Shown here one piece after another: positions 1-64,000 of a DNA stretch of 64,000 nt. The DNA comes from a phage. Within the stretch, counting starts at the first letter, position 1; each line of letters starts with the position of its first letter. The notes beneath the pieces were generated by a model. The model ran no database searches. It was given only the letters and a program-made list of their open reading frames with translations, and was not told where the DNA came from. The stretch lies in sequence record PZ166176.1; one strand, given 5' to 3'. Both the position numbers and the translations under genes were made by a program.

Positions 1-68
1 GAGTTATCTTGCATGGCCTCAATACAAAACATTTATAAACTTTATGGTGGAACATTACAGGAGGAAAC

Positions 69-434
69 ATGTTAGTTGACGTTCAAATTATGCGCAATGA
101 AAGGATGGACCTCTTTGAAGCAGTAGAGAAACATCTGATTCGATGGGACTATGAATTTGTTCCTGCTGGATGTGGACCAGTAGAGCATTTAGCGGAAGAC
201 GACGATGTATACATGATCATTCGTCAAGTGTACCAGACAGACCAGTGTGAAGAAACTCCCGAACTGATTTTGTTTGAGTGTAAAGATCTTGCAAAATATT
301 TTGACTATGGCGGAAAAGAGGGTCATAATCTCTCCAGATACAATAAACGTCTACTTATCTTAGACTACATGCGAAACAACAAACACAAACTCATCGACGC
401 AGACGCAGTTTATGGCTACTGGTGGATGGACTAA
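69..434 (+). CDS. hypothetical early protein (121 aa)
   Basis: Intact ORF with AGGAGG SD about 8 nt upstream of the ATG; no family recognised. Confidence 0.6.
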   Translation: MLVDVQIMRNERMDLFEAVEKHLIRWDYEFVPAGCGPVEHLAEDDDVYMIIRQVYQTDQCEETPELILFECKDLAKYFDYGGKEGHNLSRYNKRLLILDYMRNNKHKLIDADAVYGYWWMD

Positions 435-447
435 CAAAGGAGAAATT

Positions 448-636
448 ATGGCACGTTTAGCAGATAACCCTGTATTCTACCCCGTTCTTGATCTTTATGA
501 TGAATTGACATATGTTGTGGAGCGGTATAACTACAATGAAGATCTTTTGGAGACAAACCTTAAAGTGGTCCTGATGAAAGCCTATCAGCAAGGGCAACGT
601 GAAATTTTGGAGAGTATGAAAAATGCGAATAACTGA
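448..636 (+). CDS. hypothetical early protein (62 aa)
   Basis: ATG at 448 preceded by AAAGGAG; the ORF-track start at 412 lies inside the upstream gene. Confidence 0.55.
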   Translation: MARLADNPVFYPVLDLYDELTYVVERYNYNEDLLETNLKVVLMKAYQQGQREILESMKNANN

Positions 637-1165
637 TGATTACGTATTCTTCTTTTCACATAAAGATGTGTTTAGTAATTGGTATATTGCACCCTTTACA
701 GAAACCGAACCAGGTTACAATCAAACATTTAATTGTGTCGAACAATACATGATGTGGCGTAAAGCTTTGCTTTTTAATGACCACAACACTGCACAGGCTA
801 TTCTGACTCATAGTTTGATACGGAAAGATGAGAAGATCCAAGCTTATTACAAACGTATGGGTAGGGCAGTGTCGGATTTTGATAACAACGTATGGGAAGA
901 GAACCGTGAGCGTATTGTTATGCGAGGTTTATGCTTGAAATATGTACAGAATCCAGATTTGTATGCAGACTTACACCTTTACCAATACAAAACGTTTGTT
1001 GAAGCAAGCCCCTACGATAAGGTTTACGGAATTGGAATGGGGATGTATGAACCAGGGGTGCTAAACCCTGCCACCTGGAAAGGGCAGAATCTTTTAGGCA
1101 AATATCATAACAAACTGATCGAAATACTTTTCCCAGACAAAATACCGCAAAGACGATATTTGTGA
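623..1165 (+). CDS. NADAR-domain (YbiA-like) protein, putative ADP-ribose processing enzyme
   Basis: 180 aa; motifs FFFSHKDVFSNWY, CVEQYMMWRKALLF, MGRAVSDFDNNVWEENRERIVMRGL, LKYVQNPDL, VEASPYDKVYGIGMG align with NADAR/DUF1768 (E. coli YbiA) blocks. Confidence 0.7.
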   Translation: MRITDDYVFFFSHKDVFSNWYIAPFTETEPGYNQTFNCVEQYMMWRKALLFNDHNTAQAILTHSLIRKDEKIQAYYKRMGRAVSDFDNNVWEENRERIVMRGLCLKYVQNPDLYADLHLYQYKTFVEASPYDKVYGIGMGMYEPGVLNPATWKGQNLLGKYHNKLIEILFPDKIPQRRYL

Positions 1166-1221
1166 TATTTTAACTTTTTTCATTTTTAGAACAAAGGTGT
1201 CACTTTGTAGCACAGAAATAA

Positions 1222-1258
1222 GGCTCCTACAGCACCGTAGAGAGCCTGTTATTTTGTC
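1222..1258 (+). terminator. rho-independent terminator after the NADAR gene
   Basis: GGCTCCTACAG-cacc-GTAGAGAGCC hairpin followed by a T-rich tract. Confidence 0.55.
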
Positions 1259-1414
1259 TTATACAAACACTTATCTTTTTCAGTTTGCATCACTAGGATT
1301 CGATCTGGGTGGGTTCCTGAAGGTCTACCAATAAGATTAAAGGTTATATCAAATTCCCACTATCTTTTATCTCAAAAATCCCTCAAATTATTTAAACTTT
1401 TTAAGAATTTACAA

Positions 1415-1590
1415 AAGTGAAAGTTGAAAACCAAAATTTAAAGTTTAGGAAAATTATCTTAAAATGTTAGATACAAAACAAAACTCAAAAGTCAAGGAAA
1501 ATTTTAAAAATTTTGCGCGCCCACAGTATTTAAAGTTTTTTTGCTTTTACAAAAATGAAAGTACAAAAGCAAAATTTAAAGTTTACAAAA
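1415..1590. repeat. pair of ~40 bp direct repeats
   Basis: aaagtgaaagttgaaaaccaaaatttaaagtttaggaaaatt (1415-1456) and aaaatgaaagtacaaaagcaaaatttaaagtttacaaaaatt (1553-1594); a third partial copy near 1500. Confidence 0.6.
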
Positions 1591-1605
1591 ATTTATGCAG
1601 GTGAG

Positions 1606-1711
1606 AATGAGAAGAGTTCTCATGTGGAAATGCAAATGATAATGATTCGCATTTAGGTTTATAAATGAGATTGATTCTTATTTGATAAGGTAAATGATAA
1701 TCATTCTCATT
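1606..1711. promoter_or_regulatory. three palindromic operator-like sites resembling Fur boxes
   Basis: atgagaagagttctcat (1606-1623), aatgataatgattcgcatt (1635-1653), aatgataatcattctcatt (1693-1711); compare Fur consensus GATAATGATAATCATTATC. Confidence 0.45.
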
Positions 1712-1938
1712 TAGAGAATGACGCGCAGGGGTGGTGTTTGTCTCGCGCTCCCGTGTCCCCTCGCCATGTAATAAGAATAACAGATCCAGCCAGGAAAGCA
1801 AGCGATTATTTTATCTTTACATTTCTTTACAAATATATAGCGCCCAGCCTACCGGCGATCAACCTTCCAACCAGCGCCCTGGTATGTTAGCCCCGCCTTT
1901 ACGCCGTGGGGTGGCGCTTCCTCTTCTGTATGTAAAAC

Positions 1939-1967
1939 AGTATAAGCCCGATCCCTGGGCTTGTCAA
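1939..1967 (-). promoter_or_regulatory. consensus sigma70 promoter on minus strand (TTGACA-N17-TATACT)
   Basis: Reverse complement of 1939-1967 reads TTGACAagcccagggatcgggctTATACT; fires leftward into the GC-rich ORF-free segment. Confidence 0.55.
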
Positions 1968-1969
1968 GA

Positions 1970-2236
1970 TTATTTTTTGTTTTCTTGCCAGGATAGGACA
2001 CCTAACCAAAAATACATATCGCCCCGCGCCCCTGGTGGTATCTTGCTTTCCCCGCCGCCACTGCAAGCCCATAGATAACCATTTGCGAACGTATCAAAAT
2101 GATCTATCTCTTCCACCTTATGATCGCCCAGGTTGAGAACGGTTTCAACCTTTAAGCCCGTTGCGCTTGCTACCTGGTGCACCGTGCCGCCTTGCCAGCC
2201 CAATGAGTGCATAAGGTGTAATGTAGTAGTTGTCAT
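1970..2236 (-). CDS. hypothetical protein (88 aa), doubtful
   Basis: Only ORF in the GC-rich island with a plausible SD (gaaaggg, 8 nt upstream); no family recognised; may be spurious. Confidence 0.3.
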   Translation of the reverse strand: MTTTTLHLMHSLGWQGGTVHQVASATGLKVETVLNLGDHKVEEIDHFDTFANGYLWACSGGGESKIPPGARGDMYFWLGVLSWQENKK

Positions 2237-2345
2237 GGTATCGCCCTTTCTTTGTTGTGCGCCCTGGTTGGCGCGGTAGAAAGATGATAGCCTTTTCCTT
2301 TATATATAGCAAGCAAAAAGAAAATAAAAAAAGATTGAAAAAGTG

Positions 2346-2374
2346 GTTGACGTTCCTCACCTGGTAGCGTAGTA
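2346..2374 (+). promoter_or_regulatory. sigma70-like promoter (TTGACG-N17-TAGTAT)
   Basis: ttgacgttcctcacctggtagcgtagtat upstream of ORF 2511. Confidence 0.4.
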
Positions 2375-2510
2375 TTCATCTTGTCGAGGGGGGCGCGGCA
2401 CAACGACAATAAAAAACAGGAGGGCGCAATGTAGGACGGGCAAAGGTGAGGATCTCCATAATCCACCGTCAACCAACAAAAAACATCATTCATCACCTGG
2501 AGTTAAAATC

Positions 2511-2708
2511 ATGGCAACATTGCACATAGTAGCGAAAGCAGGACAAATCAGCGTCGTGGTAAACGGTTTTACTGAGTTCAGTCATCCCCAGGATGATCAT
2601 GAAACGGTTTTATCTTTCATTGATTCACTGTTAGAAATGGGAGTAATTACAGAAGACCAGCACGCTACAAAATGCAAACGCGTTAATCAGATTGCAGGAA
2701 TAGAATAA
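2511..2708 (+). CDS. hypothetical early protein (65 aa)
   Basis: ORF with GGAG upstream of ATG. Confidence 0.55.
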   Translation: MATLHIVAKAGQISVVVNGFTEFSHPQDDHETVLSFIDSLLEMGVITEDQHATKCKRVNQIAGIE

Positions 2709-2714
2709 AAAGTA

Positions 2715-2778
2715 TTGACAACAACCAACAACCTGATAAGATGTATCACATAGGGCGGCGGAATGGTCCACCGCTCAC
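2715..2778 (+). promoter_or_regulatory. PeSL-like cassette: promoter plus 5' stem-loop
   Basis: TTGACA 2715-2720, -10 TAAGAT, then tagggcggcggaatggtccaccgc hairpin, SD, ATG at 2800. Confidence 0.7.
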
Positions 2779-2799
2779 AACAGAAGAGAGATTATAATC

Positions 2800-3072
2800 A
2801 TGGCATCATATAGCGCAACAATGATCGTAGCTGGCACCACTGGTAAACCTATGAGCGGTGGCGGATCTTTCGCAAATATCAACATTGACGGGCGTTTATC
2901 CCTGGACGCAGCGATCACCGTGGCGCGGGAAACATTTAAGAAAGAATGTAAATTCAATAAACAAGATTATCTCGGTTTTGCTATTGAAAAAACCGCGCGT
3001 TTTGTTGATTATAAAAGCCCAAAAATGGTTGATACTACACTAAAAGCGCAAGATGTAGCGTTTTTGCTTTAA
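2800..3072 (+). CDS. hypothetical early protein (90 aa)
   Basis: First ORF after cassette; SD agagag. Confidence 0.65.
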   Translation: MASYSATMIVAGTTGKPMSGGGSFANINIDGRLSLDAAITVARETFKKECKFNKQDYLGFAIEKTARFVDYKSPKMVDTTLKAQDVAFLL

Positions 3073-3075
3073 GGC

Positions 3076-3131
3076 TTGACATTAACGAATAATTTGTTAA
3101 TATGTTACATAAAGCGGGAATAGTTCCCGCT
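3076..3131 (+). promoter_or_regulatory. PeSL-like cassette
   Basis: TTGACA 3076-3081, taatat -10, hairpin gcgggaatagttcccgc 3114-3130. Confidence 0.65.
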
Positions 3132-3148
3132 ATTTGTAAGGTGGTAGA

Positions 3149-3406
3149 ATGTTTTACATCAAATTAAAAGGTCACGTGATCGCGTTCAAAGATAACGCTT
3201 TTTACAGATTAGCAAAATATGCGTTAATACATCCCCACTATGTTTATATAAGGGGGCGTGATGAAATAAATATCTTTGATCAAACAACATGCGAAAACAT
3301 CGAGATCCGCAAGGTTGGCGTACGTGATTATCGTACATCTTTCTACCCTTGCAAGGATTCAGCAAGTCTTTTCAAAGTATGCCAATTGTTGAAAAAAGGT
3401 GGTTAA
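3149..3406 (+). CDS. hypothetical early protein (85 aa)
   Basis: ORF after cassette, SD aaggtgg. Confidence 0.6.
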   Translation: MFYIKLKGHVIAFKDNAFYRLAKYALIHPHYVYIRGRDEINIFDQTTCENIEIRKVGVRDYRTSFYPCKDSASLFKVCQLLKKGG

Positions 3407-3407
3407 T

Positions 3408-3965
3408 ATGGGCCGCGAATATGTGATCCAGTCTTGGGTAAAACATGAAGCAGATGATCCGCGCATCATTCCCGATCATCTTATCGATGAATCCACGGGA
3501 TATAGCGGTGAGCAAATAGGTAACAGGTTAGCACGTAGTAACGGCAACGTAAAAGCGCGTTATGTGCGCCCTGGCTGGCTGGCAAATGGTAACGCTGATT
3601 TATCCAGTGCGGAAGATGCGAGCGACGGCGCGAAAGATAATCCTTTGTACAAAATTGATCCGGCTTTTCGTGTCCTGGATGAATACCCCAACAAGATAGC
3701 GGCGCTCGATCAGGCCCTGGAAAGTAAGCGCATCACCTGGACCGCTTACAACATGGCAAAAAACGTACTTGATGGTAAATTGATTCAAGCCGAAAGAAAA
3801 TTAGCCAAAATTGCAGCCATAGCCCAGGAGGAAGACGAGGAGACAACGGAAGAGGAAGAGTACGAAGAGATCCCGCCGTTGTTGTGTGTTGATGCTTTTC
3901 CTGATTATCAGCCGACAGAGGAAGAAAAAAGGATCGCACTAGAAAACTTTGAAAATAGTCTTTGA
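3408..3965 (+). CDS. hypothetical early protein with acidic C-terminal region
   Basis: ATG at 3408 with SD aaggtgg; the track GTG start at 3399 overlaps the SD; Glu-rich tail EEDEETTEEEEYEE. Confidence 0.6.
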   Translation: MGREYVIQSWVKHEADDPRIIPDHLIDESTGYSGEQIGNRLARSNGNVKARYVRPGWLANGNADLSSAEDASDGAKDNPLYKIDPAFRVLDEYPNKIAALDQALESKRITWTAYNMAKNVLDGKLIQAERKLAKIAAIAQEEDEETTEEEEYEEIPPLLCVDAFPDYQPTEEEKRIALENFENSL

Positions 3966-4020
3966 CATATCGCCGCCACTGGCATAATATTTACCACGTA
4001 GGGCGGCAATGGTGCCGCTC
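3962..4020 (+). promoter_or_regulatory. PeSL-like cassette
   Basis: TTGACA 3962-3967, cataat -10, hairpin gggcggcaatggtgccgctc 4001-4020. Confidence 0.7.
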
Positions 4021-4047
4021 ATAGTGAAATTATGCAAGAGGTTTACA

Positions 4048-4143
4048 ATGATTAATAAAGAAAATAGCTTGACGGTTGGAACGATTAACGCTATCATTTT
4101 CGCCGTTCCATTTTGGGTTGTAGTAGCGGCTATTATTTTCTAA
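4048..4143 (+). CDS. 31-aa hydrophobic micro-protein (predicted single transmembrane helix)
   Basis: MINKENSLTVGTINAIIFAVPFWVVVAAIIF; SD caagagg 7 nt upstream; below the track length cut-off. Confidence 0.45.
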   Translation: MINKENSLTVGTINAIIFAVPFWVVVAAIIF

Positions 4144-4153
4144 AAAAATATTC

Positions 4154-4214
4154 TTGACAACGTTTTTTAATCTGATAAGATGTATCACATAGGGCGGCGG
4201 AATACTTCCCCGCC
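4154..4214 (+). promoter_or_regulatory. PeSL-like cassette
   Basis: TTGACA 4154-4159; same promoter sequence as the 2715 copy; hairpin gggcggcggaatacttccccgcc. Confidence 0.7.
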
Positions 4215-4235
4215 AAAACAAAAAAGGGTAACACA

Positions 4236-4598
4236 ATGAGCAAGCAAATCAATACTATCATGTTTAATCTGGTATCTTTCCGCGACGATATGAAAAATTT
4301 ACCACGTGAAACGGTTGATATTCATGTTTCAGCTTATCGCGCCCTTATTGATATGTTACCGCTAAAACGTGATCAACATGCCGCTAATATGATGCTTAAC
4401 GCTATGCTTAAAAAGATGATTCAAACGGATCTCACCCTGGCATATGAGTATCAAGGGTGCTTATATGCAACTTACAACAAGGCGGTACCTGGTCTGGGAA
4501 GTACCGAAGAATTGCACGGCTTAAACCTGGATCAAAACACTTGGGATAGTATGCGCCGCGTTATGGTATGGGCCGAAAGCGGTAAAATTTACGAATAA
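4236..4598 (+). CDS. hypothetical early protein (120 aa)
   Basis: ORF after cassette. Confidence 0.65.
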   Translation: MSKQINTIMFNLVSFRDDMKNLPRETVDIHVSAYRALIDMLPLKRDQHAANMMLNAMLKKMIQTDLTLAYEYQGCLYATYNKAVPGLGSTEELHGLNLDQNTWDSMRRVMVWAESGKIYE

Positions 4599-4604
4599 AA
4601 ACGG

Positions 4605-4664
4605 TTGACACTGTTTAAACTTCTGGTATAGTTTACCACATAGGGCGGGAAGTGGTTTCCCGCC
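4605..4664 (+). promoter_or_regulatory. PeSL-like cassette
   Basis: TTGACA 4605-4610, TATAGT -10, hairpin tagggcgggaagtggtttcccgcc 4641-4664. Confidence 0.7.
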
Positions 4665-4668
4665 AACA

Positions 4669-5052
4669 ATGAAAAAGGTTATCATCATGGCTATTAATAT
4701 TAATGTTTCCGCTTATGCTACCCTGGCTGACACGGCTAAAATTGAATTATCCAGCATTGAGGTGGTGCATATTAGCGCCCGTCGCTGGTTTCAACAGTCC
4801 TACGGTAACACATATTTTTCTTTAATGGTTGACGTTGAGATCGGCGGTAAACTGATCGAGGTGGTTAACGTTCCGTTTCAATATGGTTATGGTGATCATT
4901 TTGATACCGTCGCCCTGGAAGAATTTAGCAAGGTTGTTAATATGGAAGGCAAAGAGTTTTCACGCGGCGCGTATCTTTCCCGTTTTTGCCGTGACAATGG
5001 GATCACTGTATACAGTCATGCAAGCGATGTAAAACGTAAAAAAGATTTATAA
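4669..5052 (+). CDS. hypothetical early protein (127 aa)
   Basis: ORF after cassette; an alternative ATG at 4687 has the better SD. Confidence 0.6.
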   Translation: MKKVIIMAININVSAYATLADTAKIELSSIEVVHISARRWFQQSYGNTYFSLMVDVEIGGKLIEVVNVPFQYGYGDHFDTVALEEFSKVVNMEGKEFSRGAYLSRFCRDNGITVYSHASDVKRKKDL

Positions 5053-5058
5053 AAAGCA

Positions 5059-5118
5059 TTGACAGCAGGAAGAAAAAGCGTAAAATGTTTTATATCGAGA
5101 GCGGGAATAGTTCCCGCC
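5059..5118 (+). promoter_or_regulatory. PeSL-like cassette
   Basis: TTGACA 5059-5064, taaaat -10, hairpin gcgggaatagttcccgc 5101-5117. Confidence 0.65.
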
Positions 5119-5141
5119 TCACTGAAAAAGAGAGAAAAATC

Positions 5142-5381
5142 ATGGCTAAATCTAAAATGTATAACGGTCACAAAAATAAAACTCACTGGAATGTAAGCCT
5201 TTGGATTAATAACGATGAATCATTATACCGTTTGGCCCAAGATTTTATTAACGCTAATGCTAATCGTAATGATGCGGCGCGGGATATGATGCTTTTTCTG
5301 GAACAAACTGGACAAGATAAAACGCCTGACGGTTTCAAATATAGCACTACTGCGATCCGCGCCGCGATGGTTGGAATGTAA
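5142..5381 (+). CDS. hypothetical early protein (79 aa)
   Basis: ATG 5142 with SD agagag; the track start at 5085 would read through the hairpin. Confidence 0.6.
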   Translation: MAKSKMYNGHKNKTHWNVSLWINNDESLYRLAQDFINANANRNDAARDMMLFLEQTGQDKTPDGFKYSTTAIRAAMVGM

Positions 5382-5390
5382 TAAAAACAG

Positions 5391-5450
5391 TTGACAACGT
5401 TTAAAATTAGTGTAAGATGTATCACATAGGGCGGGAAGTGGTTTCCCGCC
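5391..5450 (+). promoter_or_regulatory. PeSL-like cassette
   Basis: TTGACA 5391-5396, taagat -10, hairpin 5427-5450. Confidence 0.7.
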
Positions 5451-5472
5451 AACAACAGAGAGATTAAAGAGT

Positions 5473-5700
5473 ATGGCTATCAATATTGTTCGCGTATCCG
5501 GCACCGTTGGCACTTCCCAGGTTATTGCAGTTGTAACAAACAAAAAGATTAATGATGCATGTGAAAGCTTGAATAAGTGGGCTATTGCTAATTTTGGGGA
5601 ATATGCAAGCGTCGAGTACATCGAATCCTACCAGGTGCCAACCATCAGCCTAACCGATCTCAACGTTGATCGCCTGTTATGCCTGGATGAATTAATCTGA
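5473..5700 (+). CDS. hypothetical early protein (75 aa)
   Basis: ORF after cassette. Confidence 0.65.
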   Translation: MAINIVRVSGTVGTSQVIAVVTNKKINDACESLNKWAIANFGEYASVEYIESYQVPTISLTDLNVDRLLCLDELI

Positions 5701-5708
5701 AAAAGATT

Positions 5709-5767
5709 GTTGACACGGGAAAGAAAAAGAGTAAACTGTATTACGTAGGGCGGCAATGGTGCCGCTC
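5709..5767 (+). promoter_or_regulatory. PeSL-like cassette
   Basis: TTGACA 5709-5714, hairpin gtagggcggcaatggtgccgc. Confidence 0.7.
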
Positions 5768-5790
5768 ACAACAGAAGAGAGATTATTACG

Positions 5791-6003
5791 ATGGCTAATA
5801 TCCGCACACTGTTAAAAAATGCAAGTCAAGTTTTATTTTCAGATGACGAGTATTTCAATAAAGACATTACAGGCGTGAAGAATATCAAAGATGTAAAAAG
5901 TGTTATGGGTATATATTGCAATGTTAAACGTGTTGGAACGTTCGGTGATAAAGTATTGTACCAATCAGGTGATTACAATTTTACTTTGACGATTATTTCA
6001 TAA
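5791..6003 (+). CDS. hypothetical early protein (70 aa)
   Basis: ORF after cassette. Confidence 0.65.
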   Translation: MANIRTLLKNASQVLFSDDEYFNKDITGVKNIKDVKSVMGIYCNVKRVGTFGDKVLYQSGDYNFTLTIIS

Positions 6004-6007
6004 AACG

Positions 6008-6070
6008 CTTGCAATACTGCAAAAATAAAGTAAACTGTATTACATCAAGGCGGCGGAATGGTCCACCGCC
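6008..6070 (+). promoter_or_regulatory. PeSL-like cassette (variant -35 CTTGCA)
   Basis: hairpin aaggcggcggaatggtccaccgcc 6047-6070. Confidence 0.6.
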
Positions 6071-6094
6071 TAAGAAAGAGAAGAGGAAAATATC

Positions 6095-6262
6095 ATGATC
6101 ACTTTCGCTACCCGTGAAGCCGCTCGCAACGTTGCACGTAAAGTTAACGCCGCCAACCTGGGCGCTACTTTTAAAGCCCCGGTGAAAGATGAATCAGGCA
6201 AATGGATCTTCCCTGGTCTGCGTCACGCTGATAAGCTAGGCACTTTAAGCCTTAAAAAATAA
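6095..6262 (+). CDS. 55-aa basic small protein
   Basis: MITFATREAARNVARKVNAANLGATFKAPVKDESGKWIFPGLRHADKLGTLSLKK; SD aagagg; below the track cut-off. Confidence 0.5.
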   Translation: MITFATREAARNVARKVNAANLGATFKAPVKDESGKWIFPGLRHADKLGTLSLKK

Positions 6263-6264
6263 TC

Positions 6265-6303
6265 GTTGACTTTTCGTTATAGCGCCTTATAATGGGCGCT
6301 ATA
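6265..6303 (+). promoter_or_regulatory. promoter plus variant stem-loop
   Basis: TTGACT 6265-6270, hairpin tatagcgcc-ttataatg-ggcgctata. Confidence 0.5.
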
Positions 6304-6336
6304 GAGAAGAGAAACCACTACTAACAAGGAAACATC

Positions 6337-6558
6337 ATGATCACTTTCGCTATTGTCGCCGTTGTCGCTGGTCAAGTTTACGTAAATGAGACATTTACTA
6401 CAGAAGACAAGGCCGCAGGAGACATAACCGCCGTTTACAATGAGTGCAAGGCAGTAGAAAGGATGTTAGCGCCTTGTATGTTAATGAGTGAACGCCAGGA
6501 CGGGATAACAGTGTTTACTAACATTGAGACAGGGTACCAAATGGTAGTAACAAAATAA
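6337..6558 (+). CDS. hypothetical early protein (73 aa)
   Basis: ORF; shares N-terminal MITFA with the 6095 ORF. Confidence 0.6.
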   Translation: MITFAIVAVVAGQVYVNETFTTEDKAAGDITAVYNECKAVERMLAPCMLMSERQDGITVFTNIETGYQMVVTK

Positions 6559-6561
6559 AGC

Positions 6562-6619
6562 TTGACACGGATTTAATTTTCAGTAAACTGTTACACGTAG
6601 GGCGGGAATAGTTCCCGCT
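6562..6619 (+). promoter_or_regulatory. PeSL-like cassette
   Basis: TTGACA 6562-6567, hairpin gtagggcgggaatagttcccgc. Confidence 0.7.
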
Positions 6620-6636
6620 AAAAAGAGAGAAAGACC

Positions 6637-6990
6637 ATGAAAGCACAAAATGCAATTAAAGAGTACATCCTTGCCGCTATCGATTTTAATGATTACGGTA
6701 TTACAACCGAAAAAGAGAAGATCGCGGAATTGATGCGCCGTTTTAATTCCGAGTACTGGTACCCTGATAACCAATCACGTTTTAATTATAGTATTGTTAA
6801 AGCACTTGCATCATGGTTACAAGGTTTGCCATCAAATATCAATATCGCTTTCGAATATTGGGAAATTGATCGTTTGTTAACATCCTGGGGATACATTAAA
6901 GAGAATAGCAGCGATGATAAAATCCAACGAGAAAGGGAAAATTATTGGCTTTATATTGCAGGCGTGATCCTTGCTTGCTCTTATGAATGA
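6637..6990 (+). CDS. hypothetical early protein (117 aa)
   Basis: ORF after cassette. Confidence 0.65.
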   Translation: MKAQNAIKEYILAAIDFNDYGITTEKEKIAELMRRFNSEYWYPDNQSRFNYSIVKALASWLQGLPSNINIAFEYWEIDRLLTSWGYIKENSSDDKIQRERENYWLYIAGVILACSYE

Positions 6991-6996
6991 TAAACC

Positions 6997-7052
6997 TTGA
7001 CAATTTTACAAAACAGTTTAAATTAACAATATAGCGGCAATGGTGCCGCTCA
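6997..7052 (+). promoter_or_regulatory. PeSL-like cassette
   Basis: TTGACA 6997-7002, hairpin atagcggcaatggtgccgct. Confidence 0.65.
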
Positions 7053-7069
7053 TATGAAGAGGAAACAAA

Positions 7070-7216
7070 ATGAATACATCTAATCGCGCAGAAAAAATTC
7101 AATCTTCCAAGATCCGCAAGGCCTGGAACGAGGAAGTGATCCGCAAAGGCGACAAGCGCAATAAAACAAAGCGCGGGAAGAGTGACAAATATAATTGGAT
7201 GGATTTAGAGGATTAA
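7070..7216 (+). CDS. 48-aa lysine/arginine-rich small protein
   Basis: MNTSNRAEKIQSSKIRKAWNEEVIRKGDKRNKTKRGKSDKYNWMDLED; SD agaggaaac; followed by a terminator. Confidence 0.5.
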   Translation: MNTSNRAEKIQSSKIRKAWNEEVIRKGDKRNKTKRGKSDKYNWMDLED

Positions 7217-7223
7217 CATAACA

Positions 7224-7250
7224 AGGGCGCACCAAGCGCCCTTTCTTTTT
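7224..7250 (+). terminator. rho-independent terminator (GGGCGCACCAAGCGCCC family)
   Basis: agggcgcaccaagcgccct plus ttctttttt; the same hairpin recurs at 12701 and 13265. Confidence 0.7.
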
Positions 7251-7271
7251 ACATGTAGAGGATAAACAAAA

Positions 7272-7457
7272 ATGACTTTAAACGAGCTTAAAACAGCCTA
7301 CAGCACAACATTAAAAATAGCCGTGCGCTACCGTGACGAATACGGTTTTATTGCGCAGGGCGTGATCCTGGGCTTTTCTGACGATGGTTTGATCTATGTT
7401 GATGCACATCATAACAAGGTAAAACCTGAAAACGTCATTAGCATAAAATATCTTTAA
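7272..7457 (+). CDS. hypothetical early protein (61 aa)
   Basis: ORF with SD gaggat. Confidence 0.55.
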   Translation: MTLNELKTAYSTTLKIAVRYRDEYGFIAQGVILGFSDDGLIYVDAHHNKVKPENVISIKYL

Positions 7458-7463
7458 AAGTGG

Positions 7464-7523
7464 TTGACACCATAACTGGACCTGTTAAACTGTATTACAT
7501 CAGGCGGGGAATAGTTCTCCACC
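7464..7523 (+). promoter_or_regulatory. PeSL-like cassette (degenerate hairpin)
   Basis: TTGACA 7464-7469, hairpin caggcggggaatagttctccacc. Confidence 0.55.
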
Positions 7524-7542
7524 ATACAAAAAGGTAAATATT

Positions 7543-7749
7543 ATGATCACCGCAAAACAAGAGAAAATCATTATCGACGTTGCAGCCGTTGCCGCTATTG
7601 CTATTATTGGATCTTATTATGATACCCGTTTCCCGTCGGCTATGCATGAGGTCGCCGCCGTTGCATCAGTTGGCGTACTGTTTTACGTTGGTAAACGCTA
7701 TTTATCACCAATGATTAACAAGCTGACACCGTGGAAAAATAAAGGTTGA
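7543..7749 (+). CDS. hypothetical membrane protein (68 aa)
   Basis: Two hydrophobic stretches (AAVAAIAIIGSYY, AAVASVGVLFYVG). Confidence 0.6.
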   Translation: MITAKQEKIIIDVAAVAAIAIIGSYYDTRFPSAMHEVAAVASVGVLFYVGKRYLSPMINKLTPWKNKG

Positions 7750-7800
7750 TCCTGTTTTATATTGTGTTATAGTTATCGTGTAGGGCGGCAATGGTGCCGT
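7746..7800 (+). promoter_or_regulatory. PeSL-like cassette (variant -35 TTGATC)
   Basis: hairpin gtagggcggcaatggtgccg 7779-7800. Confidence 0.55.
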
Positions 7801-7820
7801 GCCCCTTTGAGGATGCAATC

Positions 7821-8105
7821 ATGAGTAAAGCTAACACCGTGCTAATGTTTTCCCTGATTAATGATCTCGCTTACTTGTCCAACATGACGCAGGAGGGTAA
7901 CACATTAACGGCAACATTCACCAATAAGCTTGACCGAGTGATCATCATCTCACTGAAAACAGTTAGTAAAGGCTTTTACTCGTTAGCTTATCATTGGATC
8001 ACCGATACCAATGAGACAAGCCAGGACTATAGCGCCCCTTTCCCTGAATCAATGGCACGGGAGATCATCGCCGCCGTTGTAAATGATGGTTTGTTTACTG
8101 AATAA
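7821..8105 (+). CDS. hypothetical early protein (94 aa)
   Basis: ATG 7821 with SD gaggatg; the track start at 7791 lies inside the hairpin. Confidence 0.6.
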   Translation: MSKANTVLMFSLINDLAYLSNMTQEGNTLTATFTNKLDRVIIISLKTVSKGFYSLAYHWITDTNETSQDYSAPFPESMAREIIAAVVNDGLFTE

Positions 8106-8123
8106 AATAATTTAGAAAAAGGC

Positions 8124-8180
8124 TTGCAATCATTTTGAGATAGTGTATATTTAATTCATAGGGCGGCGGGAATAGTTCCC
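8124..8180 (+). promoter_or_regulatory. PeSL-like cassette
   Basis: -35 TTGCAA, hairpin catagggcggcgggaatagttccc. Confidence 0.6.
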
Positions 8181-8203
8181 AAAGCAAACGAGAGGATTAC
8201 ACG

Positions 8204-8323
8204 ATGAGCAAGTACACAGTAGAATACACGGTAGAAAATCCGGCAGTATCCGAAGGTAAAAAGATGACATTTGCCATCAGTATAATCGCTTTCGTTGTCA
8301 CTATCTTATCAATCATGTTATAA
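8204..8323 (+). CDS. 39-aa micro-protein with C-terminal transmembrane helix
   Basis: MSKYTVEYTVENPAVSEGKKMTFAISIIAFVVTILSIML; SD agagga. Confidence 0.45.
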   Translation: MSKYTVEYTVENPAVSEGKKMTFAISIIAFVVTILSIML

Positions 8324-8333
8324 GGTGCACACC

Positions 8334-8495
8334 ATGAAAACAACAGACATTATCAAAGAGATCGCCCTTGCCGCTGGCGTTGAAGTCGAGGAAGTGATCG
8401 CGCTCAATCTTACAGAAAAAGATCTGCGCAACTATGAAGCGGAAAGCGTGAAAGCAAGCGGCGCGGTCCTGGTATATGATCCGGCTAACAAGTAA
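8334..8495 (+). CDS. hypothetical early protein (53 aa)
   Basis: ATG 8334 (MKTTDIIKEIAL...) after SD aaggtg; the track start at 8295 overlaps the upstream micro-ORF. Confidence 0.5.
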   Translation: MKTTDIIKEIALAAGVEVEEVIALNLTEKDLRNYEAESVKASGAVLVYDPANK

Positions 8496-8504
8496 GGGGA
8501 TAAC

Positions 8505-8615
8505 ATGAATCCGAAAGATATGCAAGCATGGAAAGGGTACGACGATCTAAGCGCCTTGCGCAATAAGTCAAGCCGTAACCTTAGACGGTTGGAAGCAAAG
8601 AAAAAGAAAAAATAG
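8505..8615 (+). CDS. 36-aa basic small protein
   Basis: MNPKDMQAWKGYDDLSALRNKSSRNLRRLEAKKKKK; SD aagggga. Confidence 0.4.
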   Translation: MNPKDMQAWKGYDDLSALRNKSSRNLRRLEAKKKKK

Positions 8616-8675
8616 TTTGACAAGTCCGCCTAGTCTGATAATATGTATCTTGTAGGGCGGCAATGGTGCCGCTCA
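8616..8675 (+). promoter_or_regulatory. PeSL-like cassette
   Basis: TTGACA 8616-8621, hairpin tgtagggcggcaatggtgccgctc. Confidence 0.7.
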
Positions 8676-8693
8676 CAAGAAGAGAGAAAAATC

Positions 8694-8978
8694 ATGAAAA
8701 TCACAAAAAGCCTAACTAATTATGCAGCACGTCGCGGATTATGTTTAACCGTTGAAAACTTAGGGAAAGAAGACTTTTTGTGTTTTTGGGAGCTTGAAAA
8801 TGATTGCGAGTGGATGTTTTCTTATTCTATCTGCGAAGATCAAAACGGTTGTTTGTTAACCTGGCGCGGTAATATCTATTTACCGGAAGAAATTAAAGAA
8901 GAGTTACCAGGTACGATCATGACAGAGAGACAGCTTAAGGAAATGATTAATTTTGTAGGGCAAAACATTAAAAAATAA
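8694..8978 (+). CDS. hypothetical early protein (94 aa)
   Basis: ATG 8694 with SD agagag; the track start at 8643 reads through the hairpin. Confidence 0.6.
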   Translation: MKITKSLTNYAARRGLCLTVENLGKEDFLCFWELENDCEWMFSYSICEDQNGCLLTWRGNIYLPEEIKEELPGTIMTERQLKEMINFVGQNIKK

Positions 8979-9040
8979 TTTGACAGCACGCAAACAACGT
9001 AGTAAAGTTTACCACATAGGGCGGCGGAATGGTCCACCGC
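8979..9040 (+). promoter_or_regulatory. PeSL-like cassette
   Basis: TTGACA 8979-8984, hairpin identical to the 2751 copy. Confidence 0.7.
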
Positions 9041-9063
9041 TCACAACAGAAGAGAAACAAATC

Positions 9064-9234
9064 ATGATCCCGACTATGTTTTATGTATCGCGCAAAGGTC
9101 ACAATATTTTTTGGTCTGAAGATTTAAACGAAGCTATGACGTTTGCCCGTGATCGTGTTGCTATCGGTGGCGTTAACATCACCGTAACCGATGAAAACGG
9201 CATTGAATACTATAACGGCGACGATGAAGAGTAA
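9064..9234 (+). CDS. hypothetical early protein (56 aa)
   Basis: ATG 9064 (MIPTMFYVSRKG...) with SD agagaaac. Confidence 0.55.
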   Translation: MIPTMFYVSRKGHNIFWSEDLNEAMTFARDRVAIGGVNITVTDENGIEYYNGDDEE

Positions 9235-9240
9235 TTAATG

Positions 9241-9263
9241 AGGCGGGGAGTATTCCCCGCCGT
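9241..9263 (+). other. stand-alone GC stem-loop with no promoter upstream
   Basis: gaggcggggagtattccccgccg immediately before the SD of ORF 9281. Confidence 0.5.
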
Positions 9264-9280
9264 CAATAAAGAGGTAAATC

Positions 9281-9550
9281 ATGAAAATATCATTGGACGT
9301 TGCAATCAAGGCCATCGAATCCGGTTACATCCTGGTAAAAGATGATAAGGCTAAAATAGTGCATCATGTTAACAAGGAAACAGGCGAAAGCATGATCACA
9401 TATAAAGCCGCCTATTTTCTCCAATCAGTAGCAGATCCGCGCGTACAACGCCAGGTTACGGCGGCTATTGCTAAAAAATTGTGTTCCTTGCAGGGTGCAA
9501 GTTTTAACGAGATCCCGCCGTGTTTTGAGTGGTCAAGCTTGAAAAAATAA
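9281..9550 (+). CDS. hypothetical early protein (89 aa)
   Basis: ORF with SD agaggt. Confidence 0.65.
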   Translation: MKISLDVAIKAIESGYILVKDDKAKIVHHVNKETGESMITYKAAYFLQSVADPRVQRQVTAAIAKKLCSLQGASFNEIPPCFEWSSLKK

Positions 9551-9551
9551 T

Positions 9552-9613
9552 TTGACAACAATTATAAATCGGGTAGAATGTATTTCGTAGGGCGGGGCAA
9601 TAAGGCAACGCCC
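9552..9613 (+). promoter_or_regulatory. PeSL-like cassette
   Basis: TTGACA 9552-9557, hairpin tagggcggggcaataaggcaacgccc. Confidence 0.65.
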
Positions 9614-9631
9614 ATTAATGAGGGTAGAATC

Positions 9632-9736
9632 ATGTTAGAGAAAATTTTCACGGTTGTAATAGTGGGCCTGGCGTTATCGGTTGGAGTGGTTGCAACTATG
9701 GCTAACATGATCCTATCTTCCCACGGTATCGGTTAA
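9632..9736 (+). CDS. 34-aa hydrophobic micro-protein
   Basis: MLEKIFTVVIVGLALSVGVVATMANMILSSHGIG; SD gagggtag. Confidence 0.45.
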   Translation: MLEKIFTVVIVGLALSVGVVATMANMILSSHGIG

Positions 9737-9737
9737 G

Positions 9738-9962
9738 GTGAAACAAATGATCACGAACAAAACAGGCAAAACGGAATTTTTACGCGGCTTACAAGTTGGT
9801 AAGCCTGAGATCTGGCATTGCACGAAGTCCGCGCATAATGAAATGAAAGATTTTACCGCTACTTTACAACGTGTTAAAATATCTATCACACAGAAAAAAG
9901 CCTTGTTAGTAGTAGAAAACGAGATCCCGCAAACTATTATTATTGTCGAGCGTACAGCATGA
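9738..9962 (+). CDS. hypothetical early protein (74 aa)
   Basis: ORF with SD aaggtgaaac. Confidence 0.6.
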   Translation: MKQMITNKTGKTEFLRGLQVGKPEIWHCTKSAHNEMKDFTATLQRVKISITQKKALLVVENEIPQTIIIVERTA

Positions 9963-10345
9963 AAACAGAAATCATTATTGAAATCATCAACGGCTATAAA
10001 GAAGCCTTTATTTTTGCTGAATCAGCAAGGGATCATGAAGGTAATTTTATTGATAACTTAGACGATTATGATTTTTCTCCTAGCGCAGATCAACGGATCG
10101 CCCAGGATGTAACAGCCTTTATTAATGCTAATCTTGCCGCTATCTCTGAGGCAATGAGCGACGGCGCAACAGCCAACCAGATCGGGAATGATTTACATTT
10201 TACCCGTAACGGTCACGGCGTAGGCTTTTGGGATCGCCCTGAAATATACACCACTAACACAGCCAACCGCCTAACCAATGCAGCTAAGTTTATGCCGAAC
10301 GTGTCGGCTTACATTGGTGAAGATAATTTGATTTATATTGAATAA
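9959..10345 (+). CDS. hypothetical early protein (128 aa)
   Basis: Start overlaps the upstream stop (ATGA coupling). Confidence 0.65.
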   Translation: MKTEIIIEIINGYKEAFIFAESARDHEGNFIDNLDDYDFSPSADQRIAQDVTAFINANLAAISEAMSDGATANQIGNDLHFTRNGHGVGFWDRPEIYTTNTANRLTNAAKFMPNVSAYIGEDNLIYIE

Positions 10346-10351
10346 AAAGTA

Positions 10352-10410
10352 TTGACACAGATCGCCAGTGTGCTAATATTTACCACGTAGGGCGGCAATG
10401 GTGCCGCTCC
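10352..10410 (+). promoter_or_regulatory. PeSL-like cassette
   Basis: TTGACA 10352-10357, -10 taatat, hairpin gtagggcggcaatggtgccgctc. Confidence 0.7.
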
Positions 10411-10428
10411 CCGAAAAAGGTAAACATT

Positions 10429-10620
10429 ATGAAAACCATCTCCTACCTGGAATCGAATAACATGTTTTTTGCGCCCGTTGATGAAATCATCGAAGCATTA
10501 AACAACGAGGAAGGGATCAAAGGTTTATCTTATAGCCAACTTTTAGGAATGGTTGCAGCAAATGAAGAGCTTGCTTACTATGTTGAAAATTTTGATGAAG
10601 CTGTAATCTTTACAAAATAA
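10429..10620 (+). CDS. hypothetical early protein (63 aa)
   Basis: ORF after cassette. Confidence 0.65.
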   Translation: MKTISYLESNNMFFAPVDEIIEALNNEEGIKGLSYSQLLGMVAANEELAYYVENFDEAVIFTK

Positions 10621-10622
10621 TC

Positions 10623-10680
10623 CTTGATCTAATCTCTTAGATAACTTATATTTAATGCGTAGGGCGGCAATGGTGCCGCC
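10623..10680 (+). promoter_or_regulatory. PeSL-like cassette (variant -35 CTTGAT)
   Basis: hairpin gtagggcggcaatggtgccgcc. Confidence 0.55.
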
Positions 10681-10698
10681 GATAATGAGGAAAGTAAA

Positions 10699-10998
10699 AT
10701 GGAAACTATCGCTATTATTACCGTAGAAAAACTGGTTGTTGGTGATGTATTCGCGTTAATGGTGCCTAACAGTAGCAAGCTGGGCGCTTATGAAGTGATG
10801 GATCATAAAAATGAATCATTTGGCGACGGTTGCACAATGGCGGTAAAATCTTTAAAGGATGGAATCATCCGTCAAGCTAATTGGCACAAAGGAAATCAAG
10901 TCGGATTAATATCAGCTAATTTCTTGCCAGAAGAGCAAACGTTAGACCAACTATCAGGCGGTAAGACGTTAGCCGAACTACTGGAAACAGCGATCTAA
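10699..10998 (+). CDS. hypothetical early protein (99 aa)
   Basis: ORF with SD gaggaaag. Confidence 0.65.
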   Translation: METIAIITVEKLVVGDVFALMVPNSSKLGAYEVMDHKNESFGDGCTMAVKSLKDGIIRQANWHKGNQVGLISANFLPEEQTLDQLSGGKTLAELLETAI

Positions 10999-11042
10999 TC
11001 AACAAAGGGGCGGCAACGCCCCACATCAGAAAGGAAAAGATT

Positions 11043-11279
11043 ATGAGTATTGCAACAGTATTAACCGCCGTTAAAACCGCTGAATCATCCGGCTTGCATG
11101 TTGAGCTTATAGATCAACCAGGTGGCGATCTCCTTGTCCAGGTTTACCCGCCGAAAGTAGGGGATGATCATTATTGGTGCTATTCCGATACGTTCGAACA
11201 AGTAGACACGAAAGCGATCACGGCTTTTATTTTAAAAGCTATTGAAGAAAATAATTTTCATTATAACATCAATCAATAA
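11043..11279 (+). CDS. hypothetical early protein (78 aa)
   Basis: ORF; preceded by a promoter-less hairpin ggggcggcaacgcccc. Confidence 0.6.
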   Translation: MSIATVLTAVKTAESSGLHVELIDQPGGDLLVQVYPPKVGDDHYWCYSDTFEQVDTKAITAFILKAIEENNFHYNINQ

Positions 11280-11334
11280 ACCATAAGCGCGGCGGTAACG
11301 CCCCATTAAACGCAATAGGAAGAGGCTAGAAAGC

Positions 11335-11619
11335 ATGAAAAAGATGATCGCAGTAGTTGCCCTGGTTGTTGGTATTAACGCGCCTGTAATGGCGAAAGAG
11401 TTGCCAGAATCCATCACGTTAACCGATATTAACGCAGTGAACCGGATCGGCGTTAATTATCGCCTATGCCTTGCCGCTAAAACTTTCCAGGACGGCACAA
11501 CAGAGTACTACGGATTCGAGGGTATCCGCTGCGGTGAGCTTGCACGCGACCTTAAGGAAGATCCAGACCTTGAGGCCATACCGATGACCGTAAACGGTAA
11601 AGCTTACGTAAGCCGCTAA
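11335..11619 (+). CDS. secreted small protein with predicted signal peptide (94 aa)
   Basis: N-terminus MKKMIAVVALVVGINAPVMA is signal-peptide-like; SD aggaagagg. Confidence 0.6.
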   Translation: MKKMIAVVALVVGINAPVMAKELPESITLTDINAVNRIGVNYRLCLAAKTFQDGTTEYYGFEGIRCGELARDLKEDPDLEAIPMTVNGKAYVSR

Positions 11620-11621
11620 CC

Positions 11622-11756
11622 ATGAGAAAGGTAATCATCACAATGGGGATCGTAGTAGCAACGCTGGCGCTTATCCCTTTCATGGTTGAACATGTGCTGA
11701 TTAATGTTGTCCTGGTAGTCAGTGACCTATTGGAAACGGTTGGCAACTGGTTTTAA
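11622..11756 (+). CDS. 44-aa hydrophobic micro-protein
   Basis: MRKVIITMGIVVATLALIPFMVEHVLINVVLVVSDLLETVGNWF; followed by a terminator. Confidence 0.45.
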   Translation: MRKVIITMGIVVATLALIPFMVEHVLINVVLVVSDLLETVGNWF

Positions 11757-11765
11757 GATAAATAA

Positions 11766-11793
11766 ACAGGGCTTGTTTTTGTCCTGTTTTTTG
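11766..11793 (+). terminator. rho-independent terminator
   Basis: acagggcttgtttttgtcctgt plus tttttt. Confidence 0.7.
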
Positions 11794-11932
11794 TTATACT
11801 TATTGAACGGGCGGCACCTGGGAGCAGGGGGAAGATAATCACCGGACGACCCCGCTATATATTGATAGCTAACATCTATCAAACAACAAAACATCAAAGA
11901 GATAAACTATCAAATCTTTACAATCCTACCTA

Positions 11933-11991
11933 TTGACACCGGATCACGCTTACATTATCATTTATCACGTAGGGCGGGAATGTTTCCCGCC
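11933..11991 (+). promoter_or_regulatory. PeSL-like cassette
   Basis: TTGACA 11933-11938, hairpin gtagggcgggaatgtttcccgcc. Confidence 0.7.
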
Positions 11992-12009
11992 TGATTTAGG
12001 AGTTATATC

Positions 12010-12243
12010 ATGATCGAACAAATTAAAAGCACTAAACCAAATGTTAACGGTAATGTTTCTCACTTTATCGGGGATAATGAAAGAGGTACACCGTACGCCG
12101 CCGTAACCGTTCAACCGAACGGGGATTATTGGTTTACCGTGTACGGATCTTACTCTTTTGGACGTTCGGCACATGATAAGATCTTGCAAGTGGTTAAGCC
12201 TACTGGGAAGAATATCACAGCAGAAAAATTTTATAAAAAATAG
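12010..12243 (+). CDS. hypothetical early protein (77 aa)
   Basis: ORF after cassette, SD ttaggag. Confidence 0.65.
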   Translation: MIEQIKSTKPNVNGNVSHFIGDNERGTPYAAVTVQPNGDYWFTVYGSYSFGRSAHDKILQVVKPTGKNITAEKFYKK

Positions 12244-12303
12244 CTTGCTTTATTTCTCCTGTTAACTTATAGTTATTGCGTAGGGCGAGCAATACAGCAA
12301 GCC
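12244..12303 (+). promoter_or_regulatory. PeSL-like cassette (variant)
   Basis: -35 CTTGCT, hairpin gtagggcgagcaatacagcaagccc. Confidence 0.5.
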
Positions 12304-12321
12304 CACAAAGAGGAAAAGAAG

Positions 12322-12690
12322 ATGAGCAAATCAGCAATTAAAGCACTTGAAAAAGCACAAGAAGTGATCGCAACGTCAACCACTGGCGCAAAGGTTAATC
12401 TCGTTGGTTATCTGGCAGATGAAACTATCCGTAAAAATTGGCGTAATGCTGATTTACTGGCTTGCTTATTGATTAATAGTGTCGCTAATGCTTTCCAGTG
12501 TGAAACAGCCGAGAGCCTGGAGGAAAACTTGTTTGATAATATGGATCAAGCCATTGAAACCTATATACAGTCAAACCTGGATAGCTGGAACAGTAAAACA
12601 TGGCCCGACAATTTACGCGATACAACTGATCAACTGATCCGCCTTGCCGTGATGGTTGAACGCGATAACGTTTACAACAGCACAAAGTAA
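12322..12690 (+). CDS. hypothetical early protein (122 aa)
   Basis: ORF with SD agaggaaaag. Confidence 0.65.
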   Translation: MSKSAIKALEKAQEVIATSTTGAKVNLVGYLADETIRKNWRNADLLACLLINSVANAFQCETAESLEENLFDNMDQAIETYIQSNLDSWNSKTWPDNLRDTTDQLIRLAVMVERDNVYNSTK

Positions 12691-12700
12691 GATTATACAA

Positions 12701-12722
12701 GGGCGCACCAAGCGCCCTTTAA
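12701..12722 (+). terminator. terminator hairpin (GGGCGCACCAAGCGCCC family)
   Basis: gggcgcaccaagcgccc plus ttt; weak T tract. Confidence 0.55.
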
Positions 12723-12747
12723 CGTAAAGAAATGTAAATAATGCGCT

Positions 12748-12782
12748 ATCCCCTATTGACAGGGGATCGGCGTTATATTATA
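12748..12782 (+). promoter_or_regulatory. promoter with -35 hexamer inside a hairpin loop
   Basis: atcccctaTTGACAggggat with -10 tatatt downstream. Confidence 0.45.
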
Positions 12783-12829
12783 TTTAACTCACTGGCAGCA
12801 AACAACAAAACGAAACAAAGGATAACACT

Positions 12830-13249
12830 ATGAACATTAAATCAAATAATCCAGCTTACTCCTTCGATAACGCTTTTTGTCACGGTAGCGCCGCCAAAGG
12901 CTTCGAAATCGATGGTAAATTGGTTATCGTGAACGTTGACGGGGAAGAGGTTGCAGTGTATCCGGTAAACGATGTTAAAAGCCGTTTACAATGCCGCATG
13001 GATGTTACCGCATATCAGCTTGATCCGATCCGTGTAGTTGCCCTGGTATTAGAGGAAGAGATCAAAGCAATGCATCACAGTAATAAGTTTATTGGTGACG
13101 CGCAGGATAATATGAACGTTTGCCGCCATAAAGTTAATGAAGCACTGAAAGAATGCGGTTTTAAGGATCTGATGATCAAACGTGATGAAAAATTCCGCTT
13201 TCGTAATGACCTGGCAAACCGGATCTACTCAATCTATGAAGCGTTATAA
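12830..13249 (+). CDS. hypothetical early protein (139 aa)
   Basis: ORF with SD aaaggat; terminator downstream. Confidence 0.65.
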   Translation: MNIKSNNPAYSFDNAFCHGSAAKGFEIDGKLVIVNVDGEEVAVYPVNDVKSRLQCRMDVTAYQLDPIRVVALVLEEEIKAMHHSNKFIGDAQDNMNVCRHKVNEALKECGFKDLMIKRDEKFRFRNDLANRIYSIYEAL

Positions 13250-13264
13250 TTGACAACAAAACAA

Positions 13265-13291
13265 GGGGCGCACCAAGCGCCCTTTCTTTTT
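13265..13291 (+). terminator. rho-independent terminator (GGGCGCACCAAGCGCCC family)
   Basis: gggcgcaccaagcgccc plus tttcttttt. Confidence 0.7.
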
Positions 13292-13498
13292 GCCCGAACA
13301 ATGTTGATAGCTTTCGCCTATGAAAAACCGACACAGAACAAAATTGAATAAATCGCGGTATCGAGCTAATCAACCATTAAACGAATAACCATACCTCCCA
13401 GGGTAACAGGCTGTTAGAGAGCCATTTATAGCGGTTAAAATCGATCAACAACCAACAACAAACCATCAAAAACACCCTTTTACCTCCTTTCTAGTGCA

Positions 13499-13516
13499 AT
13501 GATAACCATTATCATC
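13499..13516. promoter_or_regulatory. Fur-box-like palindrome
   Basis: aatgataaccattatcat. Confidence 0.4.
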
Positions 13517-14056
13517 TATCCATGTTTATCTATGCAATATAAGTGCATAACTATAATGTTGATAATAGTTCGCAACAACTAACTAACCAACAACCTAAAA
13601 CAATAAGCAAACTAATCATAATCAAAGGAATAATAGCAAGATGATTGATAACGACAAACAATCAAACCATGATGAATACTAAGCAAGATAACGATAACAC
13701 GACAAAACAACCAACTAACGAACAATAACAAACGAAACCATTAAAATAATAACTATTGCCATAATAGTGACTGAATGAAATCATTACAAAACGAATCATT
13801 CCCAGGATCATCATTAGCACGCTATGCCGGACACATAGCGAGCTAATAATAAGCCAACTACACCCCAACAATCATAACCATCGGTGATGGTTATTTCTTG
13901 TTACTGCGTAGCTTGCAATGATTGCAAGCGTAATGACGCTTACACTCATTGCGCTGGCTTATTATTAGCATTATATGTAATTACCAAGATCATAACATTA
14001 GCGCAATAACAATAATCATTGTAATGGTTACAATATGAAATCATTAGCATGGCAAT

Positions 14057-14212
14057 AATTATTGGGGGCAATGGGAGGATGATTATCATCATTCCGATAC
14101 ATTGCACACTATGCACATAATAGAATAAAAGTCAATAATTTTGGGGGCGAATACTATCGCGTAGCGATATGTTGAGCACTAAGAAAAGAGATAAACCTTA
14201 ATCATGGGGGCG
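14057..14212. repeat. three direct repeats of a TGGGGGC core
   Basis: attattgggggcaatggg (14057), aattttgggggcgaatac (14135), aatcatgggggcgtaaat (14198); a second direct repeat ATGTTGAGCA at 14165 and 14248. Confidence 0.5.
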
Positions 14213-14330
14213 TAAATATCCGAGGATTGCCAACGGCGATCCGGTAGGATGTTGAGCATCTTCTCTTAAACGTAAATAAAATCAGAAAATTCTTGATTTA
14301 TTATGGTTTTTATGTTAATAAATGTTTAAA

Positions 14331-14349
14331 TAATAATCATTCTCATATG
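14331..14349. promoter_or_regulatory. Fur-box-like palindrome
   Basis: taataatcattctcatatg. Confidence 0.4.
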
Positions 14350-14420
14350 AATAATAGTCTGCTTGTCATGAGCGGGATTAATTGACATTGTTCCGTCATA
14401 TGATGAAGTTGCCAAGCCAT

Positions 14421-14451
14421 TGATAAATAAGTGTTTGTGTGATTTATAATC
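14421..14451 (+). promoter_or_regulatory. sigma70-like promoter (TTGATA-N18-TATAAT)
   Basis: ttgataaataagtgtttgtgtgatttataat; candidate promoter for the block starting at 14868. Confidence 0.4.
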
Positions 14452-14507
14452 AAGTGGCCCACCTTGTCGCTATGTTGGCATGAGCCTTGCATAAGTCATT
14501 GAATACG

Positions 14508-14526
14508 AATGATAATTATTCTCATT
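14508..14526. promoter_or_regulatory. Fur-box-like palindrome
   Basis: aatgataattattctcatt, about 55 nt downstream of the candidate promoter. Confidence 0.45.
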
Positions 14527-14867
14527 CGCATGATATTTGGGAATTGTCGCTGCGTGGACCTGACGGCCCGAAAATTCGCGTTAAGCACTTCTTACGTATG
14601 CGCCATGATTTTTGCCATATCATATTGATTCTATTAGATATTCTTGCCGTGATTGCCATGAAACAGGGTGTCCCGAAATAATCTCTCCCCGTAGATATTT
14701 TGGGTTACTTTTTATACAAGAGTGGGGTGTCAAAAATAATCGGTATATATGGGATAATTGATAGGGAATACCAATGATAAATGAATTGTAATTGTCGAGG
14801 ATTGATCGTAGGATGTTGGTGATTGATGATTGCCATGAAAGATGGCTAACGATGAGAGGAGATTATC

Positions 14868-15242
14868 ATGCAAGAGAGTAAAAATGTTCCGTTGAGTAGT
14901 GCAACATTGCTTCGCTTCTATAAAGCATGGATTGCTAACTACCCTGCAATGAATCGCACAACGAGTGGCTTATGTGGTTGTCTGGTAGATTATGTAGATG
15001 ATTTTGTTGGTGAGACAACTAGAGAAGAAGATAGAAGATGGCGGGATAGTTTGTTAGACCGTTTGAAATATGAAATGAGGAAACAATTTACATGTGCAGG
15101 GCTGGACTACAATCTTCCGTTCAATGCAGATTGCATGGATTACCTTTCAGAGTGTATAAACTTGGCGTGTCATACCAACACGTTACGTCTTCAATGGGTG
15201 AAAGATCGTATTGAAGATGCAAATAATGCTTGCATTGAATAA
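14868..15242 (+). CDS. member A of a five-copy paralogous early family (GLC...PF...WVK motif)
   Basis: 124 aa; FYKAWI...GLCGCL...LPFN...RLQWVKD; paralogs at 18770, 22108, 24953, 26258. Confidence 0.7.
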   Translation: MQESKNVPLSSATLLRFYKAWIANYPAMNRTTSGLCGCLVDYVDDFVGETTREEDRRWRDSLLDRLKYEMRKQFTCAGLDYNLPFNADCMDYLSECINLACHTNTLRLQWVKDRIEDANNACIE

Positions 15243-15301
15243 AAATGTCTGTATGATAGTTTGCATACCGCGCATAACAAACAGCTAATGAGGAGATTGG
15301 A

Positions 15302-15550
15302 ATGCATAACATGAAACGCATGAAAGTTCGTATAGAAGATCCGTGTGGGTATGAGGGATTAGAAGGTGCAACATTCCCACTCATCCTTGATGCTAAACTG
15401 GGTGACAAGGGGCTTGCCTATGTGCGATTCTCAACTATGATGCAAGTGGAAGGCTGGTGGTGGGATGAGGAAGATACGAAAGAAGGTCATGATTATAGTT
15501 TCTTCTCTCATGAGTATACGATTGTAGAGGAGACGAGTGATGATCTGTAA
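15302..15550 (+). CDS. small paralog family 2, member 1 (82 aa)
   Basis: KVRIEDPCGYEGL...FPLILDA...VEGWWWDEED..EG.DY.FF..EY.IV; paralogs at 15540 and 19480. Confidence 0.65.
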   Translation: MHNMKRMKVRIEDPCGYEGLEGATFPLILDAKLGDKGLAYVRFSTMMQVEGWWWDEEDTKEGHDYSFFSHEYTIVEETSDDL

Positions 15551-15758
15551 AATTCGTATTGAGCATAATTGTGGTTACTTAGGATTGCTTCATGTAGATT
15601 TTCCTGTTATATTGGATGCACATATTGGTTATGGCAGAAATGCATACGTGCAATTCACAACGATGAGCCATGTGCAAGGTTGGAAATGGGAAGAAGGGGA
15701 TACTGTTGAAGGAGGTGAGTATGTTTTCCTTCGTGATGAATATGAAATTGTCTATTAA
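15540..15758 (+). CDS. small paralog family 2, member 2 (72 aa)
   Basis: MICKIRIEHNCGYLGL...FPVILDA...VQGWKWEEGD..EG.EYVFL.DEYEIV. Confidence 0.65.
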   Translation: MICKIRIEHNCGYLGLLHVDFPVILDAHIGYGRNAYVQFTTMSHVQGWKWEEGDTVEGGEYVFLRDEYEIVY

Positions 15759-15761
15759 AGG

Positions 15762-16010
15762 TTGTGTGCAATGATCACACCACAACAGAATGAAGCAGCA
15801 ATGGATCTTCTTGATAGTTTGTATTTCGATAATTGGTACTCTGAATGTGAATGGATGAATATGCAAACTCTGAAAGAGAAGACAGAAGCGTTGATTACAG
15901 TAGATCAATTTCTTGCAGAGACGGAAAGAATGAATTATGATATGGCATCTCGCGCACGCCGCGCTTCCATCTTTAATAAAATGGTGGCATTATGGGGAGG
16001 TAGAAAATGA
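15762..16010 (+). CDS. hypothetical early protein (82 aa)
   Basis: ORF with SD. Confidence 0.6.
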   Translation: MCAMITPQQNEAAMDLLDSLYFDNWYSECEWMNMQTLKEKTEALITVDQFLAETERMNYDMASRARRASIFNKMVALWGGRK

Positions 16011-16474
16011 GCGAAAAACCAGTGAGAGCTTCCACAATATTGGAAGCATACCTGCAATGCGTTGTAGATTACGTCAAGAGAAACTCCAGCCTACTGGACG
16101 TCTACCGTGCAGATGATGGCGATGTTGGTATTGTCTATGTGAAACACACTTTATCCGCGCGTAATGAGGTTTTCCGTGCAAGTATGTTAGGGTGTGATCG
16201 TGTTCGTGTGAACTATTTGGACCCGAATTATCGCCATGCTCTTGAAGATATTGAAGATTATCTTCCTCGCTGCCCGACAGGTAATGCAAAAGTGGCAGAA
16301 GAAGCCCCACAAGGTGTTGATTATCGTGTAGCCTTGTGGAAAAAGGCACGTCAACTACAAGTGCTGAATGAAATGAAAGAAGAGATTGAAAAAGAACTGA
16401 AAGAAGATTTTGGTATGCTTCCAAAAGACGCTTTGAAATGGTATGATGAACTAGGAGGAGAAAGTTATGAATAA
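16007..16474 (+). CDS. hypothetical early protein (155 aa)
   Basis: Start overlaps the upstream stop. Confidence 0.65.
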   Translation: MSEKPVRASTILEAYLQCVVDYVKRNSSLLDVYRADDGDVGIVYVKHTLSARNEVFRASMLGCDRVRVNYLDPNYRHALEDIEDYLPRCPTGNAKVAEEAPQGVDYRVALWKKARQLQVLNEMKEEIEKELKEDFGMLPKDALKWYDELGGESYE

Positions 16475-16661
16475 AGGAACTACTGTATATTTAGTAACAA
16501 AGAATACCCCAGGCTGGAGCCAATGCAGCACTGTCCCTTACAAGATCTGTGCAACATTAGAACTAGCACAACGTGCAGAAGCAGAAGTGGATGCCATGCA
16601 ATACAGCTATGGTGAGATCATTCCTTTTACTCTTGAACAAGAAGGAGCACATCATGTTTAA
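16467..16661 (+). CDS. hypothetical early protein (64 aa)
   Basis: Overlap-coupled ORF. Confidence 0.55.
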   Translation: MNKGTTVYLVTKNTPGWSQCSTVPYKICATLELAQRAEAEVDAMQYSYGEIIPFTLEQEGAHHV

Positions 16662-17109
16662 AGTAGGGTTTACTTATAAATTCAAAAGCGTTGCTGACCA
16701 AGGAGATATGGCAACACATGACAAAGCAAATATTGCTGTTTGCCAAGCGATTGGAAACGAAGTTTTCAAAGTTATGAATACAGATGATAAGTATGGTCAT
16801 GTTCTTGAGTTTTATATCAATGGTACCCTCTATACAGCAGGTGTTACCCCAGGGTTTAATTCGTATACTTATTTGATTGATAACGAAGAATTTAAATATT
16901 TTGAAGAAGTAAAGGAGGAAACAATGGGTAAAGCAGAACCACAATGGCATGTTGTGATTGTAGGATCAGAGTGTGTAGATGTTTGTTCTAGTTTTGAAAA
17001 AGCTTCTGAAGTCGCTACAAAAGCTAAGAAGGATTATCCGTCGAAGACGGTTGAGATTTACGCTCGTGTTGCAGTAGCAAACGCCACAATCACTATTGAT
17101 AAGGAGTAA
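16654..17109 (+). CDS. tandem MFK-family protein 1 (151 aa)
   Basis: ATG 16654 with SD gaaggag; N-terminus MFKVGFTYKF shared with the two downstream genes. Confidence 0.65.
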   Translation: MFKVGFTYKFKSVADQGDMATHDKANIAVCQAIGNEVFKVMNTDDKYGHVLEFYINGTLYTAGVTPGFNSYTYLIDNEEFKYFEEVKEETMGKAEPQWHVVIVGSECVDVCSSFEKASEVATKAKKDYPSKTVEIYARVAVANATITIDKE

Positions 17110-17114
17110 AGCCA

Positions 17115-17570
17115 ATGTTCAAAGAAGGTCATGTCTACCGTTTCCAGGACGAAGATTATATGCGATTATATTCTACCTTTGATAACAGTATGGCTGCTAT
17201 CATTGGAGAGAATTTTTTCGAAGTGTTGAGCACTGATGCAAATGGTAATATCTTGTCAATTGTTGTGATAGGGAGAGACGGTGTTATCACTGCTAGTGAT
17301 GGGGATCGTTACATAATCAATTCTGCTCATATAGATTATTTTGTTGACGGTGGTATTCGTGGTGGTCGTGGAAAACCCCAAGAAGAACCTGTTGATACAA
17401 CAAAAGAAGAGTGGTATGTTGTAATGACTGATGACACCTGTATTTCTGGATTTGAAAGTTATGAAGAAGCTTTGAAAGAAGCAGCAGAGCATAAAATGGC
17501 TAATCCTACAGAAGAGGTTGAAGTTTATAAACGTTTGGTTGTTGCTACCATCGGCGTATCTTTTGTTTAA
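17115..17570 (+). CDS. tandem MFK-family protein 2 (151 aa)
   Basis: MFKEGHVYRF...; C-terminal W(H/Y)VV...V(E)VY block similar to gene 1. Confidence 0.65.
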   Translation: MFKEGHVYRFQDEDYMRLYSTFDNSMAAIIGENFFEVLSTDANGNILSIVVIGRDGVITASDGDRYIINSAHIDYFVDGGIRGGRGKPQEEPVDTTKEEWYVVMTDDTCISGFESYEEALKEAAEHKMANPTEEVEVYKRLVVATIGVSFV

Positions 17571-17581
17571 AAGGAGCTATT

Positions 17582-18019
17582 ATGTTCAAAGTTAATGCTG
17601 TTTACTGTTTCAAAAGTAAAGCTGCATGTGAAGCTTTCTCTATGATCTCTGATGAAAATTTCAAAATGGCAGCTTTGATTGAAGGGTCTTGTTTCCGCGT
17701 CGAAGATGTTAGTGAATCAGGGTCTGTTTGCTCATTGACTTTATTGGACAGCGGGGATATTATTGAAGCTGGACAGTATCCGTTCAGGAGTTGGGAGATA
17801 TTGTTAGCTCGCGGAGAGCGTAACTTTTTTATGTGCGTGTCTGCGGGGGAAGTTGTGAAAGAAACTAAGGATGTTTCTGTTTACAATTCTGAATTTATAA
17901 GTTATAGTGAGTATCAACATTTGGAAGGCATTGTTGGTCACTTGTTATCTCTGATTGACATTGAATGTGACCTGCCTGAATCATTGAAAGAAGAGTTGAA
18001 AGCATTAGATCTGTTATAA
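17582..18019 (+). CDS. tandem MFK-family protein 3 (145 aa)
   Basis: MFKVNAVYCF...; SD aaaggag. Confidence 0.65.
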   Translation: MFKVNAVYCFKSKAACEAFSMISDENFKMAALIEGSCFRVEDVSESGSVCSLTLLDSGDIIEAGQYPFRSWEILLARGERNFFMCVSAGEVVKETKDVSVYNSEFISYSEYQHLEGIVGHLLSLIDIECDLPESLKEELKALDLL

Positions 18020-18046
18020 TGTTTCGCACAACGAAAGGAGAATAAG

Positions 18047-18346
18047 ATGAATCTGACTGAACAGTTACGCCGTATTGCAAAAGAAGCTTCCTTCAACTTC
18101 CCTGTTGAAGAAGTGATCGAGACTTGTTTTGCTGAAGCACGAGCGGGAAACTCTTCAAGGAATTTCACGCCATCCGATTTTGGTTTGGATAATTCTCCTA
18201 CTCACCCAGGGGAAATCTACAATCAGGTGAAATGGATGGATGAAGCAGTAGCAATTCTTCGTGAGCGTGGGCTTATTGTTTATAAAGAAATGGATCTGAA
18301 CGGGGCATACGAGTGGATCACTATTGATTGGTCCGAGGTGAAATGA
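18047..18346 (+). CDS. hypothetical early protein (99 aa)
   Basis: SD aaaggagaat. Confidence 0.65.
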   Translation: MNLTEQLRRIAKEASFNFPVEEVIETCFAEARAGNSSRNFTPSDFGLDNSPTHPGEIYNQVKWMDEAVAILRERGLIVYKEMDLNGAYEWITIDWSEVK

Positions 18347-18579
18347 TGAAAGGTAACAAGATGAAAGTTAATCAAGTGCCGAGCGCATACACTTTATGGC
18401 TTGCGCGAGCGTTACACCAGACGATCAAAGACCCTAAGAAGCCAATGAAGAGTGGGAAGAAGTTTATGTCTAAGGGCAAAACAACCTTTGGCTTCACTCG
18501 TATGTCTGTCAAGATGAAAAGGCTGGGGTACAAGCCAAACTACGCTCGTTACCCTTCTGAATACAACTGGTTTGACTAA
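18343..18579 (+). CDS. hypothetical basic protein (78 aa)
   Basis: ATG 18343 with SD gaggtgaa; Lys-rich. Confidence 0.55.
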   Translation: MMKGNKMKVNQVPSAYTLWLARALHQTIKDPKKPMKSGKKFMSKGKTTFGFTRMSVKMKRLGYKPNYARYPSEYNWFD

Positions 18580-18592
18580 AAGGAGAAAGATT

Positions 18593-18769
18593 ATGGCTAC
18601 TTTTCAACAATTGAAAGATGTTTCACGTTTAGTAAGAAAAATCCGAGAAGCAGACGCTGCTGTGCGGAATGCATTAACGCCAGCAGAGCGTGAAGATCTT
18701 GAAGAGGAGGTGAAAACAGCCGAGAATGCTTTTGCTGTGTATCTTTCAACACTGTACACAGGAGGTTAA
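18593..18769 (+). CDS. hypothetical early protein (58 aa)
   Basis: ATG 18593 with SD aaaggagaaag. Confidence 0.55.
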   Translation: MATFQQLKDVSRLVRKIREADAAVRNALTPAEREDLEEEVKTAENAFAVYLSTLYTGG

Positions 18770-19084
18770 ATGTCAGAAGAACTTAAAGAGTTTTATCAGG
18801 CATATCATAACTGGCTGTTAGCTGGTGCTCCAGATAATAATCCTTTCTGGCATGATAAAGGATTATGTAGTTGCCTCTACCTTTGGACTGGTGGTTACGA
18901 TGATCTAAATTATGAAATGCAAATGCAATTTCGAGAAGCAGGGTTGTCTGAAGAATACCCGTTTGATGACGGAGACTGGTTTAAATATGATTTTGCACAA
19001 AGAAACGGGCTATTGCATTTGAATGCTGCCCGTATAAAATGGGTAAAAGATCATGCTACACAGGAGGATGTGCAATGCCAATAG
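18770..19084 (+). CDS. member B of the five-copy paralogous early family
   Basis: FYQAYHNWLLAGAP...GLCSCL...YPFD...RIKWVKD. Confidence 0.7.
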   Translation: MSEELKEFYQAYHNWLLAGAPDNNPFWHDKGLCSCLYLWTGGYDDLNYEMQMQFREAGLSEEYPFDDGDWFKYDFAQRNGLLHLNAARIKWVKDHATQEDVQCQ

Positions 19085-19275
19085 TGTTTAGTTTCTTGAT
19101 AATTGTTATGGTTGTTCTTTTCGCGGCATGGCTTTGGGATTTTGACCCAGGAGCAGCGCAGCAAAGAGCTACAGACTGGAAAGAACAATGTATTGTGCTC
19201 AAACATGAACGAAATGCGGAGAAATTTCTTGACCTAGAGTGTGATCGCCTTGTAAGATACAAGCAAGATAAATAA
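19075..19275 (+). CDS. small membrane-anchored protein (66 aa)
   Basis: ATG 19075 with SD caggagg; N-terminal transmembrane helix PIVFSFLIIVMVVLFAAWLW. Confidence 0.55.
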   Translation: MPIVFSFLIIVMVVLFAAWLWDFDPGAAQQRATDWKEQCIVLKHERNAEKFLDLECDRLVRYKQDK

Positions 19276-19289
19276 CCTTGAGGTGCAAA

Positions 19290-19478
19290 ATGGTAATAGA
19301 GATTAAACTTGAATATGCTGGGGCTGTTGCCCTGATCGCACAAACGCTTGGAGCAAAGATTGAAGAAGTGTATATCAATGCCTGGAGCGTAGAGATTGAT
19401 GTTCCTATGGACAACATCGCTAATCGCTTGCTGGTGGCAGAGTGTGAACGCACCAACATAATCTACAAAGGAGCATAA
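19290..19478 (+). CDS. hypothetical early protein (62 aa)
   Basis: ATG 19290 with SD gaggtgcaaa. Confidence 0.55.
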   Translation: MVIEIKLEYAGAVALIAQTLGAKIEEVYINAWSVEIDVPMDNIANRLLVAECERTNIIYKGA

Positions 19479-19479
19479 T

Positions 19480-19701
19480 ATGAAAATTAGAGTTTGCGAT
19501 GTATTGGGTTATGTTGGTTTTGAGAATGTTCAGATTCCTTTTGTTGTTGAAGCACATCTTGTTAGTGATGATATGACAACATTCTTTGTTACGATAGAAG
19601 AAATGTCCAAAGTTGAGGGATGGGAGTGGTTTGAAGAAGATGTTTGGGAAGGTTGTGATTACGTATTTTTCTCTGATGAAGTGAATGTTCTTTCGGAGTA
19701 G
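19480..19701 (+). CDS. small paralog family 2, member 3 (73 aa)
   Basis: MKIRVCDVLGYVGF...VEGWEWFEEDVWEGCDYVFFSDEV. Confidence 0.65.
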   Translation: MKIRVCDVLGYVGFENVQIPFVVEAHLVSDDMTTFFVTIEEMSKVEGWEWFEEDVWEGCDYVFFSDEVNVLSE

Positions 19702-19703
19702 GT

Positions 19704-19910
19704 ATGTCTTGTTTTACAAAAGCAGTGTCCATATGTAAGAAACAGTATGAAAGTGATTACGGAATATTTAATATTCCAGCAGATCATACGGAGTATTGTT
19801 CATGTGGTGGCAGGATGAAGAAAACAGTGATTTATGCGGATAGTGGAGACGAACTTGTTCCGGTTATGGTTTGCAAAGCTTGTCATTCTGTTAAAACATT
19901 AAAAGCGTAA
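19704..19910 (+). CDS. small Cys-rich protein, possible zinc ribbon (68 aa)
   Basis: C..C at the N-terminus, CSCGG and CKAC pairs. Confidence 0.55.
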   Translation: MSCFTKAVSICKKQYESDYGIFNIPADHTEYCSCGGRMKKTVIYADSGDELVPVMVCKACHSVKTLKA

Positions 19911-20005
19911 GGAGTCGGGACACCCGACGATTGGAGCTAAAAATTTTGCGTACAACCCTTTCCGCCCAACAGGGGCGCGTCGGGTAAATAAAGAGGAGAG
20001 TTTAT

Positions 20006-20404
20006 ATGAAAAAGATCATCGTAGGTTTCTTGTTACTCATTGCATCACTTGGAACAGCAAATGCGTCTCAAGTTTATGAGTGTGTGTCAGATGTGGTTGT
20101 TAAAAATCTGAAAGGTGAAGTGATTTCTGGTCCTAAGAAAATGGCTTCTGTTGTCATTAATAAAGATAACTCCTTTATCCTTAAAAATTCAGGTGGTGCT
20201 TTGATGAGTGGCATTCTGCAATACACAGGAGAAAAAAGTAAAGATGGTAGTGCTATGTACGGTTCACAACAGTTTATTGGCACTACTGAAGTAGTAATGA
20301 TGCGCACAGAGTATCGAGACACTTTGGCTTGGTTTGCATTTCTAAAAAATGATAAAACAATAACAAATGTTCTTACTCTAGAAGCTGATTGTACGCAACG
20401 ATAA
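20006..20404 (+). CDS. secreted or periplasmic protein with signal peptide (132 aa)
   Basis: MKKIIVGFLLLIASLGTANA signal-peptide-like; SD agaggagag. Confidence 0.65.
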   Translation: MKKIIVGFLLLIASLGTANASQVYECVSDVVVKNLKGEVISGPKKMASVVINKDNSFILKNSGGALMSGILQYTGEKSKDGSAMYGSQQFIGTTEVVMMRTEYRDTLAWFAFLKNDKTITNVLTLEADCTQR

Positions 20405-20414
20405 GGGGGTATTT

Positions 20415-20870
20415 GTGACTAAAGTGCGACATTATGCTGTAAACTGCAACGATGCTTGGCGTTTGTGTCCTGATGATCCGACAGAAGGCACGTTTGTAAG
20501 ATATGAGGATTATAAAGAGTTATCGGATGCTGTGATCGCATTGTTAACTGATATCCGTTCACGTTATCCAGGACAAGATTTCACTTGCCCTCACATCAAA
20601 CTTCTTGCCCTTCTGGTAGAAGGGGAGGAACAAGTAGAAGATGGATTCAAGCGTGTAGAGTATCAAGGTGAAACTTTAGAGGTTCCTGAATTTGTTAATT
20701 ATATTGCAACAGATTCGAATGGCGAGCGTTATGGTTACAGTCATAAACCGGAGATTCCAGATTTCGCTTATGCGTGGCGTATTCCTTATCAAGTTTTTAA
20801 TGCTGCGGATTACTGGTATTTAGGAGAAGGAGATAGCCGTAATTGGCGTGACTCCTTGGCTCAGGTTTAA
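20415..20870 (+). CDS. hypothetical early protein (151 aa)
   Basis: GTG start after SD aagggggt. Confidence 0.6.
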   Translation: MTKVRHYAVNCNDAWRLCPDDPTEGTFVRYEDYKELSDAVIALLTDIRSRYPGQDFTCPHIKLLALLVEGEEQVEDGFKRVEYQGETLEVPEFVNYIATDSNGERYGYSHKPEIPDFAYAWRIPYQVFNAADYWYLGEGDSRNWRDSLAQV

Positions 20871-20874
20871 TACT

Positions 20875-21138
20875 ATGAAAGAGACATTGCCAGCAGCATA
20901 CCGTTTGAATGATGAACGTATTTGGGAGTGGACCGACGTTTCTTGTTTTTACCCTGAAATAGTTCAATATTGGCGAGCGAAAGGGTGTGTTGTAGTTATC
21001 AACCCTTGTGGACCAGTAGATGAAGATTGTTTGTATCTCAATGGAAAGTGGCACAGTTATTGTCGCTGGCCTTTTGAGTGGATGTGTAAAGAAGATCTCC
21101 CAGAAGGTTGGGAGTATCCAAAAGCAAATAGGAGATAA
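20875..21138 (+). CDS. hypothetical Cys/Trp-rich protein (87 aa)
   Basis: ORF; start uncertain (ATG 20875 or GTG 20848). Confidence 0.5.
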   Translation: MKETLPAAYRLNDERIWEWTDVSCFYPEIVQYWRAKGCVVVINPCGPVDEDCLYLNGKWHSYCRWPFEWMCKEDLPEGWEYPKANRR

Positions 21139-21139
21139 T

Positions 21140-21502
21140 ATGTCTAAAGATTTTGTTGAAGTGTTTGTCAAAGACGAAGAAACTGGTTTAGGCACAGGTT
21201 TCATTTGCGAAGAAACCTTTAAGCGTGAACAAGAAAAAGCTATTCTTATGCACCGCTATGATCACGCATTAGAACAATGGAAAAATGCAGAACAAAAATG
21301 CAAAAACCTTTACGCAGAAAATAGAAAACTACAAGATCAAATGGAGTTGTTAGCTATCAGTTTACGATCTCTCATTTTGGCTGTAGAAGATGGTTTTAAA
21401 AATCCAGATGGTTTTCCTGTGAGCGATATTGAGCATGATTTGTATCTTGCTCGTGGTGCTTACTTTTATGTTAAACAGAAGCCTGTAGAAGGAGAGAAAT
21501 GA
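21140..21502 (+). CDS. hypothetical early protein (120 aa)
   Basis: ATG 21140 with SD aataggag; possible coiled-coil. Confidence 0.6.
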   Translation: MSKDFVEVFVKDEETGLGTGFICEETFKREQEKAILMHRYDHALEQWKNAEQKCKNLYAENRKLQDQMELLAISLRSLILAVEDGFKNPDGFPVSDIEHDLYLARGAYFYVKQKPVEGEK

Positions 21503-21678
21503 TGGAAGAAAAACTGGAACGTATTATCGAGTTAGCCATGTCTATTGGCTACGACGATTGTTTTCTCCAAACTATTGGAGAAACACAGGACGATTACGAC
21601 TCTTGGGTGAAAGAGTTGGAAGAACTCAAAACTTCCTTGATTGCTGACTTTGCTGAAGCAGAGGAGGATGAATAATGT
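21502..21678 (+). CDS. 58-aa acidic small protein
   Basis: MMEEKLERIIELAMSIGYDD...; ATGA overlaps at both ends; below the track cut-off. Confidence 0.5.
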
Positions 21679-21902
21679 CGGATTATAACTGGTATGAACT
21701 TGAAGCTGTTTGTCAGTTTTATGATTCAATAGTTCTACGTGATCCAATCTGTCAAGAATTGAGTCGCCGTGCAAGTGCATTGGCAATCAATGTTAAAGTG
21801 CACGATTGGAACGCAGATCTGGAAAAAGAATTGGAATTCCTTTTGGAAACAACCCGTGTCTTCCATAAAGTGTTCCCTGAATGGTTTGAGATGGAGGAAT
21901 AA
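21675..21902 (+). CDS. hypothetical early protein (75 aa)
   Basis: Overlap-coupled ORF. Confidence 0.6.
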   Translation: MSDYNWYELEAVCQFYDSIVLRDPICQELSRRASALAINVKVHDWNADLEKELEFLLETTRVFHKVFPEWFEMEE

Positions 21903-21904
21903 GC

Positions 21905-22117
21905 ATGTGGATTGTCCGTCTTAAGTATGATGGCAAGTTTCCGTGGGAGAAAGATGTTTGTGCCTGTGATTCAGCAGCACATGCCAAAGCAGCGGGTCAG
22001 GCAGTAGTTGACATGTATAACAACACTTCCGTTGATCCAGAAATGGCAGGTGTTACAATGAGCATGTTCACTTACTATTCTTTTGAGGTTTACTATCATG
22101 AAGGAGAGTGGAAATGA
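21905..22117 (+). CDS. hypothetical early protein (70 aa)
   Basis: SD ggaggaataag. Confidence 0.6.
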   Translation: MWIVRLKYDGKFPWEKDVCACDSAAHAKAAGQAVVDMYNNTSVDPEMAGVTMSMFTYYSFEVYYHEGEWK

Positions 22118-22434
22118 GCGAAGAACTATTAACATTTTACCGCACGTATTTGGCATGGTTGGAAGCTGGTGCTCCTGAAGGTGAACCGTTCACCCGTCGC
22201 ACAGGCTTGTGCTCAAACCTCTATGATTTTTACGACATGGGAGAAAGCGAACGATACGAACATGTACTGGATGAAATGCATGAGCAGTTCTACCTCAAAG
22301 ATTTGGTTATGGTGTTGCCTTTCAACAGTAATTTTGGAAAGTACACCTTAGAAGCGGAAAAAAGCCGTTGTCATTTGAATGTGGATCGTGTGAACTGGGT
22401 AAAAGAACGTGTAGCAGAAGAAATAATTGGTTGA
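22108..22434 (+). CDS. member C of the five-copy paralogous early family
   Basis: FYRTYLAWLEAGAP...GLCSNL...LPFN...RVNWVKE. Confidence 0.7.
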   Translation: MEMSEELLTFYRTYLAWLEAGAPEGEPFTRRTGLCSNLYDFYDMGESERYEHVLDEMHEQFYLKDLVMVLPFNSNFGKYTLEAEKSRCHLNVDRVNWVKERVAEEIIG

Positions 22435-22461
22435 CAGAAGGATCTGTCTTTGTCATAATCA
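22431..22461 (+). promoter_or_regulatory. internal sigma70-like promoter (TTGACAGAAG...)
   Basis: ttgacagaaggatctgtctttgtcataat. Confidence 0.45.
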
Positions 22462-22488
22462 TCTCATCGAAACAGAGAGGAGAAAATC

Positions 22489-22902
22489 ATGAAAAAGTTT
22501 ATTTGCACCCGTTCCACTAACAGTGATATCCTTGTAGGTAAGGTTATCAAAGGAGAACTCTTCCATGCAAACGGTAAGAAATATATTCTGCTGAAAGATT
22601 CTTTCAACGGGGAATATCCGCGCTGCACTTTCTTCAATTACAACACTCCATTTGCTTTAGAAGGAGATGCTTGGGAATGGGCTGAACTCAATCCTTGTTG
22701 TGAGGAAGAAGAATCTATGTTCTTAGGTTTAAACGTTTACCGTGTAGATTACACCATGTGCGGAGCGGAACATTCTGTTCGCGTAGAAGCCGAATCCAAA
22801 CTACAAGCACCTTTCAAGGCAGGATTGACTTTGGGTCATTGTTTGGCAAACATTGAAGATGTTGTGATCCAAAGGGTTGTTTTAGAGAAAGAGGCTATTT
22901 GA
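22489..22902 (+). CDS. hypothetical early protein (137 aa)
   Basis: SD agagaggag. Confidence 0.65.
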   Translation: MKKFICTRSTNSDILVGKVIKGELFHANGKKYILLKDSFNGEYPRCTFFNYNTPFALEGDAWEWAELNPCCEEEESMFLGLNVYRVDYTMCGAEHSVRVEAESKLQAPFKAGLTLGHCLANIEDVVIQRVVLEKEAI

Positions 22903-22931
22903 CAGAAGACGGCACAATATTTAAAATATAA
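22902..22931 (+). promoter_or_regulatory. internal sigma70-like promoter (TTGACAGAAG-N-TAAAAT)
   Basis: ttgacagaagacggcacaatatttaaaat; shares TTGACAGAAG with the 22431 promoter. Confidence 0.45.
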
Positions 22932-22955
22932 AGATTAACCACAAAGGAGATAGAT

Positions 22956-23255
22956 ATGCAAGTTGAAGACCTAATCAAAATTTTGAATCAAGCCAAAGAG
23001 AAAGGGGCTATTAAGGATTGGAAACGTGAAACAAGTGAAGACTTATCTCACTGTTGCCGAGAGTTTTACATCGAAGGTATTGCTGACGATCATTATACTA
23101 TTGAATGGTATATTAACTTAATGACTCTTAAACACGGTTCATTTGAGGTTTGGTTTGATGACATTGATGTAAATGGTTTTCATCCTGGCTATAAAATCGC
23201 TATGCAGTTATCTTATCGTAGAGAAGTTGTAGCACATTTGGGTTTACATAACTAA
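22956..23255 (+). CDS. hypothetical early protein (99 aa)
   Basis: SD acaaaggag. Confidence 0.65.
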   Translation: MQVEDLIKILNQAKEKGAIKDWKRETSEDLSHCCREFYIEGIADDHYTIEWYINLMTLKHGSFEVWFDDIDVNGFHPGYKIAMQLSYRREVVAHLGLHN

Positions 23256-23265
23256 GGAGAAAAGA

Positions 23266-23589
23266 ATGCAAGCAGTTGTTAACGAAGCTATTATGAACTT
23301 ATCCTTCTTGTTAGCTGGTTTAGGAGGTGTCCTCATAGGTTTGGCTCTTATCTGGTGTATTCGTCGATTAATCGGGTACCGACAAAAAGGTGTTTCATGT
23401 TTTGTATCTTACAATTTTACAACTGCTTACAGCAATGAGGTGGGGTCTGGTAACGCTCAAGCATTTTTACCAACATATCCTCCTACAGTGGAAGATATTC
23501 GAAACTTGGAAGTAGAACTTATGGAACTAAGTGATAATTATACATCTCTCGTTATTCAAAATATTTTTCGACTAAAACAGGAGTCGTGA
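23266..23589 (+). CDS. membrane protein (107 aa)
   Basis: Hydrophobic helix LSFLLAGLGGVLIGLALIWCI. Confidence 0.6.
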   Translation: MQAVVNEAIMNLSFLLAGLGGVLIGLALIWCIRRLIGYRQKGVSCFVSYNFTTAYSNEVGSGNAQAFLPTYPPTVEDIRNLEVELMELSDNYTSLVIQNIFRLKQES

Positions 23590-23802
23590 ATGAAGGCACA
23601 TTACCCTCATCCCTTTGATCCTAAAAACAAAGCCGTAATTCTTCGTCAGTGGCAACGGGTTTGTCGTACTAAATGTCCAATCAATAGCCCACACAATGTA
23701 AACAAGGACTATCTTGGGACATTTGTTGAATACACTTACATAGACAAAAACAAGCGTAAACAACATGTCGAGGAATACTGCTTAAGAGTAGAATGGCTGT
23801 AA
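23590..23802 (+). CDS. hypothetical early protein (70 aa)
   Basis: Overlap-coupled ORF. Confidence 0.6.
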   Translation: MKAHYPHPFDPKNKAVILRQWQRVCRTKCPINSPHNVNKDYLGTFVEYTYIDKNKRKQHVEEYCLRVEWL

Positions 23803-23814
23803 ATAATAAATACC

Positions 23815-23845
23815 TTGACAAGTGTTTATTCGTTTTGTAAAGTGA
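23815..23845 (+). promoter_or_regulatory. sigma70-like promoter upstream of the recombinase gene
   Basis: ttgacaagtgtttattcgttttgtaaagt. Confidence 0.45.
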
Positions 23846-23872
23846 GAATACAGCAATAGTTTAGGAGTGGTT

Positions 23873-24544
23873 ATGAAAAAGTTTGTTGTTTACAGTCGTC
23901 TTTCTAAACAGAAAAAAGGTGAGGCACAATATGGTATGGAGAGCCAAGAGAACGATATTCGTTACTTCTTAGACTCTGTGCCTGATGCTGAAGTTATTGG
24001 TCAATTTTCTGAATACTATTCGGGTAAGGGCGATTGGAAGCAACGTAAGGAACTGGTCAAAGCGGTTGAAATGTGTAAAGCTACCGGAGCAACTTTATTG
24101 GTAGCTAAAGTTGACCGCTTGGGTCGTAACAACGCCTCCGTAGCAACTCTTCTAGAAATGATCGATGTTAAGATAGCCATTATGCCAGACGCAGATAAAA
24201 TGGTTATACAGCTTCTGTCTGTTCTGGCTGAACAAGAAGTTAGAGGTATTGCTGATCGTATTAAAAAGGGTCTTGCTGTAGCAAAAAGCAAAGGTGTTTT
24301 ATTAGGTAGTGCTAATCCTAAAACTGCCGCTGCACGTAGAAAAGGAAAAATGGAATACAACTCTGTTAAAGCAGACGCTTTTGCAGAGACATTCCGTGAA
24401 CGTTTGGAGATCCTTAGAGATTTAAATACACCTTACAAAACTATTGCTGAAAAATTCAATAGTAAGAAAATAGCAACAGCACGTGGTGGTAAATGGGATG
24501 CTAAAACTGTTTCTCGTTTGTGTGCCAGACTTAACATTAAATAG
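23873..24544 (+). CDS. serine recombinase (resolvase/invertase catalytic domain)
   Basis: VYSRLSKQ (catalytic Ser region), LLVAKVDRLGRN, LLSVLAEQEVRGIADRIKKGLAVAKSKG resemble the Gin/Hin/TnpR catalytic domain; C-terminal GGKWDAKTVSRL resembles the recombinase domain of large serine recombinases. Confidence 0.75.
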   Translation: MKKFVVYSRLSKQKKGEAQYGMESQENDIRYFLDSVPDAEVIGQFSEYYSGKGDWKQRKELVKAVEMCKATGATLLVAKVDRLGRNNASVATLLEMIDVKIAIMPDADKMVIQLLSVLAEQEVRGIADRIKKGLAVAKSKGVLLGSANPKTAAARRKGKMEYNSVKADAFAETFRERLEILRDLNTPYKTIAEKFNSKKIATARGGKWDAKTVSRLCARLNIK

Positions 24545-24552
24545 GAGAGGAT

Positions 24553-24975
24553 ATGAAACAAGAAAATGAATCTGTAGATCACTTAATCATGCTGTCAGCC
24601 CTTTTTGCAGGATGGGACGTATTTTTTGAAAATTTGTTCAATTCTGCTACAGATGGTTCCGATTTTATGCGCCAATTTAAACAACGAACTGTTGAGGACT
24701 ATACCTTCTATTCAGGTCTGATTGAAAAAGGTTACGAAGATACAAATACAACACTCACCATTAAAGTTTTAGATGTGATGTTTAGTGTTATAGATGCTAT
24801 CGACGAAAGTCTTCCGATCCTAGACAATTGTAATACGAAAGTTTATGTTTACAAAATAGCTCGTGCTTATGTGTCTGCAAACAGTTGTCTTCTTTCCACC
24901 CAGATTGCCGTGAACAATCTTGCCAACTTGTTTGATGAAGGAGAAACTTTTTATGACAATCGATTTGAAGTGTAA
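24553..24975 (+). CDS. hypothetical early protein (140 aa)
   Basis: SD ataggagagg. Confidence 0.65.
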   Translation: MKQENESVDHLIMLSALFAGWDVFFENLFNSATDGSDFMRQFKQRTVEDYTFYSGLIEKGYEDTNTTLTIKVLDVMFSVIDAIDESLPILDNCNTKVYVYKIARAYVSANSCLLSTQIAVNNLANLFDEGETFYDNRFEV

Positions 24976-25318
24976 GAGGATTCTTTTAGATTTCTATAAT
25001 AATTGGTTAGAACACCTCCGTCTCTTTCCAAGAGAAAGTGGTTACGCTGATGTTGGCTTATGCCGAGGTCTGCGTATGTATATAAGTGATGAATTTCGGG
25101 CAGAGCATTCTTTAGCATATTCTGTTTATGGTATGCAATTAGCCAGTTTTGAAAACGCTGGCTTAGATACAACTTTCCCATTTAACACAGCAAAATCTTT
25201 TGAGCAAGAGTGTAAGGAAAAACGTTGCATGTTTAATGAAAAACGTGTACAGTGGGTTAAGGATCAAGTTAAACAACTGGAACAAGAGTTGGATTTCTTC
25301 TATGATGAGGCAGAATAA
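24953..25318 (+). CDS. member D of the five-copy paralogous early family
   Basis: ATG 24953 with SD gaaggag; LDFYNNWLEH...GLCRGL...FPFN...RVQWVKD. Confidence 0.65.
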   Translation: MTIDLKCKRILLDFYNNWLEHLRLFPRESGYADVGLCRGLRMYISDEFRAEHSLAYSVYGMQLASFENAGLDTTFPFNTAKSFEQECKEKRCMFNEKRVQWVKDQVKQLEQELDFFYDEAE

Positions 25319-25590
25319 TGGATAGACAAACCTTAAAAACAATGGCAGATGCCACTAATTCCCCGTACTTTGAAAAAGTAAGTAAATTGGTAGCTCAAGC
25401 CGCAGAGGAAGGATATTATAACATAAACATCCACAACCCAAGTCTTATACTAGAAATGCCAAGTGATAAGAAGATACAAGAGAGTATCTGTGAAGGTATT
25501 GTTAGTTACTGGCGCGAGCGTGGGTGTGGTGCAAACATGGCTTTAGACAGTGCAAACATTGTAAGATATATAAATATTTCTTGGGGGTGA
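25318..25590 (+). CDS. hypothetical early protein (90 aa)
   Basis: Overlap-coupled ORF. Confidence 0.6.
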   Translation: MDRQTLKTMADATNSPYFEKVSKLVAQAAEEGYYNINIHNPSLILEMPSDKKIQESICEGIVSYWRERGCGANMALDSANIVRYINISWG

Positions 25591-25594
25591 TTTT

Positions 25595-26206
25595 ATGATT
25601 CAATGCACTCATATCCAAATTACTTGGAGAGATGAACTTTACCATTTGGGGCAATTTACTGTAGGGGAAACATACCCTATCATTAAACATAATCCTAACA
25701 TCGCAAACTTTGACAGGATGGTTCTTGTTGAGGACGATCTAGGTCAAACTTATTCTTTAGATCTAAAATATCCGTTTTCTTACGGCTACGATTGGATCGT
25801 TACTTTTGAAGACGCGGAGGAAAATAAAACAATGAACGAAAAAAATTCTTGGTATTATCGTTGTGAACTGCCGCCAGTAGGTGAAAAGGTTATCTTTGTT
25901 CCTGATTTGGAAAGATATTCTTGGGACAGTTCTTATTCTATTCCTAAAGAAGGAACAGAAGTTGAAGTTATTGCACATCGCACAACTTCGCATGGTAACG
26001 ATGTAGCAGTTGTTTTCTGGGATGATGAAGGCGCTGCTTGTGCAGGTGGCTTTGTTGCAGGTAATTTTGAACCCCTGCCAGATCCTTTGAAGGAGGCAAT
26101 TTTAGGCGTAGCTTCTTTTGGACTCTCTTACACATCTGCACAAGAGATTGTAGAAGGTATTTTAAACGGTACCGTTCCAAACGAAATTTTTAAACAGATT
26201 AAATAA
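25595..26206 (+). CDS. hypothetical early protein (203 aa)
   Basis: SD ttgggggtga. Confidence 0.65.
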   Translation: MIQCTHIQITWRDELYHLGQFTVGETYPIIKHNPNIANFDRMVLVEDDLGQTYSLDLKYPFSYGYDWIVTFEDAEENKTMNEKNSWYYRCELPPVGEKVIFVPDLERYSWDSSYSIPKEGTEVEVIAHRTTSHGNDVAVVFWDDEGAACAGGFVAGNFEPLPDPLKEAILGVASFGLSYTSAQEIVEGILNGTVPNEIFKQIK

Positions 26207-26257
26207 TAGTTGCACCCCGTTCTGCGGGGTGTTATTGTATATGTAAAGGAGGCGCTA

Positions 26258-26596
26258 ATGTATTACACTGAAGACTACATACTGTATAACTTTTTTAAAG
26301 GCTGGTTGAAATGGGCTGAACAAGCTCCTGTCGGAGATTGTGTTTTTCCTTGGGATTCTCGTCAAGGTTTGTGTCGTTGTTTGGAAGATTGGCTTATAAC
26401 CACAAACTACAATTCAGAAACTAAGAAATCTACATCAAATCGATTAAAAATGTTGTTTGAAGAAGATGGTTTAGATCCAATTTATCCTTTCGGTGAGGAA
26501 AGTTTCCACAATGGTCTTTTCCTTGGCACTCAACATTATGATAAAGATCGTGTAGATTGGGTAAAAGAAAAGGTAGCACAGTATGAATGGGGTTAA
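26258..26596 (+). CDS. member E of the five-copy paralogous early family
   Basis: ATG 26258 with SD aaaggaggcg; FFKGWLKWAEQAP...GLCRCL...YPFG...RVDWVKE; hairpin caccccgttctgcggggtg upstream. Confidence 0.65.
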   Translation: MYYTEDYILYNFFKGWLKWAEQAPVGDCVFPWDSRQGLCRCLEDWLITTNYNSETKKSTSNRLKMLFEEDGLDPIYPFGEESFHNGLFLGTQHYDKDRVDWVKEKVAQYEWG

Positions 26597-26786
26597 GAAT
26601 TATCACCGCTGGTTAGAAAGCTATCTTAAGAAATGTGAACTTGGTGTTCCAGGTTATACTTACGACACGGACGAGATCCTTGATGAAATGGAAGTTTGGT
26701 TTAAAGAGCCTCGTGAACTATTGGAAAACATTCTAATGGCTTGGGATGGTACGGCACAAAGCATTGAAGGAGGTAGAAATGAGTAA
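26583..26786 (+). CDS. hypothetical early protein (67 aa)
   Basis: Overlap-coupled ORF. Confidence 0.55.
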   Translation: MNGVKNYHRWLESYLKKCELGVPGYTYDTDEILDEMEVWFKEPRELLENILMAWDGTAQSIEGGRNE

Positions 26787-26913
26787 GAAATTGTTTAATA
26801 TTCGTGAGAACCGTGATGGATCGTTCTCTGTAGTCAATGAGTTTAACGTTTCGGTTGGGACTTTTATTACTAAACGTCAAGCAGAACAAGTAAGAGATAC
26901 TTTAAACAAGTAA
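26779..26913 (+). CDS. 44-aa small protein
   Basis: MSKKLFNIRENRDGSFSVVNEF...; SD gaaggaggtag. Confidence 0.45.
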   Translation: MSKKLFNIRENRDGSFSVVNEFNVSVGTFITKRQAEQVRDTLNK

Positions 26914-26930
26914 ATTTTTAAGGGGGACTT

Positions 26931-27350
26931 ATGTTAGGTAAGATCAAAGCCTTTTTCAAACGTATTATCGAAGGAAGTCCAACAGAAGGTGCATTAGGAA
27001 GATCCCTAACAGGAGAACCACTTGCCATAATTTCTATCAGTCGGCATGGTGGATATTCCATTCGACAAACACCTTTAGGTATAAAAGGTAGTATGCTTTC
27101 TTGGACAATATCTCAAGTTGGTGATAACAGGCTTGCAGCTATAGCGTTACTTCGTGGGGAGTATGACTACTGTTTATCAGCATCTTCTAAAAAGCACCTC
27201 ATAGAGCACATTAGAGACAGAGTAGAAAGAGAAGGCGGATACTTCTTCGAAACTAAGAGAAACGAACAAGGAACTCTTGACTTCACTAAGGTTTACTGGG
27301 ACAATCATACTCGTCAAACTGTTGAACAACTTCTGGAGGAAAGATGTTAA
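26931..27350 (+). CDS. hypothetical early protein (139 aa)
   Basis: SD ttaaggggga. Confidence 0.65.
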   Translation: MLGKIKAFFKRIIEGSPTEGALGRSLTGEPLAIISISRHGGYSIRQTPLGIKGSMLSWTISQVGDNRLAAIALLRGEYDYCLSASSKKHLIEHIRDRVEREGGYFFETKRNEQGTLDFTKVYWDNHTRQTVEQLLEERC

Positions 27351-27553
27351 AAGCTTTTGCTGTATACTCTACTGTAGGATTCTTTTATTGGATTATAGTT
27401 GTTGTTGGATGTTGGTTGGGTTCTTCTGTTGTGATGGGAGAATGGTTAACATACAATGTATTTGAATGGGATGTAGTTTGTAGATCATTACTTGTTATAT
27501 GGACTGCTATTGTTTGTTGGATAACTGTTAGTCTAACATTAGATCTATATTGA
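27344..27553 (+). CDS. small membrane protein (69 aa)
   Basis: Two hydrophobic helices, Trp-rich. Confidence 0.6.
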   Translation: MLKAFAVYSTVGFFYWIIVVVGCWLGSSVVMGEWLTYNVFEWDVVCRSLLVIWTAIVCWITVSLTLDLY

Positions 27554-27720
27554 TTAATAGATGGTAGATAGATGATCATAGTTTATCTACCTTCACTTAC
27601 GTTTCATACCTCACTATCGTGAGTAACATGAAACATTATTATATAGAAATCTACTACTCGCTATCGCTCGTAAACATATGTTTAGGGTACCATATTTTTT
27701 TGAAAAAGTCAATGCTGATT

Positions 27721-27810
27721 CACCTATCAATTATCTGTTTAAGATAAGTCTTACCTATCAATCTAAGTCTTAATTAGTATTGCACCTATAGTAAGACTAT
27801 TCCTATAGTT
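27721..27810. repeat. four iteron-like direct repeats (CCTATCAAT/CCTATAGT core)
   Basis: cacctatcaat (27721), tacctatcaat (27752), gcacctatagt (27782), ttcctatagtt (27801). Confidence 0.5.
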
Positions 27811-27845
27811 ATTAACCCTCTTCTTCTGTAGAATGTAATTAGATC

Positions 27846-27876
27846 CTTGACAAACTCACAAAACTTGTGTTACATT
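27846..27876 (+). promoter_or_regulatory. sigma70-like promoter
   Basis: ttgacaaactcacaaaacttgtgttacatt. Confidence 0.4.
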
Positions 27877-27913
27877 GTGTCTCACAGGTGAATAATACCG
27901 AACAGGAGGAAGA

Positions 27914-28129
27914 ATGAGTTCCAATTTTCTATACAAAGCAAAAGATTCACGAGATGGAGAGAACCATTGGTGGTTGATCACAGAAGATGGTGTTATCATC
28001 CTACCGTGGGACGGAGAGACGAAAGTTCAAATATTAGAGAAAGTAAAAGGTGTTAGTTTTAATGTTAGTCATGACATAACAACTTTCAAAGCTTTTGCTA
28101 TGAATCCTAATCTTGTTGCTGAATGGTAA
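27914..28129 (+). CDS. hypothetical early protein (71 aa)
   Basis: SD aacaggaggaag. Confidence 0.65.
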   Translation: MSSNFLYKAKDSRDGENHWWLITEDGVIILPWDGETKVQILEKVKGVSFNVSHDITTFKAFAMNPNLVAEW

Positions 28130-28142
28130 TCCAGGAGAAAAT

Positions 28143-28361
28143 ATGACTAAAATGTATGCAGCCGTTGATAAGCTGGATGGGTCTGATTCTGTTTTTATTT
28201 TGAATAAAATGGGTGTCTTAGTTTATGCCCGAACTTCTCAAAACATAGAACACCAAGTGGAAGCAGCACAAATTTTAGAGCAAATAACCCCTCCATACCT
28301 ATACTCAAATGTTGAGCGTTTTAACGATGCACTTGGTTTGACGTTAATAGCGGAATGGTAA
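28143..28361 (+). CDS. hypothetical early protein (72 aa)
   Basis: ATG 28143 with SD ccaggag. Confidence 0.6.
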   Translation: MTKMYAAVDKLDGSDSVFILNKMGVLVYARTSQNIEHQVEAAQILEQITPPYLYSNVERFNDALGLTLIAEW

Positions 28362-28561
28362 TAATGGCGAAAATGTTGGAAATTGATAATGTCGTAACAA
28401 TCACTACGTCCATACCTTGCCATCCTATGCCTTGCCCCTATTGTGGTGGTGCAGGATATGTTATGGCGGATGTAGGTCAAATTTACGAGTGTAACCCGTG
28501 CAAAACCACAGGTTATATCGAAATAGAATCAGAGGAGAAACACTATGAGCCAAAACGCTAA
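28355..28561 (+). CDS. small zinc-ribbon-like protein (68 aa)
   Basis: CPYCGG...CNPCKTTG pairs. Confidence 0.6.
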   Translation: MVIMAKMLEIDNVVTITTSIPCHPMPCPYCGGAGYVMADVGQIYECNPCKTTGYIEIESEEKHYEPKR

Positions 28562-28994
28562 AGAAAAAGAAGTAATCACGGTAATCCGTCAGATGGAAGG
28601 TGCCGAAAACAATGCTTTTGTTACTAAGATTCTTCTTAATATCTTTGAAGATATTATTTTAAACAATCCTGGTCATAAAGATTATCAGTATGATGTTATG
28701 ATGGGTGCTTTGCTTGAGATTAACAAAAACACTTTTGCTGAATATGAGCAACACATGCTTTTACCAGAGGAAGATCAGGATTATTTGTTATCTGGTGCTT
28801 TAAGTGCACAAGAAAATTTCTACCACGTTCTTAATATGGCTTATGCAGATGAACTTGCTGTTTCCCTTGAAGAGCGTATTCAAATGGTTCGTGATGTGAT
28901 GAATGAACAAATCCAAGAAGTTGAAGACTTGGTGGCAGAACCTTTAGCAGAAATTCGTGCAGCTATTGAAAAACAAAAAGGAACTCAATCATGA
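28545..28994 (+). CDS. hypothetical early protein (149 aa)
   Basis: Overlap-coupled ORF. Confidence 0.65.
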   Translation: MSQNAKEKEVITVIRQMEGAENNAFVTKILLNIFEDIILNNPGHKDYQYDVMMGALLEINKNTFAEYEQHMLLPEEDQDYLLSGALSAQENFYHVLNMAYADELAVSLEERIQMVRDVMNEQIQEVEDLVAEPLAEIRAAIEKQKGTQS

Positions 28995-29158
28995 TGCAAG
29001 TAGGTGATGTGGTTTGTCTTAAAGGTGCAAACAAACAAATGACAGTAATAGAAAGTTATGGTGAATCTTGTAAAGTAACTTGGTTCGATGAAAACGGGGA
29101 ATTGCAACACGCCATATTCGATCAAAAAGCTTTGAGGAAGGTTGAAGAAAAAGAATGA
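28991..29158 (+). CDS. 55-aa small protein, DUF2158/YodC-like
   Basis: MMQVGDVVCLKGANKQMTVIES...CKVTWFDENGEL fits my recollection of the GDVV-LKSGGP-MTV pattern of that family; below the track cut-off. Confidence 0.45.
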   Translation: MMQVGDVVCLKGANKQMTVIESYGESCKVTWFDENGELQHAIFDQKALRKVEEKE

Positions 29159-29418
29159 GACATCCGCCAATATTTTTCTGTTTTGTCGATCTTGAAAACG
29201 AGTCTTTAATCGTTGATAGTGAGGGTTACTTCACTTATTGGGAATCCGAGCACGAAACTATAAGTGTAGTGAAAGAAATTATGCAAACCAATCCAAATCT
29301 ACCAGCGCATAAGTACGGTATTGCAAAAGTGTTTGTTACTAAAACAGAGTACACAAAAGAGCGAAGCACTTTGTACCATAATATTGAAGTGATTCACTAT
29401 TTCAAAGATGTTATTTAG
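29155..29418 (+). CDS. hypothetical early protein (87 aa)
   Basis: Overlap-coupled ORF. Confidence 0.6.
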   Translation: MRHPPIFFCFVDLENESLIVDSEGYFTYWESEHETISVVKEIMQTNPNLPAHKYGIAKVFVTKTEYTKERSTLYHNIEVIHYFKDVI

Positions 29419-29426
29419 GAGGTTAT

Positions 29427-30035
29427 ATGGAAGAGAAGATTTGGGATGGTAAAGATCCTTTAGAAGTTGGACACGTAGCGCGTGTCAAAAAATCTACTAC
29501 AGGTCCTGGTTTTTCTGGTTTGTATCATATACCAGAAGAAGGTCAGCACGTTACAATTTTGGCTCGTGACAAACAAAACGGAGCAACGCCTGTGTGGATT
29601 GTTCGTTGGTATGACAAAGATCTTAACATTTGCTTGTCACCTATTATGGCTCATTTGCTGGAAGCCCCTTGCTCTGAAGAAGCTCTAATTTTTGTTTCAG
29701 CTTTTCAGAAAGCCACAGGTTTAACATTAGATGCAAAAGATGTGCAAAAAGCATTTGACATTATTCAGGAAGACAACGATACTACATCTAACGACGAACT
29801 GGTTGAAGTTACAATCTTATCTTCAGCAGATATCCGAGAGATTGATAATTGTGATTTTCCAATCACATTTAAAATGTCGCAGAAAGACATACAGTCATCT
29901 GGAAGTTGTTTTGGTATACCTCGTTGGTTTTTTGATTCTATCAAAAATTCTACTACAGAGGGATCAGACTATGATCAAGATGACATGCTTTGGTTCTTAA
30001 AAAACCGAGAGATTGTTCTCTCACCACTTAAATAA
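29427..30035 (+). CDS. hypothetical early protein (202 aa)
   Basis: SD ttaggagg. Confidence 0.65.
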   Translation: MEEKIWDGKDPLEVGHVARVKKSTTGPGFSGLYHIPEEGQHVTILARDKQNGATPVWIVRWYDKDLNICLSPIMAHLLEAPCSEEALIFVSAFQKATGLTLDAKDVQKAFDIIQEDNDTTSNDELVEVTILSSADIREIDNCDFPITFKMSQKDIQSSGSCFGIPRWFFDSIKNSTTEGSDYDQDDMLWFLKNREIVLSPLK

Positions 30036-30044
30036 GGAGAAATA

Positions 30045-30146
30045 ATGGTTTCATTTATCGTAGGTGTAGTTGTAGGCTATCTTATTAACAAATATCAAGA
30101 CGTTATCACGGCAAAAGTAAAAGACATTTTAGACTCATCTAAATAA
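30045..30146 (+). CDS. 33-aa hydrophobic micro-protein
   Basis: MVSFIVGVVVGYLINKYQDVITAKVKDILDSSK; SD aaggagaaat. Confidence 0.45.
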   Translation: MVSFIVGVVVGYLINKYQDVITAKVKDILDSSK

Positions 30147-30198
30147 TCTATCAAAGCTGCATCTTCAATAGGTGCAGCCTTTTAAAAGGAGATATGGC

Positions 30199-30372
30199 AT
30201 GACTAAACGCACTGATTTTAAATGTATGCATTGTGGGAAATCTTTTGGGGATCATCAAGCTCGCACATTCAACTGTCCACGTAAAGGTCGCGGAAATTTT
30301 AAAGGTTTTAATCCCGCACATGTTTATTCTCCAGATTACGATAAGCCAGAAGAAGAAAAATTTGTTATTTAA
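30199..30372 (+). CDS. small Cys/His protein, putative zinc finger (57 aa)
   Basis: ATG 30199 with SD aaaaggag; CMHCG...H...NCPRKG. Confidence 0.55.
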   Translation: MTKRTDFKCMHCGKSFGDHQARTFNCPRKGRGNFKGFNPAHVYSPDYDKPEEEKFVI

Positions 30373-30384
30373 TAAGGAGGTCAT

Positions 30385-30666
30385 ATGGAACTCGTTCAAG
30401 AATTGTATAATGCTTTAGGAGCAAAAGGAAAAGATTGGCCCGAACATGCGCTTATTGCTATAAGAGACTCCGATGGTGAGATTAAGTTTTCAAGCGTAAG
30501 TAAAGAGCACATCGTAGAAACAAAACTGGGTATTTACATGCGTGGAACTTATTGCTTATTCAACACCAGAATGGTAGAAGCTCCTGTTATTGAAGATGGG
30601 ACAAAAGATTGCCCCACAATCGTAACAAAAGCTGAATATGAGAAGTTTTTCTACGCTAAGGCTTGA
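30385..30666 (+). CDS. hypothetical early protein (93 aa)
   Basis: SD ataaggaggtc. Confidence 0.65.
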   Translation: MELVQELYNALGAKGKDWPEHALIAIRDSDGEIKFSSVSKEHIVETKLGIYMRGTYCLFNTRMVEAPVIEDGTKDCPTIVTKAEYEKFFYAKA

Positions 30667-30710
30667 CACAGAAACAATACTATAGGATAGTGATCCTATC
30701 GTAGCAATAG

Positions 30711-30733
30711 AACCCGCTTCGGCGGGTTTTTTC
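30711..30733 (+). terminator. rho-independent terminator
   Basis: aacccgcttcggcgggtt plus tttttc. Confidence 0.75.
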
Positions 30734-30757
30734 ATATCTGTAGCAATAGGAGGTCGT

Positions 30758-30988
30758 GTGTTAAATAAAATCGAAGAAGGTTGTATGGCATTTTTGGTAG
30801 ATAACCCGTTTCCCTTTATGGTTAAGGTCCATGTAGGAGAGTATTTAGGTTACGACGAATGGGATTGTAGTATCAATAGTGAAATGCACCACTACCAACC
30901 AACAATACTTAAGACGGATCAAATGGCGCGTATTACAGTAGAGGATGAATTGATCATTGAGTTATACGAGAGAGCACTACACAAGTAA
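30758..30988 (+). CDS. hypothetical protein (76 aa), last plus-strand gene
   Basis: GTG start after SD aggagg. Confidence 0.55.
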   Translation: MLNKIEEGCMAFLVDNPFPFMVKVHVGEYLGYDEWDCSINSEMHHYQPTILKTDQMARITVEDELIIELYERALHK

Positions 30989-31031
30989 GCTAGAACCCAC
31001 CTAAATCGAACAGAGACGCTCTAAAATAGAA

Positions 31032-31060
31032 AAGGCACCCACTTGGGTGCCTTTGTTTTA
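31032..31060. terminator. bidirectional terminator at the convergence of plus and minus transcription
   Basis: aaggcacccacttgggtgcctt with T/A runs on both sides. Confidence 0.7.
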
Positions 31061-31330
31061 TTCTTCGTTAGATTGCGTCTCAGACGCGTTAAATTCGATT
31101 TCAGTACAACTTGCTAGGTAACTTATATTTTGCATCACTACAACTACAGGTGTTTGAAGTTTATCTTCTAACCCCGCAGCCACTTGAGCCAAGGCATTAT
31201 CAATATTTGATTTCCTAACGCCTGTTCCATGTCCTGTTGCCAAGTAAAGATTACCTTCCCCTTTTTGTGTAGCATTGGCAAAGTAGTAAACGTAATGTGC
31301 AAGGTAGTAATCACGGATTTCTTCAGTCAT
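31058..31330 (-). CDS. hypothetical protein (90 aa)
   Basis: SD aggagaat upstream on minus. Confidence 0.6.
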   Translation of the reverse strand: MTEEIRDYYLAHYVYYFANATQKGEGNLYLATGHGTGVRKSNIDNALAQVAAGLEDKLQTPVVVVMQNISYLASCTEIEFNASETQSNEE

Positions 31331-31337
31331 TTTATTC

Positions 31338-31366
31338 TCCTAATAAGAAAGGGGCCGAAGCCCCTT
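31338..31366 (-). terminator. UUCG-tetraloop GC hairpin with T-rich tail (terminator or attenuator after Sir2)
   Basis: Minus strand reads GGGGCTTCGGCCCC then tttcttatt. Confidence 0.5.
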
Positions 31367-31373
31367 GAGTGGT

Positions 31374-32189
31374 TTATTTGTTTAAGTGGTCTTCGACCAT
31401 TTTAATGAAACCTTCATTGCTGAAGGCTGTTGCAGCTTTTTCTCGGTAAACAAAAACTCCACGATCTTCATAGAGAAGTGTTTCTTCGTAATTAACTCCA
31501 GGGTTAACTACAACCATTTTTGTACCCATACTAAGTGCAGGAAATAATTCCCAATTAAAATTGATAACTTGGTTTGAACACCCTACTACTACAACCAAAT
31601 CTTGCATGGTCAAAGTATCGAACAAGTGAGCCATATCTGCATACAAAGGTGCAGCCTCACCAAAAAATACAACATTAGGCTTCACCCAGTTATAATCATC
31701 TATGTTTATACTATTGTAACCAATATCTACCAGTGTTTTGTAATCTCCAGGATGCATACGGTAAACTACTTCAGGAAGATATCCGTGCACGTGAATAACA
31801 GAATCTCTGTCTACACCTGCTCGCTCTAGTAGATCATCAACGTTTGTTGTCAAGTTTACTACTTGGTTAGGATATTCTTTAAACCATTTTGCTATTTGAA
31901 TATGTGCAGCATTAGGCTGTACATCTTTAAGTTCAACACGTCTTTTGTTATAAAATTCGTGTGTTTTGGCATACAAATCCATACCGTTCTCGTCTACACC
32001 ACCGACCACTGGAAGATCTGGAGATGTTCTAACACGATAACCTGCCTGGAAAGCTCCAATATCGCAGACCTCTTCTAAATCATATTCTTCCCATAAGGCA
32101 CGACCACTATCGGTGTCTGTTCGGAATGTTCTAATCCCACTATCTGCACTTAAACCTGCACCGCTTACAAAAATCACTCGTCTTGGCAT
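31374..32189 (-). CDS. Sir2-family protein (CobB-like NAD-dependent deacylase or NADase)
   Basis: VIFVSGAGLSADSGIRTFR, ALWEE, NLTTNVDDLLERAG, VIHVHG match sirtuin/CobB motifs; the Cys4 zinc-ribbon module appears absent. Confidence 0.8.
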   Translation of the reverse strand: MPRRVIFVSGAGLSADSGIRTFRTDTDSGRALWEEYDLEEVCDIGAFQAGYRVRTSPDLPVVGGVDENGMDLYAKTHEFYNKRRVELKDVQPNAAHIQIAKWFKEYPNQVVNLTTNVDDLLERAGVDRDSVIHVHGYLPEVVYRMHPGDYKTLVDIGYNSINIDDYNWVKPNVVFFGEAAPLYADMAHLFDTLTMQDLVVVVGCSNQVINFNWELFPALSMGTKMVVVNPGVNYEETLLYEDRGVFVYREKAATAFSNEGFIKMVEDHLNK

Positions 32190-32677
32190 TCTTCCTCCTC
32201 ATAATCATCATAATCTTCGTCATCCAAATCGTACACTTCGTCTTGAGAATAACTCACTTCAAAGTAAATATCAAACTCCGCAAACAAACGTAGAATGTTG
32301 GACATGCTATAATAATTATCGTAGGCAGATTCAGCTTCATAGTAAACATAAAGCAAATGGTTAGCCTTATCATCTTCCAAATATTTCCCGTCTGCATACG
32401 CATAGTCTGCATATGCTTTACCTGCATCTTCCACAAGAGAACGATCAAGCAGAGTAGGAAATGGTTTCTCTTTTTCTTTTAGTTTGCTCACCAACCAGTG
32501 TGCAATATTATGCCAATCTGCATCCTCTCCGCTGAAGCAGCTTGCGACTTCGCCAAACTTGGCATCTCCTAAGTCCCCGCTGATAGTGATCATGGTTGAA
32601 CTATTGTAACCACAAGTTTCGCAATTTGAACAACTGTTGTGCACATGAATTTCTACTTGAAACATATTTCCTCCCAT
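32174..32677 (-). CDS. hypothetical protein with strongly acidic C-terminal tail (167 aa)
   Basis: Tail VYDLDDEDYDDYEEEECQDE. Confidence 0.6.
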   Translation of the reverse strand: MGGNMFQVEIHVHNSCSNCETCGYNSSTMITISGDLGDAKFGEVASCFSGEDADWHNIAHWLVSKLKEKEKPFPTLLDRSLVEDAGKAYADYAYADGKYLEDDKANHLLYVYYEAESAYDNYYSMSNILRLFAEFDIYFEVSYSQDEVYDLDDEDYDDYEEEECQDE

Positions 32678-32723
32678 AAAAGAAAAGCCCCCTGAAACAG
32701 GAGGCTTTGTTCAGATGCTGGCA

Positions 32724-33377
32724 CTATACCAGACTTTGTAGGTATTTGTCAAGGGCTTCTTGATCGCCTTGACAAACATAGCAACGGAAGTCTTGAGCCG
32801 AAGGTTGTTTATTTTCATCCCAGTCCCAATAAACATTACCCTTATAACGTGAACCAGGAAACTCAAAAGAGGCTGTATGTGTAATGTATCCTGGGCCACC
32901 AGTGAAATCACAGAATGAGAATTGGGGGTATGCCGCCTTTACTGCCTCAATAAACCAAGCTTTACGATCTAAAGCTTCATTGATGCTATACGCATGTCTC
33001 TCCATTTCTTCCCACGTTTTCCAGACACTTCTCTCATCAGGAGAAAAGACAAGCCATTCTGGAAGGTATAGAGTGTCATAGTAATCATCATATTCGATCT
33101 CGGAGGCGCACGAAGCTGACTCCTCCAGTTTTGAGTAATCAAAAGCAGAATATACCCACCAACCATCTTCCAGTAACGCTTTGATAGGGACGAAGCCTTT
33201 ATCAGCATATTGATCGAATTGTTTGACACGGTGGCTTGTGCAGTCTTCAAACTCACATTCTAAACGATATGCACCTTTTCGACGAGCCTCAAGACCGTGT
33301 GTACTGAAAATAACAACACTTCCTTCACCATCATTACGATCTACTTGATAAGCAACCACTGGTTTTGAATTTGACAT
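32724..33377 (-). CDS. hypothetical protein (217 aa)
   Basis: ORF with SD. Confidence 0.65.
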   Translation of the reverse strand: MSNSKPVVAYQVDRNDGEGSVVIFSTHGLEARRKGAYRLECEFEDCTSHRVKQFDQYADKGFVPIKALLEDGWWVYSAFDYSKLEESASCASEIEYDDYYDTLYLPEWLVFSPDERSVWKTWEEMERHAYSINEALDRKAWFIEAVKAAYPQFSFCDFTGGPGYITHTASFEFPGSRYKGNVYWDWDENKQPSAQDFRCYVCQGDQEALDKYLQSLV

Positions 33378-34060
33378 TATTTCTCCTTATCTAGAAGATT
33401 GTTAGACAAAAACACTGCACGAGCAAAACCACGTGCGGTTAGTGATCTAAGTTGTTTTGTTTTTGCACTAGCTCCACCTAAGCTTTTCCAACCCCAGAAG
33501 CAGCCTATATGATCTACTGGTTTCTTCACTGGTTGAACAAAACCATTGCCGTGCCAAATACAAGTTTTCTTTGTATACCCATCACGGGTAGGCATTTTAG
33601 GATGAAAGCTTCCTTCCTCTTCAAACAAATACCCACCATACTCATAAGGATCAAAGTAAAAATCGGGTTTACGCCATAAGGTTGAAAGTTTACCTACTGG
33701 GTTCTCAATCATCCAAGGAACATTATATTTGTTACCCAAAGCTTCCACTACACGAATATTAGCTAAAGCTTCATCCAATTCCTCTGTGCTGCGTTCGTGT
33801 TTGCTACCACTACCTGCTAACATAGTGCAAGGTGGAAATCCAAAAATAATATCGGGTTTAGGTATCCCATGATCTTCAGGGTTGAATGTAGAATCTATCC
33901 AGGCATTCACATAGGTTATGTTTGGGTGCTCCATCCTAACCTCGTATTTACCGTGATCCCCTTCATCAGCGTTTACACAAAAACACTTGTGACCTGCTTC
34001 GGCATAACGTAACACCATGATCCCAGATCCGTCAAACATAGACAAAACTGTTTTACTCAT
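33377..34060 (-). CDS. putative DNA (cytosine-5) methyltransferase, compact
   Basis: ATG at 34060 with SD ggagggg; motif I FDGSG, motif IV GFPPC, motif VI ENPVG; no obvious target-recognition domain. Confidence 0.55.
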   Translation of the reverse strand: MSKTVLSMFDGSGIMVLRYAEAGHKCFCVNADEGDHGKYEVRMEHPNITYVNAWIDSTFNPEDHGIPKPDIIFGFPPCTMLAGSGSKHERSTEELDEALANIRVVEALGNKYNVPWMIENPVGKLSTLWRKPDFYFDPYEYGGYLFEEEGSFHPKMPTRDGYTKKTCIWHGNGFVQPVKKPVDHIGCFWGWKSLGGASAKTKQLRSLTARGFARAVFLSNNLLDKEK

Positions 34061-34466
34061 TACCCCTCCATTCAAGACAAGCCATAACTTTACGCCAATC
34101 ACTTTCTGTAAGAAAAATCTCGTTTGCTTTCTTCCACAAATCTAAATCGTGAAGGGTTGGAATACGATATGTTAGTTCACAGAATCTATGCTCTTCTTCT
34201 GTAATATAACCAAAATGCAGAGCCACATCGTGAAACCAACACCAACCATGCATCTCTCGAACAACATGGTCATGTTGAGACATTATTTTATGCCGTAAAC
34301 CTAACCAACAAGGAACAGATACTTTAGTAGTCTTTAATCTGTGATCAACAGTATTAGAGTATTCAATAATAGCTGTCAGTTTCAATCGTGCTTTTTCTAA
34401 ATCCTCATGCGTCACTTTGAAATAACTTTCTGAAAGATATCCACACATATTAATAACCTCCTTCAA
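34053..34466 (-). CDS. hypothetical protein (137 aa)
   Basis: Overlap-coupled ORF. Confidence 0.6.
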   Translation of the reverse strand: MKEVINMCGYLSESYFKVTHEDLEKARLKLTAIIEYSNTVDHRLKTTKVSVPCWLGLRHKIMSQHDHVVREMHGWCWFHDVALHFGYITEEEHRFCELTYRIPTLHDLDLWKKANEIFLTESDWRKVMACLEWRGNE

Positions 34467-35391
34467 AAGGCTTTACTACATGTTGATTAGCTTTAAAACG
34501 TTCAACATAGTCGTTTTCGCCCATGTTTTCATATAGCTTAATAACAACATAAAAGTTTTCCCAAGCATATTCCCTAAACCAACCACTAGTGATGGACGTG
34601 CAGACTTTAGATAAAGCCATTATAAAACTTTGCTTAGGGGTTGGACCTCCGATCTCTCCACCGAAAGGAATTTGTGAACGTTCCAAAGCCAAAACACACG
34701 CTTCTTCATAAACACCTAACAGGCGCACATGTTTTGGTTGAGCAAAAAACTTTTCTTTGCTGGTCATAACTTCACTTCCATCTTTCATATAAGATTTATA
34801 TGCCGGAGCATCCATTACCGCGATTGCTTCATGGATAGAATCATGATCATAAACATACGGAACCTCATCACCTTTAAAAAAGTCTTTACTTTTTACGTTT
34901 AAGTTCGGATGAGAGTAAGTGTATGTTTCTTTCTCACGCAACTCATAAATACTCTTAAGATTTTCTGGGATCTTTGCGCCCAGTGACCGCATGAAATGAA
35001 TATCTTTCATAGTTTTAAAGAAGTGAGGACTATCCTTTTTAAAACGATGACTCATTTTAAGAAGGTAGAGCACATCTAAAGGAGCAACAACATGTCCAGC
35101 GTAAGTTCGACGAACATCATCAGAATCTTCACAATAACTAATCAAAGCTTCTGTGCTATCTCCTTGAGAAGCAATATCGTATTCCAAATGTGCACCAGCT
35201 ATCATTTTGACATGGCCTTTGTTTCCTTTACGTTCTACAAGTTCAACAAACTCATCTTGAGAGAACATTTTTGATAATTCTTCCCACTCTTGTTCTGTAC
35301 ACAGGTAATCTAAATCTACACAAGGGCGATACAAGTCTTTTCCCATATCCATAGCATGAATTTGTAATGCACGGCTACCAATTAACACCAT
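34450..35391 (-). CDS. hypothetical protein, possible minimal nucleotidyltransferase fold (313 aa)
   Basis: N-terminal LIGSRALQ...CVDLDYL resembles a GS...DxD nucleotidyltransferase motif; weak. Confidence 0.6.
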   Translation of the reverse strand: MVLIGSRALQIHAMDMGKDLYRPCVDLDYLCTEQEWEELSKMFSQDEFVELVERKGNKGHVKMIAGAHLEYDIASQGDSTEALISYCEDSDDVRRTYAGHVVAPLDVLYLLKMSHRFKKDSPHFFKTMKDIHFMRSLGAKIPENLKSIYELREKETYTYSHPNLNVKSKDFFKGDEVPYVYDHDSIHEAIAVMDAPAYKSYMKDGSEVMTSKEKFFAQPKHVRLLGVYEEACVLALERSQIPFGGEIGGPTPKQSFIMALSKVCTSITSGWFREYAWENFYVVIKLYENMGENDYVERFKANQHVVKPFEGGY

Positions 35392-35421
35392 AATATTTCT
35401 CCTCTATTGGTTGATAGGTTA

Positions 35422-35474
35422 AGTTTATCAAGCTTCCAGATTCCTGTCAATAAAAAACCCGCCGAAGCGGGTTA
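35422..35474 (-). promoter_or_regulatory. minus-strand terminator plus promoter unit
   Basis: Minus strand: aacccgcttcggcgggtt plus ttttttatt, then TTGACA-N17-TAAACT. Confidence 0.55.
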
Positions 35475-35481
35475 TTATTTA

Positions 35482-35754
35482 CTAACACATTGAGGAAGAA
35501 GAGATCCAAACACCTCTTGTGGTTAAACCATTTTCATCCAACTCTACACCATAATCTTCACAAATGAAATCAATATAGTGATCTGCGGCTGGCGTTCCTG
35601 TAGGGTAATAAGTTTCTCCGTTACCGTAGTCACCTATCCAAGCTTGTTCCTGAAACTGTTCACAAAGTTCTTCAATCTCCTTACGAAACTTTCTTTGTGC
35701 TTGTTCCATCTCTTTAACTTTCTTTTTTATCAGCAGTTCGCCTTCAGACTCCAC
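35482..35754 (-). CDS. small paralog with C-terminal W-x-SS-x-C motif, member 1
   Basis: Ends GVWISSSSMC; coiled-coil-like N-terminus. Confidence 0.6.
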   Translation of the reverse strand: MESEGELLIKKKVKEMEQAQRKFRKEIEELCEQFQEQAWIGDYGNGETYYPTGTPAADHYIDFICEDYGVELDENGLTTRGVWISSSSMC

Positions 35755-35763
35755 AATCTCTCC

Positions 35764-35982
35764 TTAACAGCTACTACTGTGCCAAACGCCTTGAGAATTA
35801 ACGACGAAACCATCATCACCTTCACCATAACAAGAAGAGGATTGCCAATCTTCAAAACAGATTGCGTCATTTTCTAAACTAAGACCAAAACCAGCATCTT
35901 CAGCTTCTTTTGTAAGTTCGTCCACTAAAGCCATAATAGCTTGGGCTTTTTCAGTTAATTCTTCAACATTACGATCACTCAT
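35764..35982 (-). CDS. small paralog with C-terminal W-x-SS-x-C motif, member 2
   Basis: Ends GVWHSSSC; internal ATG (MSDRNVEEL...) taken as start. Confidence 0.55.
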   Translation of the reverse strand: MSDRNVEELTEKAQAIMALVDELTKEAEDAGFGLSLENDAICFEDWQSSSCYGEGDDGFVVNSQGVWHSSSC

Positions 35983-36296
35983 TAGTATTTCTCCTCTGGT
36001 TGGAAAACTGAACGACAAGCCCACATACTAGCTTCTTTTAAATGTTTAATAGCACAACGGATTTGATCAATACGTTCGTATGTAAGATCTAATTCTTTTT
36101 CTGTGCCGTCAAAAGACCCATGATATGCTTCACAATACTCTTCCTCTAAAGCTTTGAAGATTAAACCTAAACGCTCTTCTGCATCTTTAATAGCGTTAAC
36201 CTTGCCAATCTTATCGTCAGTATGCGCCTTATAACCTTTGATATCTTCGATTCCCACTTTACCTCCTATTAACAACTTAAAGAAGATGGATGCCAA
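35982..36296 (-). CDS. hypothetical protein (104 aa)
   Basis: ORF. Confidence 0.6.
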   Translation of the reverse strand: MASIFFKLLIGGKVGIEDIKGYKAHTDDKIGKVNAIKDAEERLGLIFKALEEEYCEAYHGSFDGTEKELDLTYERIDQIRCAIKHLKEASMWACRSVFQPEEKY

Positions 36297-36466
36297 TTTG
36301 TTCCAGTATTCTCATTTTCATCTTCTGGATCATAATAGCCACCCATCCCATATTCAGGGGAGAAACGGAAACCTTTACCAGTCTCATCTGCTAACTGCTC
36401 TGCTTCCGCTAAAGCCTCATAAGCTGCTTTTACGGCTTCTTCTACTGTTTTAAACTTGGTCGTCAT
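36269..36466 (-). CDS. small paralog with C-terminal W-x-SS-x-C motif, member 3
   Basis: Ends NWHPSSLSC. Confidence 0.55.
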   Translation of the reverse strand: MTTKFKTVEEAVKAAYEALAEAEQLADETGKGFRFSPEYGMGGYYDPEDENENTGTNWHPSSLSC

Positions 36467-36740
36467 AAAATTTCTCCTCTCCTAAAGACATGTTGACATG
36501 AAATGCACGATATGTAAATTCGTTGTCCGTTGTGTTTGAATAAAACTCAAATTGAACAACACCGTCTTGAGAAGACAGATACATGCCAATTTGAACTGTT
36601 CCTTCTGGTACCAGGTAAGCATACTCTGGACGTAGTGTTACATTGTAAAAATAAAGTTCCCCAACACCCATTTCATCCCAAGCTTCCCAAGCGGTAACGA
36701 AGTTACTTTCAAAACTTGTTACTGATCCGAACTCTGCCAT
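36450..36740 (-). CDS. hypothetical protein (96 aa)
   Basis: ORF. Confidence 0.6.
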   Translation of the reverse strand: MAEFGSVTSFESNFVTAWEAWDEMGVGELYFYNVTLRPEYAYLVPEGTVQIGMYLSSQDGVVQFEFYSNTTDNEFTYRAFHVNMSLGEEKFYDDQV

Positions 36741-37231
36741 AAAACCTCCTCAATCTTGTAGTTTGACTCCATCTCCAACACATTTCCACGAACGTCTCTC
36801 CGAAGAAAGGCATAAGCTTTATTAGGTATTGTAGACTCATATTTAACCATATCTGGTACAGCAAAAGATACTACTACTCCTGCTGGGCTTCTGTCAAGAG
36901 CCTTATTAATATTTCTAAGGATATCGTTAGCCAAGATTTCTGCCAATTCTCCAAGAACGGTTTCGGTTATATCTTTATATCCCATTAAGTATTTGTTGAT
37001 ATCTTTCATCTCTGTATTGTTCAGAGTATAATCCAAAGGATAGAAATTCAAAGCGGAGTCACTTTTATGTGTCCACATGAAATGCACCCGATCCGAGCAG
37101 AATCGTAACCCTCTTTGAAGAATATCTTCTACAACAGGCAGAATTTCTTTTGTCACATCATTAACCATGTTGTAATCTAAGATTTCTGCCAAGTTTGTTC
37201 TTTGTTCACCACGTTTACGTTTAGGAATCAC
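36719..37231 (-). CDS. hypothetical protein (170 aa)
   Basis: ORF. Confidence 0.6.
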   Translation of the reverse strand: MIPKRKRGEQRTNLAEILDYNMVNDVTKEILPVVEDILQRGLRFCSDRVHFMWTHKSDSALNFYPLDYTLNNTEMKDINKYLMGYKDITETVLGELAEILANDILRNINKALDRSPAGVVVSFAVPDMVKYESTIPNKAYAFLRRDVRGNVLEMESNYKIEEVLWQSSDQ

Positions 37232-37802
37232 TTGTTATTGCCCTCATTACCAAAGGTCGTAGAAAATCGTAAATCTCTTGTTTTGTTTTCCCACGAATGT
37301 TTAAACAAGGAACATTATTGGCTTTAGCTATCTTCCAAGCCGTAGCTGTTCCACCTTTTGCATCTCCATGTTTATCAGTATTAGCACAAGCCAACAAGAA
37401 ACATGATGGAGCAGGATTCTCCAAATCTCTACCTAACACTTGATGCACATTACGTTGGTGCAATTTTCTAGCACCCTGCTTAAGCTTTTCATAGGCTGGG
37501 TGAACATCTTTGATCCATTGCACAGAAATAGCATAGTTCATTGTATCTGGTTTTGCAAGAACAATAACATCCCCTGGAATCTGATTACCTTTGAAATTTT
37601 CCCAAGGAACATAAATCTCCTTGTTAGTAGGATTTTCAGACTCTTGGACACCTGTTTCAAAAGCAGAATCACTACCCTCTGCCTTCCCAGACCTTAATTT
37701 AAACCCAAGGTTTGAAAGCCATTTCCCTATGCCTACCATCAAAGCCCACTCTTCTTCGGATATGTCTCTACTTCCAACTCCCGTATAGAACAGTTCTGCC
37801 AT
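37221..37802 (-). CDS. possible SLOG/DprA-LOG-like Rossmann-fold protein
   Basis: ATG at 37802 with SD gaggtga; motifs YTGVGSRD and RSGKAEGSDSAFETG resemble the GxGxR / SGGAxGxD signature; weak. Confidence 0.4.
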   Translation of the reverse strand: MAELFYTGVGSRDISEEEWALMVGIGKWLSNLGFKLRSGKAEGSDSAFETGVQESENPTNKEIYVPWENFKGNQIPGDVIVLAKPDTMNYAISVQWIKDVHPAYEKLKQGARKLHQRNVHQVLGRDLENPAPSCFLLACANTDKHGDAKGGTATAWKIAKANNVPCLNIRGKTKQEIYDFLRPLVMRAITSDS

Positions 37803-37809
37803 AATCACC

Positions 37810-38118
37810 TCAACAAGTAATTTCAAAAGGTGTATAGGGTTCCGTATTTCTCATGATCCAAGGACTGCTAGGATTGCTCGGATCATAAGGGCCAAAAGGT
37901 TTTATGGTAGGTTGTGTTTCTTTCTTCTGAATCTCTTCAAAAATACGACGAAGTTCAGAATATTCTTGATCCACCATAAGATTCGGTGCATCTGATTCTA
38001 CAGCTTGCAGGTTATCTTCCTTAAGAACAATCTCACGAACAAGATTAACATCTTCTGTTTCTAAGATAACTTCTTTACGGATATTGCCTACACTTTGAAT
38101 AATTGTAATCTTATACAT
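37810..38118 (-). CDS. hypothetical protein (102 aa)
   Basis: ORF. Confidence 0.6.
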   Translation of the reverse strand: MYKITIIQSVGNIRKEVILETEDVNLVREIVLKEDNLQAVESDAPNLMVDQEYSELRRIFEEIQKKETQPTIKPFGPYDPSNPSSPWIMRNTEPYTPFEITC

Positions 38119-38861
38119 TAATCCTCCTCAAGAGTTGAATAAAATTGAAGACCACCGTCCATATCGAAATAAGCAAATGTTAAGTTATTATTGAACACAG
38201 ATCCAGTATCCATATAAACACGATTCGCATTGATAATAGGTGTTTTTACATAAGAGTGTCCATGAAACACATAATCCACACCCATCACAACAGGAAGTTT
38301 CATTCCCTCTTTAGCACAATCCACCATATCTCTGTCCCACATAAGTGCTTCAGCAAAACGGTTTTCCTGTGTTTTTGTCATCTTCGAAGTGTATTCTGGA
38401 ATATCTGTTACAGGGAGATATTCCAAAGAAGACGGATACCCACCATGAATAAACGCAAGTTTCATGCCTCTGTAGTTAACAATGAGAACAACAGGTAAAT
38501 CTTCTGTCATCATTGCTAAGGCTGTAGCTCCTTCTTCACCACATTCTTCAAGGACCGTATATCCTCCATTTTGATACCAACACTCGAAGTAGCTACGATC
38601 TCCTTCCAGCATACCTTTAATCATCATGTCTTCATGATTTCCACGAATAGCGTAGCGATTGTGTTTACGAGTAAATTCTAAAACACAACGAAAGTTTTGC
38701 TTTCCACGGTCAGTAAGATCTCCTAGAGATACAACCACATCTGTATCTCGGATACCTAACTTTGCCTTTCCTTTTTCATACAAATTATAACAACCGTGTA
38801 GATCTCCAATTATAAAAAGATCTTGATCGCTTTTAACAGTAATTTCTCTGTGTATGATCAC
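38118..38861 (-). CDS. Ser/Thr protein phosphatase (calcineurin-like metallophosphoesterase)
   Basis: GDLHG, GDLTDRG, GNHE, GH motifs in canonical order. Confidence 0.8.
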   Translation of the reverse strand: MIIHREITVKSDQDLFIIGDLHGCYNLYEKGKAKLGIRDTDVVVSLGDLTDRGKQNFRCVLEFTRKHNRYAIRGNHEDMMIKGMLEGDRSYFECWYQNGGYTVLEECGEEGATALAMMTEDLPVVLIVNYRGMKLAFIHGGYPSSLEYLPVTDIPEYTSKMTKTQENRFAEALMWDRDMVDCAKEGMKLPVVMGVDYVFHGHSYVKTPIINANRVYMDTGSVFNNNLTFAYFDMDGGLQFYSTLEED

Positions 38862-39187
38862 TTATCCTCCTCAAAATCTAAGAAAATAAAAATATTCACC
38901 TTTCCTTCAATCTCTTGTTCTAAAACAAGATCGGCAAATTCTGCATAAGCTTTCTCTTCAACTTTTTCAATATGTTCTGCGGCATCTTTAAAAGGCGTAT
39001 CCCCATCCACCTTTACTAATAAGAAAAGAGATCGCATTTCGACGCTTTTACTGTTACGAGGAAGGAAATCTACAGCTTCAACAATTCTCCAACCCAAATA
39101 GCCAGGGGTTTTATGAATCTCCCCTAAATACTTTTCTAAGATTTTACGACCCTCGTCGATAAGGGCTTGTTCTGTAGTAATTTCCAT
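38858..39187 (-). CDS. hypothetical protein (109 aa)
   Basis: ORF. Confidence 0.6.
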   Translation of the reverse strand: MEITTEQALIDEGRKILEKYLGEIHKTPGYLGWRIVEAVDFLPRNSKSVEMRSLFLLVKVDGDTPFKDAAEHIEKVEEKAYAEFADLVLEQEIEGKVNIFIFLDFEEDK

Positions 39188-39197
39188 TCCTTCCTCC

Positions 39198-39788
39198 TCA
39201 AATTATTAACGAAACCGCATGACTAAATCTTGGTTCAGATATAACCTCTGCTACAGTCACATATGTATCGTGCAGCCAAAAAGATTCTACTCTACAAACA
39301 CAAATACCGTTGATAATGAAATCTATACAGGCTTTATTATTTTCGCACACTTGTTGACTATAAACAACTCCTAAAGAGTCATAAAGTGATCTCACTGTTG
39401 CTACCATTTCATCTGTTTCGTCTTCCTGTGAAACAAAGAAAACGAATACAGACAAGTTATTAGCGAAAGTATTGCTATTCTCTACTTCAACCGACTTACA
39501 AGGTAAAAAGGAGTAATATTTACCGTTAGGTATCAATTTCGCCTCAACCTGGTTAAGTACGCTTTGAGATGGTTTTGTTACATAAAAAAGATTTTCTGTT
39601 GGGTTTTCAACATTACTCCTTACTATGCAACGAGTGGGGTTCGAAGGATCAAAAACATGATCGAAATCGACACACACAGGTAAGTTAACAACTTTAAACT
39701 TTTTGCTAAGAATGCTTACTGCTGTAAAAATCAAACCAGCATTTATTTTGCCAGTGAAAGTTGAACGCATAACTACTCCTCGGATCAT
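39198..39788 (-). CDS. hypothetical protein (196 aa)
   Basis: ORF. Confidence 0.6.
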   Translation of the reverse strand: MIRGVVMRSTFTGKINAGLIFTAVSILSKKFKVVNLPVCVDFDHVFDPSNPTRCIVRSNVENPTENLFYVTKPSQSVLNQVEAKLIPNGKYYSFLPCKSVEVENSNTFANNLSVFVFFVSQEDETDEMVATVRSLYDSLGVVYSQQVCENNKACIDFIINGICVCRVESFWLHDTYVTVAEVISEPRFSHAVSLII

Positions 39789-39979
39789 TCTACCAAAGAG
39801 AATTCCGCCTCTTCCAGGTAGATTACAGACCTTGTTGCATGATATTTAACGCTCCAGAAATTACCTTCGCGCCGTAAAAGTATCTCATTCACATCAAGAT
39901 TGCTTAGAAAAACCATATAACTTAAAGCTTGTTGACGCGTTGAGAATTGTTTCTCTAAAAGTTCTTCTCCGCTCTGCAT
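39785..39979 (-). CDS. hypothetical protein (64 aa)
   Basis: ORF. Confidence 0.55.
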   Translation of the reverse strand: MQSGEELLEKQFSTRQQALSYMVFLSNLDVNEILLRREGNFWSVKYHATRSVIYLEEAEFSLVE

Positions 39980-40024
39980 AATCCCTCCTTAAAATACTCC
40001 CTCCGAAAAGGGAGTATAAGTATA

Positions 40025-40228
40025 TCACGTAGTTGTTATGTTGTCTTCTTGGATACTAGAATCCACTTCTGCAAACATATCTTCTGCACTGTAATTATTT
40101 CCAGTCCAGCGTGATAAAAGGATAGCACCAATCTCTTTTGCATGAGATTCGGACTCTGCATAAACGTTAGTCCCAGTGTCACCTTTTTTCTTTTCATGTG
40201 CATAAATGCAGTAATAATTGTAAGCCAT
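40025..40228 (-). CDS. hypothetical protein (67 aa)
   Basis: ORF. Confidence 0.55.
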   Translation of the reverse strand: MAYNYYCIYAHEKKKGDTGTNVYAESESHAKEIGAILLSRWTGNNYSAEDMFAEVDSSIQEDNITTT

Positions 40229-40464
40229 TAATCTTCCCAGTCATTGCCCTCGGTAGAGTGAACTAAAGCTCGCACGATACCACCGTAATCTACTGCCTGA
40301 TTTGCAGCATGTTCGGCATAAACTTCAATGGCTTTTTTGAAGAAAAGAGCAGTAGCTGCTTCAATATTATCCATTTCGCCATCTACGTCAGTAGAAAGTG
40401 AAAGGTTGAGGCTTTCATCTACTTCATCAAAATCAATAGCCACTGTCATAATTAGTTTACCCAT
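40228..40464 (-). CDS. hypothetical acidic protein (78 aa)
   Basis: ORF. Confidence 0.55.
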   Translation of the reverse strand: MGKLIMTVAIDFDEVDESLNLSLSTDVDGEMDNIEAATALFFKKAIEVYAEHAANQAVDYGGIVRALVHSTEGNDWED

Positions 40465-40476
40465 AGTTCACACTCC

Positions 40477-40986
40477 TTAAACAAAATAAAATGGTTGAGA
40501 GAGGCCCAAACGATTCTTTGGGTCGTATACATACCAAGCGTATGCTGTCTTATCTGTTCCACCTGCAACAAACGAAGGCCGTTCTGAAAGGACTATAAGG
40601 TTTGTTGGTGGATTCTTTTGATGGAACTCTCGTCGTTTCTTTGACTCCAAGAAGCCCAACCGAAGAAGATAAATACAAACATCCGCCTCTTTTAAGCTCT
40701 TTTCCAAGAACTCCATTGCTAACTTAAATGGAGGATTTGTGATTATAATGTCGGGACGATTTTCCCATTCATGACTAAAATAATCTTTACCTTCTTCAAG
40801 TTCGCAATATTCTGAACCTTCAGGAAAATGGCGATAAATCGCTTCAGCTTCACCTCTGCAAGGTTCTGCAAAAACCCAACCTTCTTCCTTTAGATTTTTG
40901 AAATCTATAACACTAAACAAACTATTGATTGCTTTTTGCGGTGTCGGATAATAATCGCTCGTTGGGCGATCATAATCTAATGCCAT
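40477..40986 (-). CDS. putative phage Dam-type DNA N6-adenine methyltransferase
   Basis: YYPTP, EPCRGE, DIIITNPPF (motif IV NPPF), ERPSF; size typical of the small phage Dam family. Confidence 0.6.
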   Translation of the reverse strand: MALDYDRPTSDYYPTPQKAINSLFSVIDFKNLKEEGWVFAEPCRGEAEAIYRHFPEGSEYCELEEGKDYFSHEWENRPDIIITNPPFKLAMEFLEKSLKEADVCIYLLRLGFLESKKRREFHQKNPPTNLIVLSERPSFVAGGTDKTAYAWYVYDPKNRLGLSQPFYFV

Positions 40987-41404
40987 CTAAAATCTCCTCT
41001 TTTGTAATATTATCCAACTCTTTAAAGGATGAAATCTCGTTTAATAATCCTATTTGATCAGCTTCTAGAGGATAAGTGTTTTTATCTGTTTTTCTAGACA
41101 GAATATCTTCAACAAACTTATCAATAGCCAAAGAAGAATCATAAAATTTTAAAAGTTGGTAATCCATAGGAGATATTTTGTCATCTCTTAGAAATATTTC
41201 TAACATGTTTTCAGGAGTGTCATGGTTTAGTTTATGTTCACCAAAAATATTAACTTCATAAACATCTTTGCCAAACCAACGTTTCTTCTTTTCAACAGTA
41301 TAGGTTTTTGCCACCAGACCATCTAAACAGTTTCTTGCCCTCTTACATGTTTGACGGTAAGAGTGGATAGCGCCTTCAACAAACTTAGCAGGAACTTGTA
41401 ACAT
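40970..41404 (-). CDS. hypothetical protein (144 aa)
   Basis: ORF. Confidence 0.6.
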   Translation of the reverse strand: MLQVPAKFVEGAIHSYRQTCKRARNCLDGLVAKTYTVEKKKRWFGKDVYEVNIFGEHKLNHDTPENMLEIFLRDDKISPMDYQLLKFYDSSLAIDKFVEDILSRKTDKNTYPLEADQIGLLNEISSFKELDNITKEEILDGIRL

Positions 41405-41427
41405 TATTAATCTCCTATGTTTAAGAA

Positions 41428-41445
41428 ATGCCCCCGAAGGGGCAG
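41428..41445 (-). other. UUCG-tetraloop GC hairpin between genes
   Basis: Minus strand reads GCCCCTTCGGGGGC. Confidence 0.45.
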
Positions 41446-41449
41446 TTTG

Positions 41450-42142
41450 TTAAATAGCGGTTCCTTCGAAATCCGCCACATTTACGAGATTAATATTTTC
41501 AGATTTAGAAGTCAAGTTGTTTTCTGCAACAGATTTTTCTTCAGTATCCGCCTCGTTACCTGCCACGTTACGAGGTTCTTCTTCACCGTAGGGATTACCG
41601 AATTTCAAAAGATTGATCAATTCTTCTTTGGAGAAGTTTTCTAAATCATCATCTGTTAATTCAATAATCTCGTCTTGTTCTTCAATAAATGTTTCACCAC
41701 CAGAAAAAGCATCTCGCTTTTTAGCTACTTCCATAGCCTGTTCTGGTGTTGCCCCTGCATCAAGAGCAGCTAAAGCAAAATCTGACCCACTCCCTACTGC
41801 ATAATATTCTTCATCAATCGGGTATGCACGTGTTGGGTTGTTACCTTCGTGCAGGAAAATACGTCCGTCTGGATGAACAACAAGTGCAATAAACTCTTCA
41901 TCTTCTTTATCTGGATCAGAGTGAATCATCAAACCAGGGACAGCATCACGTGCTGCTTCGCACTGTAGATTTTGTTCAAACCATTGAAAGAAAGAAAGCA
42001 CGGAGGTCAGACGACCAGCACCACCTACAAGGTAATCTCCAATTTTTCGGACCTTTTTGAAATTAATAGAATCTACACGCCCACCAAAAGTTACCTTACC
42101 GTCACTCAAAATCTTATTTTTGGTTGCAATAATTGTCGTCAC
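41450..42142 (-). CDS. HslV-like N-terminal-Thr peptidase with acidic C-terminal extension
   Basis: MTTIIATKNK (Thr2), KKVRKIGDYLVGGAG, AVGSGSDFALAALDAG match HslV blocks; about 60 extra acidic residues. Confidence 0.7.
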   Translation of the reverse strand: MTTIIATKNKILSDGKVTFGGRVDSINFKKVRKIGDYLVGGAGRLTSVLSFFQWFEQNLQCEAARDAVPGLMIHSDPDKEDEEFIALVVHPDGRIFLHEGNNPTRAYPIDEEYYAVGSGSDFALAALDAGATPEQAMEVAKKRDAFSGGETFIEEQDEIIELTDDDLENFSKEELINLLKFGNPYGEEEPRNVAGNEADTEEKSVAENNLTSKSENINLVNVADFEGTAI

Positions 42143-42645
42143 TATTCTTCCTCCTCTGTTAATGTTTTAAGAACCGCTTTCCCGCCATTCACATATTTGC
42201 AGATGTATTCTATCGCACGTAGTGTCTCTTTGTCAACAAAAATTTGATCAGACGTTGCGAGCGGGTTATTAAGAAGATCACTGCAATCACGAACAAGCAG
42301 TGCTTTCTTATTAAACAAATTACTTAAGAACAGTAACTTCGCCTCTTCTTCTGTTATGTGCAGAAGGCTAGGATCGGAGCCAGCTATTCCTATTATACAA
42401 TCAAACAAGCTTTCTTTACTATCAGAAAGTTCTTGAAAATGGTTTAAAAGCCAATCTTCTCCTAGACACCAACATTTAAACATTTCCAGTTTATCTCGGA
42501 GGGTCATATTCTCTAAAGTAAGAGCAATCTCTTTTTCAATATGGTTTACACAAATTTGACGAAATTCGTTAGGTTTTACGAGTCCCGTTTGATAGCACTC
42601 ATCTATACCGCTTCTTCCGATAGCTATTGTTGCTACACCCATCAA
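42142..42645 (-). CDS. hypothetical protein (167 aa)
   Basis: ORF. Confidence 0.6.
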   Translation of the reverse strand: MMGVATIAIGRSGIDECYQTGLVKPNEFRQICVNHIEKEIALTLENMTLRDKLEMFKCWCLGEDWLLNHFQELSDSKESLFDCIIGIAGSDPSLLHITEEEAKLLFLSNLFNKKALLVRDCSDLLNNPLATSDQIFVDKETLRAIEYICKYVNGGKAVLKTLTEEEE

Positions 42646-42677
42646 TCCTCCTTATAAATGGCTTCCCTGCCACATTA

Positions 42678-43436
42678 TTAAATAAACACTTCAGTAATCA
42701 GTTTAGACAAACGTCCACGTTTATTATCGTCCGTTGTCAGTTCAACATATCCAATAAAATCTACAATTGGCTCACGAACACCTTCTTCATTCTCTGGATA
42801 TAAAAGTTCCAAAATTTGATGCAGACCATTGCTACGTTTTTTAATTGCATATGTCTGGCGAACATCGCCTAATACAATAACATGCGTATTAATACCTGCA
42901 CGTTCAATAAGAAGTTTAAGTGTTTCTGTTGACATAAGTTGTGCTTCGTCAATAATGACGATTGTATTATCCAGGGTGGCCCCCAACAAATAGTTAGGAA
43001 TATTCAATTCGATCTTACCTGATCCAATATCGTTTTCCAATTTGTTGGCTGTCATGAATTGCTGGAAAATACGTTTTGTAGATTCATAGTGTGCTGCTAG
43101 TTTATCTGTTTTATCCCCAGACAAGAAACCAATCTGGTCATCTCCGACTTCAGTAGGGTTCTTGATAAAAAGTAGTTTACGGAAGTCTCCTGAACGAAGC
43201 ATCTGCAAAGCTTTCCATAAAGCAACAGAGGTTTTACCAGTCCCTGCCGGAGCATTTACAACAGTCAGATCATTCCAAATCATGCTTTGAACAATCTTAT
43301 TTTGGTCCCCTTCAGGCATAAATTCATCTAAACGGTAATCGTCATTACCTACCGCTTTTGCTGCATAACGGCTTTCAATCTTTGCTGAATTAGCCAGTTT
43401 CTGCCGTTGTGTTTTAGCTGCGGTTTTATTTCCCAT
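42678..43436 (-). CDS. phoH: PhoH-like ATPase
   Basis: Walker A NAPAGTGKT, Walker B VIIDEAQ; ATG at 43436 with SD aaaggag downstream of the hairpin. Confidence 0.8.
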   Translation of the reverse strand: MGNKTAAKTQRQKLANSAKIESRYAAKAVGNDDYRLDEFMPEGDQNKIVQSMIWNDLTVVNAPAGTGKTSVALWKALQMLRSGDFRKLLFIKNPTEVGDDQIGFLSGDKTDKLAAHYESTKRIFQQFMTANKLENDIGSGKIELNIPNYLLGATLDNTIVIIDEAQLMSTETLKLLIERAGINTHVIVLGDVRQTYAIKKRSNGLHQILELLYPENEEGVREPIVDFIGYVELTTDDNKRGRLSKLITEVFI

Positions 43437-43451
43437 AGTAGCACTCCTTTT

Positions 43452-43472
43452 AGAAGGGGCCGAAGCCCCTTT
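43452..43472 (-). other. UUCG-tetraloop GC hairpin between lysozyme and phoH
   Basis: Minus strand reads GGGGCTTCGGCCCC with no U tract after it. Confidence 0.45.
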
Positions 43473-43473
43473 A

Positions 43474-43974
43474 TTAGTTGTAAGCATCTAAAGTTCCAGA
43501 AGTCAGAACTTTAATTACTCGTTCAGCACGGTTTGGCGTCTGGCTATACCATCGGCTTTTACGCATGTTTTTACCTGCTTGAGTATAATATGCATTGCTG
43601 ATTAAAGTCAAGCTATTTTGAAACCCTTCAGCACCTTTTAACCCCAACTGGAAAACCATGTTAATTATTCCCAATTTACGAGTATCACTAACCTTATCAT
43701 AGATTGGTGATAAGATAGTACTGTTTTTTATGTCTCTCTTCACTTTTGCAACATCGTCAGCAAAGATTTGACGGGCTTCTTTTTCCGTGATAACTCCATT
43801 AGTCTTACGACCAAGAAGATTATCTAAGATTTGAATAGCCTTTGCTTTATCTTTTATTTTAGTCAGAAGGTGTCCTATGCCGACTGTCCAATAACCAAGA
43901 TGGTCTTGATAAACAGTAAGCTTCAGTCCTTCATCGACTCGTAGCATATCAAACTCATCTACTACTTTAGCCAT
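43474..43974 (-). CDS. e: T4-type lysozyme (endolysin)
   Basis: MLRVDEGLKLTVYQDHLGYWTVGIGHLLTK, GRKTNGVITEKEA, INMVFQLG, KSRWYSQTPNRAERVIKVLTSGTLDAY parallel T4 lysozyme. Confidence 0.9.
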   Translation of the reverse strand: MAKVVDEFDMLRVDEGLKLTVYQDHLGYWTVGIGHLLTKIKDKAKAIQILDNLLGRKTNGVITEKEARQIFADDVAKVKRDIKNSTILSPIYDKVSDTRKLGIINMVFQLGLKGAEGFQNSLTLISNAYYTQAGKNMRKSRWYSQTPNRAERVIKVLTSGTLDAYN

Positions 43975-43981
43975 TTACTTC

Positions 43982-44131
43982 CTATTCGTCGTCTCCTACT
44001 CCGTGATCCAACTCGTTAAACAACAGATGTTCTGGAGAAGTTTCACGTTTTGGTTTCGTTTTCTTTATGTTGGACTTCAGCTCATTTGCCAAAGCACGAG
44101 AAAAGATCTTACGTTTCTGTTTACTTTTCAT
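43982..44131 (-). CDS. 49-aa basic small protein
   Basis: MKSKQKRKIFSRALANELKSNIKKTKPKRE...; SD gcggag. Confidence 0.4.
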   Translation of the reverse strand: MKSKQKRKIFSRALANELKSNIKKTKPKRETSPEHLLFNELDHGVGDDE

Positions 44132-44136
44132 AATTG

Positions 44137-44397
44137 TTACTCCGCAATTTGAGCCATGAGATCACGCAGTTCGGTAAAACCGCCTACGTATGTTACCTCC
44201 CCGTTCACTTCGGACAGAATTTGTGGAAATGTGCGTGGAGGAACTCCGGTAAGATCAACAACTGTTTTAGTCATTGATTCTAAATCATAGTCTTGATCAA
44301 GACTTAAATATTCAAACTGTTTATTGCGCATGGTTAATAGTTGTTTTGACATTTCACAAAATTGACAGTTAGGTTTACCAAAAATTACAAATTCCAT
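44137..44397 (-). CDS. glutaredoxin-like protein
   Basis: 86 aa, CQFC active-site motif near the N-terminus; sits with nrdAB. Confidence 0.7.
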   Translation of the reverse strand: MEFVIFGKPNCQFCEMSKQLLTMRNKQFEYLSLDQDYDLESMTKTVVDLTGVPPRTFPQILSEVNGEVTYVGGFTELRDLMAQIAE

Positions 44398-45239
44398 TAC
44401 CTCTCCTTATTAAGTAATACTGCTAAAGACTGTTCAATACCTTTATTTAAATCTGATTTTGTAAGATAGTGACTGGTTACTAGTTGTGACTTCACCGGAC
44501 GTGCTGCTGGAGCATTATAGGTTGAAGCTGATACCGCCGATATCTTAACAGGTTCTGGCATCTGTGTCAAGATCTTTTCCGCAAACTCCGCCCAAGAAAT
44601 AAGATGGCTTCCTGCAAAATGGTAAGTCTTAACAGACCTTGACCAACCTGTTTTTAATACTTCAAAAATAGCTTCTGCTAAATCTGGAGCATATGTTGGA
44701 CAAGAGAACTGATCAGCAACAATAATAAAATCACGTTGTCCATCATTATAGCGAGACAACATGGTTTTTAGAAAGTTATTTCCAAATTCGCTATATACCG
44801 AGGCTGTTCGAATAATATATGCATTTGGGTTAACTCCTCGCACCATTTTTTCACCAAGTTCTTTCGTATACCCATAATTGTTTATTGGGTTAGGTGTAGT
44901 ATCTTCAAAAATAGGATGAGAATAATTAAAAATATAGTCTGTGGAAATATGCACAAAATCGATTTTAAGTTTGCTGCACACTGCCGCAATATTTGCAGGT
45001 CCATACGCATTAACAGCCAAAGCAGTAGCAAAATCATGTTCTGCTTTATCTACAGCCGTATAAGCGGCGCAATTAATAACCCCATCTACATAATCTTCAA
45101 CAATAGCGTTTCGCACAGCTTCAAAATTTGTAATATCTACACGTTCTTTAGGATAAATTAAAGATACATTTGAAGGAACCACTTTACGTAAAGCTTGTCC
45201 CAGTTGTCCATTACCACCCAATACCAGATATGTTAGCAT
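44397..45239 (-). CDS. rmlD: dTDP-4-dehydrorhamnose reductase (RmlD)
   Basis: GGNGQLG, AAYTAVDKAE, STDYIF, YGYTK, GNNFLKTML, ADQFSCPT, ARPVKSQL align with E. coli RmlD blocks. Confidence 0.8.
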   Translation of the reverse strand: MLTYLVLGGNGQLGQALRKVVPSNVSLIYPKERVDITNFEAVRNAIVEDYVDGVINCAAYTAVDKAEHDFATALAVNAYGPANIAAVCSKLKIDFVHISTDYIFNYSHPIFEDTTPNPINNYGYTKELGEKMVRGVNPNAYIIRTASVYSEFGNNFLKTMLSRYNDGQRDFIIVADQFSCPTYAPDLAEAIFEVLKTGWSRSVKTYHFAGSHLISWAEFAEKILTQMPEPVKISAVSASTYNAPAARPVKSQLVTSHYLTKSDLNKGIEQSLAVLLNKER

Positions 45240-45799
45240 ACACCCTCGCTACGTAACTGTTGAAAAGATTTAGCCATTGCATCTTTTGTTGATAAAATAG
45301 GTTTAAAACCTTCGTCAAAAATCATATCGAAGCCCCAATCAATCCCTATATCAGGATCATCCCAACGTAAACTTTGTTCACTAGAAGGGTCGTATGGAGT
45401 TGTGCATTTGTATTCAAAGATCGCATCCATACTCAAAACTATGAAACCATGTGCCAAACCAGGAGGAAGCCAAAACTGCGTATGGTGTCGTGCACGAAGA
45501 ACAACACCGTCCCAAGCACCGTAAGTTGGGCTATCTTTACGTAAATCTACAGCGAAATCCAATACTTCCCCACTTACACAACGAACAAGCTTACCTTGCG
45601 GATTATTTGTTTGAAAATGCATTCCTCGCAAAACACCGAAGTTTGATTTAGACATATTATCTTGAACGAAAGTTTGTTTACCAATGATATCTTCGTATTT
45701 TTGTTCATTGTATGTTTCTAAAAAGAAACCACGATCATCTTTATAAACGTCTGGTTTGATAATTACCGCACCTTCAATTTTTGTTTTTTCTACTTTCAT
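45233..45799 (-). CDS. rmlC: dTDP-4-dehydrorhamnose 3,5-epimerase (RmlC)
   Basis: DDRGFFLET, RGMHFQ, QGKLVRCVSGEVLDFAVDLRKDSPTYG, PPGLAHGF, RWDDPDIGIDW align with RmlC. Confidence 0.85.
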   Translation of the reverse strand: MKVEKTKIEGAVIIKPDVYKDDRGFFLETYNEQKYEDIIGKQTFVQDNMSKSNFGVLRGMHFQTNNPQGKLVRCVSGEVLDFAVDLRKDSPTYGAWDGVVLRARHHTQFWLPPGLAHGFIVLSMDAIFEYKCTTPYDPSSEQSLRWDDPDIGIDWGFDMIFDEGFKPILSTKDAMAKSFQQLRSEGVC

Positions 45800-45808
45800 T
45801 TTCTCTCC

Positions 45809-46135
45809 TTACCAGACGTGTTGAGAAATAATAGTTTCCGTTTTAATATTATATTTTTCAAGTAGCTCTGCATAGGCTTCTTTTGCATTCTCATTCAATT
45901 GCTCAAGATCTACAGCTATGCTTCCTTCTCCGCCTTCTAAATCAAGGCCGTATATGCAATAAGACTCATCCGCATCGTAGAAAGGAGAGATGCGGCTTAA
46001 GTCCAGACCTTCTTGTAAGAACCAGTTAAAATCTCCATCAAATTCTTCTTCAATTCTAGGATCTTCTCCTACAGCCTCTTCCCACTTATTAAAAGGTGCA
46101 CCCTGTAACATACGCCATTCGATATCAATACCCAT
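45809..46135 (-). CDS. hypothetical acidic protein (108 aa)
   Basis: SD gaggag. Confidence 0.6.
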   Translation of the reverse strand: MGIDIEWRMLQGAPFNKWEEAVGEDPRIEEEFDGDFNWFLQEGLDLSRISPFYDADESYCIYGLDLEGGEGSIAVDLEQLNENAKEAYAELLEKYNIKTETIISQHVW

Positions 46136-46289
46136 TTTTCATCTCCTCCTCTTCTTGAGCAGCTTTAATAATTGCTTCATAAATATCGTAAGCAATGCCT
46201 CCACAACATCTAGCTTCGAAAGCTATTGCTTCTGCAATGTGATCTGTTAATTCTCGTGGAATGCGGACATACTCTTTTTCACTCTCCAT
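46125..46289 (-). CDS. 54-aa small protein
   Basis: MESEKEYVRIPRELTDHIAEAIAFEARCCGG...; overlap-coupled on both sides. Confidence 0.4.
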   Translation of the reverse strand: MESEKEYVRIPRELTDHIAEAIAFEARCCGGIAYDIYEAIIKAAQEEEEMKNGY

Positions 46290-46431
46290 CTTCTACCTCC
46301 AACCCTTCTTTTTCAAAGACTACTACTCGTCCCTCACCATGACAATTCAGGCAAGGAAATGTTACCATAATTTCCACTTCCATCTGTCCAGTCCCACCGC
46401 ACACAGGACAAAAAATAAGTTTTTCAGCCAT
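46279..46431 (-). CDS. 50-aa zinc-ribbon small protein
   Basis: MAEKLIFCPVCGGTGQMEVEIMVTFPCLNCHGEGRVVVFEKEG; TAATG overlap with the upstream gene. Confidence 0.5.
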   Translation of the reverse strand: MAEKLIFCPVCGGTGQMEVEIMVTFPCLNCHGEGRVVVFEKEGLEVEDGE

Positions 46432-46640
46432 TATTCCTCCTTAATTATTTCAAACTTGGCAACACCATTTACAATAATATGACCACAAGACATAACTCCT
46501 AGCCAAGGATCGCCGTTTTTCTTCCGGCGTTTACCGAATACATCACAAAAACCATTCTTCATTTCGGAGGCTTCATAAGAAGCCCCTTTGTCAAAAACGT
46601 CTTTGAATGTGTCGATTATACCAACACATCTCAAAATCAT
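46431..46640 (-). CDS. hypothetical protein (69 aa)
   Basis: ORF coupled to nrdB. Confidence 0.55.
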   Translation of the reverse strand: MILRCVGIIDTFKDVFDKGASYEASEMKNGFCDVFGKRRKKNGDPWLGVMSCGHIIVNGVAKFEIIKEE

Positions 46641-47725
46641 TAGAAGTCAAGCTCCTCATCATCAGAGAGATCTTTGTTAGCTGAATTCAATTTGTAATTA
46701 GTTAACTGAATCTCTTGGGCTGCTGACTGAATCAAATCAGGATTCAACCATTTTTCCATCCAAGCTAAAGGACTATGTTTAGGTGCTTTAAACTTGGCTT
46801 TCATTTTCAATCGACGATAAATAGGAGCAGCATTGAAATAAACCCACTGTTTAGACAATTCGGCGTTAAGACCTACAATAAAACGACCTTCACTAAACAG
46901 GTAGTCACACCACTGTTCCTCTTGTTCAACAACAGTGTCGAGGATCAAAGTCAACTCTTCAATATTGTCTTCGTAAATTTTACGCCAAATTGGGTCATGC
47001 ATCAATGCATCAATTACAGCATAATCCATCTTAACATGCAAGATTTCATCTAGCATAATTTTCTGGATCAGTTTACAAGCCCCAACAAACAGTTGTTGTT
47101 CTGCCATAGCAAAAGTAGCAGAGAAGGAAGATATAAACTGAATACCTTCTAATCCAATCAGGGCTACCATCCCTTTAAGAATCAGCAATCGAAGTTCATC
47201 GTTAGCTTCAATCAATCCTAGAGCATACTTATGACCAGCTTCTTCCAACTGACCCATGATATCAGCAATGATACCCATACGATTGAAAATTTTATCATTA
47301 ATCATAATCTGATTGATGACTTCAATTGGATCTGGAGTACATTGACGGATTATTTCAGAATACGTTAACGCATGGAGAACTTCCATTTCACTCTGCTTCA
47401 TCATCATAGCACAGGCTTCATTGTTACTCAAGAATGGAGAGAACAAAGTGATGATTGATTTTGCAAGAGAATCATTTTCCCATTGGAACGATAAGTTTTT
47501 AATCATAACATCGTAGTTGTTTTTAGAACAAGCTACGAAATCTTTACGTGTCTGATCCAGATTAACTTCGTTTTCATCCCAATCTTGTGCTTTTTGAAGC
47601 TTGTAGAGTTTGTGCATTTCTGGGTAAGTTACGTTAACAGAATCAAAGATCCCTAATTGCTCCCCCAAAAATACTGGATATTTTCCTGTTTTGTAAACTT
47701 CATTGTGTAAATTAATTGCTGCCAT
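46640..47725 (-). CDS. nrdB: ribonucleotide reductase class Ia small subunit (NrdB)
   Basis: 361 aa, ferritin-like family; C-terminal acidic tail DDEELDF typical of the R2 tail; SD ggagga. Confidence 0.85.
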   Translation of the reverse strand: MAAINLHNEVYKTGKYPVFLGEQLGIFDSVNVTYPEMHKLYKLQKAQDWDENEVNLDQTRKDFVACSKNNYDVMIKNLSFQWENDSLAKSIITLFSPFLSNNEACAMMMKQSEMEVLHALTYSEIIRQCTPDPIEVINQIMINDKIFNRMGIIADIMGQLEEAGHKYALGLIEANDELRLLILKGMVALIGLEGIQFISSFSATFAMAEQQLFVGACKLIQKIMLDEILHVKMDYAVIDALMHDPIWRKIYEDNIEELTLILDTVVEQEEQWCDYLFSEGRFIVGLNAELSKQWVYFNAAPIYRRLKMKAKFKAPKHSPLAWMEKWLNPDLIQSAAQEIQLTNYKLNSANKDLSDDEELDF

Positions 47726-48050
47726 TTAAATCCTCCACTATTTCACAAAAACCTCTTAAGCTTAAAATATCTTCTTCCTCAAAATCATTGCTCCGGTAGA
47801 AAGCTTCCAGTGCTTCCCATACGCTTCTACCAAGTATAACAGTCACTGTTTCTTCACTTCTTGCCCTTGTTATTGCGTAAGCCGTGGCTTCTGGATAAAA
47901 AGATTCCCAAATCTGCATGTTAGCTATTTCAAGACCGCCAAGATAATGGTGGCACCAAGTAGGGGTAAAATCTTCAGGGCGAATCAACAGAGGCTTAAAC
48001 CCAGGTCGGTAGATTGGGGTTACTCCAGGTAAAACTATAAGTGTGCTCAT
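47712..48050 (-). CDS. hypothetical protein between nrdA and nrdB (113 aa)
   Basis: ATG at 48050 with SD gaggagg; the track start at 48119 would overlap the nrdA 3' end and the hairpin. Confidence 0.55.
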   Translation of the reverse strand: MSTLIVLPGVTPIYRPGFKPLLIRPEDFTPTWCHHYLGGLEIANMQIWESFYPEATAYAITRARSEETVTVILGRSVWEALEAFYRSNDFEEEDILSLRGFCEIVEDLNGSN

Positions 48051-48059
48051 AATCCTCCT

Positions 48060-48085
48060 CAATAAAAAGGGGCTGAAGCCCCTAG
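48060..48085 (-). terminator. GC hairpin with U-run after nrdA (terminator or attenuator)
   Basis: Minus strand reads GGGGCTTCAGCCCC then tttttatt. Confidence 0.5.
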
Positions 48086-48090
48086 TTTCA

Positions 48091-50331
48091 TCACATTTTG
48101 CAAGCTTCACAACCACCATCAGAATCTTCTTGTGCTAAAGAGTCTGCTGATTTTGTTCTACTATTAAGGTAATACAATGACTTGCCACCCAGTCTGGCAA
48201 AATTCAGAATAAACTGCATCTCAGCTTTCACTGATAAACGTCCACCTACCAATTTAGAATAATCTAGCCAAGAATCACAAGAAATTCCTTGGTCCGTGAA
48301 TTTGGTAAAGATACCATACATTTCTGCAAGATCTTTAGCCGGAGTATCCCAGGCGGATTGGTAGAACATTTTCAGTTTTTCGTAGTCTGGAACAATAAAT
48401 AATACACTACCTTTCTGACTTTGTTTATACATGATAGTATCACGAACAGGATACAGAGAGTTAGTAGTATTGCTTACCAAACTGCTGGACTCATTAGGTG
48501 CAATAGCAGCCAAGACACTGTTACGGATACCACCTTGTTCAATGATTTCAGCACGTAAGCCTTCCCAGTCCATTTTAAGATCAAAATTACCGATACTATC
48601 TACTGTTTTAGCATAAGTGTCAATTGGTAGCCAACCTTGAGGCCATTTGGTCTTATCGATCCACTCTGCATTACCTTTTTCCTTAGCCAGACGCAGAGAG
48701 GCTTTTGCCAACCAAAAGTAATGACGTTCTGCAAGTTCATGCATTAATTTTTTAGCATAAGCATCTGAATAATTTACAAAATTACTTGCCAAGTAATGCG
48801 CTAAGTTTGTAATGCCTACACCAATAGATCTACGTGCTTTAGCAGTTATTTCGTTATGTTTAAATGGATAATCCATTGTTTCAATAACGTTGTCAATTGT
48901 CAATACAGTGTAGTATGCAACATCCTCATATTCTTCAGGTAAGACACGACCAGCCACAATAGAAGATAAGAAGCATAAAGCCAATTCTTGATCTTCTGTA
49001 TTCTCACCAGTAAAGAGATCCGGCATACTGTGGAAAGCTTTAGTTGGTAAGAAGATCTCTTGACACAGGTTTGATTGATACACCGTATCCAGGAAAGGTG
49101 TATGGTTGTTAACGTTGTCAGCAAAGAACATGTAAATACGTCCTGTTTCTGCACGTTGAACAATAATCTCTGTCAGAAGATCACGAGCCTTAACAAATTT
49201 TTTCTTAATGCGACGACGGCTTACTTTGTCATAAACTGCATCAAACTCTTCTTCACTTTTATACAAAGCTTCATAAAGTTCAGGAGCATCATCACAACTA
49301 ACTAACATCCAATCTTCGTTTTTTGCTGCTCGACGCAAGAACGAACGGTTAACAACAATAGAATAATCCAGTTTGTCTACTCGTTTATCTATAGGTGTTG
49401 TTGGATTCTTCAGTCGAATCAGATCGTCGAAGTCTGGTTCAAGTATGGTAAAGGTAACTGTAGCACTACCTCCACGACTTGCTTGCTTCGAAGCTCCAAC
49501 ACTATCTTCCATCCATTTCAGATACGGAAGAAGACCACCATGAATAATACGATTATTCTTAACACCTTGACCTGTGGCACGAGTTTGAAGATTAACACCA
49601 ATACCTGCGTTATTCAACGTATACTCATGAGCTAAGTAATTAGCAATGGCTAAAGACTCTGCCGTATCGTCTGCACGGAATAAACAACAAGACGCACTTC
49701 CTTTGATTGGAGTTCGTAGAGTTGTCAGATACGGCGATGGCAGATTAATCTTAAGATCGCTAACATAAGTATAAAGTTTTTTAATATCTTCTATACGGCG
49801 TTCTTTTGGTTGGATCTCCATAACCTTCATTGCGATACCAATGAAAAGAAACTGTGGAGACTCATGCACCACATCGTTTACTGCATCTCGAATAAGATAT
49901 TTATCTACCATCTGGCGTAAAACAGAATAACCATAAGTTAGATTTTTATTATGCTTTACAATCTTACCGATTTCTTTGATCTCTTCATCAGTATAATCCA
50001 TTTTAGCCCAATGTCCACGTTCTACCATATCATGATAAAAGGTATTCAGTGAAGGGATACTGTGGTATCCCCCATGAGCCTGTTTGTAAATCATACCCAG
50101 AAGAAGTCTTCCTGCCATATCACTGTAAGCTTGTGTTTTCTTGTCAATACACGCTGCAATCATTGCTTTATGCAGATCACGTGTAGACACACCGTCATAA
50201 CACCGCTTCACAGCTTCTAATTCAATTTCAGACCAGTTTAGTTTACCTGCTGCAAATTCAGACCACTTGCGAAGTTTTTCTGGATTAAACTCCTCTGTCT
50301 TACCATTAGATTTAGTTACAAAACGAATCAA
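48091..50331 (-). CDS. nrdA: ribonucleotide reductase class Ia large subunit (NrdA)
   Basis: 746 aa; N-terminal ATP-cone region, SASCCLFRAD-type block, C-terminal CEACKM redox pair; TTG start after GGGAGGAG. Confidence 0.9.
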   Translation of the reverse strand: MIRFVTKSNGKTEEFNPEKLRKWSEFAAGKLNWSEIELEAVKRCYDGVSTRDLHKAMIAACIDKKTQAYSDMAGRLLLGMIYKQAHGGYHSIPSLNTFYHDMVERGHWAKMDYTDEEIKEIGKIVKHNKNLTYGYSVLRQMVDKYLIRDAVNDVVHESPQFLFIGIAMKVMEIQPKERRIEDIKKLYTYVSDLKINLPSPYLTTLRTPIKGSASCCLFRADDTAESLAIANYLAHEYTLNNAGIGVNLQTRATGQGVKNNRIIHGGLLPYLKWMEDSVGASKQASRGGSATVTFTILEPDFDDLIRLKNPTTPIDKRVDKLDYSIVVNRSFLRRAAKNEDWMLVSCDDAPELYEALYKSEEEFDAVYDKVSRRRIKKKFVKARDLLTEIIVQRAETGRIYMFFADNVNNHTPFLDTVYQSNLCQEIFLPTKAFHSMPDLFTGENTEDQELALCFLSSIVAGRVLPEEYEDVAYYTVLTIDNVIETMDYPFKHNEITAKARRSIGVGITNLAHYLASNFVNYSDAYAKKLMHELAERHYFWLAKASLRLAKEKGNAEWIDKTKWPQGWLPIDTYAKTVDSIGNFDLKMDWEGLRAEIIEQGGIRNSVLAAIAPNESSSLVSNTTNSLYPVRDTIMYKQSQKGSVLFIVPDYEKLKMFYQSAWDTPAKDLAEMYGIFTKFTDQGISCDSWLDYSKLVGGRLSVKAEMQFILNFARLGGKSLYYLNSRTKSADSLAQEDSDGGCEACKM

Positions 50332-50347
50332 CTTCTCCTCCCTATTA

Positions 50348-50590
50348 TTAATGCATATTCAAAACATCTACATCATAACCGAACTTCATTTCATTAAAAA
50401 GTCCATTAGCATATAGAAAACCTTCAAAATGAGTTATGTCATCAAACCCTTTTGCTTTTGCTCGACGGTCTGCTTCTTGTCTTTTAGGAGATAAACGTTT
50501 TGAAGTGTCTAGAATTACAGTTACATTACAACCAACAGTTTCATCAAAATAGACTTCGATTTCACAGCCTTCATATTTATTATCAGTCAT
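50348..50590 (-). CDS. hypothetical protein (80 aa)
   Basis: ATG at 50590 with SD gagaggg. Confidence 0.55.
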   Translation of the reverse strand: MTDNKYEGCEIEVYFDETVGCNVTVILDTSKRLSPKRQEADRRAKAKGFDDITHFEGFLYANGLFNEMKFGYDVDVLNMH

Positions 50591-50598
50591 TGTCCCTC

Positions 50599-51008
50599 TC
50601 ATTGATTAGTATCATCTGCTTTCGCAGGATCATAAGAGTTACCGAAATCATCCATCTTAATATGTGACGCACCCCAACCTGTAAATTCTTCATCACCAAA
50701 ATGAAAAATATCATTTTCTTGATAGATTCGTTTAAAACCACAATTAGGTGAAACAGGGAAAGTGAAAAGTGTTGTATTTGCAAACACTACTCGCTTACCG
50801 TTATTGCTTCGGATATTCACATTACGCTCAACAGAATAGTGTGAATCTTCAGCCATACCCAGCATTACAAGCGACGCTCTAATAACAGCACTTTGTTTCT
50901 CGTGTGGGATATTGCCATTGTGTTTATTTGATTCTAGTTTCCAGATAGGGGTAGACATTACAGTAGACATGCTTACGGTAGCCCAAGTTGTAGTATTTAC
51001 TAATGACA
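50599..51008 (-). CDS. hypothetical protein (136 aa)
   Basis: ATG at 51008 with SD aaggagaaaa. Confidence 0.6.
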
Positions 51009-51030
51009 TATTTTCTCCTTCATTTTGAAT

Positions 51031-51091
51031 GGGAGGACTCACCTCCTCCCAGTATTGTGCTATATTATACTAAAACTAATACTAAAGTCAA
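51031..51091 (-). promoter_or_regulatory. minus-strand promoter plus 5' stem-loop (PeSL-like architecture)
   Basis: Minus strand: TTGACT-N16-TATAAT then gggaggaggtgagtcctccc hairpin, SD, ATG. Confidence 0.5.
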
Positions 51092-51107
51092 TAACTATTT
51101 AAACAGA

Positions 51108-52106
51108 TCACCATTTAGTATGATTTGTTAAAAGTTGACGATGTTGAATCCAGCCTTTGAAATTGCCAGACCAAAACTTACCATTACGATCTACATGGGT
51201 AATACCTGGTTCCCAAGAGTTAAAATCCCAAGGAGCATTGATAAACAAATCTTCAAAACAGTTCTCTCCATATTGTTCGTATGTTTCTTGAATTGGAGTG
51301 GCCTGATGTTCAAACGGAGAAGCATGAACCTTGCGCCCAGTCAGCAAGCGACCATAAATATCTAAAGCTTTATCTTTAGTTGCATTTAAACGACGATAGC
51401 TAACCTGTGCACAACATGAAGCTGAAATAGCTTTGGCTTCTTCCAAAGTAAGCACAACAACTTCTCCAGATTCATCTTGAACGTAGTATCCACCAAAAAC
51501 AAAATGATCGTCACCTTCTGTGCCAATATTATCGTAGAAATGGTCTACATAAGGTGTGTGCCATTGCCCTGGTTTCAGCACTTCTGGTGTAGATCCTTCA
51601 TACTCTTTGTGCATCTCTTTAGCCAAAGCTTCGATAGTAGGATCGGCTTCTTTGTCATCACGTAGCCACCAGAAATTTTCATATTCTGTTGCTGTCAGAA
51701 CTGTTTTAATTCGTTGGAAAGGTTCCAGAAGACGGTTTGCAACTTGTTTGTGGTACCCTGCCAAAGAGAATTCTTCTGCAAAACGTGCTGCACTAAGCGC
51801 GGCAAGATCCCACCACTCTTGAGCAGTATAACCTGCATCAATAAGAGCGTCATGATCAACACCTTTATCCTGCATACCAGGTTGGTTAGCCCCAAAACGA
51901 TAAGGACGAGCAGGTTGATTTCGCACCATTTCAATCAGTGTTTTAACAGGTATAGCACGGCTAGAAGCAGCATTACGACTAAACAGGCGGTGAGTCATCA
52001 ATTCTGAATGAATAATACGTGGATATTCTAGTTCAAAAGTTACAATCTCTTTTCCGTCTTCAGTGATGGAATGCGCAATAATACTAGCCGAAATCTGTTT
52101 TGTCAT
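51108..52106 (-). CDS. ThyX-like flavin-dependent thymidylate synthase family protein
   Basis: SELMTHRLFSRNAASSRAIP fits the ThyX RHR-x7-S-x-R signature except Thr replaces the first Arg; 332 aa is long for ThyX. Confidence 0.5.
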   Translation of the reverse strand: MTKQISASIIAHSITEDGKEIVTFELEYPRIIHSELMTHRLFSRNAASSRAIPVKTLIEMVRNQPARPYRFGANQPGMQDKGVDHDALIDAGYTAQEWWDLAALSAARFAEEFSLAGYHKQVANRLLEPFQRIKTVLTATEYENFWWLRDDKEADPTIEALAKEMHKEYEGSTPEVLKPGQWHTPYVDHFYDNIGTEGDDHFVFGGYYVQDESGEVVVLTLEEAKAISASCCAQVSYRRLNATKDKALDIYGRLLTGRKVHASPFEHQATPIQETYEQYGENCFEDLFINAPWDFNSWEPGITHVDRNGKFWSGNFKGWIQHRQLLTNHTKW

Positions 52107-52115
52107 TTTTTCTCC

Positions 52116-52724
52116 TTAGTTTTTAAAATTGTTCAAAGTGTTAAAAACATCCAAACATGTTAGCCACTGATCTTCTAAACCTGTGATCACAACATTTGGT
52201 TTTTTCTTTAGTTCTTCTAGATGGTTATCTTTATAAGGCGTATTAAAATATATTTTAACCACTTCATCTGGAAAATATAGTAGGTTATCAGCCCTGTCAT
52301 CTATTGCTATATCACAAGGCAATAAGTATTTTTCTTTCGTAGCAAAAAAGCCGTTACCAGATCCTTTGCTAAAATCAATCGTATCTAACGTTCTTAAAAC
52401 ATGCTTATGTTTAGAACTTAAGTGACCACCTTTTGTCACACTTGCGATCAAAAGATTGCTACCTTTCCTTGAAACATACTTTAAGAAATCTGGCATACCT
52501 GGAACAAAACCCATTGTATCATAGAGATGAGGATTATCCAGAAATCCGTAAGGATCTATATTGAACTCCTCCCTGAAACCAGGAAAGTAGTTGGTAAGAT
52601 CATAGTCTGCATTTTTTGTGAATGTGTCTATCTTAACACCAAGTCCACTAATCTTATTCAACCATTCTAACCAAGCAACATCTAATGGAGCCACAACTAA
52701 ATCCCAATCACATACTATCTGCAT
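52116..52724 (-). CDS. HAD-superfamily phosphatase, putative 5'(3')-deoxyribonucleotidase
   Basis: N-terminal VCDWDLV (DxDxV motif I), distal IDDR; context in a nucleotide-metabolism cluster. Confidence 0.45.
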   Translation of the reverse strand: MQIVCDWDLVVAPLDVAWLEWLNKISGLGVKIDTFTKNADYDLTNYFPGFREEFNIDPYGFLDNPHLYDTMGFVPGMPDFLKYVSRKGSNLLIASVTKGGHLSSKHKHVLRTLDTIDFSKGSGNGFFATKEKYLLPCDIAIDDRADNLLYFPDEVVKIYFNTPYKDNHLEELKKKPNVVITGLEDQWLTCLDVFNTLNNFKN

Positions 52725-52760
52725 AAAACCTCCTCTCTCTTTTAGTATAGTTATCTTATA

Positions 52761-53336
52761 CTAACTTTCAATTTCCTGCAATAGGATTTTGACTATTTGT
52801 TTACGGCGTTTTGCTACTGTGCTTTCAGGTTCTATTTTACGCTTCTTCAGCCACGCTTTATCTTTCTTAGCTCTACACAAAGCTATCGCTTCTTTTTCAG
52901 CTTTTGCTTCTTCAAAAGATATGCCTTGCTTGTCTGCATAAGCAAGAATAGAGTTGCACAATTTACAAACCATTCGCAAATCTTCTTCTTTCACATAGAT
53001 CAAACGGAAAACAAAAAGGGGAATATCCTCAAAACATTGAAGTTGTTTTGCTGCGTGAATATGATCCACTTGGAAGTCTTTCATTCCTCCTCTGTGTCCA
53101 CATATTTCGCACTCACAATTCCAAACTTGTTTTGGTTTTCCAGTTTTCTTGTCTATCATTACATTGCCGTCTTTATCTACACGATCAACTTTAAAACGCC
53201 TTGCATTGATAACCTTAATTTTATTAGGGTGTCTCATCCATGCTTTTCTAAAACATCCCCTAAGATAAGTATAAAATTCAGCTTGTGTTTTCCAGGGTGT
53301 TCCTTCACCCCACATTATTTTTGGTTCACCTGCCAA
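52761..53336 (-). CDS. HNH endonuclease (putative homing endonuclease)
   Basis: CECEICG...QVDHIHAAK...CKLCN arrangement typical of HNH; TTG start. Confidence 0.55.
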   Translation of the reverse strand: MAGEPKIMWGEGTPWKTQAEFYTYLRGCFRKAWMRHPNKIKVINARRFKVDRVDKDGNVMIDKKTGKPKQVWNCECEICGHRGGMKDFQVDHIHAAKQLQCFEDIPLFVFRLIYVKEEDLRMVCKLCNSILAYADKQGISFEEAKAEKEAIALCRAKKDKAWLKKRKIEPESTVAKRRKQIVKILLQEIES

Positions 53337-53382
53337 TATTGCTCACCTTTTTAGCTGTATATTCCCCTGGTGGGATATTATG

Positions 53383-53416
53383 TTTAAAAAACAAAAGGCG
53401 GTCTAACCCCGCCTTG
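53383..53416 (-). terminator. rho-independent terminator (minus strand)
   Basis: Minus strand: aaggcggggttagaccgcctt plus ttttgtttttt. Confidence 0.65.
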
Positions 53417-53503
53417 CACATTGTTTCTGGAATAGTCAAAGTTAGTAAAAGTTTATCACCTTTTCGGTTGAATATTTTATAAACTTCTCCTGCTCCATAT
53501 TGT

Positions 53504-53905
53504 TTAGTATTGCTCGCCACTAATACGTTCCTTAAGTTGTTTAATAGCTTCGATTGCATCTACATAAGAAGAGTTATACATGTGTTTCAGTGCTACTCGT
53601 ATTAAAGGATCTTTTGTGAAGAAATCAATAAGAAGCATAGCTTGATCATGTTTAGCTGCATTTGTCATAGATGGATAATTTTCACGAACCATATACGTGT
53701 TATTTTGCATAAGGGTTCTTTCTAGTTCAATACAATGAATAGCTTTATCTAGGTTAATCTGACGTTCACCTTTAATACGTGTTGCGTATTTTGCCAATTT
53801 GCAAAAACAAGGTGTGCCACCAACCAAATAAGCTAGTTCAATAGGTTGCATTGCCATTTTTGTGTAGTGATCACCGTCAACCTGATTATCAAAAGCATTA
53901 GACAT
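53504..53905 (-). CDS. conserved phage protein, DUF3310-like
   Basis: VDGDHY...QPIE near the N-terminus matches my recollection of the DUF3310 GxHY motif; unverified. Confidence 0.45.
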   Translation of the reverse strand: MSNAFDNQVDGDHYTKMAMQPIELAYLVGGTPCFCKLAKYATRIKGERQINLDKAIHCIELERTLMQNNTYMVRENYPSMTNAAKHDQAMLLIDFFTKDPLIRVALKHMYNSSYVDAIEAIKQLKERISGEQY

Positions 53906-54170
53906 AATTTTCCTCCTGAATTCCTACTGCACCTTCTTCTGGGTAGTCTGCATAATAAGCTACCCTACCTTGATAGATAATATCACCATCGTCATTATAA
54001 ATTGCTGTATCTTCTTGGATTGTTATTTCAACGTCAAGAAGATCTGGATCTTTATTGATGGTATAGTTCAAACCTAACATTTCAAACAGTTCGAAAATTT
54101 CGTTACCTGTTAATGTAATGCTCATATTTCCTCCTTTTATTGTGGTTAGCAGAGTATACACTAATATCAA
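53898..54170 (-). CDS. hypothetical protein (90 aa)
   Basis: SD aaaggagg; promoter upstream. Confidence 0.6.
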   Translation of the reverse strand: MILVYTLLTTIKGGNMSITLTGNEIFELFEMLGLNYTINKDPDLLDVEITIQEDTAIYNDDGDIIYQGRVAYYADYPEEGAVGIQEENYV

Positions 54171-54205
54171 ATTTTTGTCAATAAAAAAGGGAGCAATAAG
54201 CTCCC
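54153..54205 (-). promoter_or_regulatory. minus-strand terminator plus promoter unit
   Basis: Minus strand: gggagcttattgctccc plus ttttttatt, then TTGACA-N17-TATACT. Confidence 0.55.
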
Positions 54206-54211
54206 TGATTA

Positions 54212-55171
54212 TTAGATTCCAATGATAGTTGCTGCTCGTTTATCCTTGGATCTGGTGTTTGCTCTACTACGTGACAAACCTCCGCAAGATTCACAACGAA
54301 TGATATCGAAAGAACTTACCGCAGTGTGGTATTGTTTACCAGTAACAACGTGAACGTGATCACTGCCACAACGAGAACAACGGACCTTCTCATCTGGGTA
54401 ATAAGCGGATAAGTTAGGATGCTGTGGAATCCACGGAAGGATTTTCATATATAAATCACGGAGTGAAACAACATCACCATCATTGTAAATCTGCATACGT
54501 TCAAAAGCATCACGATCACCTTCACAACATGCTTTCCATAAAGGGAACCCCTCGTTATCCAGTTTTTCACTTTCTGTTTCGAAATATGCTCCCATTTCTT
54601 TAAGGGAGTTGGAAGGAAGTGCAAATTGTTTCTTAGCTGCCTTCAATGTATCAACAACTACATAATTAGAAGGAGGAGCCATATCGTGATATGCAAATCG
54701 TTGGTTAATGTATGCACGGTCAAACTTATATCCGTTGTGTGCCACAACTACATCTGCCTCATTCAGAAGGTTCCAAAGATCTTGGCAAAGCTCCCAATCA
54801 TCTGTATGATCAATATCAAAAAGAGGATAAGAAGACAAGTTCTTACCTTCCACTTCACCAGTATACAGGTCAGCAGAAGAGTAAGATAACAAATAACCCC
54901 TACGAATTACTTGATCTGGAGAAATGAAGGCTTTGAATCGACGGAAAGTATATGCAATCTCTGGTGCAGTTTCAACATCAATAATTTTAATAACTGGTTG
55001 TTTCTTTTTAACTGGCTCTTGTTTACTTGCTCCAAATCGTGCAAGGAAATCGTTCACTGTGCTTTTTCTTGTTGGACTACCTAAAACAATTGCTGCAATA
55101 TTACGAGAAGACATACCCTCTGCACTCATACTAAGGATATCTGCTTTCTGCTCTTCTGTTAATCTGCTCAC
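54212..55171 (-). CDS. DEDD-family 3'-5' exonuclease with N-terminal HTH and C-terminal zinc ribbon
   Basis: IIDVETAPE, AHNGYKFD, YNDGDVVSL (DEDDh-like); N-terminal LSMSAEGMSSRNIAAIV helix-turn-helix; CSRCG...CESCGG. Confidence 0.6.
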   Translation of the reverse strand: MSRLTEEQKADILSMSAEGMSSRNIAAIVLGSPTRKSTVNDFLARFGASKQEPVKKKQPVIKIIDVETAPEIAYTFRRFKAFISPDQVIRRGYLLSYSSADLYTGEVEGKNLSSYPLFDIDHTDDWELCQDLWNLLNEADVVVAHNGYKFDRAYINQRFAYHDMAPPSNYVVVDTLKAAKKQFALPSNSLKEMGAYFETESEKLDNEGFPLWKACCEGDRDAFERMQIYNDGDVVSLRDLYMKILPWIPQHPNLSAYYPDEKVRCSRCGSDHVHVVTGKQYHTAVSSFDIIRCESCGGLSRSRANTRSKDKRAATIIGI

Positions 55172-56283
55172 TCTGCCTCCTGTTGTGAGATGTATGATTG
55201 AAGCATACTCTCAAATGTTGTATCGTCATTATCCCAGCGTTTCATGTATACCAACTGGAAAATTGTTTCTATCCATTCATCTGTTGTCATATGGACTTCT
55301 TCTCCATCCCAAGAAGTAAAATTAACACCATCTGGGAACCACGAGTAGTAAGTATCTTTAACTGTTTGGAAAAGTTCTGCTTGAGTTTTACAAGCTGAAA
55401 GAAGATTAAAACAAGTAATATCTCCGAACTTAATATCAAAATCTTGATAAGGTCGGATACTATCTGTTTTATCTCCCATTAGCATCTGATATGCTAACCA
55501 GTAACTGCCCCAACCTTTAACTTCTTTCTTTTTACCTTTATCTACAATCCATATATCGCCAATAGACTCGTCAATAAGAATTATATCTGGATTTTTAAAT
55601 ACTCCATCCTCTTTGTAGAAATTAAAAAGGATACTAGGAGTATGTAAACTATCTTTATCTATAGACACTACGATATAAGAAAATTTACCCGTCCTTTTAT
55701 AATCTTTATAACCTTGGAAACCATACTTCTCTAACTCATCGTCAGCCTCTATTACAGTAACAACATCACCATTGTGGAACTCCACAAGATAATCTTTGGT
55801 TTCTGAAAGCTGAAGTGGTTTGATATCTAATCGTTCAGATTTATATTCTACAGGCATTTTGAAGGCGTGTCTGAAAGTTTTTCCTACGCCAATAACTCCG
55901 CAATATTTTTCTAAACGTAGATGTTTTAGAATACCTAAGACTTTTGTTTTAGCTGCTTGGAAGGTGTGTCCGATATCTTCTGGCGGGTATTGCTTATCAA
56001 TGATTTCGAACTCTTCCTTTGTGAAGGGACGTTTGTTTTTGGAGGCTCTTTCTGCATTTGTATCTCCTAGCCAACCTCCAATTTTAGTCTTGCTTTTACC
56101 CCAAAACTCTGTCTTATTTTTAAATTCCTTTTGAGCACCTGAAGGGATGTGCTTCGCAATGATTGTTCTTTTCTCTAATGCAGACGCTGCTTGGAAAGCG
56201 ATCTGATCATAATCAATTGCAGCTATTGTTTCTTCGTTGACATATAAATGAAGATCTTCAGGTTTAATTAAAATATAACCGCT
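55168..56283 (-). CDS. rnh: T4 RNase H-like 5'-3' exonuclease (FEN family), start codon unresolved
   Basis: Frame is open from 56298; upstream part TIAAIDYDQIAFQAASAL parallels T4 RNase H ICLIDFSQIALSTAL; EADDELEKYG and LMGDKTDSI match FEN motifs; no ATG/GTG/TTG before 55857. Confidence 0.6.
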   Translation of the reverse strand, partial: SGYILIKPEDLHLYVNEETIAAIDYDQIAFQAASALEKRTIIAKHIPSGAQKEFKNKTEFWGKSKTKIGGWLGDTNAERASKNKRPFTKEEFEIIDKQYPPEDIGHTFQAAKTKVLGILKHLRLEKYCGVIGVGKTFRHAFKMPVEYKSERLDIKPLQLSETKDYLVEFHNGDVVTVIEADDELEKYGFQGYKDYKRTGKFSYIVVSIDKDSLHTPSILFNFYKEDGVFKNPDIILIDESIGDIWIVDKGKKKEVKGWGSYWLAYQMLMGDKTDSIRPYQDFDIKFGDITCFNLLSACKTQAELFQTVKDTYYSWFPDGVNFTSWDGEEVHMTTDEWIETIFQLVYMKRWDNDDTTFESMLQSYISQQEAE

Positions 56284-56298
56284 AATATTTCCCCCTAA

Positions 56299-56508
56299 TT
56301 ATTCATCGTCATCCTCTGTTGAGAATGTTTTAGTATACGGACATTGACGACTTTTCGGGATTGCTATAACTTCATCTTGGTTAGCGTTAGAATAGTAGCA
56401 ATATTTTGTGTTGCCATTAACTTCAGAATCAGACAAGATTAAAGTAATTTGACCTGCTGCTACTGTGAAACTAAAAGCTAAAAGAACGACTGTCAGAATC
56501 TTTTTCAT
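56299..56508 (-). CDS. small secreted protein with signal peptide (69 aa)
   Basis: MKKILTVVLLAFSFTVAAG signal-peptide-like; acidic C-terminus. Confidence 0.6.
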   Translation of the reverse strand: MKKILTVVLLAFSFTVAAGQITLILSDSEVNGNTKYCYYSNANQDEVIAIPKSRQCPYTKTFSTEDDDE

Positions 56509-56518
56509 AACGCCTCCT

Positions 56519-56548
56519 AAAAAGCCTACCTCATTAAGTAGGTAGGCA
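56519..56548 (-). terminator. rho-independent terminator (minus strand)
   Basis: Minus strand: gcctacctacttaatgaggtaggc plus ttttt. Confidence 0.6.
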
Positions 56549-56580
56549 TAATATCATAACTAATCCCGCAAGTCAAGAAC

Positions 56581-57459
56581 TTATTTAAGGATTGTTGCTT
56601 TGGTTAAATCTTCCATCAGACCTCGAATCTCATTGAAGCACAGAAGGACTGAAGCTTCAATACTACCTTCTTCGTCTGCAAAATATTTCGGAAAACGTAG
56701 TTTAGAAAGTTTAAACTCTTTATCCACTACAAAATCTACAACACCATCATATTCAAGACCGATTGCAACCACATCTTTACCATCTTCTTTTAGTTCGACA
56801 GCTTTAGACTCGTATAGGGATTCTTTACTCCAAACAACAACGCCCTCGCTATCCTCCATTTTGATATAATTTCCGAGAGTAATACGATCTGCTTCGTGAT
56901 TCTCCAGCAATTCACCAAAACCTTTTACAATAGCTTCTTCGTGCACACTAAAACCTACCGAAGGGAAAGTCCCCAGAACGGAACGGAGGAAAGAAGTAAT
57001 CTCTTCTGCAACCTTTTTACTTCCATTAAGAACATAAAGAAGATTCGTAGTTTTATCTAAGACAACATAGTTAAAGAAATCTTCAGGTTCTGTTTCAGGC
57101 AATAGTGCAAATTCAATATCTTCCTTCATTGCTTTGACTACTTCTTTATCGACATAAAACTCTTTACCTTCGCTCTCCATGTCCTGACGCATTTCTTCTA
57201 GACGTTCATTCAGAATACGTTTAACTTTCTTTTTATCTACCTTCTTCACAGATTGACCTACATTAAGTAGTTCAAGATCTGAAAACTCTTTTACAAATTT
57301 AGAGTCATCTTCGAAACGAACAAGACCGATAGTATGTGACTGGGAGCCTTCTGCTGTTACAAATTCCAGAGGAATATCTGTAATGCTGTTAAGGGATGCT
57401 ACAGAAGCATTGTCACCAACAACCATAGGCAGAGCGGATTTAAAAGATTTTACAAACAT
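56581..57459 (-). CDS. hypothetical protein, possibly RdgC-like (292 aa)
   Basis: Size and N-terminus loosely resemble RdgC; weak. Confidence 0.55.
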   Translation of the reverse strand: MFVKSFKSALPMVVGDNASVASLNSITDIPLEFVTAEGSQSHTIGLVRFEDDSKFVKEFSDLELLNVGQSVKKVDKKKVKRILNERLEEMRQDMESEGKEFYVDKEVVKAMKEDIEFALLPETEPEDFFNYVVLDKTTNLLYVLNGSKKVAEEITSFLRSVLGTFPSVGFSVHEEAIVKGFGELLENHEADRITLGNYIKMEDSEGVVVWSKESLYESKAVELKEDGKDVVAIGLEYDGVVDFVVDKEFKLSKLRFPKYFADEEGSIEASVLLCFNEIRGLMEDLTKATILK

Positions 57460-57515
57460 GTTTCCTCCTATTTAATACATCTCACATTACCGCCCGTAAA
57501 GGGCGGCTTACAACA

Positions 57516-58241
57516 TTACTTATTAATAATACCTGCAATATTAGGTTTGACAAAGGTCGATGGTTTCATGATCTTACCTTTATCATCAAAGAACACATAC
57601 ACTTTCTGTTTTTCATTATAAACAGCATGAACACCAGTGTATGCCCCTTCTGGACGATTGGCATTTCGTTCTTCAATTGCAGCGCATTCTTGTGCAATGG
57701 CTGAATCGATATCTGAAGTTTTCCAAGTTTTCAGCAACTGTTGTTTAGTTGGATACTTGGAATCATTACTTTTCAATACCTCTTTAATAACTTTCTTTTC
57801 TGGATATTTTGAACGGATTAGAGTGTCACGAGACATACGCATAATACCAGCAGCCATTAGTGCCATTTGAACTGGCTCTGTAAATGTTTGTTCCAAAGCA
57901 TCAAAATCAGTATATACAGTTGGAGTAAAAACATCGCCTACAGCATAGTCCAAGAAATTCATCGTATGTTCTTCACCAAAGAACATGTAAGTAAGATAAC
58001 TGGATACTACAAAAATATCCGCTGCTGCATCCAAGAGTTCTACATGATCGTTTACTTTCGCGGCTGTTTCATACTCTTTAAGCTCTTCACGAACGAACCC
58101 GATTTGGGACATAAATAGCTCTTGAGTGAATTCAGGTTGTTCACCACCTCGTGCTTTGGCATTCCAATCAATCACGTGCTTTGCTGCATTTTTGAAAAAT
58201 TCAGTATCGAATTTAATATCTTTAAAAAAATTCTCGATCAT
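57516..58241 (-). CDS. protein with MazG/HisE-like NTP pyrophosphohydrolase N-terminal domain
   Basis: REELKEYETA and VELLDAAADIFVV resemble the paired-glutamate helices of all-alpha NTP-PPases; weak. Confidence 0.4.
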   Translation of the reverse strand: MIENFFKDIKFDTEFFKNAAKHVIDWNAKARGGEQPEFTQELFMSQIGFVREELKEYETAAKVNDHVELLDAAADIFVVSSYLTYMFFGEEHTMNFLDYAVGDVFTPTVYTDFDALEQTFTEPVQMALMAAGIMRMSRDTLIRSKYPEKKVIKEVLKSNDSKYPTKQQLLKTWKTSDIDSAIAQECAAIEERNANRPEGAYTGVHAVYNEKQKVYVFFDDKGKIMKPSTFVKPNIAGIINK

Positions 58242-58250
58242 TATAACTCC

Positions 58251-58433
58251 TTATTTAAAATAGCTTTCTAGAAAGTTGCTAATATTTACTACAGTCTCAC
58301 CCATGTAAATTCCTGCGAAACCGAAAACAAGCATACGTGGAATATTGAAATACCATTTATCCGCCGGAAAAGATGCCAGAATTACAATAGCAATGGCTAT
58401 CAACATCATAAGAATTGTTGCTAAAATTATCAT
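58251..58433 (-). CDS. small membrane protein (60 aa)
   Basis: MIILATILMMLIAIAIVILASF...; SD ggagg; abuts the upstream ORF. Confidence 0.5.
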   Translation of the reverse strand: MIILATILMMLIAIAIVILASFPADKWYFNIPRMLVFGFAGIYMGETVVNISNFLESYFK

Positions 58434-58624
58434 AAAAATGCCTCCAGGTATTTTGCACAATGATAAGCTAAGAAACAAGAAACTACCGCATACCCAACTC
58501 CAGACATACATGAATCAATCGCAATACATACGGTTCTTTTCTTTGAATTCTTAGGAAAGCTTTCCGAAGCATTCATACAATAAAAAGAAAGCACACTGAA
58601 AACGATTAAAATGGCTAAGAACAT
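58430..58624 (-). CDS. small membrane protein (64 aa)
   Basis: MFLAILIVFSVLSFY...; SD taaggagg. Confidence 0.55.
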   Translation of the reverse strand: MFLAILIVFSVLSFYCMNASESFPKNSKKRTVCIAIDSCMSGVGYAVVSCFLAYHCAKYLEAFL

Positions 58625-58633
58625 TTTTCCTCC

Positions 58634-59761
58634 TTATTCTGCTGGTTCCCAAGTGCCTGGGATCATTTCTCGAATACGAACACCAACAGGTTTTGTTGGA
58701 ATACCTTCATCTGAAAATTCTTCATACTCTATTTCAACAAACTGGTTAATCAAGGTAGAAGCATTCTCTGCTTTACGATAATTGATAGTCTCATGAGCAT
58801 CTTTACGCATTAAGAATTCGACTACTTTACCATTTTCCATCTCACCTGTCAACACTCCATCGCCATTTTTATCACTTTTTGAATTTGTTACTTTAACTTC
58901 AAGGGTATGGCGAGGCTTACGTTTAATAACGTCATAAGAACGTTTATCAAATTCGTAAACTCCGTGAGCATTACGATATACTACACCTTCAGCTTTCTCA
59001 AGTAAAGCTTTTTCATAGAAAGCATCAAACTGTTCTTGGTTTTCAATAAACTCTGTATGAACTACACAAATAAGCTCGTCAAGACCATAATCTTCAACTA
59101 CTGCCTTAAGAGCAGCAAGAACATCAACACGTTTTTCAAACGGTAGATCTGGAACTGGAATATCGTATACGTAATAGTTCAGCAAAGGTGTATTTGCATT
59201 ATGCTTCTTCCAGGCACTGTTAATTTGTTGTAGACTAAGGACACCTAACCCAGCAAACACTTCACCATCAAGAGGATGACCAACAACTTCACTAATAAAG
59301 TTTGGAATACCTTTCCAATGAGGTGGCAGGTTGTACACTTCCCCAGCTTTTGATAAACACTCCCCTTTCATGTTAATCATAGAACGCAACCCGTTCAGTT
59401 TGTACTGTGCATAACCAGGGAACACAACCCTTTCAGGATAATCTTTATAATCCTGGCATTTCATTGGTGTGGAAGGAACATGGTTTTCAGCTTCTTCTTT
59501 TGTTTTATAATAGCCATTCTTTAACTGTTTTGTCCATTTGGCAAAAGCTTCAAGTTCAGCTTGTTCTTCCGGTGTTGTTTCATTGGAACGACCAATGTTT
59601 TTTGCTTCTGCTGTATAAGATTTTTCTGTGATTTTTCCACCTACTCTTCCATGAGCTACAGTAACAACTGCACCATCTGTATACACTGTCCACTGTTTAA
59701 GTTTTCCTTTTGAATCTTTACCATACAGCGTTTGATTTGTTTGTTGCATTAGTCCTCCCAT
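58634..59761 (-). CDS. ATP-dependent nucleic-acid ligase (DNA/RNA ligase superfamily)
   Basis: Motif I KLNGLR (KxNGxR variant), motif III LDGEVF, motif IV EGVVYR, motif V DVIKRK. Confidence 0.6.
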   Translation of the reverse strand: MGGLMQQTNQTLYGKDSKGKLKQWTVYTDGAVVTVAHGRVGGKITEKSYTAEAKNIGRSNETTPEEQAELEAFAKWTKQLKNGYYKTKEEAENHVPSTPMKCQDYKDYPERVVFPGYAQYKLNGLRSMINMKGECLSKAGEVYNLPPHWKGIPNFISEVVGHPLDGEVFAGLGVLSLQQINSAWKKHNANTPLLNYYVYDIPVPDLPFEKRVDVLAALKAVVEDYGLDELICVVHTEFIENQEQFDAFYEKALLEKAEGVVYRNAHGVYEFDKRSYDVIKRKPRHTLEVKVTNSKSDKNGDGVLTGEMENGKVVEFLMRKDAHETINYRKAENASTLINQFVEIEYEEFSDEGIPTKPVGVRIREMIPGTWEPAE

Positions 59762-59970
59762 TTAAAAACTGAAATTTTCAATCTGTTACACACTTCATCC
59801 AAATCTGCGTCGAGTAACGTTGTAGATGTTGCCAACATGTAATCAATGCTTGTGAAACCTTGCCCTTTGGCATAGTCAAACATATCTTCATACATATCTT
59901 CAAGATCACCGTCATCAAAAGTAGCTAGAAAATCCTCGTCTCCGCTACGAACATAAAATGCAGTACTCAT
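59749..59970 (-). CDS. hypothetical acidic protein (73 aa)
   Basis: ORF. Confidence 0.55.
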   Translation of the reverse strand: MSTAFYVRSGDEDFLATFDDGDLEDMYEDMFDYAKGQGFTSIDYMLATSTTLLDADLDEVCNRLKISVFKWED

Positions 59971-60155
59971 TCTTCTTCATCCCAAGATTCAAAAGCACAA
60001 CAATCATCGGTTTCTATAATACCAACACGTCCGCAGGTATTGCAAGTGATTTTATCCCCGTAGAATAAATAATTTTTATCACCCTCTGTGTTTACAGTTA
60101 TGTCATTACTACCACAAGGGCAAGTCAGCCAACCAACAACGATATCTTTTTTCAT
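59967..60155 (-). CDS. zinc-ribbon small protein (62 aa)
   Basis: CPCG...CNTCG. Confidence 0.55.
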   Translation of the reverse strand: MKKDIVVGWLTCPCGSNDITVNTEGDKNYLFYGDKITCNTCGRVGIIETDDCCAFESWDEEE

Positions 60156-60164
60156 AATCCCTCC

Positions 60165-60491
60165 TTAAGCGTTAAGTTCGTTGTTGAGTTCGTAAATCTC
60201 TTCTTGAAGAGCATCAATCTCTTCCTCCAAACGGGAGATCTCTTCTTTTAGATATACCATTTCGGATTCTTTCTCTTCTAATTCATTTTCAAATTTTACT
60301 TTATTAGCCTCATTTTCATAATTCAGTTCAGCGTAATCATCACGCATTTGTTCAATAAGATGAATCAGAGACAAGATGTAATTGTCTCCCGTTTCATCAC
60401 GCCACTCTTCACCGTGACGGAGAACGGTAATTCGTCCAGTATCTTCATCTAAAATTGTCTCATATTTACGATCATCTGTATAAATCTGCAT
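60165..60491 (-). CDS. coiled-coil protein (108 aa)
   Basis: C-terminal heptad-like EEISRLEEEIDALQEEIYELNNEL. Confidence 0.6.
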   Translation of the reverse strand: MQIYTDDRKYETILDEDTGRITVLRHGEEWRDETGDNYILSLIHLIEQMRDDYAELNYENEANKVKFENELEEKESEMVYLKEEISRLEEEIDALQEEIYELNNELNA

Positions 60492-60500
60492 TATTTCTCC

Positions 60501-60905
60501 TTATTGAAGTTTAAGTGAACCACGAAGACGTTTCTCTTGCTGATCACGGATATATTGTGGAACCTCGTGAATTGAATCATTACCGTGCCTATTTTCAACA
60601 ACTAAAGAGATAACTTGATAACCAAACTCTTCAGCAAGAGCTAAATAAGGTTTAAGTTCTTTCTCTGTGGTTGAAGTATTAGAAACAATAATCTTGTTAA
60701 GATTAGATGCCATAGCATCACGAACAATACCCTGACACCATGCGTGTGCTTTACCTACATTTTCTGGCTTCCAATCGTAAACACCACTCTCTGTGTAATG
60801 ATATTGATCTGCCTCACAGATAGGCCAATAACCTTCAGAAATAATTTCTGCTACTGTAGATTTACCAGCACCTGAAACGCCACGTAAAATGATAAGTTGT
60901 TTCAT
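60501..60905 (-). CDS. P-loop kinase, putative polynucleotide 5'-kinase
   Basis: Walker A GVSGAGKST at the N-terminus; small size like the Pnk kinase domain; adjacent to ligase and phosphoesterase. Confidence 0.6.
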   Translation of the reverse strand: MKQLIILRGVSGAGKSTVAEIISEGYWPICEADQYHYTESGVYDWKPENVGKAHAWCQGIVRDAMASNLNKIIVSNTSTTEKELKPYLALAEEFGYQVISLVVENRHGNDSIHEVPQYIRDQQEKRLRGSLKLQ

Positions 60906-61838
60906 TTATCCTCCAAAAAAGTTTTCGATTTTTTCACGTCGTTCTTGCTGATTTAAAGCAGCCCATTGAATCTTCGTAAAATTATTTTGAATCCATTCTA
61001 ACAAAGCGTAATATTCTTCGTCAACCATTTGTTTGGCATTTTTTGGATTATCCCAAATCAGATCCCACTTTTTATCTCCACCGCGCATAAGAAACTTCTT
61101 AGTAAGATAGTGTGGTGATTTAATTTTTAAAAGTAAGTTGAACGGATAGTTTGTTTCACGAACTACAAACCCTTCGTGTTTACAATGTTTAGACATTTCA
61201 ACAACATCTGAAAACTTAACCATTGGATGAACTTCAGGACGCTTAAATTTGGTGACAGAAGCAATTCCATCAAGAGCACCTTCAGGTAACATAAAACTTG
61301 TCCCATCAGGATTTTGAATTCTGGCACCAATTAAGTATGCACCTGGTTCTTCTTCGACAATATGCGGATCAGAAGGATCACAGATTTCAAAAAGGAAAGT
61401 TGCTTTTGCACTCTCTGTCCATTTGATGAAATGTTCTATGTCATCACACTCTGAAACAATATGATTCTTTGCAATACTTGCAAAATCTGATTCAAGGCTT
61501 CCTGTTGTCGATACAATAAGTTGACCTTTATATACACCTACAGAGGCCATAAAACCATTTATTTTACGAACCACATCTACAAGTTCATCCGCTGGTAGAT
61601 CTGTGCCATTCTCAAAACGATTAAAAATCTTAGTGAAAGGCCAAATAACAACATTGTCATCAGCATCAACAACGATTCCGCGACATTCTAGAAGACGAGA
61701 ATCAATGCTCCATAAGTTATCCCAGAAAACTTTGTTCTTATACTTAAGAACAGATAGACCAGAATACTCTCCTTCTTTATATGTTTTCTTATGAACTAAA
61801 CCTTTTTCAACCAAATCGTCGCAATTAAATTTAGCCAC
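60906..61838 (-). CDS. RNA ligase (Rnl2-like nucleotidyltransferase)
   Basis: Motif I RKINGFMA (compare T4 Rnl2 KIHGTN), motif IV EGFVVRE, motif V LLLKIK. Confidence 0.6.
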   Translation of the reverse strand: MAKFNCDDLVEKGLVHKKTYKEGEYSGLSVLKYKNKVFWDNLWSIDSRLLECRGIVVDADDNVVIWPFTKIFNRFENGTDLPADELVDVVRKINGFMASVGVYKGQLIVSTTGSLESDFASIAKNHIVSECDDIEHFIKWTESAKATFLFEICDPSDPHIVEEEPGAYLIGARIQNPDGTSFMLPEGALDGIASVTKFKRPEVHPMVKFSDVVEMSKHCKHEGFVVRETNYPFNLLLKIKSPHYLTKKFLMRGGDKKWDLIWDNPKNAKQMVDEEYYALLEWIQNNFTKIQWAALNQQERREKIENFFGG

Positions 61839-61839
61839 A

Positions 61840-62391
61840 TTATTCTCCTTTGATTATTTTGTGATGGTCTACAGTCACGATATCTCGTTTACTCATCATA
61901 GAAATTATCTCATCAAAATGCAAGATTTTTCCGTGTGCATCCCAACCCACATCTAACATTTTACCATAAGCTTCATCAGGGAAAGATCCGTGGGAATGCC
62001 CGTGTAGCATGATTGATCCACGACCTTGTTTATTCCAGGAGGCCATAGGGTAATGGCTTAAGACGAAGAACAGCTTCTGATATTTCACTTCGTCATAATA
62101 CACCACTTCTCCATACTCTGCAAGCACTTCTCGGTGTTTGCTGTAGTCATGGTTCCCAACACAGTAGGTGATATCTCCTTGAAGACGGGAAGCAATTTTA
62201 CGGGTATCTTCTTCAGTTCCGAAACAGAAGTCGCCCAAATGCCACATCTTAACACCAGGAGTAGTAGCACATTTGTTCCATGCTTCGATCAAGGCTTCTG
62301 TCATGTGGTCCATATCTTCCCACGGACGATATTCAGGAGCAAACTCTCGAATACGTTTATGCATAAAATGCAAATCGCTTGTAATAAACAT
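61840..62391 (-). CDS. calcineurin-like metallophosphoesterase (candidate RNA end-healing phosphatase)
   Basis: SDLHFMH, LGDFCFG, VGNHD, LHGHSHG motifs. Confidence 0.7.
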   Translation of the reverse strand: MFITSDLHFMHKRIREFAPEYRPWEDMDHMTEALIEAWNKCATTPGVKMWHLGDFCFGTEEDTRKIASRLQGDITYCVGNHDYSKHREVLAEYGEVVYYDEVKYQKLFFVLSHYPMASWNKQGRGSIMLHGHSHGSFPDEAYGKMLDVGWDAHGKILHFDEIISMMSKRDIVTVDHHKIIKGE

Positions 62392-62747
62392 TAGTATAAT
62401 CCCTCGCTAAATAATTCATGGTCGTGACCATTACGCTCATGGTCGATCTGGTCAGCATTTTCCGCGATGATGTAAGCATCCGCACGACTCCACCAATTGT
62501 AATACTGATCGATAAAGCCTTGATTATCTGGTGTGCACAAAGTTTTGTTGATTACACCTGCTTCTTTCAACACGTTTAACTGTGCATATAGTACAGGATT
62601 TGCATGTCGAACACAAGGAATAATTAATTCTTCACCATTATTCAAAATATACTTATTTGCAGCACAGACGATAACACGTTGCGCATAATGACCCTCACCC
62701 ATCCAGGTAAGAGGTTGGTAACAAATGTTGTTTTCAATACCACTCAT
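62391..62747 (-). CDS. hypothetical protein (118 aa)
   Basis: ORF. Confidence 0.6.
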   Translation of the reverse strand: MSGIENNICYQPLTWMGEGHYAQRVIVCAANKYILNNGEELIIPCVRHANPVLYAQLNVLKEAGVINKTLCTPDNQGFIDQYYNWWSRADAYIIAENADQIDHERNGHDHELFSEGLY

Positions 62748-62754
62748 TGTTTCC

Positions 62755-62898
62755 TAATCCTCCTCTCTTAAATTATCCTCGAAAAAACTAGTATCTGGAA
62801 GTAAAAGATCATTGCTTGTGTCGGGCCAATCCTCTTCTTCTCTGTAGATAAAGTAACCTTCGTCCTCTTCTTGTTCCGACCAAACCGAATGATGCATG
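62755..62898 (-). CDS. roughly 47-aa acidic small protein
   Basis: MHHSVWSEQEEDEGYFIYREEEDWPDT...; SD aaggagaga. Confidence 0.35.
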
Positions 62899-62906
62899 TT
62901 CTCTCC

Positions 62907-63251
62907 TTAGTAGTGCACACGAATCATTTTAATACCATAACGCTGCATGAATTCTTTTGCAAGCATGAATTTATCCCCAGCGGCGGGATTAGAAGTATGC
63001 ACGAAAATGGTAGGTGAACCAAAGCAAGGTTTACCAAACGCCAGAAGTTCTTCCAGGTGCAGGAAAACATCATACCCATCTTGGTCTGACTCCATACCTA
63101 AATCATTGTCAAAAGACCACTCGGTTACTCTTCGATACAGTTTAGCAGGATCATTGAGAAAGGCCATAGCTTCTTGTGACGTTTTAAACCAAATTGCATC
63201 TTCCTGTCCATAGTCGGCTGGGTTCCGCATATCATCTATCCAAACTTTCAT
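62907..63251 (-). CDS. hypothetical protein (114 aa)
   Basis: N-terminal MKVWIDDMRNP; no family assigned. Confidence 0.6.
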   Translation of the reverse strand: MKVWIDDMRNPADYGQEDAIWFKTSQEAMAFLNDPAKLYRRVTEWSFDNDLGMESDQDGYDVFLHLEELLAFGKPCFGSPTIFVHTSNPAAGDKFMLAKEFMQRYGIKMIRVHY

Positions 63252-63261
63252 ATAACCTCCT

Positions 63262-63732
63262 TTAAGCTGGCATGATCAAAAAAGAACTTTCCACTTCAAA
63301 ATGCCAATCATCAACAAGTCCTGATTCCCAATCCTTCTCTTCATGGAAAGAGCAAATCCAACGGTACATACCTGGCGGTGTATTCTCAACATCTTCTGGC
63401 AACCCATAATCCAAAGCTGTCTTACCGTTCTCTGTAAAACCAGGGTGGAGATTAGGAGCTTTCAGTACAGAAACCATACCTCCAACATCCACAGCTACGA
63501 TCCACTCTGTCATGTATGGACTGTCATATTGAGGCTCATCATAACCTACCTCAACAGCCTCTGTGCGTAAGATGATAATAGGCTGCTCTGTGATTGGGGC
63601 TTTGACAATATACCCGTGGTCCTCAAAAAGATCGATAACCTCGAACTCATCACCGTTTTCGATACCATAGCTCTTATTCAAAGAGATAAACTTCGGGTTA
63701 TCATCGTAAGCTTTAGTTACTTTAATTTTCAT
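63262..63732 (-). CDS. hypothetical protein (156 aa)
   Basis: ORF. Confidence 0.6.
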   Translation of the reverse strand: MKIKVTKAYDDNPKFISLNKSYGIENGDEFEVIDLFEDHGYIVKAPITEQPIIILRTEAVEVGYDEPQYDSPYMTEWIVAVDVGGMVSVLKAPNLHPGFTENGKTALDYGLPEDVENTPPGMYRWICSFHEEKDWESGLVDDWHFEVESSFLIMPA

Positions 63733-63935
63733 TTTTCCTCCTTCACTTTAACCTCAAATTCTACAGGCTTGCCCTCAATGTAAAAACACTGATACTCTGA
63801 CTTATCATCCTCATCACGAGGCCAAGTTACCAAGGAGTTATAGCAATCTTCTGGTGCTTTGAAGATGGTTTTAGTCTCCACAGTAACATTCCCATTAAGT
63901 GTTGCCAATACCACCCACCCAGCTATAGGGATCAT
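63729..63935 (-). CDS. hypothetical protein (68 aa)
   Basis: ATG at 63935 with SD ggaggcact. Confidence 0.55.
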   Translation of the reverse strand: MIPIAGWVVLATLNGNVTVETKTIFKAPEDCYNSLVTWPRDEDDKSEYQCFYIEGKPVEFEVKVKEEK

Positions 63936-64000
63936 AGTGCCTCCACTTTCCACGTTTTACCCTTATCAACCAAGGTCTTTGCTACAGCATACTCCTTCCC

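Follow-up and report, generated by a model that had tools for sequence, protein, structure and literature searches.

Close to the start of the phage DNA analysed here (record PZ166176.1, 64,000 nucleotides, hereafter the window) lies a gene whose product the original prediction had read as a NADAR-domain protein and a plausible phage counter to DarT-type guanine ADP-ribosylation. The locus raises the question of what this protein is and which ADP-ribose-containing substrate it acts on. All tested NADAR subfamilies hydrolyse guanosine-ADPr in vitro (Cihlova et al., PMC11125620; PMC12945103), yet YbiA and T4 AdfN, which also do so, do not rescue uninfected E. coli from DarT1 (PMC11125620, PMC11257639), and the in-cell efficacy of a NADAR is not predictable from its fold alone. 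The AdfN proteins of phages T4, Bas32 and Bas60 undo the guanine ADP-ribosylation made by DarT1 and overcome DarTG1 (Johannesman et al., Nat Commun 2025, PMC11825919). AdfN-Bas32 and AdfN-Bas60, which are unrelated phage NADARs, neutralise DarT1 even without phage and let RB69, T5 and Bas25 form plaques again on DarTG1 cells, leaving DarTG2 unaffected (PMC11825919).

Genome setting of the NADAR gene

The first 3 kb of the window shares 94-97% DNA identity with many Phapecoctavirus genomes (phAPEC8, ECO340P1, BI-EHEC, EF1-1, anhysbys and others), which are ~150 kb E. coli myoviruses of the subfamily Stephanstirmvirinae; by this comparison, the source of the window is a Phapecoctavirus, that is, a phAPEC8-like E. 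coli myovirus. The product of ORF 623-1165 is 100% identical to EF1-1 gp254 and 98% identical to phAPEC8 gp010, of which it is the ortholog; identities to relatives are 98-100%. It is the only NADAR in the window.

The gene and its signals are listed in Table 1. The upstream ORF 412-636 runs past its start codon, and this overlap suggests translational coupling of the two. Together with ORF 69-434, the upstream ORF is missing from the version of the locus found in Justusliebigvirus. Downstream of the NADAR gene, the segment 1205-1265 folds at -21.1 kcal/mol (z -4.7; none of 200 shuffled sequences is equally stable), and in phAPEC8 an ARNold-predicted terminator is annotated at the position matching the hairpin in this segment. 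The hairpin marks the end of the operon that has the NADAR gene as its last member.

Table 1. Features of the NADAR locus and of the downstream element, in window coordinates.
Feature	Position	Strand	Remarks
Two small ORFs, same operon	69-434 and 412-636 (69..636)	+	homologs of phAPEC8 gp012 and gp011
Shine-Dalgarno-like GGAGAG	609..614	+	8 nt 5' of the NADAR ATG; read from the sequence
NADAR (AdfN-like) CDS	623..1165	+	ATG to TGA, 180 aa plus stop; from the ORF list
Glu40 codon	740..742	+	PnNADAR E43, C7 DarG1 E88, T4 AdfN E36; distal ribose coordination (PMC11543638, PMC11257639)
Lys47 codon	761..763	+	PnNADAR K50, C7 DarG1 K95, T4 AdfN K43; phosphate coordination, essential for G-ADPr hydrolysis (PMC11543638, PMC11257639)
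Glu127 codon	1001..1003	+	PnNADAR E125; class-marker position
Asp132 codon	1016..1018	+	PnNADAR D130; water-mediated phosphate contact
Intrinsic-terminator-like hairpin	1221..1260	+	AGGCUCCUAC...GUAGAGAGCCU, then U-rich GUUAUUUUGUCUU
Core of candidate small RNA element	1849-1930	+	CTACCGGCGATCNACCTTCC, hairpin 1869-1885, hairpin 1886-1915, pyrimidine-rich tail

On a larger scale, bases 1-30.7 kb contain almost only small plus-strand ORFs, and minus-strand genes follow from 31 kb on. Sigma-70-like promoters number 90 in 1-20 kb against 55 +/- 8 expected, and 26 of the best 30 lie on the plus strand; this excess fits early transcription by the host polymerase and thus supports the putative 'early region' in which the gene had originally been placed. 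Near-consensus sites of this type (TTGACA, 16 nt, TAnnnT, in many cases with TG upstream) stand in front of most small plus-strand genes between 2700 and 13000. A literature search for transcriptomic data on Phapecoctavirus-type phages gave nothing useful.

The NADAR had also been described as the only recognisable enzyme, besides a recombinase, in the first 30 kb, and this held: among the 20 largest plus-strand ORFs in 1-31 kb, a single one, 23867-24544 (Resolvase, E 5.4e-18), scored above a Pfam cut-off. This ORF, in the middle of the block of small plus-strand genes, encodes a short serine recombinase with a Resolvase N-terminal domain and is labelled 'DNA invertase' in EF1-1. At the start of the minus-strand block, 31374-32189 (-) encodes a Sir2-family protein (PF02146, E 1.3e-22), a second NAD+-using enzyme. 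Comparison with the EF1-1 annotation further places a dTDP-sugar pathway (thymidylyltransferase, epimerases) at ~44000-47800 (-) and an RNA ligase and phosphoesterase pair at 60906-62391 (-).

At the left edge, the window (positions 1-75) starts within the 3' end of a gene annotated 'endonuclease', whose product has a treble-clef zinc finger and four CapR homology domains; its Justusliebigvirus version carries an additional T5orf172 domain. An AAA ATPase gene precedes it, upstream of the window start, and the two genes correspond to phAPEC8 gp013 and gp014. We found no tie between these two upstream genes and ADP-ribose chemistry. Likewise, there is no ART toxin gene near the window NADAR, nor in the annotated genome of the phage with an identical NADAR; the neighbours are small ORFs, the CapR-domain protein and the AAA ATPase, a setting that fits an orphan phage NADAR.

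Domain, fold and active site

ORF 623-1165 encodes an intact, full-length NADAR domain protein, as originally predicted. The match to Pfam NADAR PF08719 (DUF1768) runs nearly end to end (E 7.8e-36, 124.2 bits against a gathering score of 35.1; residues 11-161, model positions 3-154 of 163), and TIGR02464 (113.1 bits against a cut-off of 73.7) and PHROG 1017 (E 7.5e-52) are matched as well. When solved structures were searched by sequence, the sole convincing match was the Phytophthora nicotianae NADAR (PnNADAR, 8BAU; E 3.8e-15). A profile built from 37 homologs and run against the PDB retrieved 8BAU at 7.5e-35 and E. coli YbiA at 1.3e-15, and did not match the G. lovleyi DarG1 structure at E <= 1; phmmer with the window protein did not find YbiA at E <= 1. 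The AlphaFold2 model (pLDDT 95.5, pTM 0.89) has the YbiA-like fold, an alpha-helical core flanked by two small beta sheets, and Foldseek against the PDB at E <= 0.001 returned just 8BAU (TM 0.78) and YbiA 2B3W (TM 0.69).

The ADP-ribose contacts of PnNADAR are E43, K50, K75, R79, W89, R93, E125, D130 and W133 (Schuller et al., PMC11543638). In E. coli C7 DarG1, the counterparts of E43, K50 and E125, namely E88, K95 and D171, are required for guanine de-ADP-ribosylation (PMC11543638), and in T4 AdfN mutation of E36 and K43 abolishes counter-defence (PMC11257639). Since the deposited 8BAU chain is numbered two higher than in the paper, this offset was applied in the alignment. The window residues E40, K47, K77, R81, W91, R95, E127 and D132 then correspond to the first eight PnNADAR contacts in order, and the sole changed contact is W133, which is Y135 in the window protein; every catalytic residue is kept. 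Six of these residues (E40, K47, K77, W91, E127 and D132) are invariant among the 37 homologs, which are 41-88% identical to the query. E40 is likewise unchanged when T4 AdfN and YbiA are aligned with the window protein.

The position of Glu127 serves as a class marker: DarG1 has Asp there, T4-type phage NADARs have His, and the general and YbiA types have Glu (PMC11543638). DarG1 additionally carries a basic N-terminal extension for which ssDNA binding has been proposed (PMC11543638); the window protein has no N-terminal extension and begins directly at the first core strand. By sequence comparison, the window NADAR belongs to the general, PnNADAR-like family.

Orthology to AdfN-Bas60 and proposed function

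Bas60-62 are phi92-like phages, now placed in Justusliebigvirus, the sister genus of Phapecoctavirus. We located AdfN-Bas60 as PaulScherrer bas60_0111 (QXV83846.1), the sole NADAR found by tblastn in that genome. The window NADAR is 59% identical to it over 172 aa (E 2e-69), and the locus has the same order in both genera: AAA ATPase gene, CapR-domain gene, NADAR and the same non-coding region, Phapecoctavirus having the two small ORFs in addition. Because of this identity and shared locus, we regard the window NADAR as the ortholog of an experimentally validated AdfN. The orthology lends support to the originally proposed role against DarT-type guanine ADP-ribosylation, and activity of the window protein against DarT1 in cells would be expected from it.

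Taken as a whole, the material is probably best explained by an orphan AdfN-type NADAR ADP-ribosylglycohydrolase that counters DarTG1. We infer its expression timing, enzyme activity, substrate and counter-defence effect as follows. The NADAR would be expressed during infection from an operon of the host-RNA-polymerase type, where the long plus-strand block of small genes begins. The protein would then hydrolyse the N-glycosidic bond that joins ADP-ribose to guanine N2 in DNA, thereby clearing replicating phage DNA of the marks set by DarT1, the toxin of the DarTG1 defence. Once these marks were cleared, phage replication could proceed. Several features speak against this explanation: the window protein lacks a basic N-terminal extension of the DarG1 type, its marker is Glu rather than Asp, W133 is replaced by Tyr, and it diverges from AdfN-Bas60 at 41% of positions.

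Phage NADARs acting as orphan antitoxins against DarTG1 were already published in 2024-2025, and the window protein adds no new principle; our search found no literature on the Phapecoctavirus NADAR specifically. What the assignment offers is a probable function for a gene that ~70 Phapecoctavirus genomes carry under the label 'hypothetical protein' or, in error, 'GTP cyclohydrolase II'. These phages include several therapy candidates; natural resistance to DarTG1 is predicted for them, which bears on host-range prediction.

Sequence variation within the gene

Among the Phapecoctavirus NADAR alleles, dN/dS is 0.05-0.2, which is the signature of purifying selection on the gene. A homolog is present in 719 phage records, and in 711 of them at least 80% of the protein is covered. 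Two types of Phapecoctavirus allele can be told apart, mainly by codons 31-90, and are nearly identical elsewhere: this segment holds 23 synonymous and 15 nonsynonymous differences, the rest of the gene 11 and 1. Since synonymous and nonsynonymous changes are equally raised in codons 31-90, positive selection on these residues was rejected, and the pattern indicates mosaic recombination within the gene as the better fit.

Downstream non-coding DNA and a candidate small RNA

The 1.3 kb beyond the terminator-like hairpin has an unusual make-up. Bases ~1380-1600 are non-coding, have 23-27% GC and contain direct repeats of 72 nt and 29 nt. They are followed at 1606-1714 by four 19-nt palindromes (AATGAKAWTSATTCNYATT) spaced at 29 nt, and the array in 1380-1714 is kept in the relatives. 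The site at 1690-1708 agrees with the E. coli Fur-box consensus in 16 of its 19 positions, and no other such site occurs in the 64 kb (0.03 expected); the palindromes could be Fur sites or replication-origin-like iterons. A second non-coding region of ~1.6 kb, at 13250-14867, has no ORF of 70 aa or more and contains Fur-box-like palindromes at 14329-14347 and 14502-14526 along with many ATCATT/AATGAT motifs. In ECO340P1 and Mt1B1_P17, the region corresponding to our 3-kb query is stretched to ~4.2 kb and includes a 'putative endonuclease', which suggests a homing-endonuclease insertion in the intergenic DNA matching 1166-2500 in some relatives.

The array is followed by an island at ~1715-2480 with 50% GC that is ~93-97% identical between Phapecoctavirus and Justusliebigvirus, whereas the genes that flank it have diverged much further, the synonymous divergence of the adjacent NADAR gene being saturated. 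The island found no match in 5,426 E. coli genomes, and an origin as host DNA was rejected on this basis. Within it, an element at ~1849-1930 (+) is conserved across Stephanstirmvirinae and Vequintavirinae; we collected 21 distinct sequences from phages of Escherichia, Klebsiella, Salmonella, Serratia, Cronobacter and Pectobacterium. On the plus strand the element can fold into two hairpins. Compensatory changes are seen in the first (one pair reads A-U in 10 sequences, G-C in 6 and is broken in none), and its covariation score is 0.102 against 0.040 +/- 0.011 in shuffles, from related sequences with few events. The second hairpin is invariant and contains three G-U pairs, so that it forms on the plus strand only. 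No Rfam family matches the element, and tRNA and Rfam scans of the whole window found nothing. The element may be an undescribed phage small RNA read from the plus strand; the evidence is modest, as the covariation comes from a small number of events among related sequences.

The island also holds an 88-aa ORF at 1970-2236 (-) that is 93% identical to PaulScherrer bas60_0113, is annotated in several relatives and has no Pfam match. In phAPEC8, a plus-strand ORF (1738-2079) is annotated over the same DNA instead.

Alternative substrates

The Glu-type, PnNADAR-like clade to which the window protein is assigned is widespread: large myoviruses of Staphylococcus, Listeria, Enterococcus, Bacillus and enterobacteria carry homologs of 35-45% identity, in hundreds of cases. 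A wider nucleic-acid specificity of the window NADAR is plausible, and it would extend the anti-DarTG1 explanation, not contradict it. The clade might consist of broad-spectrum de-ADP-ribosylases that are active on guanine as well as cytosine, in DNA and in RNA, and shield the phages against several ART toxins besides DarT1, the patch at residues 31-90 possibly being the record of an arms race over recognition of substrate or inhibitor; we consider this idea doubtful. Another view is that the protein acts mainly on base ADP-ribosylation made by enzymes other than DarT1 (for example guanosine- or cytidine-ADPr, in RNA or DNA, from other ART toxins), with the anti-DarTG1 effect being secondary or one of several. 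The profile matches (8BAU and YbiA, not DarG1) and the Glu marker, which place the protein in the general family, are in keeping with it. Members of the general and YbiA families also act on RNA and strip off cytidine-ADPr, a modification that DarG1 and T4 AdfN do not remove (PMC12945103, PMC11833690). Moreover, the closest PADLOC model is not DarTG but the NADAR component of an uncharacterised candidate system, PDC-M42C (E 1e-35). Against this, we found in the literature searched no E. coli defence toxin that makes cytidine-ADPr or RNA guanosine-ADPr, and the nearest assayed ortholog, AdfN-Bas60, counters DarTG1 in vivo. This view is unlikely.

Bacterial relatives of the window NADAR match PDC-M42C as well (E 1e-35 to 3e-45 with the window protein included). 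One homolog, on Burkholderia contig L008, has neighbours of the sort seen in mobile elements or defence islands (Gp3-like, SMC/LmuB-like ATPase, PLD).

A different kind of substrate was proposed from contextual analysis for most phage NADAR, Macro, SLOG and Nudix domains (Iyer et al. 2022, PMC9503650). On this proposal, the window protein would degrade soluble ADP-ribose-derived molecules, such as the immune signals of TIR or other NADases, rather than nucleic-acid marks. The Sir2 homolog at 31374-32189 accords with this proposal as a second NAD+-using enzyme in the phage. However, the proposal is without experimental support for any NADAR, all phage NADARs assayed so far act on G-ADPr DNA, and the window gene is neither fused nor adjacent to Macro, SLOG, Nudix or DUF4326 genes; we judge it very unlikely.

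Highly improbable is a YbiA-type N-glycosidase that destroys reactive riboflavin-pathway intermediates, and this was rejected as the main function: TIGR02464 (riboflavin biosynthesis intermediates N-glycosidase) is indeed matched, Glu occupies the YbiA-type marker position and several GenBank records read 'GTP cyclohydrolase II', 'ribA/ribD-fused protein' or 'YbiA-like N-glycosidase', but TIGR02464 is a domain model passed by any NADAR of the clade, YbiA, absent from the phmmer matches, is ~30% identical in alignment, the window protein is stand-alone, riboflavin, RibA and RibD genes are all absent from the fully annotated EF1-1, whose NADAR is 100% identical, neither of the two bacterial homologs examined lies beside rib genes, and a lytic phage has no evident need of such a clean-up role.

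The NADAR is labelled 'GTP cyclohydrolase II' in the records of EF1-1, ABPW7, ESCO5, Mt1B1_P17, KMB37 and AV123, and that of phage Eryne 'DNA methyltransferase'; these labels are annotation errors inherited from the naming of RibA fusions.

Comparison with characterised NADARs

Compared with the antitoxin DarG1 (E. coli C7, G. lovleyi), the window protein belongs to the same superfamily and would, as inferred, catalyse the same reaction. DarG1, in contrast, adjoins the DarT1 gene, has a basic N-terminal beta-beta-alpha extension and carries the Asp marker. Membership of the DarG1 group was rejected, given the lack of an adjacent toxin and of the extension, the Glu marker and the absence of a profile match to the DarG1 structure.

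T4 gp30.3 (AdfN-T4) is, like the proposed function of the window protein, a phage NADAR countering DarTG1, and its E36 and K43 align with E40 and K47 of the window protein; however, it has the His marker in place of Glu127 and falls in a separate, DarG1-related clade. Pairwise similarity between the two is not detectable (BLASTP E 4.6), phmmer with T4 AdfN found no match anywhere in the window, and membership of the gp30.3 clade was rejected on the lack of similarity and of the marker His. The two characterised phage proteins also differ from each other, in that AdfN-T4 acts only in the context of T-even infection whereas AdfN-Bas60 acts alone.

E. coli YbiA (2B3W) shares the core fold and the Glu marker. 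Apart from its low identity, it differs from the window protein in its LexA-controlled operon, its role as a riboflavin-intermediate N-glycosidase and its failure to protect cells from DarT1. PnNADAR (Schuller et al., Mol Cell 2023) is the best-matching solved structure both by sequence and by fold, has the Glu marker, and has its ADP-ribose contacts conserved in the window protein; it is nevertheless a eukaryotic protein with no known toxin link, ~28-35% identical, with extra N-terminal and internal segments and Trp at the position of Tyr135.

The closest counterpart is AdfN-Bas60. It has been assayed experimentally, and the residues that differ between it and the window NADAR include those of a loop (residues 62-72) near the active site. 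The Bas60 protein has a 6-residue insertion in the first beta-hairpin and another C-terminal tail, and only Phapecoctavirus has the two small ORFs upstream. On the other side, both are orphan phage NADARs of ~180 aa that share their active-site residues and an extra loop after helix 2, and both are encoded at matching genomic positions in phages of the Stephanstirmvirinae.

Follow-up and report, generated by a model that had tools for sequence, protein, structure and literature searches.

Conserved Fur-type boxes in non-coding control regions of a virulent phAPEC8-like phage and its relatives: a probable link to host iron status

Introduction

The operators bound by Fur in Escherichia coli (ryhB, fecI, fhuF, cirA, fepA-fes, entC, and others) are 19-bp palindromes built from hexamers, and in the classical arrangement the operator lies over the -35/-10 elements of the repressed promoter, ahead of a gene. 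Fur boxes and Fur-controlled cargo genes are already known in temperate phages: the stx1 promoter of Shiga toxin prophages was reportedly found by Calderwood and Mekalanos in 1987 to be repressed by Fur. At ftnA, five tandem Fur boxes upstream of the gene are said, after work by Nandal et al. in 2010, to reverse silencing by H-NS. Roadblock repression inside transcription units is exerted by PurR at purB and by CodY and CcpA in Bacillus; to our knowledge, Fur has not so far been described as a transcription roadblock.

In phage T5, the injection-stop region is a long conserved non-coding stretch with palindromes and repeats at the edge of the first-expressed genes, and how DNA entry pauses between its first and second steps is unsettled (Davison, bioRxiv 10.1101/866236). 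The T5 literature consulted invokes DnaA boxes without mention of Fur, and a published abstract states that T5 destroys host DNA early.

Here, a 64,000-nucleotide stretch of phage DNA (PZ166176.1; "the window") was found to carry seven near-perfect, Fur-type 19-bp palindromes in two long non-coding regions. The source phage is a phAPEC8-like Phapecoctavirus, virulent and infecting E. coli. The boxes share the palindrome and hexamer build of the E. coli operators, whose matrix scores are the same as or below those of the phage boxes. In contrast to those operators, they are found in the non-coding DNA of a virulent phage, either past the start of a leftward promoter or with no clear promoter nearby, and four of them follow an exact 29-bp period. 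The stx1 case is similar in that a phage genome carries a box for host Fur and a phage-borne function responds, or here would respond, to iron; there, however, the phage is temperate and a single box covers the promoter of a toxin gene carried as cargo, whereas here a conserved multi-box array occupies virulent-phage control regions with no cargo gene. The ftnA array likewise consists of several tandem boxes that act at a distance from the core promoter and are set in AT-rich DNA, but it lies upstream of an activated promoter, for which no equivalent was identified in the phage. As in the roadblock systems, an operator past the start site could stop an elongating polymerase, although the phased four-box layout would be unusual for a roadblock. 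The T5 injection-stop region is also a long conserved non-coding region carrying Fur-type boxes, but it has neither a GC-rich core nor a leftward promoter module, and it shows no sequence homology to the present phage apart from the boxes. We know of no two-step DNA entry in phAPEC8-type phages.

Because the boxes are near-perfect and are kept by relatives in several genera, it is proposed that the phages carrying them probably sense or exploit host iron status. Such a use appears to be undescribed so far, and a literature search turned up no account of strictly virulent phages whose control regions carry conserved, consensus-grade arrays of Fur operators.

Results

All six sites of the original prediction were present, with starts at 1606, 1635, 1693, 13498 (previously given as 13499), 14329 (given as 14331), and 14508; a seventh, at 1664 to 1682, had been overlooked in its count of "at least six" (Table 1). 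The boxes at 1606, 1635, 1664, and 1693 form an array of exact 29-bp period in DNA of 27% GC (region 1), and the box at 1693 has the highest score in the window with the host-derived matrix described below. The same matrix gave secondary matches at 1629, 1687, and 14502, each shifted 6 bp from a main box. The window sites therefore show the hexamer phasing of Fur boxes, with neighbors 6 bp apart, which is reportedly the clustering rule set out in the abstract of a PMC-listed study. These shifted matches, together with the insertion of one hexamer in relative L022 (see below), fit the hexamer build of Fur boxes.

Table 1. Fur-type boxes and associated features in the window
Feature	Position	Strand	Sequence or elements	Score (bits)	Remark
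Fur-type box 1, region 1	1606..1624	.	AATGAGAAGAGTTCTCATG	14.3	Weakest of array
Fur-type box 2, region 1	1635..1653	.	AATGATAATGATTCGCATT	22.6	
Fur-type box 3, region 1	1664..1682	.	AATGAGATTGATTCTTATT	16.6	
Fur-type box 4, region 1	1693..1711	.	AATGATAATCATTCTCATT	24.7	Core-proximal, best conserved
Fur-type box, region 2	13498..13516	.	AATGATAACCATTATCATC	19.7	
Fur-type box, region 2	14329..14347	.	AATAATAATCATTCTCATA	19.7	
Fur-type box, region 2	14508..14526	.	AATGATAATTATTCTCATT	23.9	
Hairpin terminator	1221..1256	.			Ends upstream rightward genes; terminator in phAPEC8 annotation
AT-rich direct repeats	1384..1593	.	72 nt x2 + 29 nt x3		On array's far side from leftward promoters
GC-rich conserved core	1712..1766	-	Plus strand ..GAAT-N5-GCA-N5-GGTGwTTGTCTC..		
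Predicted sigma-70 promoter P_L2	1774..1801	-	-35 TTGCTT (1801-1796); 16-nt spacer; -10 TATTCT (1779-1774)		
Direct repeat	1816..1830	-	GTAAAGAAATGTAAA		Upstream of P_L2; CpxR/OmpR-family site form
Predicted promoter P_L1	1939..1967	-	TTGACA-17-TATACT		Best sigma-70 score in window

The number of boxes is far beyond chance. When the motif AATGATAATCATTCTCATT was searched with up to three mismatches, six loci were matched against 0.08 expected, and six sites of at least 16 bits were found in the window against 0.09 expected; in 2000 simulations with the local, AT-rich composition, the observed counts were never reached. The original prediction had described the sites as confined to the two large intergenic regions. 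This held in the window and also in Phapecoctavirus 536P1, in whose complete genome (149,471 bp) every site of at least 16 bits falls in the two regions.

Scoring with a Fur position weight matrix, as the original prediction had proposed, was performed with a palindromic matrix derived de novo from 13 Fur-regulated intergenic regions of E. coli K-12, without phage sequence. Its consensus was AATGATAATCATTATCATT, identical in register and consensus to the phage motif. The phage sites, at 14.3 to 24.7 bits, equaled or exceeded the host operators, which ranged from 11.6 to 22.0 bits when self-scored and from 9.1 to 21.2 bits in leave-one-out scoring. They are thus 19-bp inverted repeats of the form GATAATGATAATCATTATC / tGATAATnATTATCa, with scores that exceed the genomic background and are comparable to those of genuine operators, and the match to GATAATGATAATCATTATC, originally put at 12 to 15 of 19 positions, was slightly better at 12 to 16 of 19. 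The box at 14329 differs by a single base from the upstream ryhB box of E. coli, AATAATAATCATTCTCATT. The correlation between the phage and host matrices (r = 0.96) is partly circular, because the host matrix had picked the phage boxes; the match between the two motifs covers all informative positions of the 19 bp. A consistent difference was a preference of the phage motif for GAGAAT/ATTCTC, compared with GATAAT/ATTATC at the host sites (G at position 6 in 62% versus 23%). The ligand might therefore differ slightly, but GAGAAT half-sites are also found in host operators, including fecI, fhuE, exbB, and ryhB. Shared register, shared consensus, and operator-grade scores strongly support the identity of the palindromes as Fur boxes, and by sequence they are of consensus grade.

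The boxes are kept in other Stephanstirmvirinae and in four genera of Vequintavirinae, and their conservation exceeds that of their flanks. Seventeen distinct loci were compared, from Phapecoctavirus, Vequintavirus, Seunavirus, Certrevirus, Mydovirus, and IMG/VR contigs. In 13 of the 17 loci, a box scoring 14 bits or more was present at a fixed position, -23 from the GAAT of the GC-rich core, compared with none of the 17 at control offsets. The positions equivalent to boxes 1664 (-52) and 1635 (-81) were occupied in 8/17 and 5/17 loci, respectively; phage anhysbys carries AATGAGAATGATTCTTATT at the former (20.5 bits). SSE121, L028, and L030 have one box each within the stretch examined around the module. 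Mean column conservation was 0.92 for the core-proximal box and 0.44 to 0.58 for the spacers. In region 2, box 13498 is identical in relative L022, box 14329 is 95% identical between flanks of 53 to 65% identity, and box 14508 has an extra GATAAT hexamer in L022 between flanks only 52 to 56% identical. Boxes are retained even where versions of region 2 cannot be aligned, with positions that change between lineages. These comparisons indicate that the boxes are under selection and that their distance from a conserved module of promoter plus leader is fixed.

This module consists of the GC-rich core and the predicted leftward promoter P_L2. The other predicted leftward promoter, P_L1, occupies the same alignment position in 14/14 relatives, with differing spacer sequences. 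For P_L2, the TTG of the -35 element and A2 and T6 of the -10 element are invariant across 14 sequences, and relatives have better versions, such as TTGCAA-17-TATATT. The direct repeat upstream of P_L2 was seen by eye in 12 of 14 aligned relatives; its exact form, GTAAA-N5-GTAAA, has two matches in the window, the other preceding a strong promoter at 12756. The core, which is shared across two subfamilies, is read as the first ~50 nt of the predicted leftward transcript from P_L2. Some genomes have a second copy of both the core and its promoter, and a box again lies downstream of that copy. The proximal box lies ~53 to 58 nt downstream of the P_L2 start, within the non-coding unit. In other genera, iteron-like repeats occupy the place of the AT-rich repeats, and a leftward transcript, if any, would probably extend no farther left than the hairpin at 1221 to 1256.

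Downstream of the leftward promoters, no gene and no supported structured RNA was found. Rfam gave no match for window positions 1 to 16000 at E-values up to 1, no RNA covariation was detected in the core module on either strand (the consensus fold being weak), and neither homology to E. coli DNA nor host-derived DNA was found. A Fur-regulated small RNA of the RyhB type thus found no support.

The boxes had also been described as close to candidate promoters. This is only partly true: in region 1 a conserved leftward promoter is near, but no strong rightward early promoter is overlapped. Coupling of early transcription to Fur was likewise not borne out; none of the 12 strong rightward sigma-70 promoters in the early block carries a Fur box. 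At none of the boxes in the window was an overlap with the -35/-10 elements of a strong or conserved promoter found. The only candidate, TTGAAT-18-CAGAAT, was discarded as a box-overlapping promoter: it is present in 6/14 relatives, the key adenine of its -10 element is not conserved, and it is missing from the duplicated module. In region 2, no convincing promoter overlaps or partners any box, the boxes lying 145 to 325 bp upstream of weak promoter-like sites that precede block B.

In T5 and T5-like contigs, the annotated injection-stop region contains three to five boxes that score 16 bits or more, located around the first-step-transfer shear point. A Fur-type motif is therefore common to T5-like siphoviruses and rV5/phAPEC8-type myoviruses, the comparison concerning the motif alone. 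Its occurrence in T5-like phages with shared hosts points to a host factor.

Discussion

The reading to which we give about an even chance is that the arrays are bound by host Fur-Fe2+, which would control transcription across the non-coding regions. Once phage DNA is inside an iron-replete cell, Fur-Fe2+ would occupy the phased four-box array of region 1, just downstream of the conserved host-type promoters P_L1 and P_L2, and the three dispersed boxes of region 2. With the proximal box starting ~55 nt past the P_L2 start, bound Fur would most likely block or repress transcription through the non-coding unit in an iron-dependent manner, and leftward transcription into the AT-rich repeats would occur only where Fur is inactive, i.e., in iron-starved hosts. 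We infer that Fur is the ligand of the boxes, that its binding would block transcription, that the leftward promoters would fire during infection, and that the output of the leftward unit may matter for the infection program. Against a Fur block stand the position of the boxes clear of the -35/-10 elements of any conserved promoter, the absence of any gene or supported structured RNA for the leftward promoters to transcribe, the lack of a convincing promoter partner in region 2, and the GAGAAT preference. Furthermore, a block at +55 would not by itself require the exact spacing observed.

The strength of the boxes, which match or exceed host operators, and the absence of an adjoining regulated gene would also suit a Fur decoy, an unlikely alternative. 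Here, there would be no regulation in cis; seven high-affinity boxes per replicating genome would soak up the Fur pool, either derepressing the host iron-uptake genes or freeing iron for the iron-dependent class Ia ribonucleotide reductase, whose subunits the phage encodes. The FURTA assay relies on derepression of the regulon by Fur boxes in multicopy, and E. coli contains roughly 5,000 to 10,000 Fur monomers; 7 boxes x 2 dimers x 100 to 300 genomes would be of the same order. The persistence of region-2 boxes that move between lineages fits a decoy as well. However, a decoy needs neither the fixed register to the core nor the 29-bp phasing kept across genera (-23/-52/-81), and SSE121, L028, and L030 show a single box within the stretch examined around the module. 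In T5, where host DNA is degraded early, derepression of host genes cannot be the purpose.

An architectural role for Fur, as a pre-existing host protein that builds a complex, appears equally improbable. The array, the leftward promoters, and the AT-rich iteron-like repeats would together form a transcription-activated origin or a DNA-entry checkpoint like that of T5. The order of elements (strong promoter or promoters, conserved leader, phased boxes, AT-rich direct repeats) agrees with this, and the layout of region 1 resembles the T7 and T4 origins, which combine a promoter with an unwinding element. The T5 injection-stop region, with its boxes scoring 16 bits or more, is also in its favor, as is the situation in rV5-type phages, which have no defined origin and whose "non-coding" box has no explanation. 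However, GC skew merely follows gene orientation and gives no direct evidence of an origin, the physical genome ends cannot be read from the window, the region-2 boxes have no promoter and repeat context, and there is no evident reason to choose iron-loaded Fur. A broader version, in which unrelated virulent Enterobacterales phages of the rV5/phAPEC8 and T5 types would use the abundant host protein Fur as both a structural and a sensory factor on a non-coding checkpoint of the incoming genome, is slightly less probable still; the phased array might then gate origin firing, or the first/second-step entry pause in T5, by iron state.

We consider it improbable, more so than the foregoing, that a phage-encoded DNA-binding protein recognizes the palindromes and that their likeness to Fur boxes is convergent or incidental. 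Phased arrays of 17- to 19-bp palindromes are common among phage operators, the phage motif consistently favors G/C at positions 6/14 in contrast to the host average, and a function is known for few of the early proteins. On the other hand, the match spans all informative positions of the motif, the motif recurs in T5-like siphoviruses, and GAGAAT half-sites occur in host operators. As to the second option in the original prediction, a phage-encoded repressor, there was no support for one of the Fur type: tblastn with E. coli Fur detected no homologue in any phage of the group. Least probable is anti-silencing by analogy with ftnA, in which, with ample iron, tandem boxes would displace H-NS and so activate promoters nearby; four or five tandem boxes in 27% GC DNA and the weak promoter-like sites 145 to 325 bp from the region-2 boxes would suit it, but the far side of the array has no conserved promoter at constant spacing, and the fixed spacing runs instead to the leader of the leftward promoter.

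The claim that Fur binds the boxes is open to direct test by standard assays. If it does, these phages would read or manipulate the iron state of the host. No nutrient is more restricted than iron at sites of infection, and it is also required by the phage's own ribonucleotide reductase. For T5, the boxes in the injection-stop region offer a concrete hypothesis, cheap to test, on a problem long left unsolved. Therapeutic and biocontrol collections commonly include phAPEC8- and rV5-type phages, and iron-dependent behavior could therefore alter their efficacy in vivo compared with that in rich medium.

Fur-type boxes in the two long non-coding regions

The original prediction was of at least six Fur-box-like sites in the two long non-coding regions of the window. 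The six listed were all found, two of them displaced by 1 to 2 nt, and a seventh was located at 1664 to 1682. With this addition, region 1 holds an array of four boxes, starting at 1606, 1635, 1664, and 1693 with an exact spacing of 29 bp. The common 19-mer, with up to 3 mismatches, was present at six loci in the window, against 0.08 expected matches.

A weight matrix was derived from an unseeded palindromic motif search of 13 intergenic stretches from operons that Fur is known to repress in E. coli K-12 MG1655 (fepA-fes, fepD-entS, fepB-entC, fhuA, ryhB, cirA, fiu, tonB, exbB, fecI, fhuE, fhuF, and sufA), with no phage DNA included. The motif it settled on, AATGATAATCATTATCATT, was that of the phage consensus, with no shift in register. 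Scored with this host-only matrix, a check that had been proposed with the prediction, the phage sites ranged from 14.3 to 24.7 bits (24.7, 23.9, 22.6, 19.7, 19.7, 16.6, and 14.3), and the host Fur sites scored 11.6 to 22.0 bits when self-scored and 9.1 to 21.2 bits in leave-one-out scoring. Six sites reached 16 bits or more, against 0.09 expected, and simulations with the local AT-rich composition alone never reached the observed box counts. Weaker matches lay exactly 6 bp off three main boxes, and a relative has a one-hexamer insertion at a box, both consistent with the hexamer build of Fur operators. The predicted confinement of the sites to the two non-coding regions held in a complete 149,471-bp genome of the genus, where all matches of at least 16 bits were found there. 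By the sequence criteria for Fur operators, the identity of the sites as putative Fur boxes is well supported.

A Fur-like match of 13.5 bits, AACGATTAACGCTATCATT, was also observed at 4080 to 4098, over the spacer and -10 of a strong promoter (4069). Relatives have the identical sequence, which in one of them (L018) falls within a small ORF, so its conservation may reflect coding constraint.

Genomic setting

Phages resembling phAPEC8 matched both non-coding regions at 94 to 99% identity. The window belongs to the genus Phapecoctavirus, subfamily Stephanstirmvirinae, virulent myoviruses of ∼150 kb, and in phAPEC8 coordinates it comprises the end of the rightward gene set, two early blocks, and leftward nucleotide-metabolism genes that include class Ia ribonucleotide reductase.

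Features of the window discussed in the text
Feature	Position	Direction or strand	Remarks
Region 1	1166-2510		precedes block A
GC-rich core	1712-1766		starts at GAAT
P_L2	TTGCTT 1801-1796, TATTCT 1779-1774	leftward	16-nt spacer; weaker here
Direct repeat GTAAAGAAATGTAAA	1816-1830	minus	upstream of P_L2
P_L1	TTGACA 1967-1962, TATACT 1944-1939	leftward	17-nt spacer; best-scoring promoter in the window
Block A	about 2.5-13.2 kb	rightward	small early genes
Region 2	13250-14867		between block A and block B
Block B	about 14.9-31 kb	rightward	small early genes

Strong rightward sigma-70 promoters numbered 12 in block A (2500 to 13250), where GC skew was low and AT skew high. In block B (14868 to 31000), strong promoters numbered just three and GC skew was high. 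The blocks may have different origins or be transcribed differently. As an origin indicator, GC skew tracked gene orientation only. Comparison of the flanking ORFs with Pfam and PHROG matched nothing beyond a NADAR domain, on the upstream side, and families of unknown function. Records labelled as Acinetobacter, Campylobacter, Klebsiella, and Pseudomonas phages were 93 to 98% identical to this coliphage region, which suggests mislabelled hosts or contaminated deposits.

Region 2 also contains further short repeats (14130 to 14270 and 14650 to 14845), GGGGGCG..GATGTTGAGCA twice, TGATTGCCATGAAA twice, and several long imperfect inverted repeats. Leftward of box 13498, a small minus-strand ORF (∼13375 to 13473; 32 codons) has a GTG start and a perfect AGGAGG site. 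The start is conserved, but relative L022 has a stop codon within the frame and the second codon positions vary, so a real gene is improbable here.

Conservation of the boxes

In region 2, L022 is 71% identical overall, with box 13498 identical and box 14329 95% identical against 53 to 65% for its flanks. Distant contigs in which region 2 is not alignable still have Fur-type boxes there. In region 1, conservation was 0.66 to 0.92 for the boxes versus 0.44 to 0.58 for the intervening spacers. The array and adjoining GC-rich element were detectable far beyond the genus, in Vequintavirus (E. coli), Seunavirus (Salmonella), Certrevirus (Cronobacter), and Mydovirus (Klebsiella), as well as in IMG/VR contigs with just 59% identity in the flanking protein. 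An exact-box scan of IMG/VR matched >120 contigs and was interpretable only for large phage genomes, the remainder being too mixed.

Box positions were then counted from GAAT, the first bases of the conserved core, in 17 distinct loci. Boxes of at least 14 bits occurred at -23 in 13/17 loci, at -52 in 8/17, and at -81 in 5/17, and none at six control offsets. With the threshold at 13 bits, no locus with the core lacked a box within 120 bp.

Anatomy of the region 1 module

The anatomy of region 1 was examined by alignment of 14 diverse sequences and sigma-70 promoter scoring. P_L1 was at the same position in 14/14 sequences, with differing spacer sequences. Better versions of P_L2 occurred in other genera, and its -35 TTG and -10 A and T were invariant. 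The core forms the first ∼50 nt downstream of the predicted P_L2 start, and the first Fur-type box begins about 53 to 58 nt past that start. Where a genome has promoter plus core twice, the second copy also has a Fur-type box downstream, at about +87, and rV5-type phages have an additional box upstream of P_L2. Leftward past the array are AT-rich direct repeats, followed by a terminator at 1221 to 1256; an ORF search along this path found none.

The module at 1712 to 1967 (P_L1, P_L2, and the ∼50-nt GC-rich leader) is phage specific, non-coding, and conserved over two subfamilies (contigs and relatives L037, L042, L041, and L040), and its conservation exceeds that of the neighbouring protein gene (59% amino acid identity). 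At least two contigs (L035/L037 and L029/L042) have the core twice. The AT-rich repeats (1384 to 1593) comprise 72 nt twice and 29 nt three times, and at the equivalent place other genera have iteron-like repeats, three or four in number and several with GATCGAG. Such a layout is reminiscent of an origin or of an array for protein binding.

The 15-mer GTAAAGAAATGTAAA has exactly two identical copies in the window, the second at 12724 to 12738 (plus), and these lie 14 nt and 17 nt upstream of the -35 of P_L2 and of a strong promoter at 12756, respectively. Alignment of the relatives places the repeat in 12/14. Its form, GTAAA-N5-GTAAA, fits the CpxR consensus, which suggests input from a second host regulator.

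Existing annotations conflict here. phAPEC8 has a plus-strand ORF, phAPEC8_00257 (1731 to 2078), across the conserved promoters, which is probably spurious, and the phage anhysbys record has a minus-strand 88-amino-acid ORF (1970 to 2236) that matches phrog_19316 end to end.

Several other readings of the module were examined. For a captured host promoter, blastn queries with array and module in 5,426 E. coli genomes returned only two sub-significant short matches (E = 5) or none, and a pattern scan for the module in 185,579 species genomes gave 11 matches in unrelated taxa, which is chance level (estimate, about 17). For a structured RNA, consensus folds of the core and of the P_L1-P_L2 interval were weak (-1.6 to -11.9 kcal/mol), covariation there was absent on either strand, and Rfam returned no match at E-values up to 1. 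The rightward promoter TTGAAT-18-CAGAAT, which the proximal box overlaps, was not taken as the conserved function because only 6/14 relatives have it, three relatives have another base in place of the critical adenine, and the promoter is missing in the duplicated module, where GAAT persists without an adjoining box.

Fur-type boxes in T5

A distant blastn match led to the T5-like phages. In T5 (L047, NC_005859), boxes at 9552 (19.2 bits), 9656 (24.7 bits, identical in sequence to the host consensus), and 9691 (20.0 bits) surround the shear point of first-step transfer (near 9618), and all fall within the injection-stop signal as annotated. In four T5-like IMG/VR contigs, the boxes scoring 16 bits or more numbered four to six; spacings of 357/104/35 bp were common to three of the four, in reverse order in one. 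The injection-stop region has been ascribed to DnaA boxes, with Fur never mentioned (Davison, bioRxiv 10.1101/866236). Across T5 and T5-like phages, three to five boxes of at least 16 bits (17 to 24.7) were observed in or near the annotated injection-stop-signal region. A further box in the T5 record is at 6098, and in the T5-like sequence L027 boxes are at 2898/3002/3037; other T5-like sequences were L052, L102, L105, and L123.

Possible function and relation to known systems

The proposal that phage early transcription is coupled to host iron status through Fur stands in part: the motif is that of Fur, but a Fur box is absent from all 12 strong rightward early promoters. Nor do the phage boxes overlap a repressed promoter, the classical position of a Fur operator. 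Host Fur-Fe2+ is the safest candidate ligand, given the full-length Fur motif, the selection on the boxes, and their recurrence in phage families with common hosts. At region 1, Fur would block or repress the leftward, non-coding transcription unit in an iron-dependent manner. We favour this reading because no other arrangement is indicated both by the duplicated module and by the constant distance from box to leader.

A decoy role, in which the boxes would titrate Fur, suits region 2 and the absence of a regulated gene; it leaves the fixed register of the boxes unexplained, and we consider it unlikely. An origin-like or entry-checkpoint architecture, to which we also give a small probability, would suit the layout of promoter, array, and repeats as well as the T5 parallel. 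It is quite improbable that the ligand is a phage protein non-homologous to Fur, although GAGAAT is preferred over GATAAT more strongly in the phage motif than in host sites. A tblastn search for a phage Fur homologue, with a Fur query that matched a Salmonella-derived record at 99% identity, gave matches confined to unrelated records and none in phages of this group.

The nearest precedents are host operators such as that of ryhB, from which box 14329 differs at a single base, the stx1 promoter that Fur represses in temperate Shiga-toxin phages, and the tandem Fur boxes of ftnA. In context, each differs from the phage boxes. The rV5 and CB7 genome papers describe a non-coding box or sigma-70 promoters and never mention Fur, and literature searches turned up no relevant paper linking Fur to Phapecoctavirus, rV5-type, or T5 phages. 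The element is of a known kind, the host Fur operator. What is new is its arrangement and its setting in virulent phages, where predicted host Fur operators form a conserved, phased array in a phage-specific non-coding module.

Follow-up and report, generated by a model that had tools for sequence, protein, structure and literature searches.

Positions 1833-1931 on the minus strand of the 64-kb stretch of phage DNA analysed here (the window) appear to encode a previously undescribed structured RNA family, which we call RNA1 and which lies within a conserved non-coding module. As shown by comparison between genomes, the predicted fold is kept by compensatory changes across two phage subfamilies, and its core of about 60 nt is predicted to consist of a CCCC run that pairs into a junction, a long-range helix that closes the domain and a hairpin with a bulged A. 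It is very probable, on this comparative evidence, that RNA1 is a real and functional structured RNA. The complete proposal, in which 1833-1931 (-) is the gene or the 5' domain of a new structured non-coding RNA family acting by the mechanism outlined below, is plausible but should be regarded as tentative.

Research on phage therapy and biocontrol makes wide use of the phages concerned (phAPEC8, phi92, PVP-SE1, CR3, phiTE and over 200 sequenced relatives), and yet in their records the RNA1 locus is either blank or filled with spurious ORFs. RNA1 could serve in host takeover, anti-defence or replication control, a function that protein-based annotation would miss. It also offers a way into the unannotated non-coding region that separates the late from the early gene block, with its promoters, palindromes and repeats, a region which may hold the replication origin of the group.

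Genome context of the GC-rich island

The window derives from a phAPEC8-like coliphage, Phapecoctavirus (Stephanstirmvirinae), and positions 1100-2800 are up to 99.1% identical to the Phapecoctavirus genomes related to phAPEC8. The first-pass annotation had described 1740-2500 as a GC-rich island lacking a convincing ORF and had proposed it, over some 750 bp, as a candidate structured non-coding RNA. The compositional claim is borne out, with a GC content of 0.481 compared with a mean of 0.388 (sd 0.024) for 760-bp windows, a level reached by just 0.06% of such windows, and nowhere in the 64 kb is GC higher than within the island. The proposal of a non-coding RNA applies to about 1715-1967 but not to the remainder, which is occupied by a protein gene and early promoters. 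The absence of a convincing ORF is likewise not upheld, as 1970-2236 (-) is a real, conserved gene for an 88-aa protein with a full-length match to phrog_19316 (E 3e-59). Given that this gene is real and that divergent promoters are also present, the island is composite, being made up of two non-coding RNA units, a small gene and a divergent promoter region. Similarly, the stretch of about 190 nt past the minus-strand promoter, which had been taken as one transcript, is indeed GC-rich but comprises two units, each with its own promoter; it does end, as had been noticed, at Fur-box-like palindromes.

Public annotation of this stretch is inconsistent between phage records. The phAPEC8 record has a 342-nt plus-strand CDS across it, the anhysbys record annotates only the minus-strand 88-aa ORF, the ZCKP1 record places other small CDSs over it and several related records leave it without any annotation. 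A coding function for the RNA1 segment was considered and rejected, since the plus-strand 115-aa ORF (phAPEC8_00257) and the other ORFs belong to no family and are not conserved. A physical genome end was also considered and set aside; the 'attL' at the start of record PQ002170 resembles an assembly overlap and provides no evidence of termini.

The P1 promoter

RNA1 lies directly downstream of a sigma-70-type promoter, P1, on the minus strand (TTGACA-17-TATACT, 1967-1939). P1 matches the consensus at 11 of 12 positions and is the best-scoring promoter site in 1000-4500, so that the consensus promoter on which the earlier proposal was founded is confirmed. In all 41 of the 41 module sequences from relatives there is a -35 element of TTGACA, TTGACG or TTGCAA with a TAnnnT-type -10 at 17-18 bp. 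The hexamers and spacing of both P1 and a second promoter further downstream, P2, are kept in every one of these sequences, whereas the spacers differ. The spacer of P1 is itself a GC hairpin (1944-1962), in which a scan returned a terminator-like match (AAGCCCAGGGATCGGGCTT plus ATACTGTTTT), and from its sequence this hairpin also looks like an intrinsic terminator of the upstream 88-aa gene. Read from the alignment in the minus-strand sense, these spacer hairpins vary in sequence by genus, but the hairpin is retained and often has a GCAA or GAAA loop.

Extent and structure of RNA1

The full match to the RNA1 covariance model, which was built from 40 sequences, covers 1833-1931 (-) with a cmsearch score of 99 bits (E 6.5e-29). 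We infer that RNA1 spans approximately from a predicted transcription start at A1933 or A1931 to the AU-rich tract past the fold. The model finds a single copy in the 64-kb window and one or two in each related phage. Altogether there were 63 matches in related phages and metagenome contigs, from which 57 distinct sequences were analysed; the metagenome contigs contributed 22 true copies, several of them on contigs of 145-152 kb.

Pair counts over the 57 distinct sequences place the folded core at 1853-1911 (-). Four predicted elements make up this core on the minus strand: the Pk helix, in which CCCC (1911-1908) pairs with GGGG (1894-1891); the closing helix, P1 of the RNA, formed by CGGCG (1906-1902) and CGCCG (1857-1853); a short P2 helix of CU (1890-1889) with AG (1865-1864); and the P3 hairpin, which pairs 1886-1880 with 1873-1868 and leaves A1883 bulged. 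The proposed structure leaves 88.5% of cells paired compared with 78.5% when shuffled, and its covariation score of 0.248 compares with 0.082 for the shuffled alignments, none of 500 shuffles reaching the observed value and slid partners giving at most 0.108. Changes on both sides were seen at nine pairs, seven in the hairpin and two in the pseudoknot. The P2/P3 hairpin changes on both sides at seven of its eight pairs, with exchanges such as A-U (36) for G-C (21), C-G (44) for G-C (13) and A-U (20) for C-G (16), and the bulged A is conserved throughout. In the Pk helix, CCCC/GGGG becomes CCAA/UUGG in FKP3, A5-4, pEp_SNUABM_01 and others, CCAG/CUGG in L009 and CUCC/GGGG, with a G.U pair, in L058; one of its pairs switches from CG to AU in 15 sequences, and another shows AU/GC exchange.

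The short complementary runs CGGCG/CGCCG picked out in the first-pass annotation turn out to be the closing helix, which is paired in all 57 relatives (100% of cells) and in which the sole variants are C-to-U changes giving G.U or U.G. The case for this helix rests on conservation and wobble changes, without double compensatory changes, and RNAalifold independently selected the same long-range helix. By crossing Pk, this helix would complete a putative H-type pseudoknot. An alternative partner for the loop, a 5' CGCC, is broken in two sequences. Across the closing helix and P2/P3 we counted nine G.U and no A.C mismatches, and therefore the pairing sense is that of the window's minus strand, which agrees with the direction of the P1 promoter. 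Folding had been suggested as a check on the earlier proposal, and whilst the comparative fold is supported, the single-sequence folding energy of RNA1 is unremarkable (z = -1.5); the case for a functional fold would thus be one from comparison between genomes and not from thermodynamics.

RNA1 ranges in length from 94 to 106 nt with all residues modulo 3 represented, and there is no conserved reading frame, any given frame being open in at most 30 of the 57 sequences. Taken together, the out-of-frame lengths and the want of a shared open frame indicate that RNA1 is non-coding. With promoter hexamers kept in 41 of 41 sequences, base pairs that covary and no frame conserved, the earlier suggestion of a structured non-coding RNA downstream of the minus-strand promoter holds for this segment. 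The junction nucleotides are nearly invariant, namely ACGGCG, the AAA of UAAAGGC, and AUCGCCGGUAG. A helix joining the 5' flank to the 3' tail was also considered as a terminator, but only the Phapecoctavirus clade has it and the alignment does not predict it.

Distribution and evolution of RNA1

A sensitive DNA search with 1700-2500 as the query returned 236 phage records. Beyond the closest genera the match narrows to query positions 1-235, and especially to 115-237 (window 1814-1936), at 70-85% identity; the distant matches include Salmonella phage PVP-SE1, Cronobacter phage CR3, Proteus phage Mydo, Klebsiella phage BIS47, Pectobacterium phage phiTE and phages of Erwinia and Serratia. RNA1 is common to phages of the Vequintavirinae and Stephanstirmvirinae, including those of Escherichia hosts, and it is mostly unannotated. 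Across these subfamilies the nucleotide conservation of the RNA1 stretch exceeds that of the neighbouring genes, and a gene-free segment conserved in this way across two subfamilies is the signature of a putative functional non-coding element.

A horizontal origin of the island from the host, which had been raised as a possibility, is not supported. There was no match to RNA1 in 5,426 complete E. coli genomes, and a motif scan of 185,579 GTDB species genomes (one per bacterial or archaeal species) returned three stretches, of which one was a true copy, one a weak, pattern-forced match and one a non-match to the model, the latter two from unrelated bacterial genomes. The true copy sits on a 4-kb MAG contig, and because its RNA1 is nearly identical to that of the window this contig is probably phage DNA. 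RNA1 is specific to a lineage of 145-152 kb myoviruses of enteric bacteria.

Two copies of RNA1 are present in cardinal, Ro1 and P7_Pc, one of subtype A and one of subtype B, and both have a promoter of their own. FKP3 and KP13-26 share the same P1 but have different RNA1 subtypes. The latter pair suggests cassette exchange, and the RNA1 domain behaves as an autonomous cassette. In cardinal and Ro1 a gene for a 197-aa HNH endonuclease (phrog_953, E 2e-81) lies directly after GATCGCTGGTAC of the type-A copy, exactly past the 3' strand of the closing helix, and a complete type-B unit comes next. The type-A copy is kept through the 3' strand of the closing helix and is divergent immediately beyond it, and this point of divergence matches the predicted domain boundary. 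In P7_Pc only the 3' end of the HNH gene is left. The phage group is rich in free-standing HNH genes (PMC7344957). In our reading, the endonuclease gene probably homes to the invariant 3' element of RNA1 and is accompanied by a divergent copy that is probably resistant; homing at this element would in turn imply that RNA1 is under strong constraint and that its functional 3' boundary is the closing helix. Homing at a non-coding RNA gene is an uncommon case, and here the invaded phages carry a second, divergent copy.

The downstream module

In every relative the order on the minus strand is P1 with a GC hairpin in its spacer, RNA1 of about 100 nt, TTTGTAAAGAAnnGTAAAGA, P2, an RNA2 hairpin of about 50 nt, Fur-box-like palindromes and AT-rich repeats. 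Between RNA1 and P2 the AU-rich linker at 1814-1833 (-), TTTGTAAAGAAATGTAAAGA, contains GTAAAGA as a twofold direct repeat and is conserved in nearly all genera in the alignment; this linker may serve P2 as an UP-element-like tract, or it may be a site of processing. P2 is a sigma-70-type promoter (TTGCTT-16-TATTCT, 1801-1774, minus strand) which is represented in 41 of 41 sequences by a TTGnnn -35 and a TATnnT-type -10 at 16-18 bp. The RNA2 hairpin that follows (1718-1767, minus strand) is formed by AUGGCG (1767-1762) with CGUCAU (1723-1718) and has a conserved GAGACAAACACC in its loop. RNAalifold predicts its outer stem, with G-U, G-C and A-U exchanges, although the support is modest and weaker than that for RNA1.

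The P2/RNA2 unit resembles the early cassettes on the plus strand of the phage, in which a promoter is followed by a 5' hairpin and whose AYRTAGGGCG motif occurs in 10 copies against 0.23 expected, all on the plus strand between 2.7 and 12 kb. Like these cassettes the unit begins with ACATGGCG (ACATAGCGGGG in CR3 and phiTE) and has a hairpin at the 5' end; unlike them it runs in the opposite direction, is not followed by a gene and has its own conserved loop.

Directly downstream of RNA2, at 1606-1711, are four Fur-box-like palindromes (AATGAGAATNATTCTCATT) in 29-bp phase, and TRF reports a period-29 array at 1634-1715. The palindrome has six matches in the window compared with 0.17 expected. 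The 7-1-7 Fur-box motif TGATAATNATTATCA is matched with one or two mismatches at 1637 and 1695, which are putative Fur boxes, and with up to three mismatches it has 34 matches against 9.4 expected. Palindromes of this kind are conserved in all genera, and similar ones are found some 12 kb away at 13500, 14329 and 14508. The GC content falls to 0.23-0.28 across 1301-1700, and direct repeats of 72 nt and 29 nt are present in the AT-rich tract; at the equivalent place phiTE has iteron-like GGGTCTCGATC repeats. No minus-strand gene lies downstream of the module in the window, and a terminator at about 1221-1247, which is annotated in phAPEC8, bounds the unit.

Comparison with known RNAs and origins

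Searches against known families returned nothing for RNA1. ARAGORN found no tRNA or tmRNA gene in the whole window, which agrees with the earlier failure to fit the region to a cloverleaf, and a tRNA or tRNA remnant was rejected on this basis; the likeness of GGTAGCTCG to a D-arm is superficial. The search of Rfam that had been suggested at the outset (Rfam 15, scan of 1100-3200 at E<=10) gave no family overlapping 1740-1967, and with lax filters there was none in 1700-1975. Roles as a CsrA sponge, in anti-Shine-Dalgarno pairing or in seed pairing were also rejected, as the GGA and purine-rich motifs of the 5' leader are not conserved in types B and B'.

There is an architectural likeness to the HDV-like ribozymes, which are built from P1, P1.1, P2, P3/L3 and P4 and have a catalytic C in J4/2. 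RNA1 has the same strand order (A-B-A'-hairpin-B'), which would give a nested pseudoknot with a variable distal hairpin. It differs in that seven nucleotides (UAAAGGC) replace the active-site P3/L3 hairpin and the last junction is without a conserved catalytic C. The 7 nt that separate the strands are too few to accommodate P3/L3, and no Rfam ribozyme model matches, so an HDV-like or other known ribozyme was rejected. Other phage RNAs include the put RNAs of HK022, which are processive antiterminators made of two plain stem-loops, and the stable RNA species of T4. RNA1 is like these early small RNAs in that it lacks an ORF, is preceded by a host-type early promoter and has its conserved fold at the start of the transcript, but differs from the put RNAs in its predicted pseudoknot and closing helix, and it has no sequence or model similarity to a curated family. 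As for the module as a whole, the primary origin of T7 consists of the tandem promoters 1.1A/1.1B and an AT-rich segment, and oriF and oriG of T4 combine a promoter with an unwinding element. The module resembles these in that tandem promoters fire into an AT-rich, repeat-bearing and gene-free segment; it differs in that its promoters are of the host-polymerase type and are separated from the AT-rich segment by a structured RNA and a palindrome array, and the likeness is one of sequence layout alone.

Type III antitoxin-like RNAs (ToxI and pseudo-ToxI) need tandem direct repeats of about 34-45 nt and TRF finds none in RNA1, which led us to reject this identity. The pseudo-ToxI of phiTE is a non-coding RNA of that phage (PMC3475682). 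Since phiTE carries both pseudo-ToxI and RNA1, it illustrates a lineage that uses RNAs against host systems. A link between the two was nonetheless rejected because locus and architecture are different: RNA1 of phiTE is at 39.6 kb, single-copy and without a tandem repeat, whereas the pseudo-ToxI locus is elsewhere and has one.

Possible functions of RNA1

We lean, with some reserve, towards RNA1 being a trans-acting, stable, partner-binding early RNA. Host RNA polymerase would transcribe it in the first minutes of infection, and the terminator-like hairpin in the P1 promoter, by stopping upstream transcripts, would define its 5' end. The folded core could then be released as a stable small RNA by cleavage in the AU-rich tract beyond it, and its invariant junction nucleotides may bind a protein or enzyme-complex partner conserved across Enterobacterales or these phages. 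The junctions are near-invariant although the 88-aa proteins are just 38-55% identical, which suggests that a conserved partner recognises them and speaks against simple pairing with a target sequence; and since P2 follows close behind, transcription could reach the sequences beyond without RNA1. No conserved intrinsic terminator was found after RNA1, so a discrete small RNA requires processing. It counts against a trans-acting role that no RNA-seq or Northern blot was found in the literature for any of these phages, that P2, the palindromes and the AT-rich repeats invariably accompany RNA1 in a single orientation, which fits a cis role as well, and that in cardinal and Ro1 it is predicted to form the 5' leader of the HNH endonuclease mRNA. 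Our search of the literature found no paper describing the RNA, an origin or transcript maps for the region.

The main rival is a role in cis, which we consider possible though rather unlikely, with RNA1 and RNA2 forming part of an origin-like or regulatory hub. Tandem early promoters would transcribe leftward through the four phased palindromes into repeats of 23-27% GC, opening or priming an origin, and the palindromes, bound by host Fur or a phage protein, would gate this transcription. The order of elements from P1 to the AT-rich repeats is kept in all genera, as such a role would lead one to expect, and at the level of sequence the features of an origin are present, with P1 and P2 reading into an AT-rich segment that has the 72-nt and 29-nt direct repeats and, in phiTE, the iteron-like repeats. 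The lack of a downstream minus-strand gene in the window and the phAPEC8-annotated terminator that bounds the unit also favour it, as does the literature search, in which no origin was found for this phage group. Nevertheless, simple transcriptional activation needs no tight fold with invariant junctions, P2 lets transcription reach the region without RNA1, similar palindromes also lie 12 kb away and no initiator gene was identified. GC skew, which we discarded as evidence on the origin, follows only gene orientation in the window and is uninformative, and the skew analysis of rV5 merely tracked transcription (PMC3606486). A related idea is that RNA1 is a leader acting in cis as a put-like processive antiterminator or 5' stabiliser, allowing leftward transcripts to pass hairpins, bound palindromes and terminators, or boosting downstream output. 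RNA1 always lies within about 15 nt of the predicted start from a strong early promoter, has no terminator after it and, in cardinal and Ro1, precedes an expressed-looking HNH ORF with a good ribosome-binding site. However, no RNA1 follows P2, which means that the majority of polymerases reaching the region would not be modified, a downstream gene is missing in nearly all of the phages, and the put RNAs are simple stem-loops with no pseudoknot; we regard this role as improbable. A further reading, equally speculative, is that RNA1 represents a new fold class, either a small ribozyme or a switch that senses a ligand or protein, in which the 5' CGCC and the 3' CGCCG compete for the loop CGGCG and the choice decides early leftward transcription through the Fur-gated array to fire the origin. 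If true, the onset of phage DNA replication would be coupled to the iron status of the host or to some other host signal.

It is very unlikely that conservation acts on the DNA, in the form of a protein-binding or single-strand DNA element or a preserved homing target, with P1 and P2 as ordinary promoters. The HNH gene in cardinal and Ro1 is inserted exactly at the invariant GATCGCCGGTAG, as this would predict, and the most conserved segments never vary and are hence silent on pairing. Yet seven hairpin and two pseudoknot pairs change on both sides with complementarity kept, the wobble bias is strand-specific and the promoter directly upstream is conserved, and homing sites are chosen where sequence is already constrained. 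That the region is a decayed host-derived protein gene with a promoter match by chance, which the first-pass annotation had allowed for, is scarcely credible: the 342-nt CDS of phAPEC8 and the small CDSs of ZCKP1 might be seen as its remains, but these ORFs match no PHROG or Pfam family, no frame is conserved, there is no host homologue and the nucleotide conservation across subfamilies is higher than that of neighbouring genes. Compared with these alternatives, a trans-acting early RNA is the reading that we continue to prefer.

The 88-aa gene and the divergent early promoters

The 88-aa gene (1970-2236, minus strand) is annotated in anhysbys, phi92 and others, and tblastn finds relatives of its product at 38-99% identity, including more than 20 loci from other genera. 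No relative was found in Pfam or PDB, and a single-sequence AF2 model is uninformative (pLDDT 33). The invariant positions are W14, G16, G17, T18, Q21, A23, T26, G27, V30, W77, G79 and V80, which fall into a W..GGT..Q.A..TG core and a C-terminal FW.GV motif, and the conserved N-terminal stretch LMxALGWQGGTVHQVAxxTGLxV is possibly a candidate helix-turn-helix.

Two divergent early promoters lie within 2284-2375. The promoter scan places that of the 88-aa gene at 2312-2284 on the minus strand (TTGCTA-17-TATCAT), and reading of the sequence between it and the gene reveals a leader hairpin (GCGCC..GGCGC) followed by a ribosome-binding site. On the plus strand the same scan locates the first rightward early promoter at 2347-2375 (TTGACG-17-TAGTAT). 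This promoter is predicted to drive a 5' UTR and the gene at 2511-2708, which matches phrog_23268.

Discussion

P2/RNA2 (a sigma-70-type promoter with a promoter-proximal hairpin) resembles other promoter-plus-hairpin units of this phage. A further P2/RNA2-like unit was found at 11753-11858 on the plus strand (nhmmer E 7e-5), followed by about 150 nt devoid of an ORF, and related phages (L083, L039 and L062) likewise have two copies, which lie 7 kb apart and in inverted orientation to each other. The motif AYRTAGGGCG occurs 10 times within 2748-11976, exclusively on the plus strand, and each copy sits immediately downstream of a sigma-70-like promoter. Promoter and motif together form an early promoter and 5' stem-loop cassette, which would start most early transcripts.

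Adjoining RNA2 is an array of four AATGAGAATNATTCTCATT palindromes (1606-1711) in exact 29-bp phase, which is kept beside RNA2 across all genera examined. At a distance of 12 kb, another non-coding region holds further copies (13500-13514, 14329-14347 and 14508-14526). These match the Fur 7-1-7 motif TGATAATNATTATCA at 12-13 of its 14 positions and could be sites for the host Fur protein, serving either as a Fur roadblock or in Fur titration, or could be sites for a phage protein.

The very AT-rich segment at 1384-1593 (GC 0.23-0.28) contains two copies of a 72-nt direct repeat (1384-1455 and 1522-1593) together with a 29-nt repeat present three times, and in its composition and repeats it resembles an origin; iteron-like GGGTCTCGATC repeats occupy the equivalent location in phiTE (L020 1190-1340). 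At about 1221-1247 lies a long hairpin, AGGCTCCTACAGCACCGTAGAGAGCCT, which has T-runs at its flanks on both strands and is labelled as a terminator in the phAPEC8 record. It probably works bidirectionally and would terminate the leftward non-coding unit.

RNA1, the conserved folded RNA, shows apparent homing into its non-coding RNA gene, with HNH endonuclease sequences present in phages cardinal, Ro1 and P7_Pc (L193 1130-1723, L173 6420-7013 and L191 1262-1330; minus strand). In cardinal and Ro1 the endonuclease gene is inserted directly behind the 3' strand of the helix in a type-A RNA1, and another RNA1 copy, of type B, lies downstream of it; in P7_Pc just the 3' end of the gene is left.

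The CDSs phAPEC8_00257 (L001 3139-3480) and L003 2286-2480 and 2547-2780, which overlie RNA1/RNA2 or run out of register with the conserved 88-aa gene, are probably spurious, as none is conserved or supported by a match to a family. The plus-strand product of 623-1165 is a NADAR-domain protein (Pfam E 8e-36), and the name 'GTP cyclohydrolase II' given to it in several public records is probably an annotation carry-over.

The second non-coding region (13250-14870) is a repeat-filled 1.6-kb stretch without convincing ORFs, to which the RNA1 model gives no score. It contains two TGGGGGCG...ATGTTGAGCA units (14143-14185 and 14206-14262), and the string CCAACGGCGATCCGGTAGG at 14230-14248 is reminiscent of conserved RNA1 elements.
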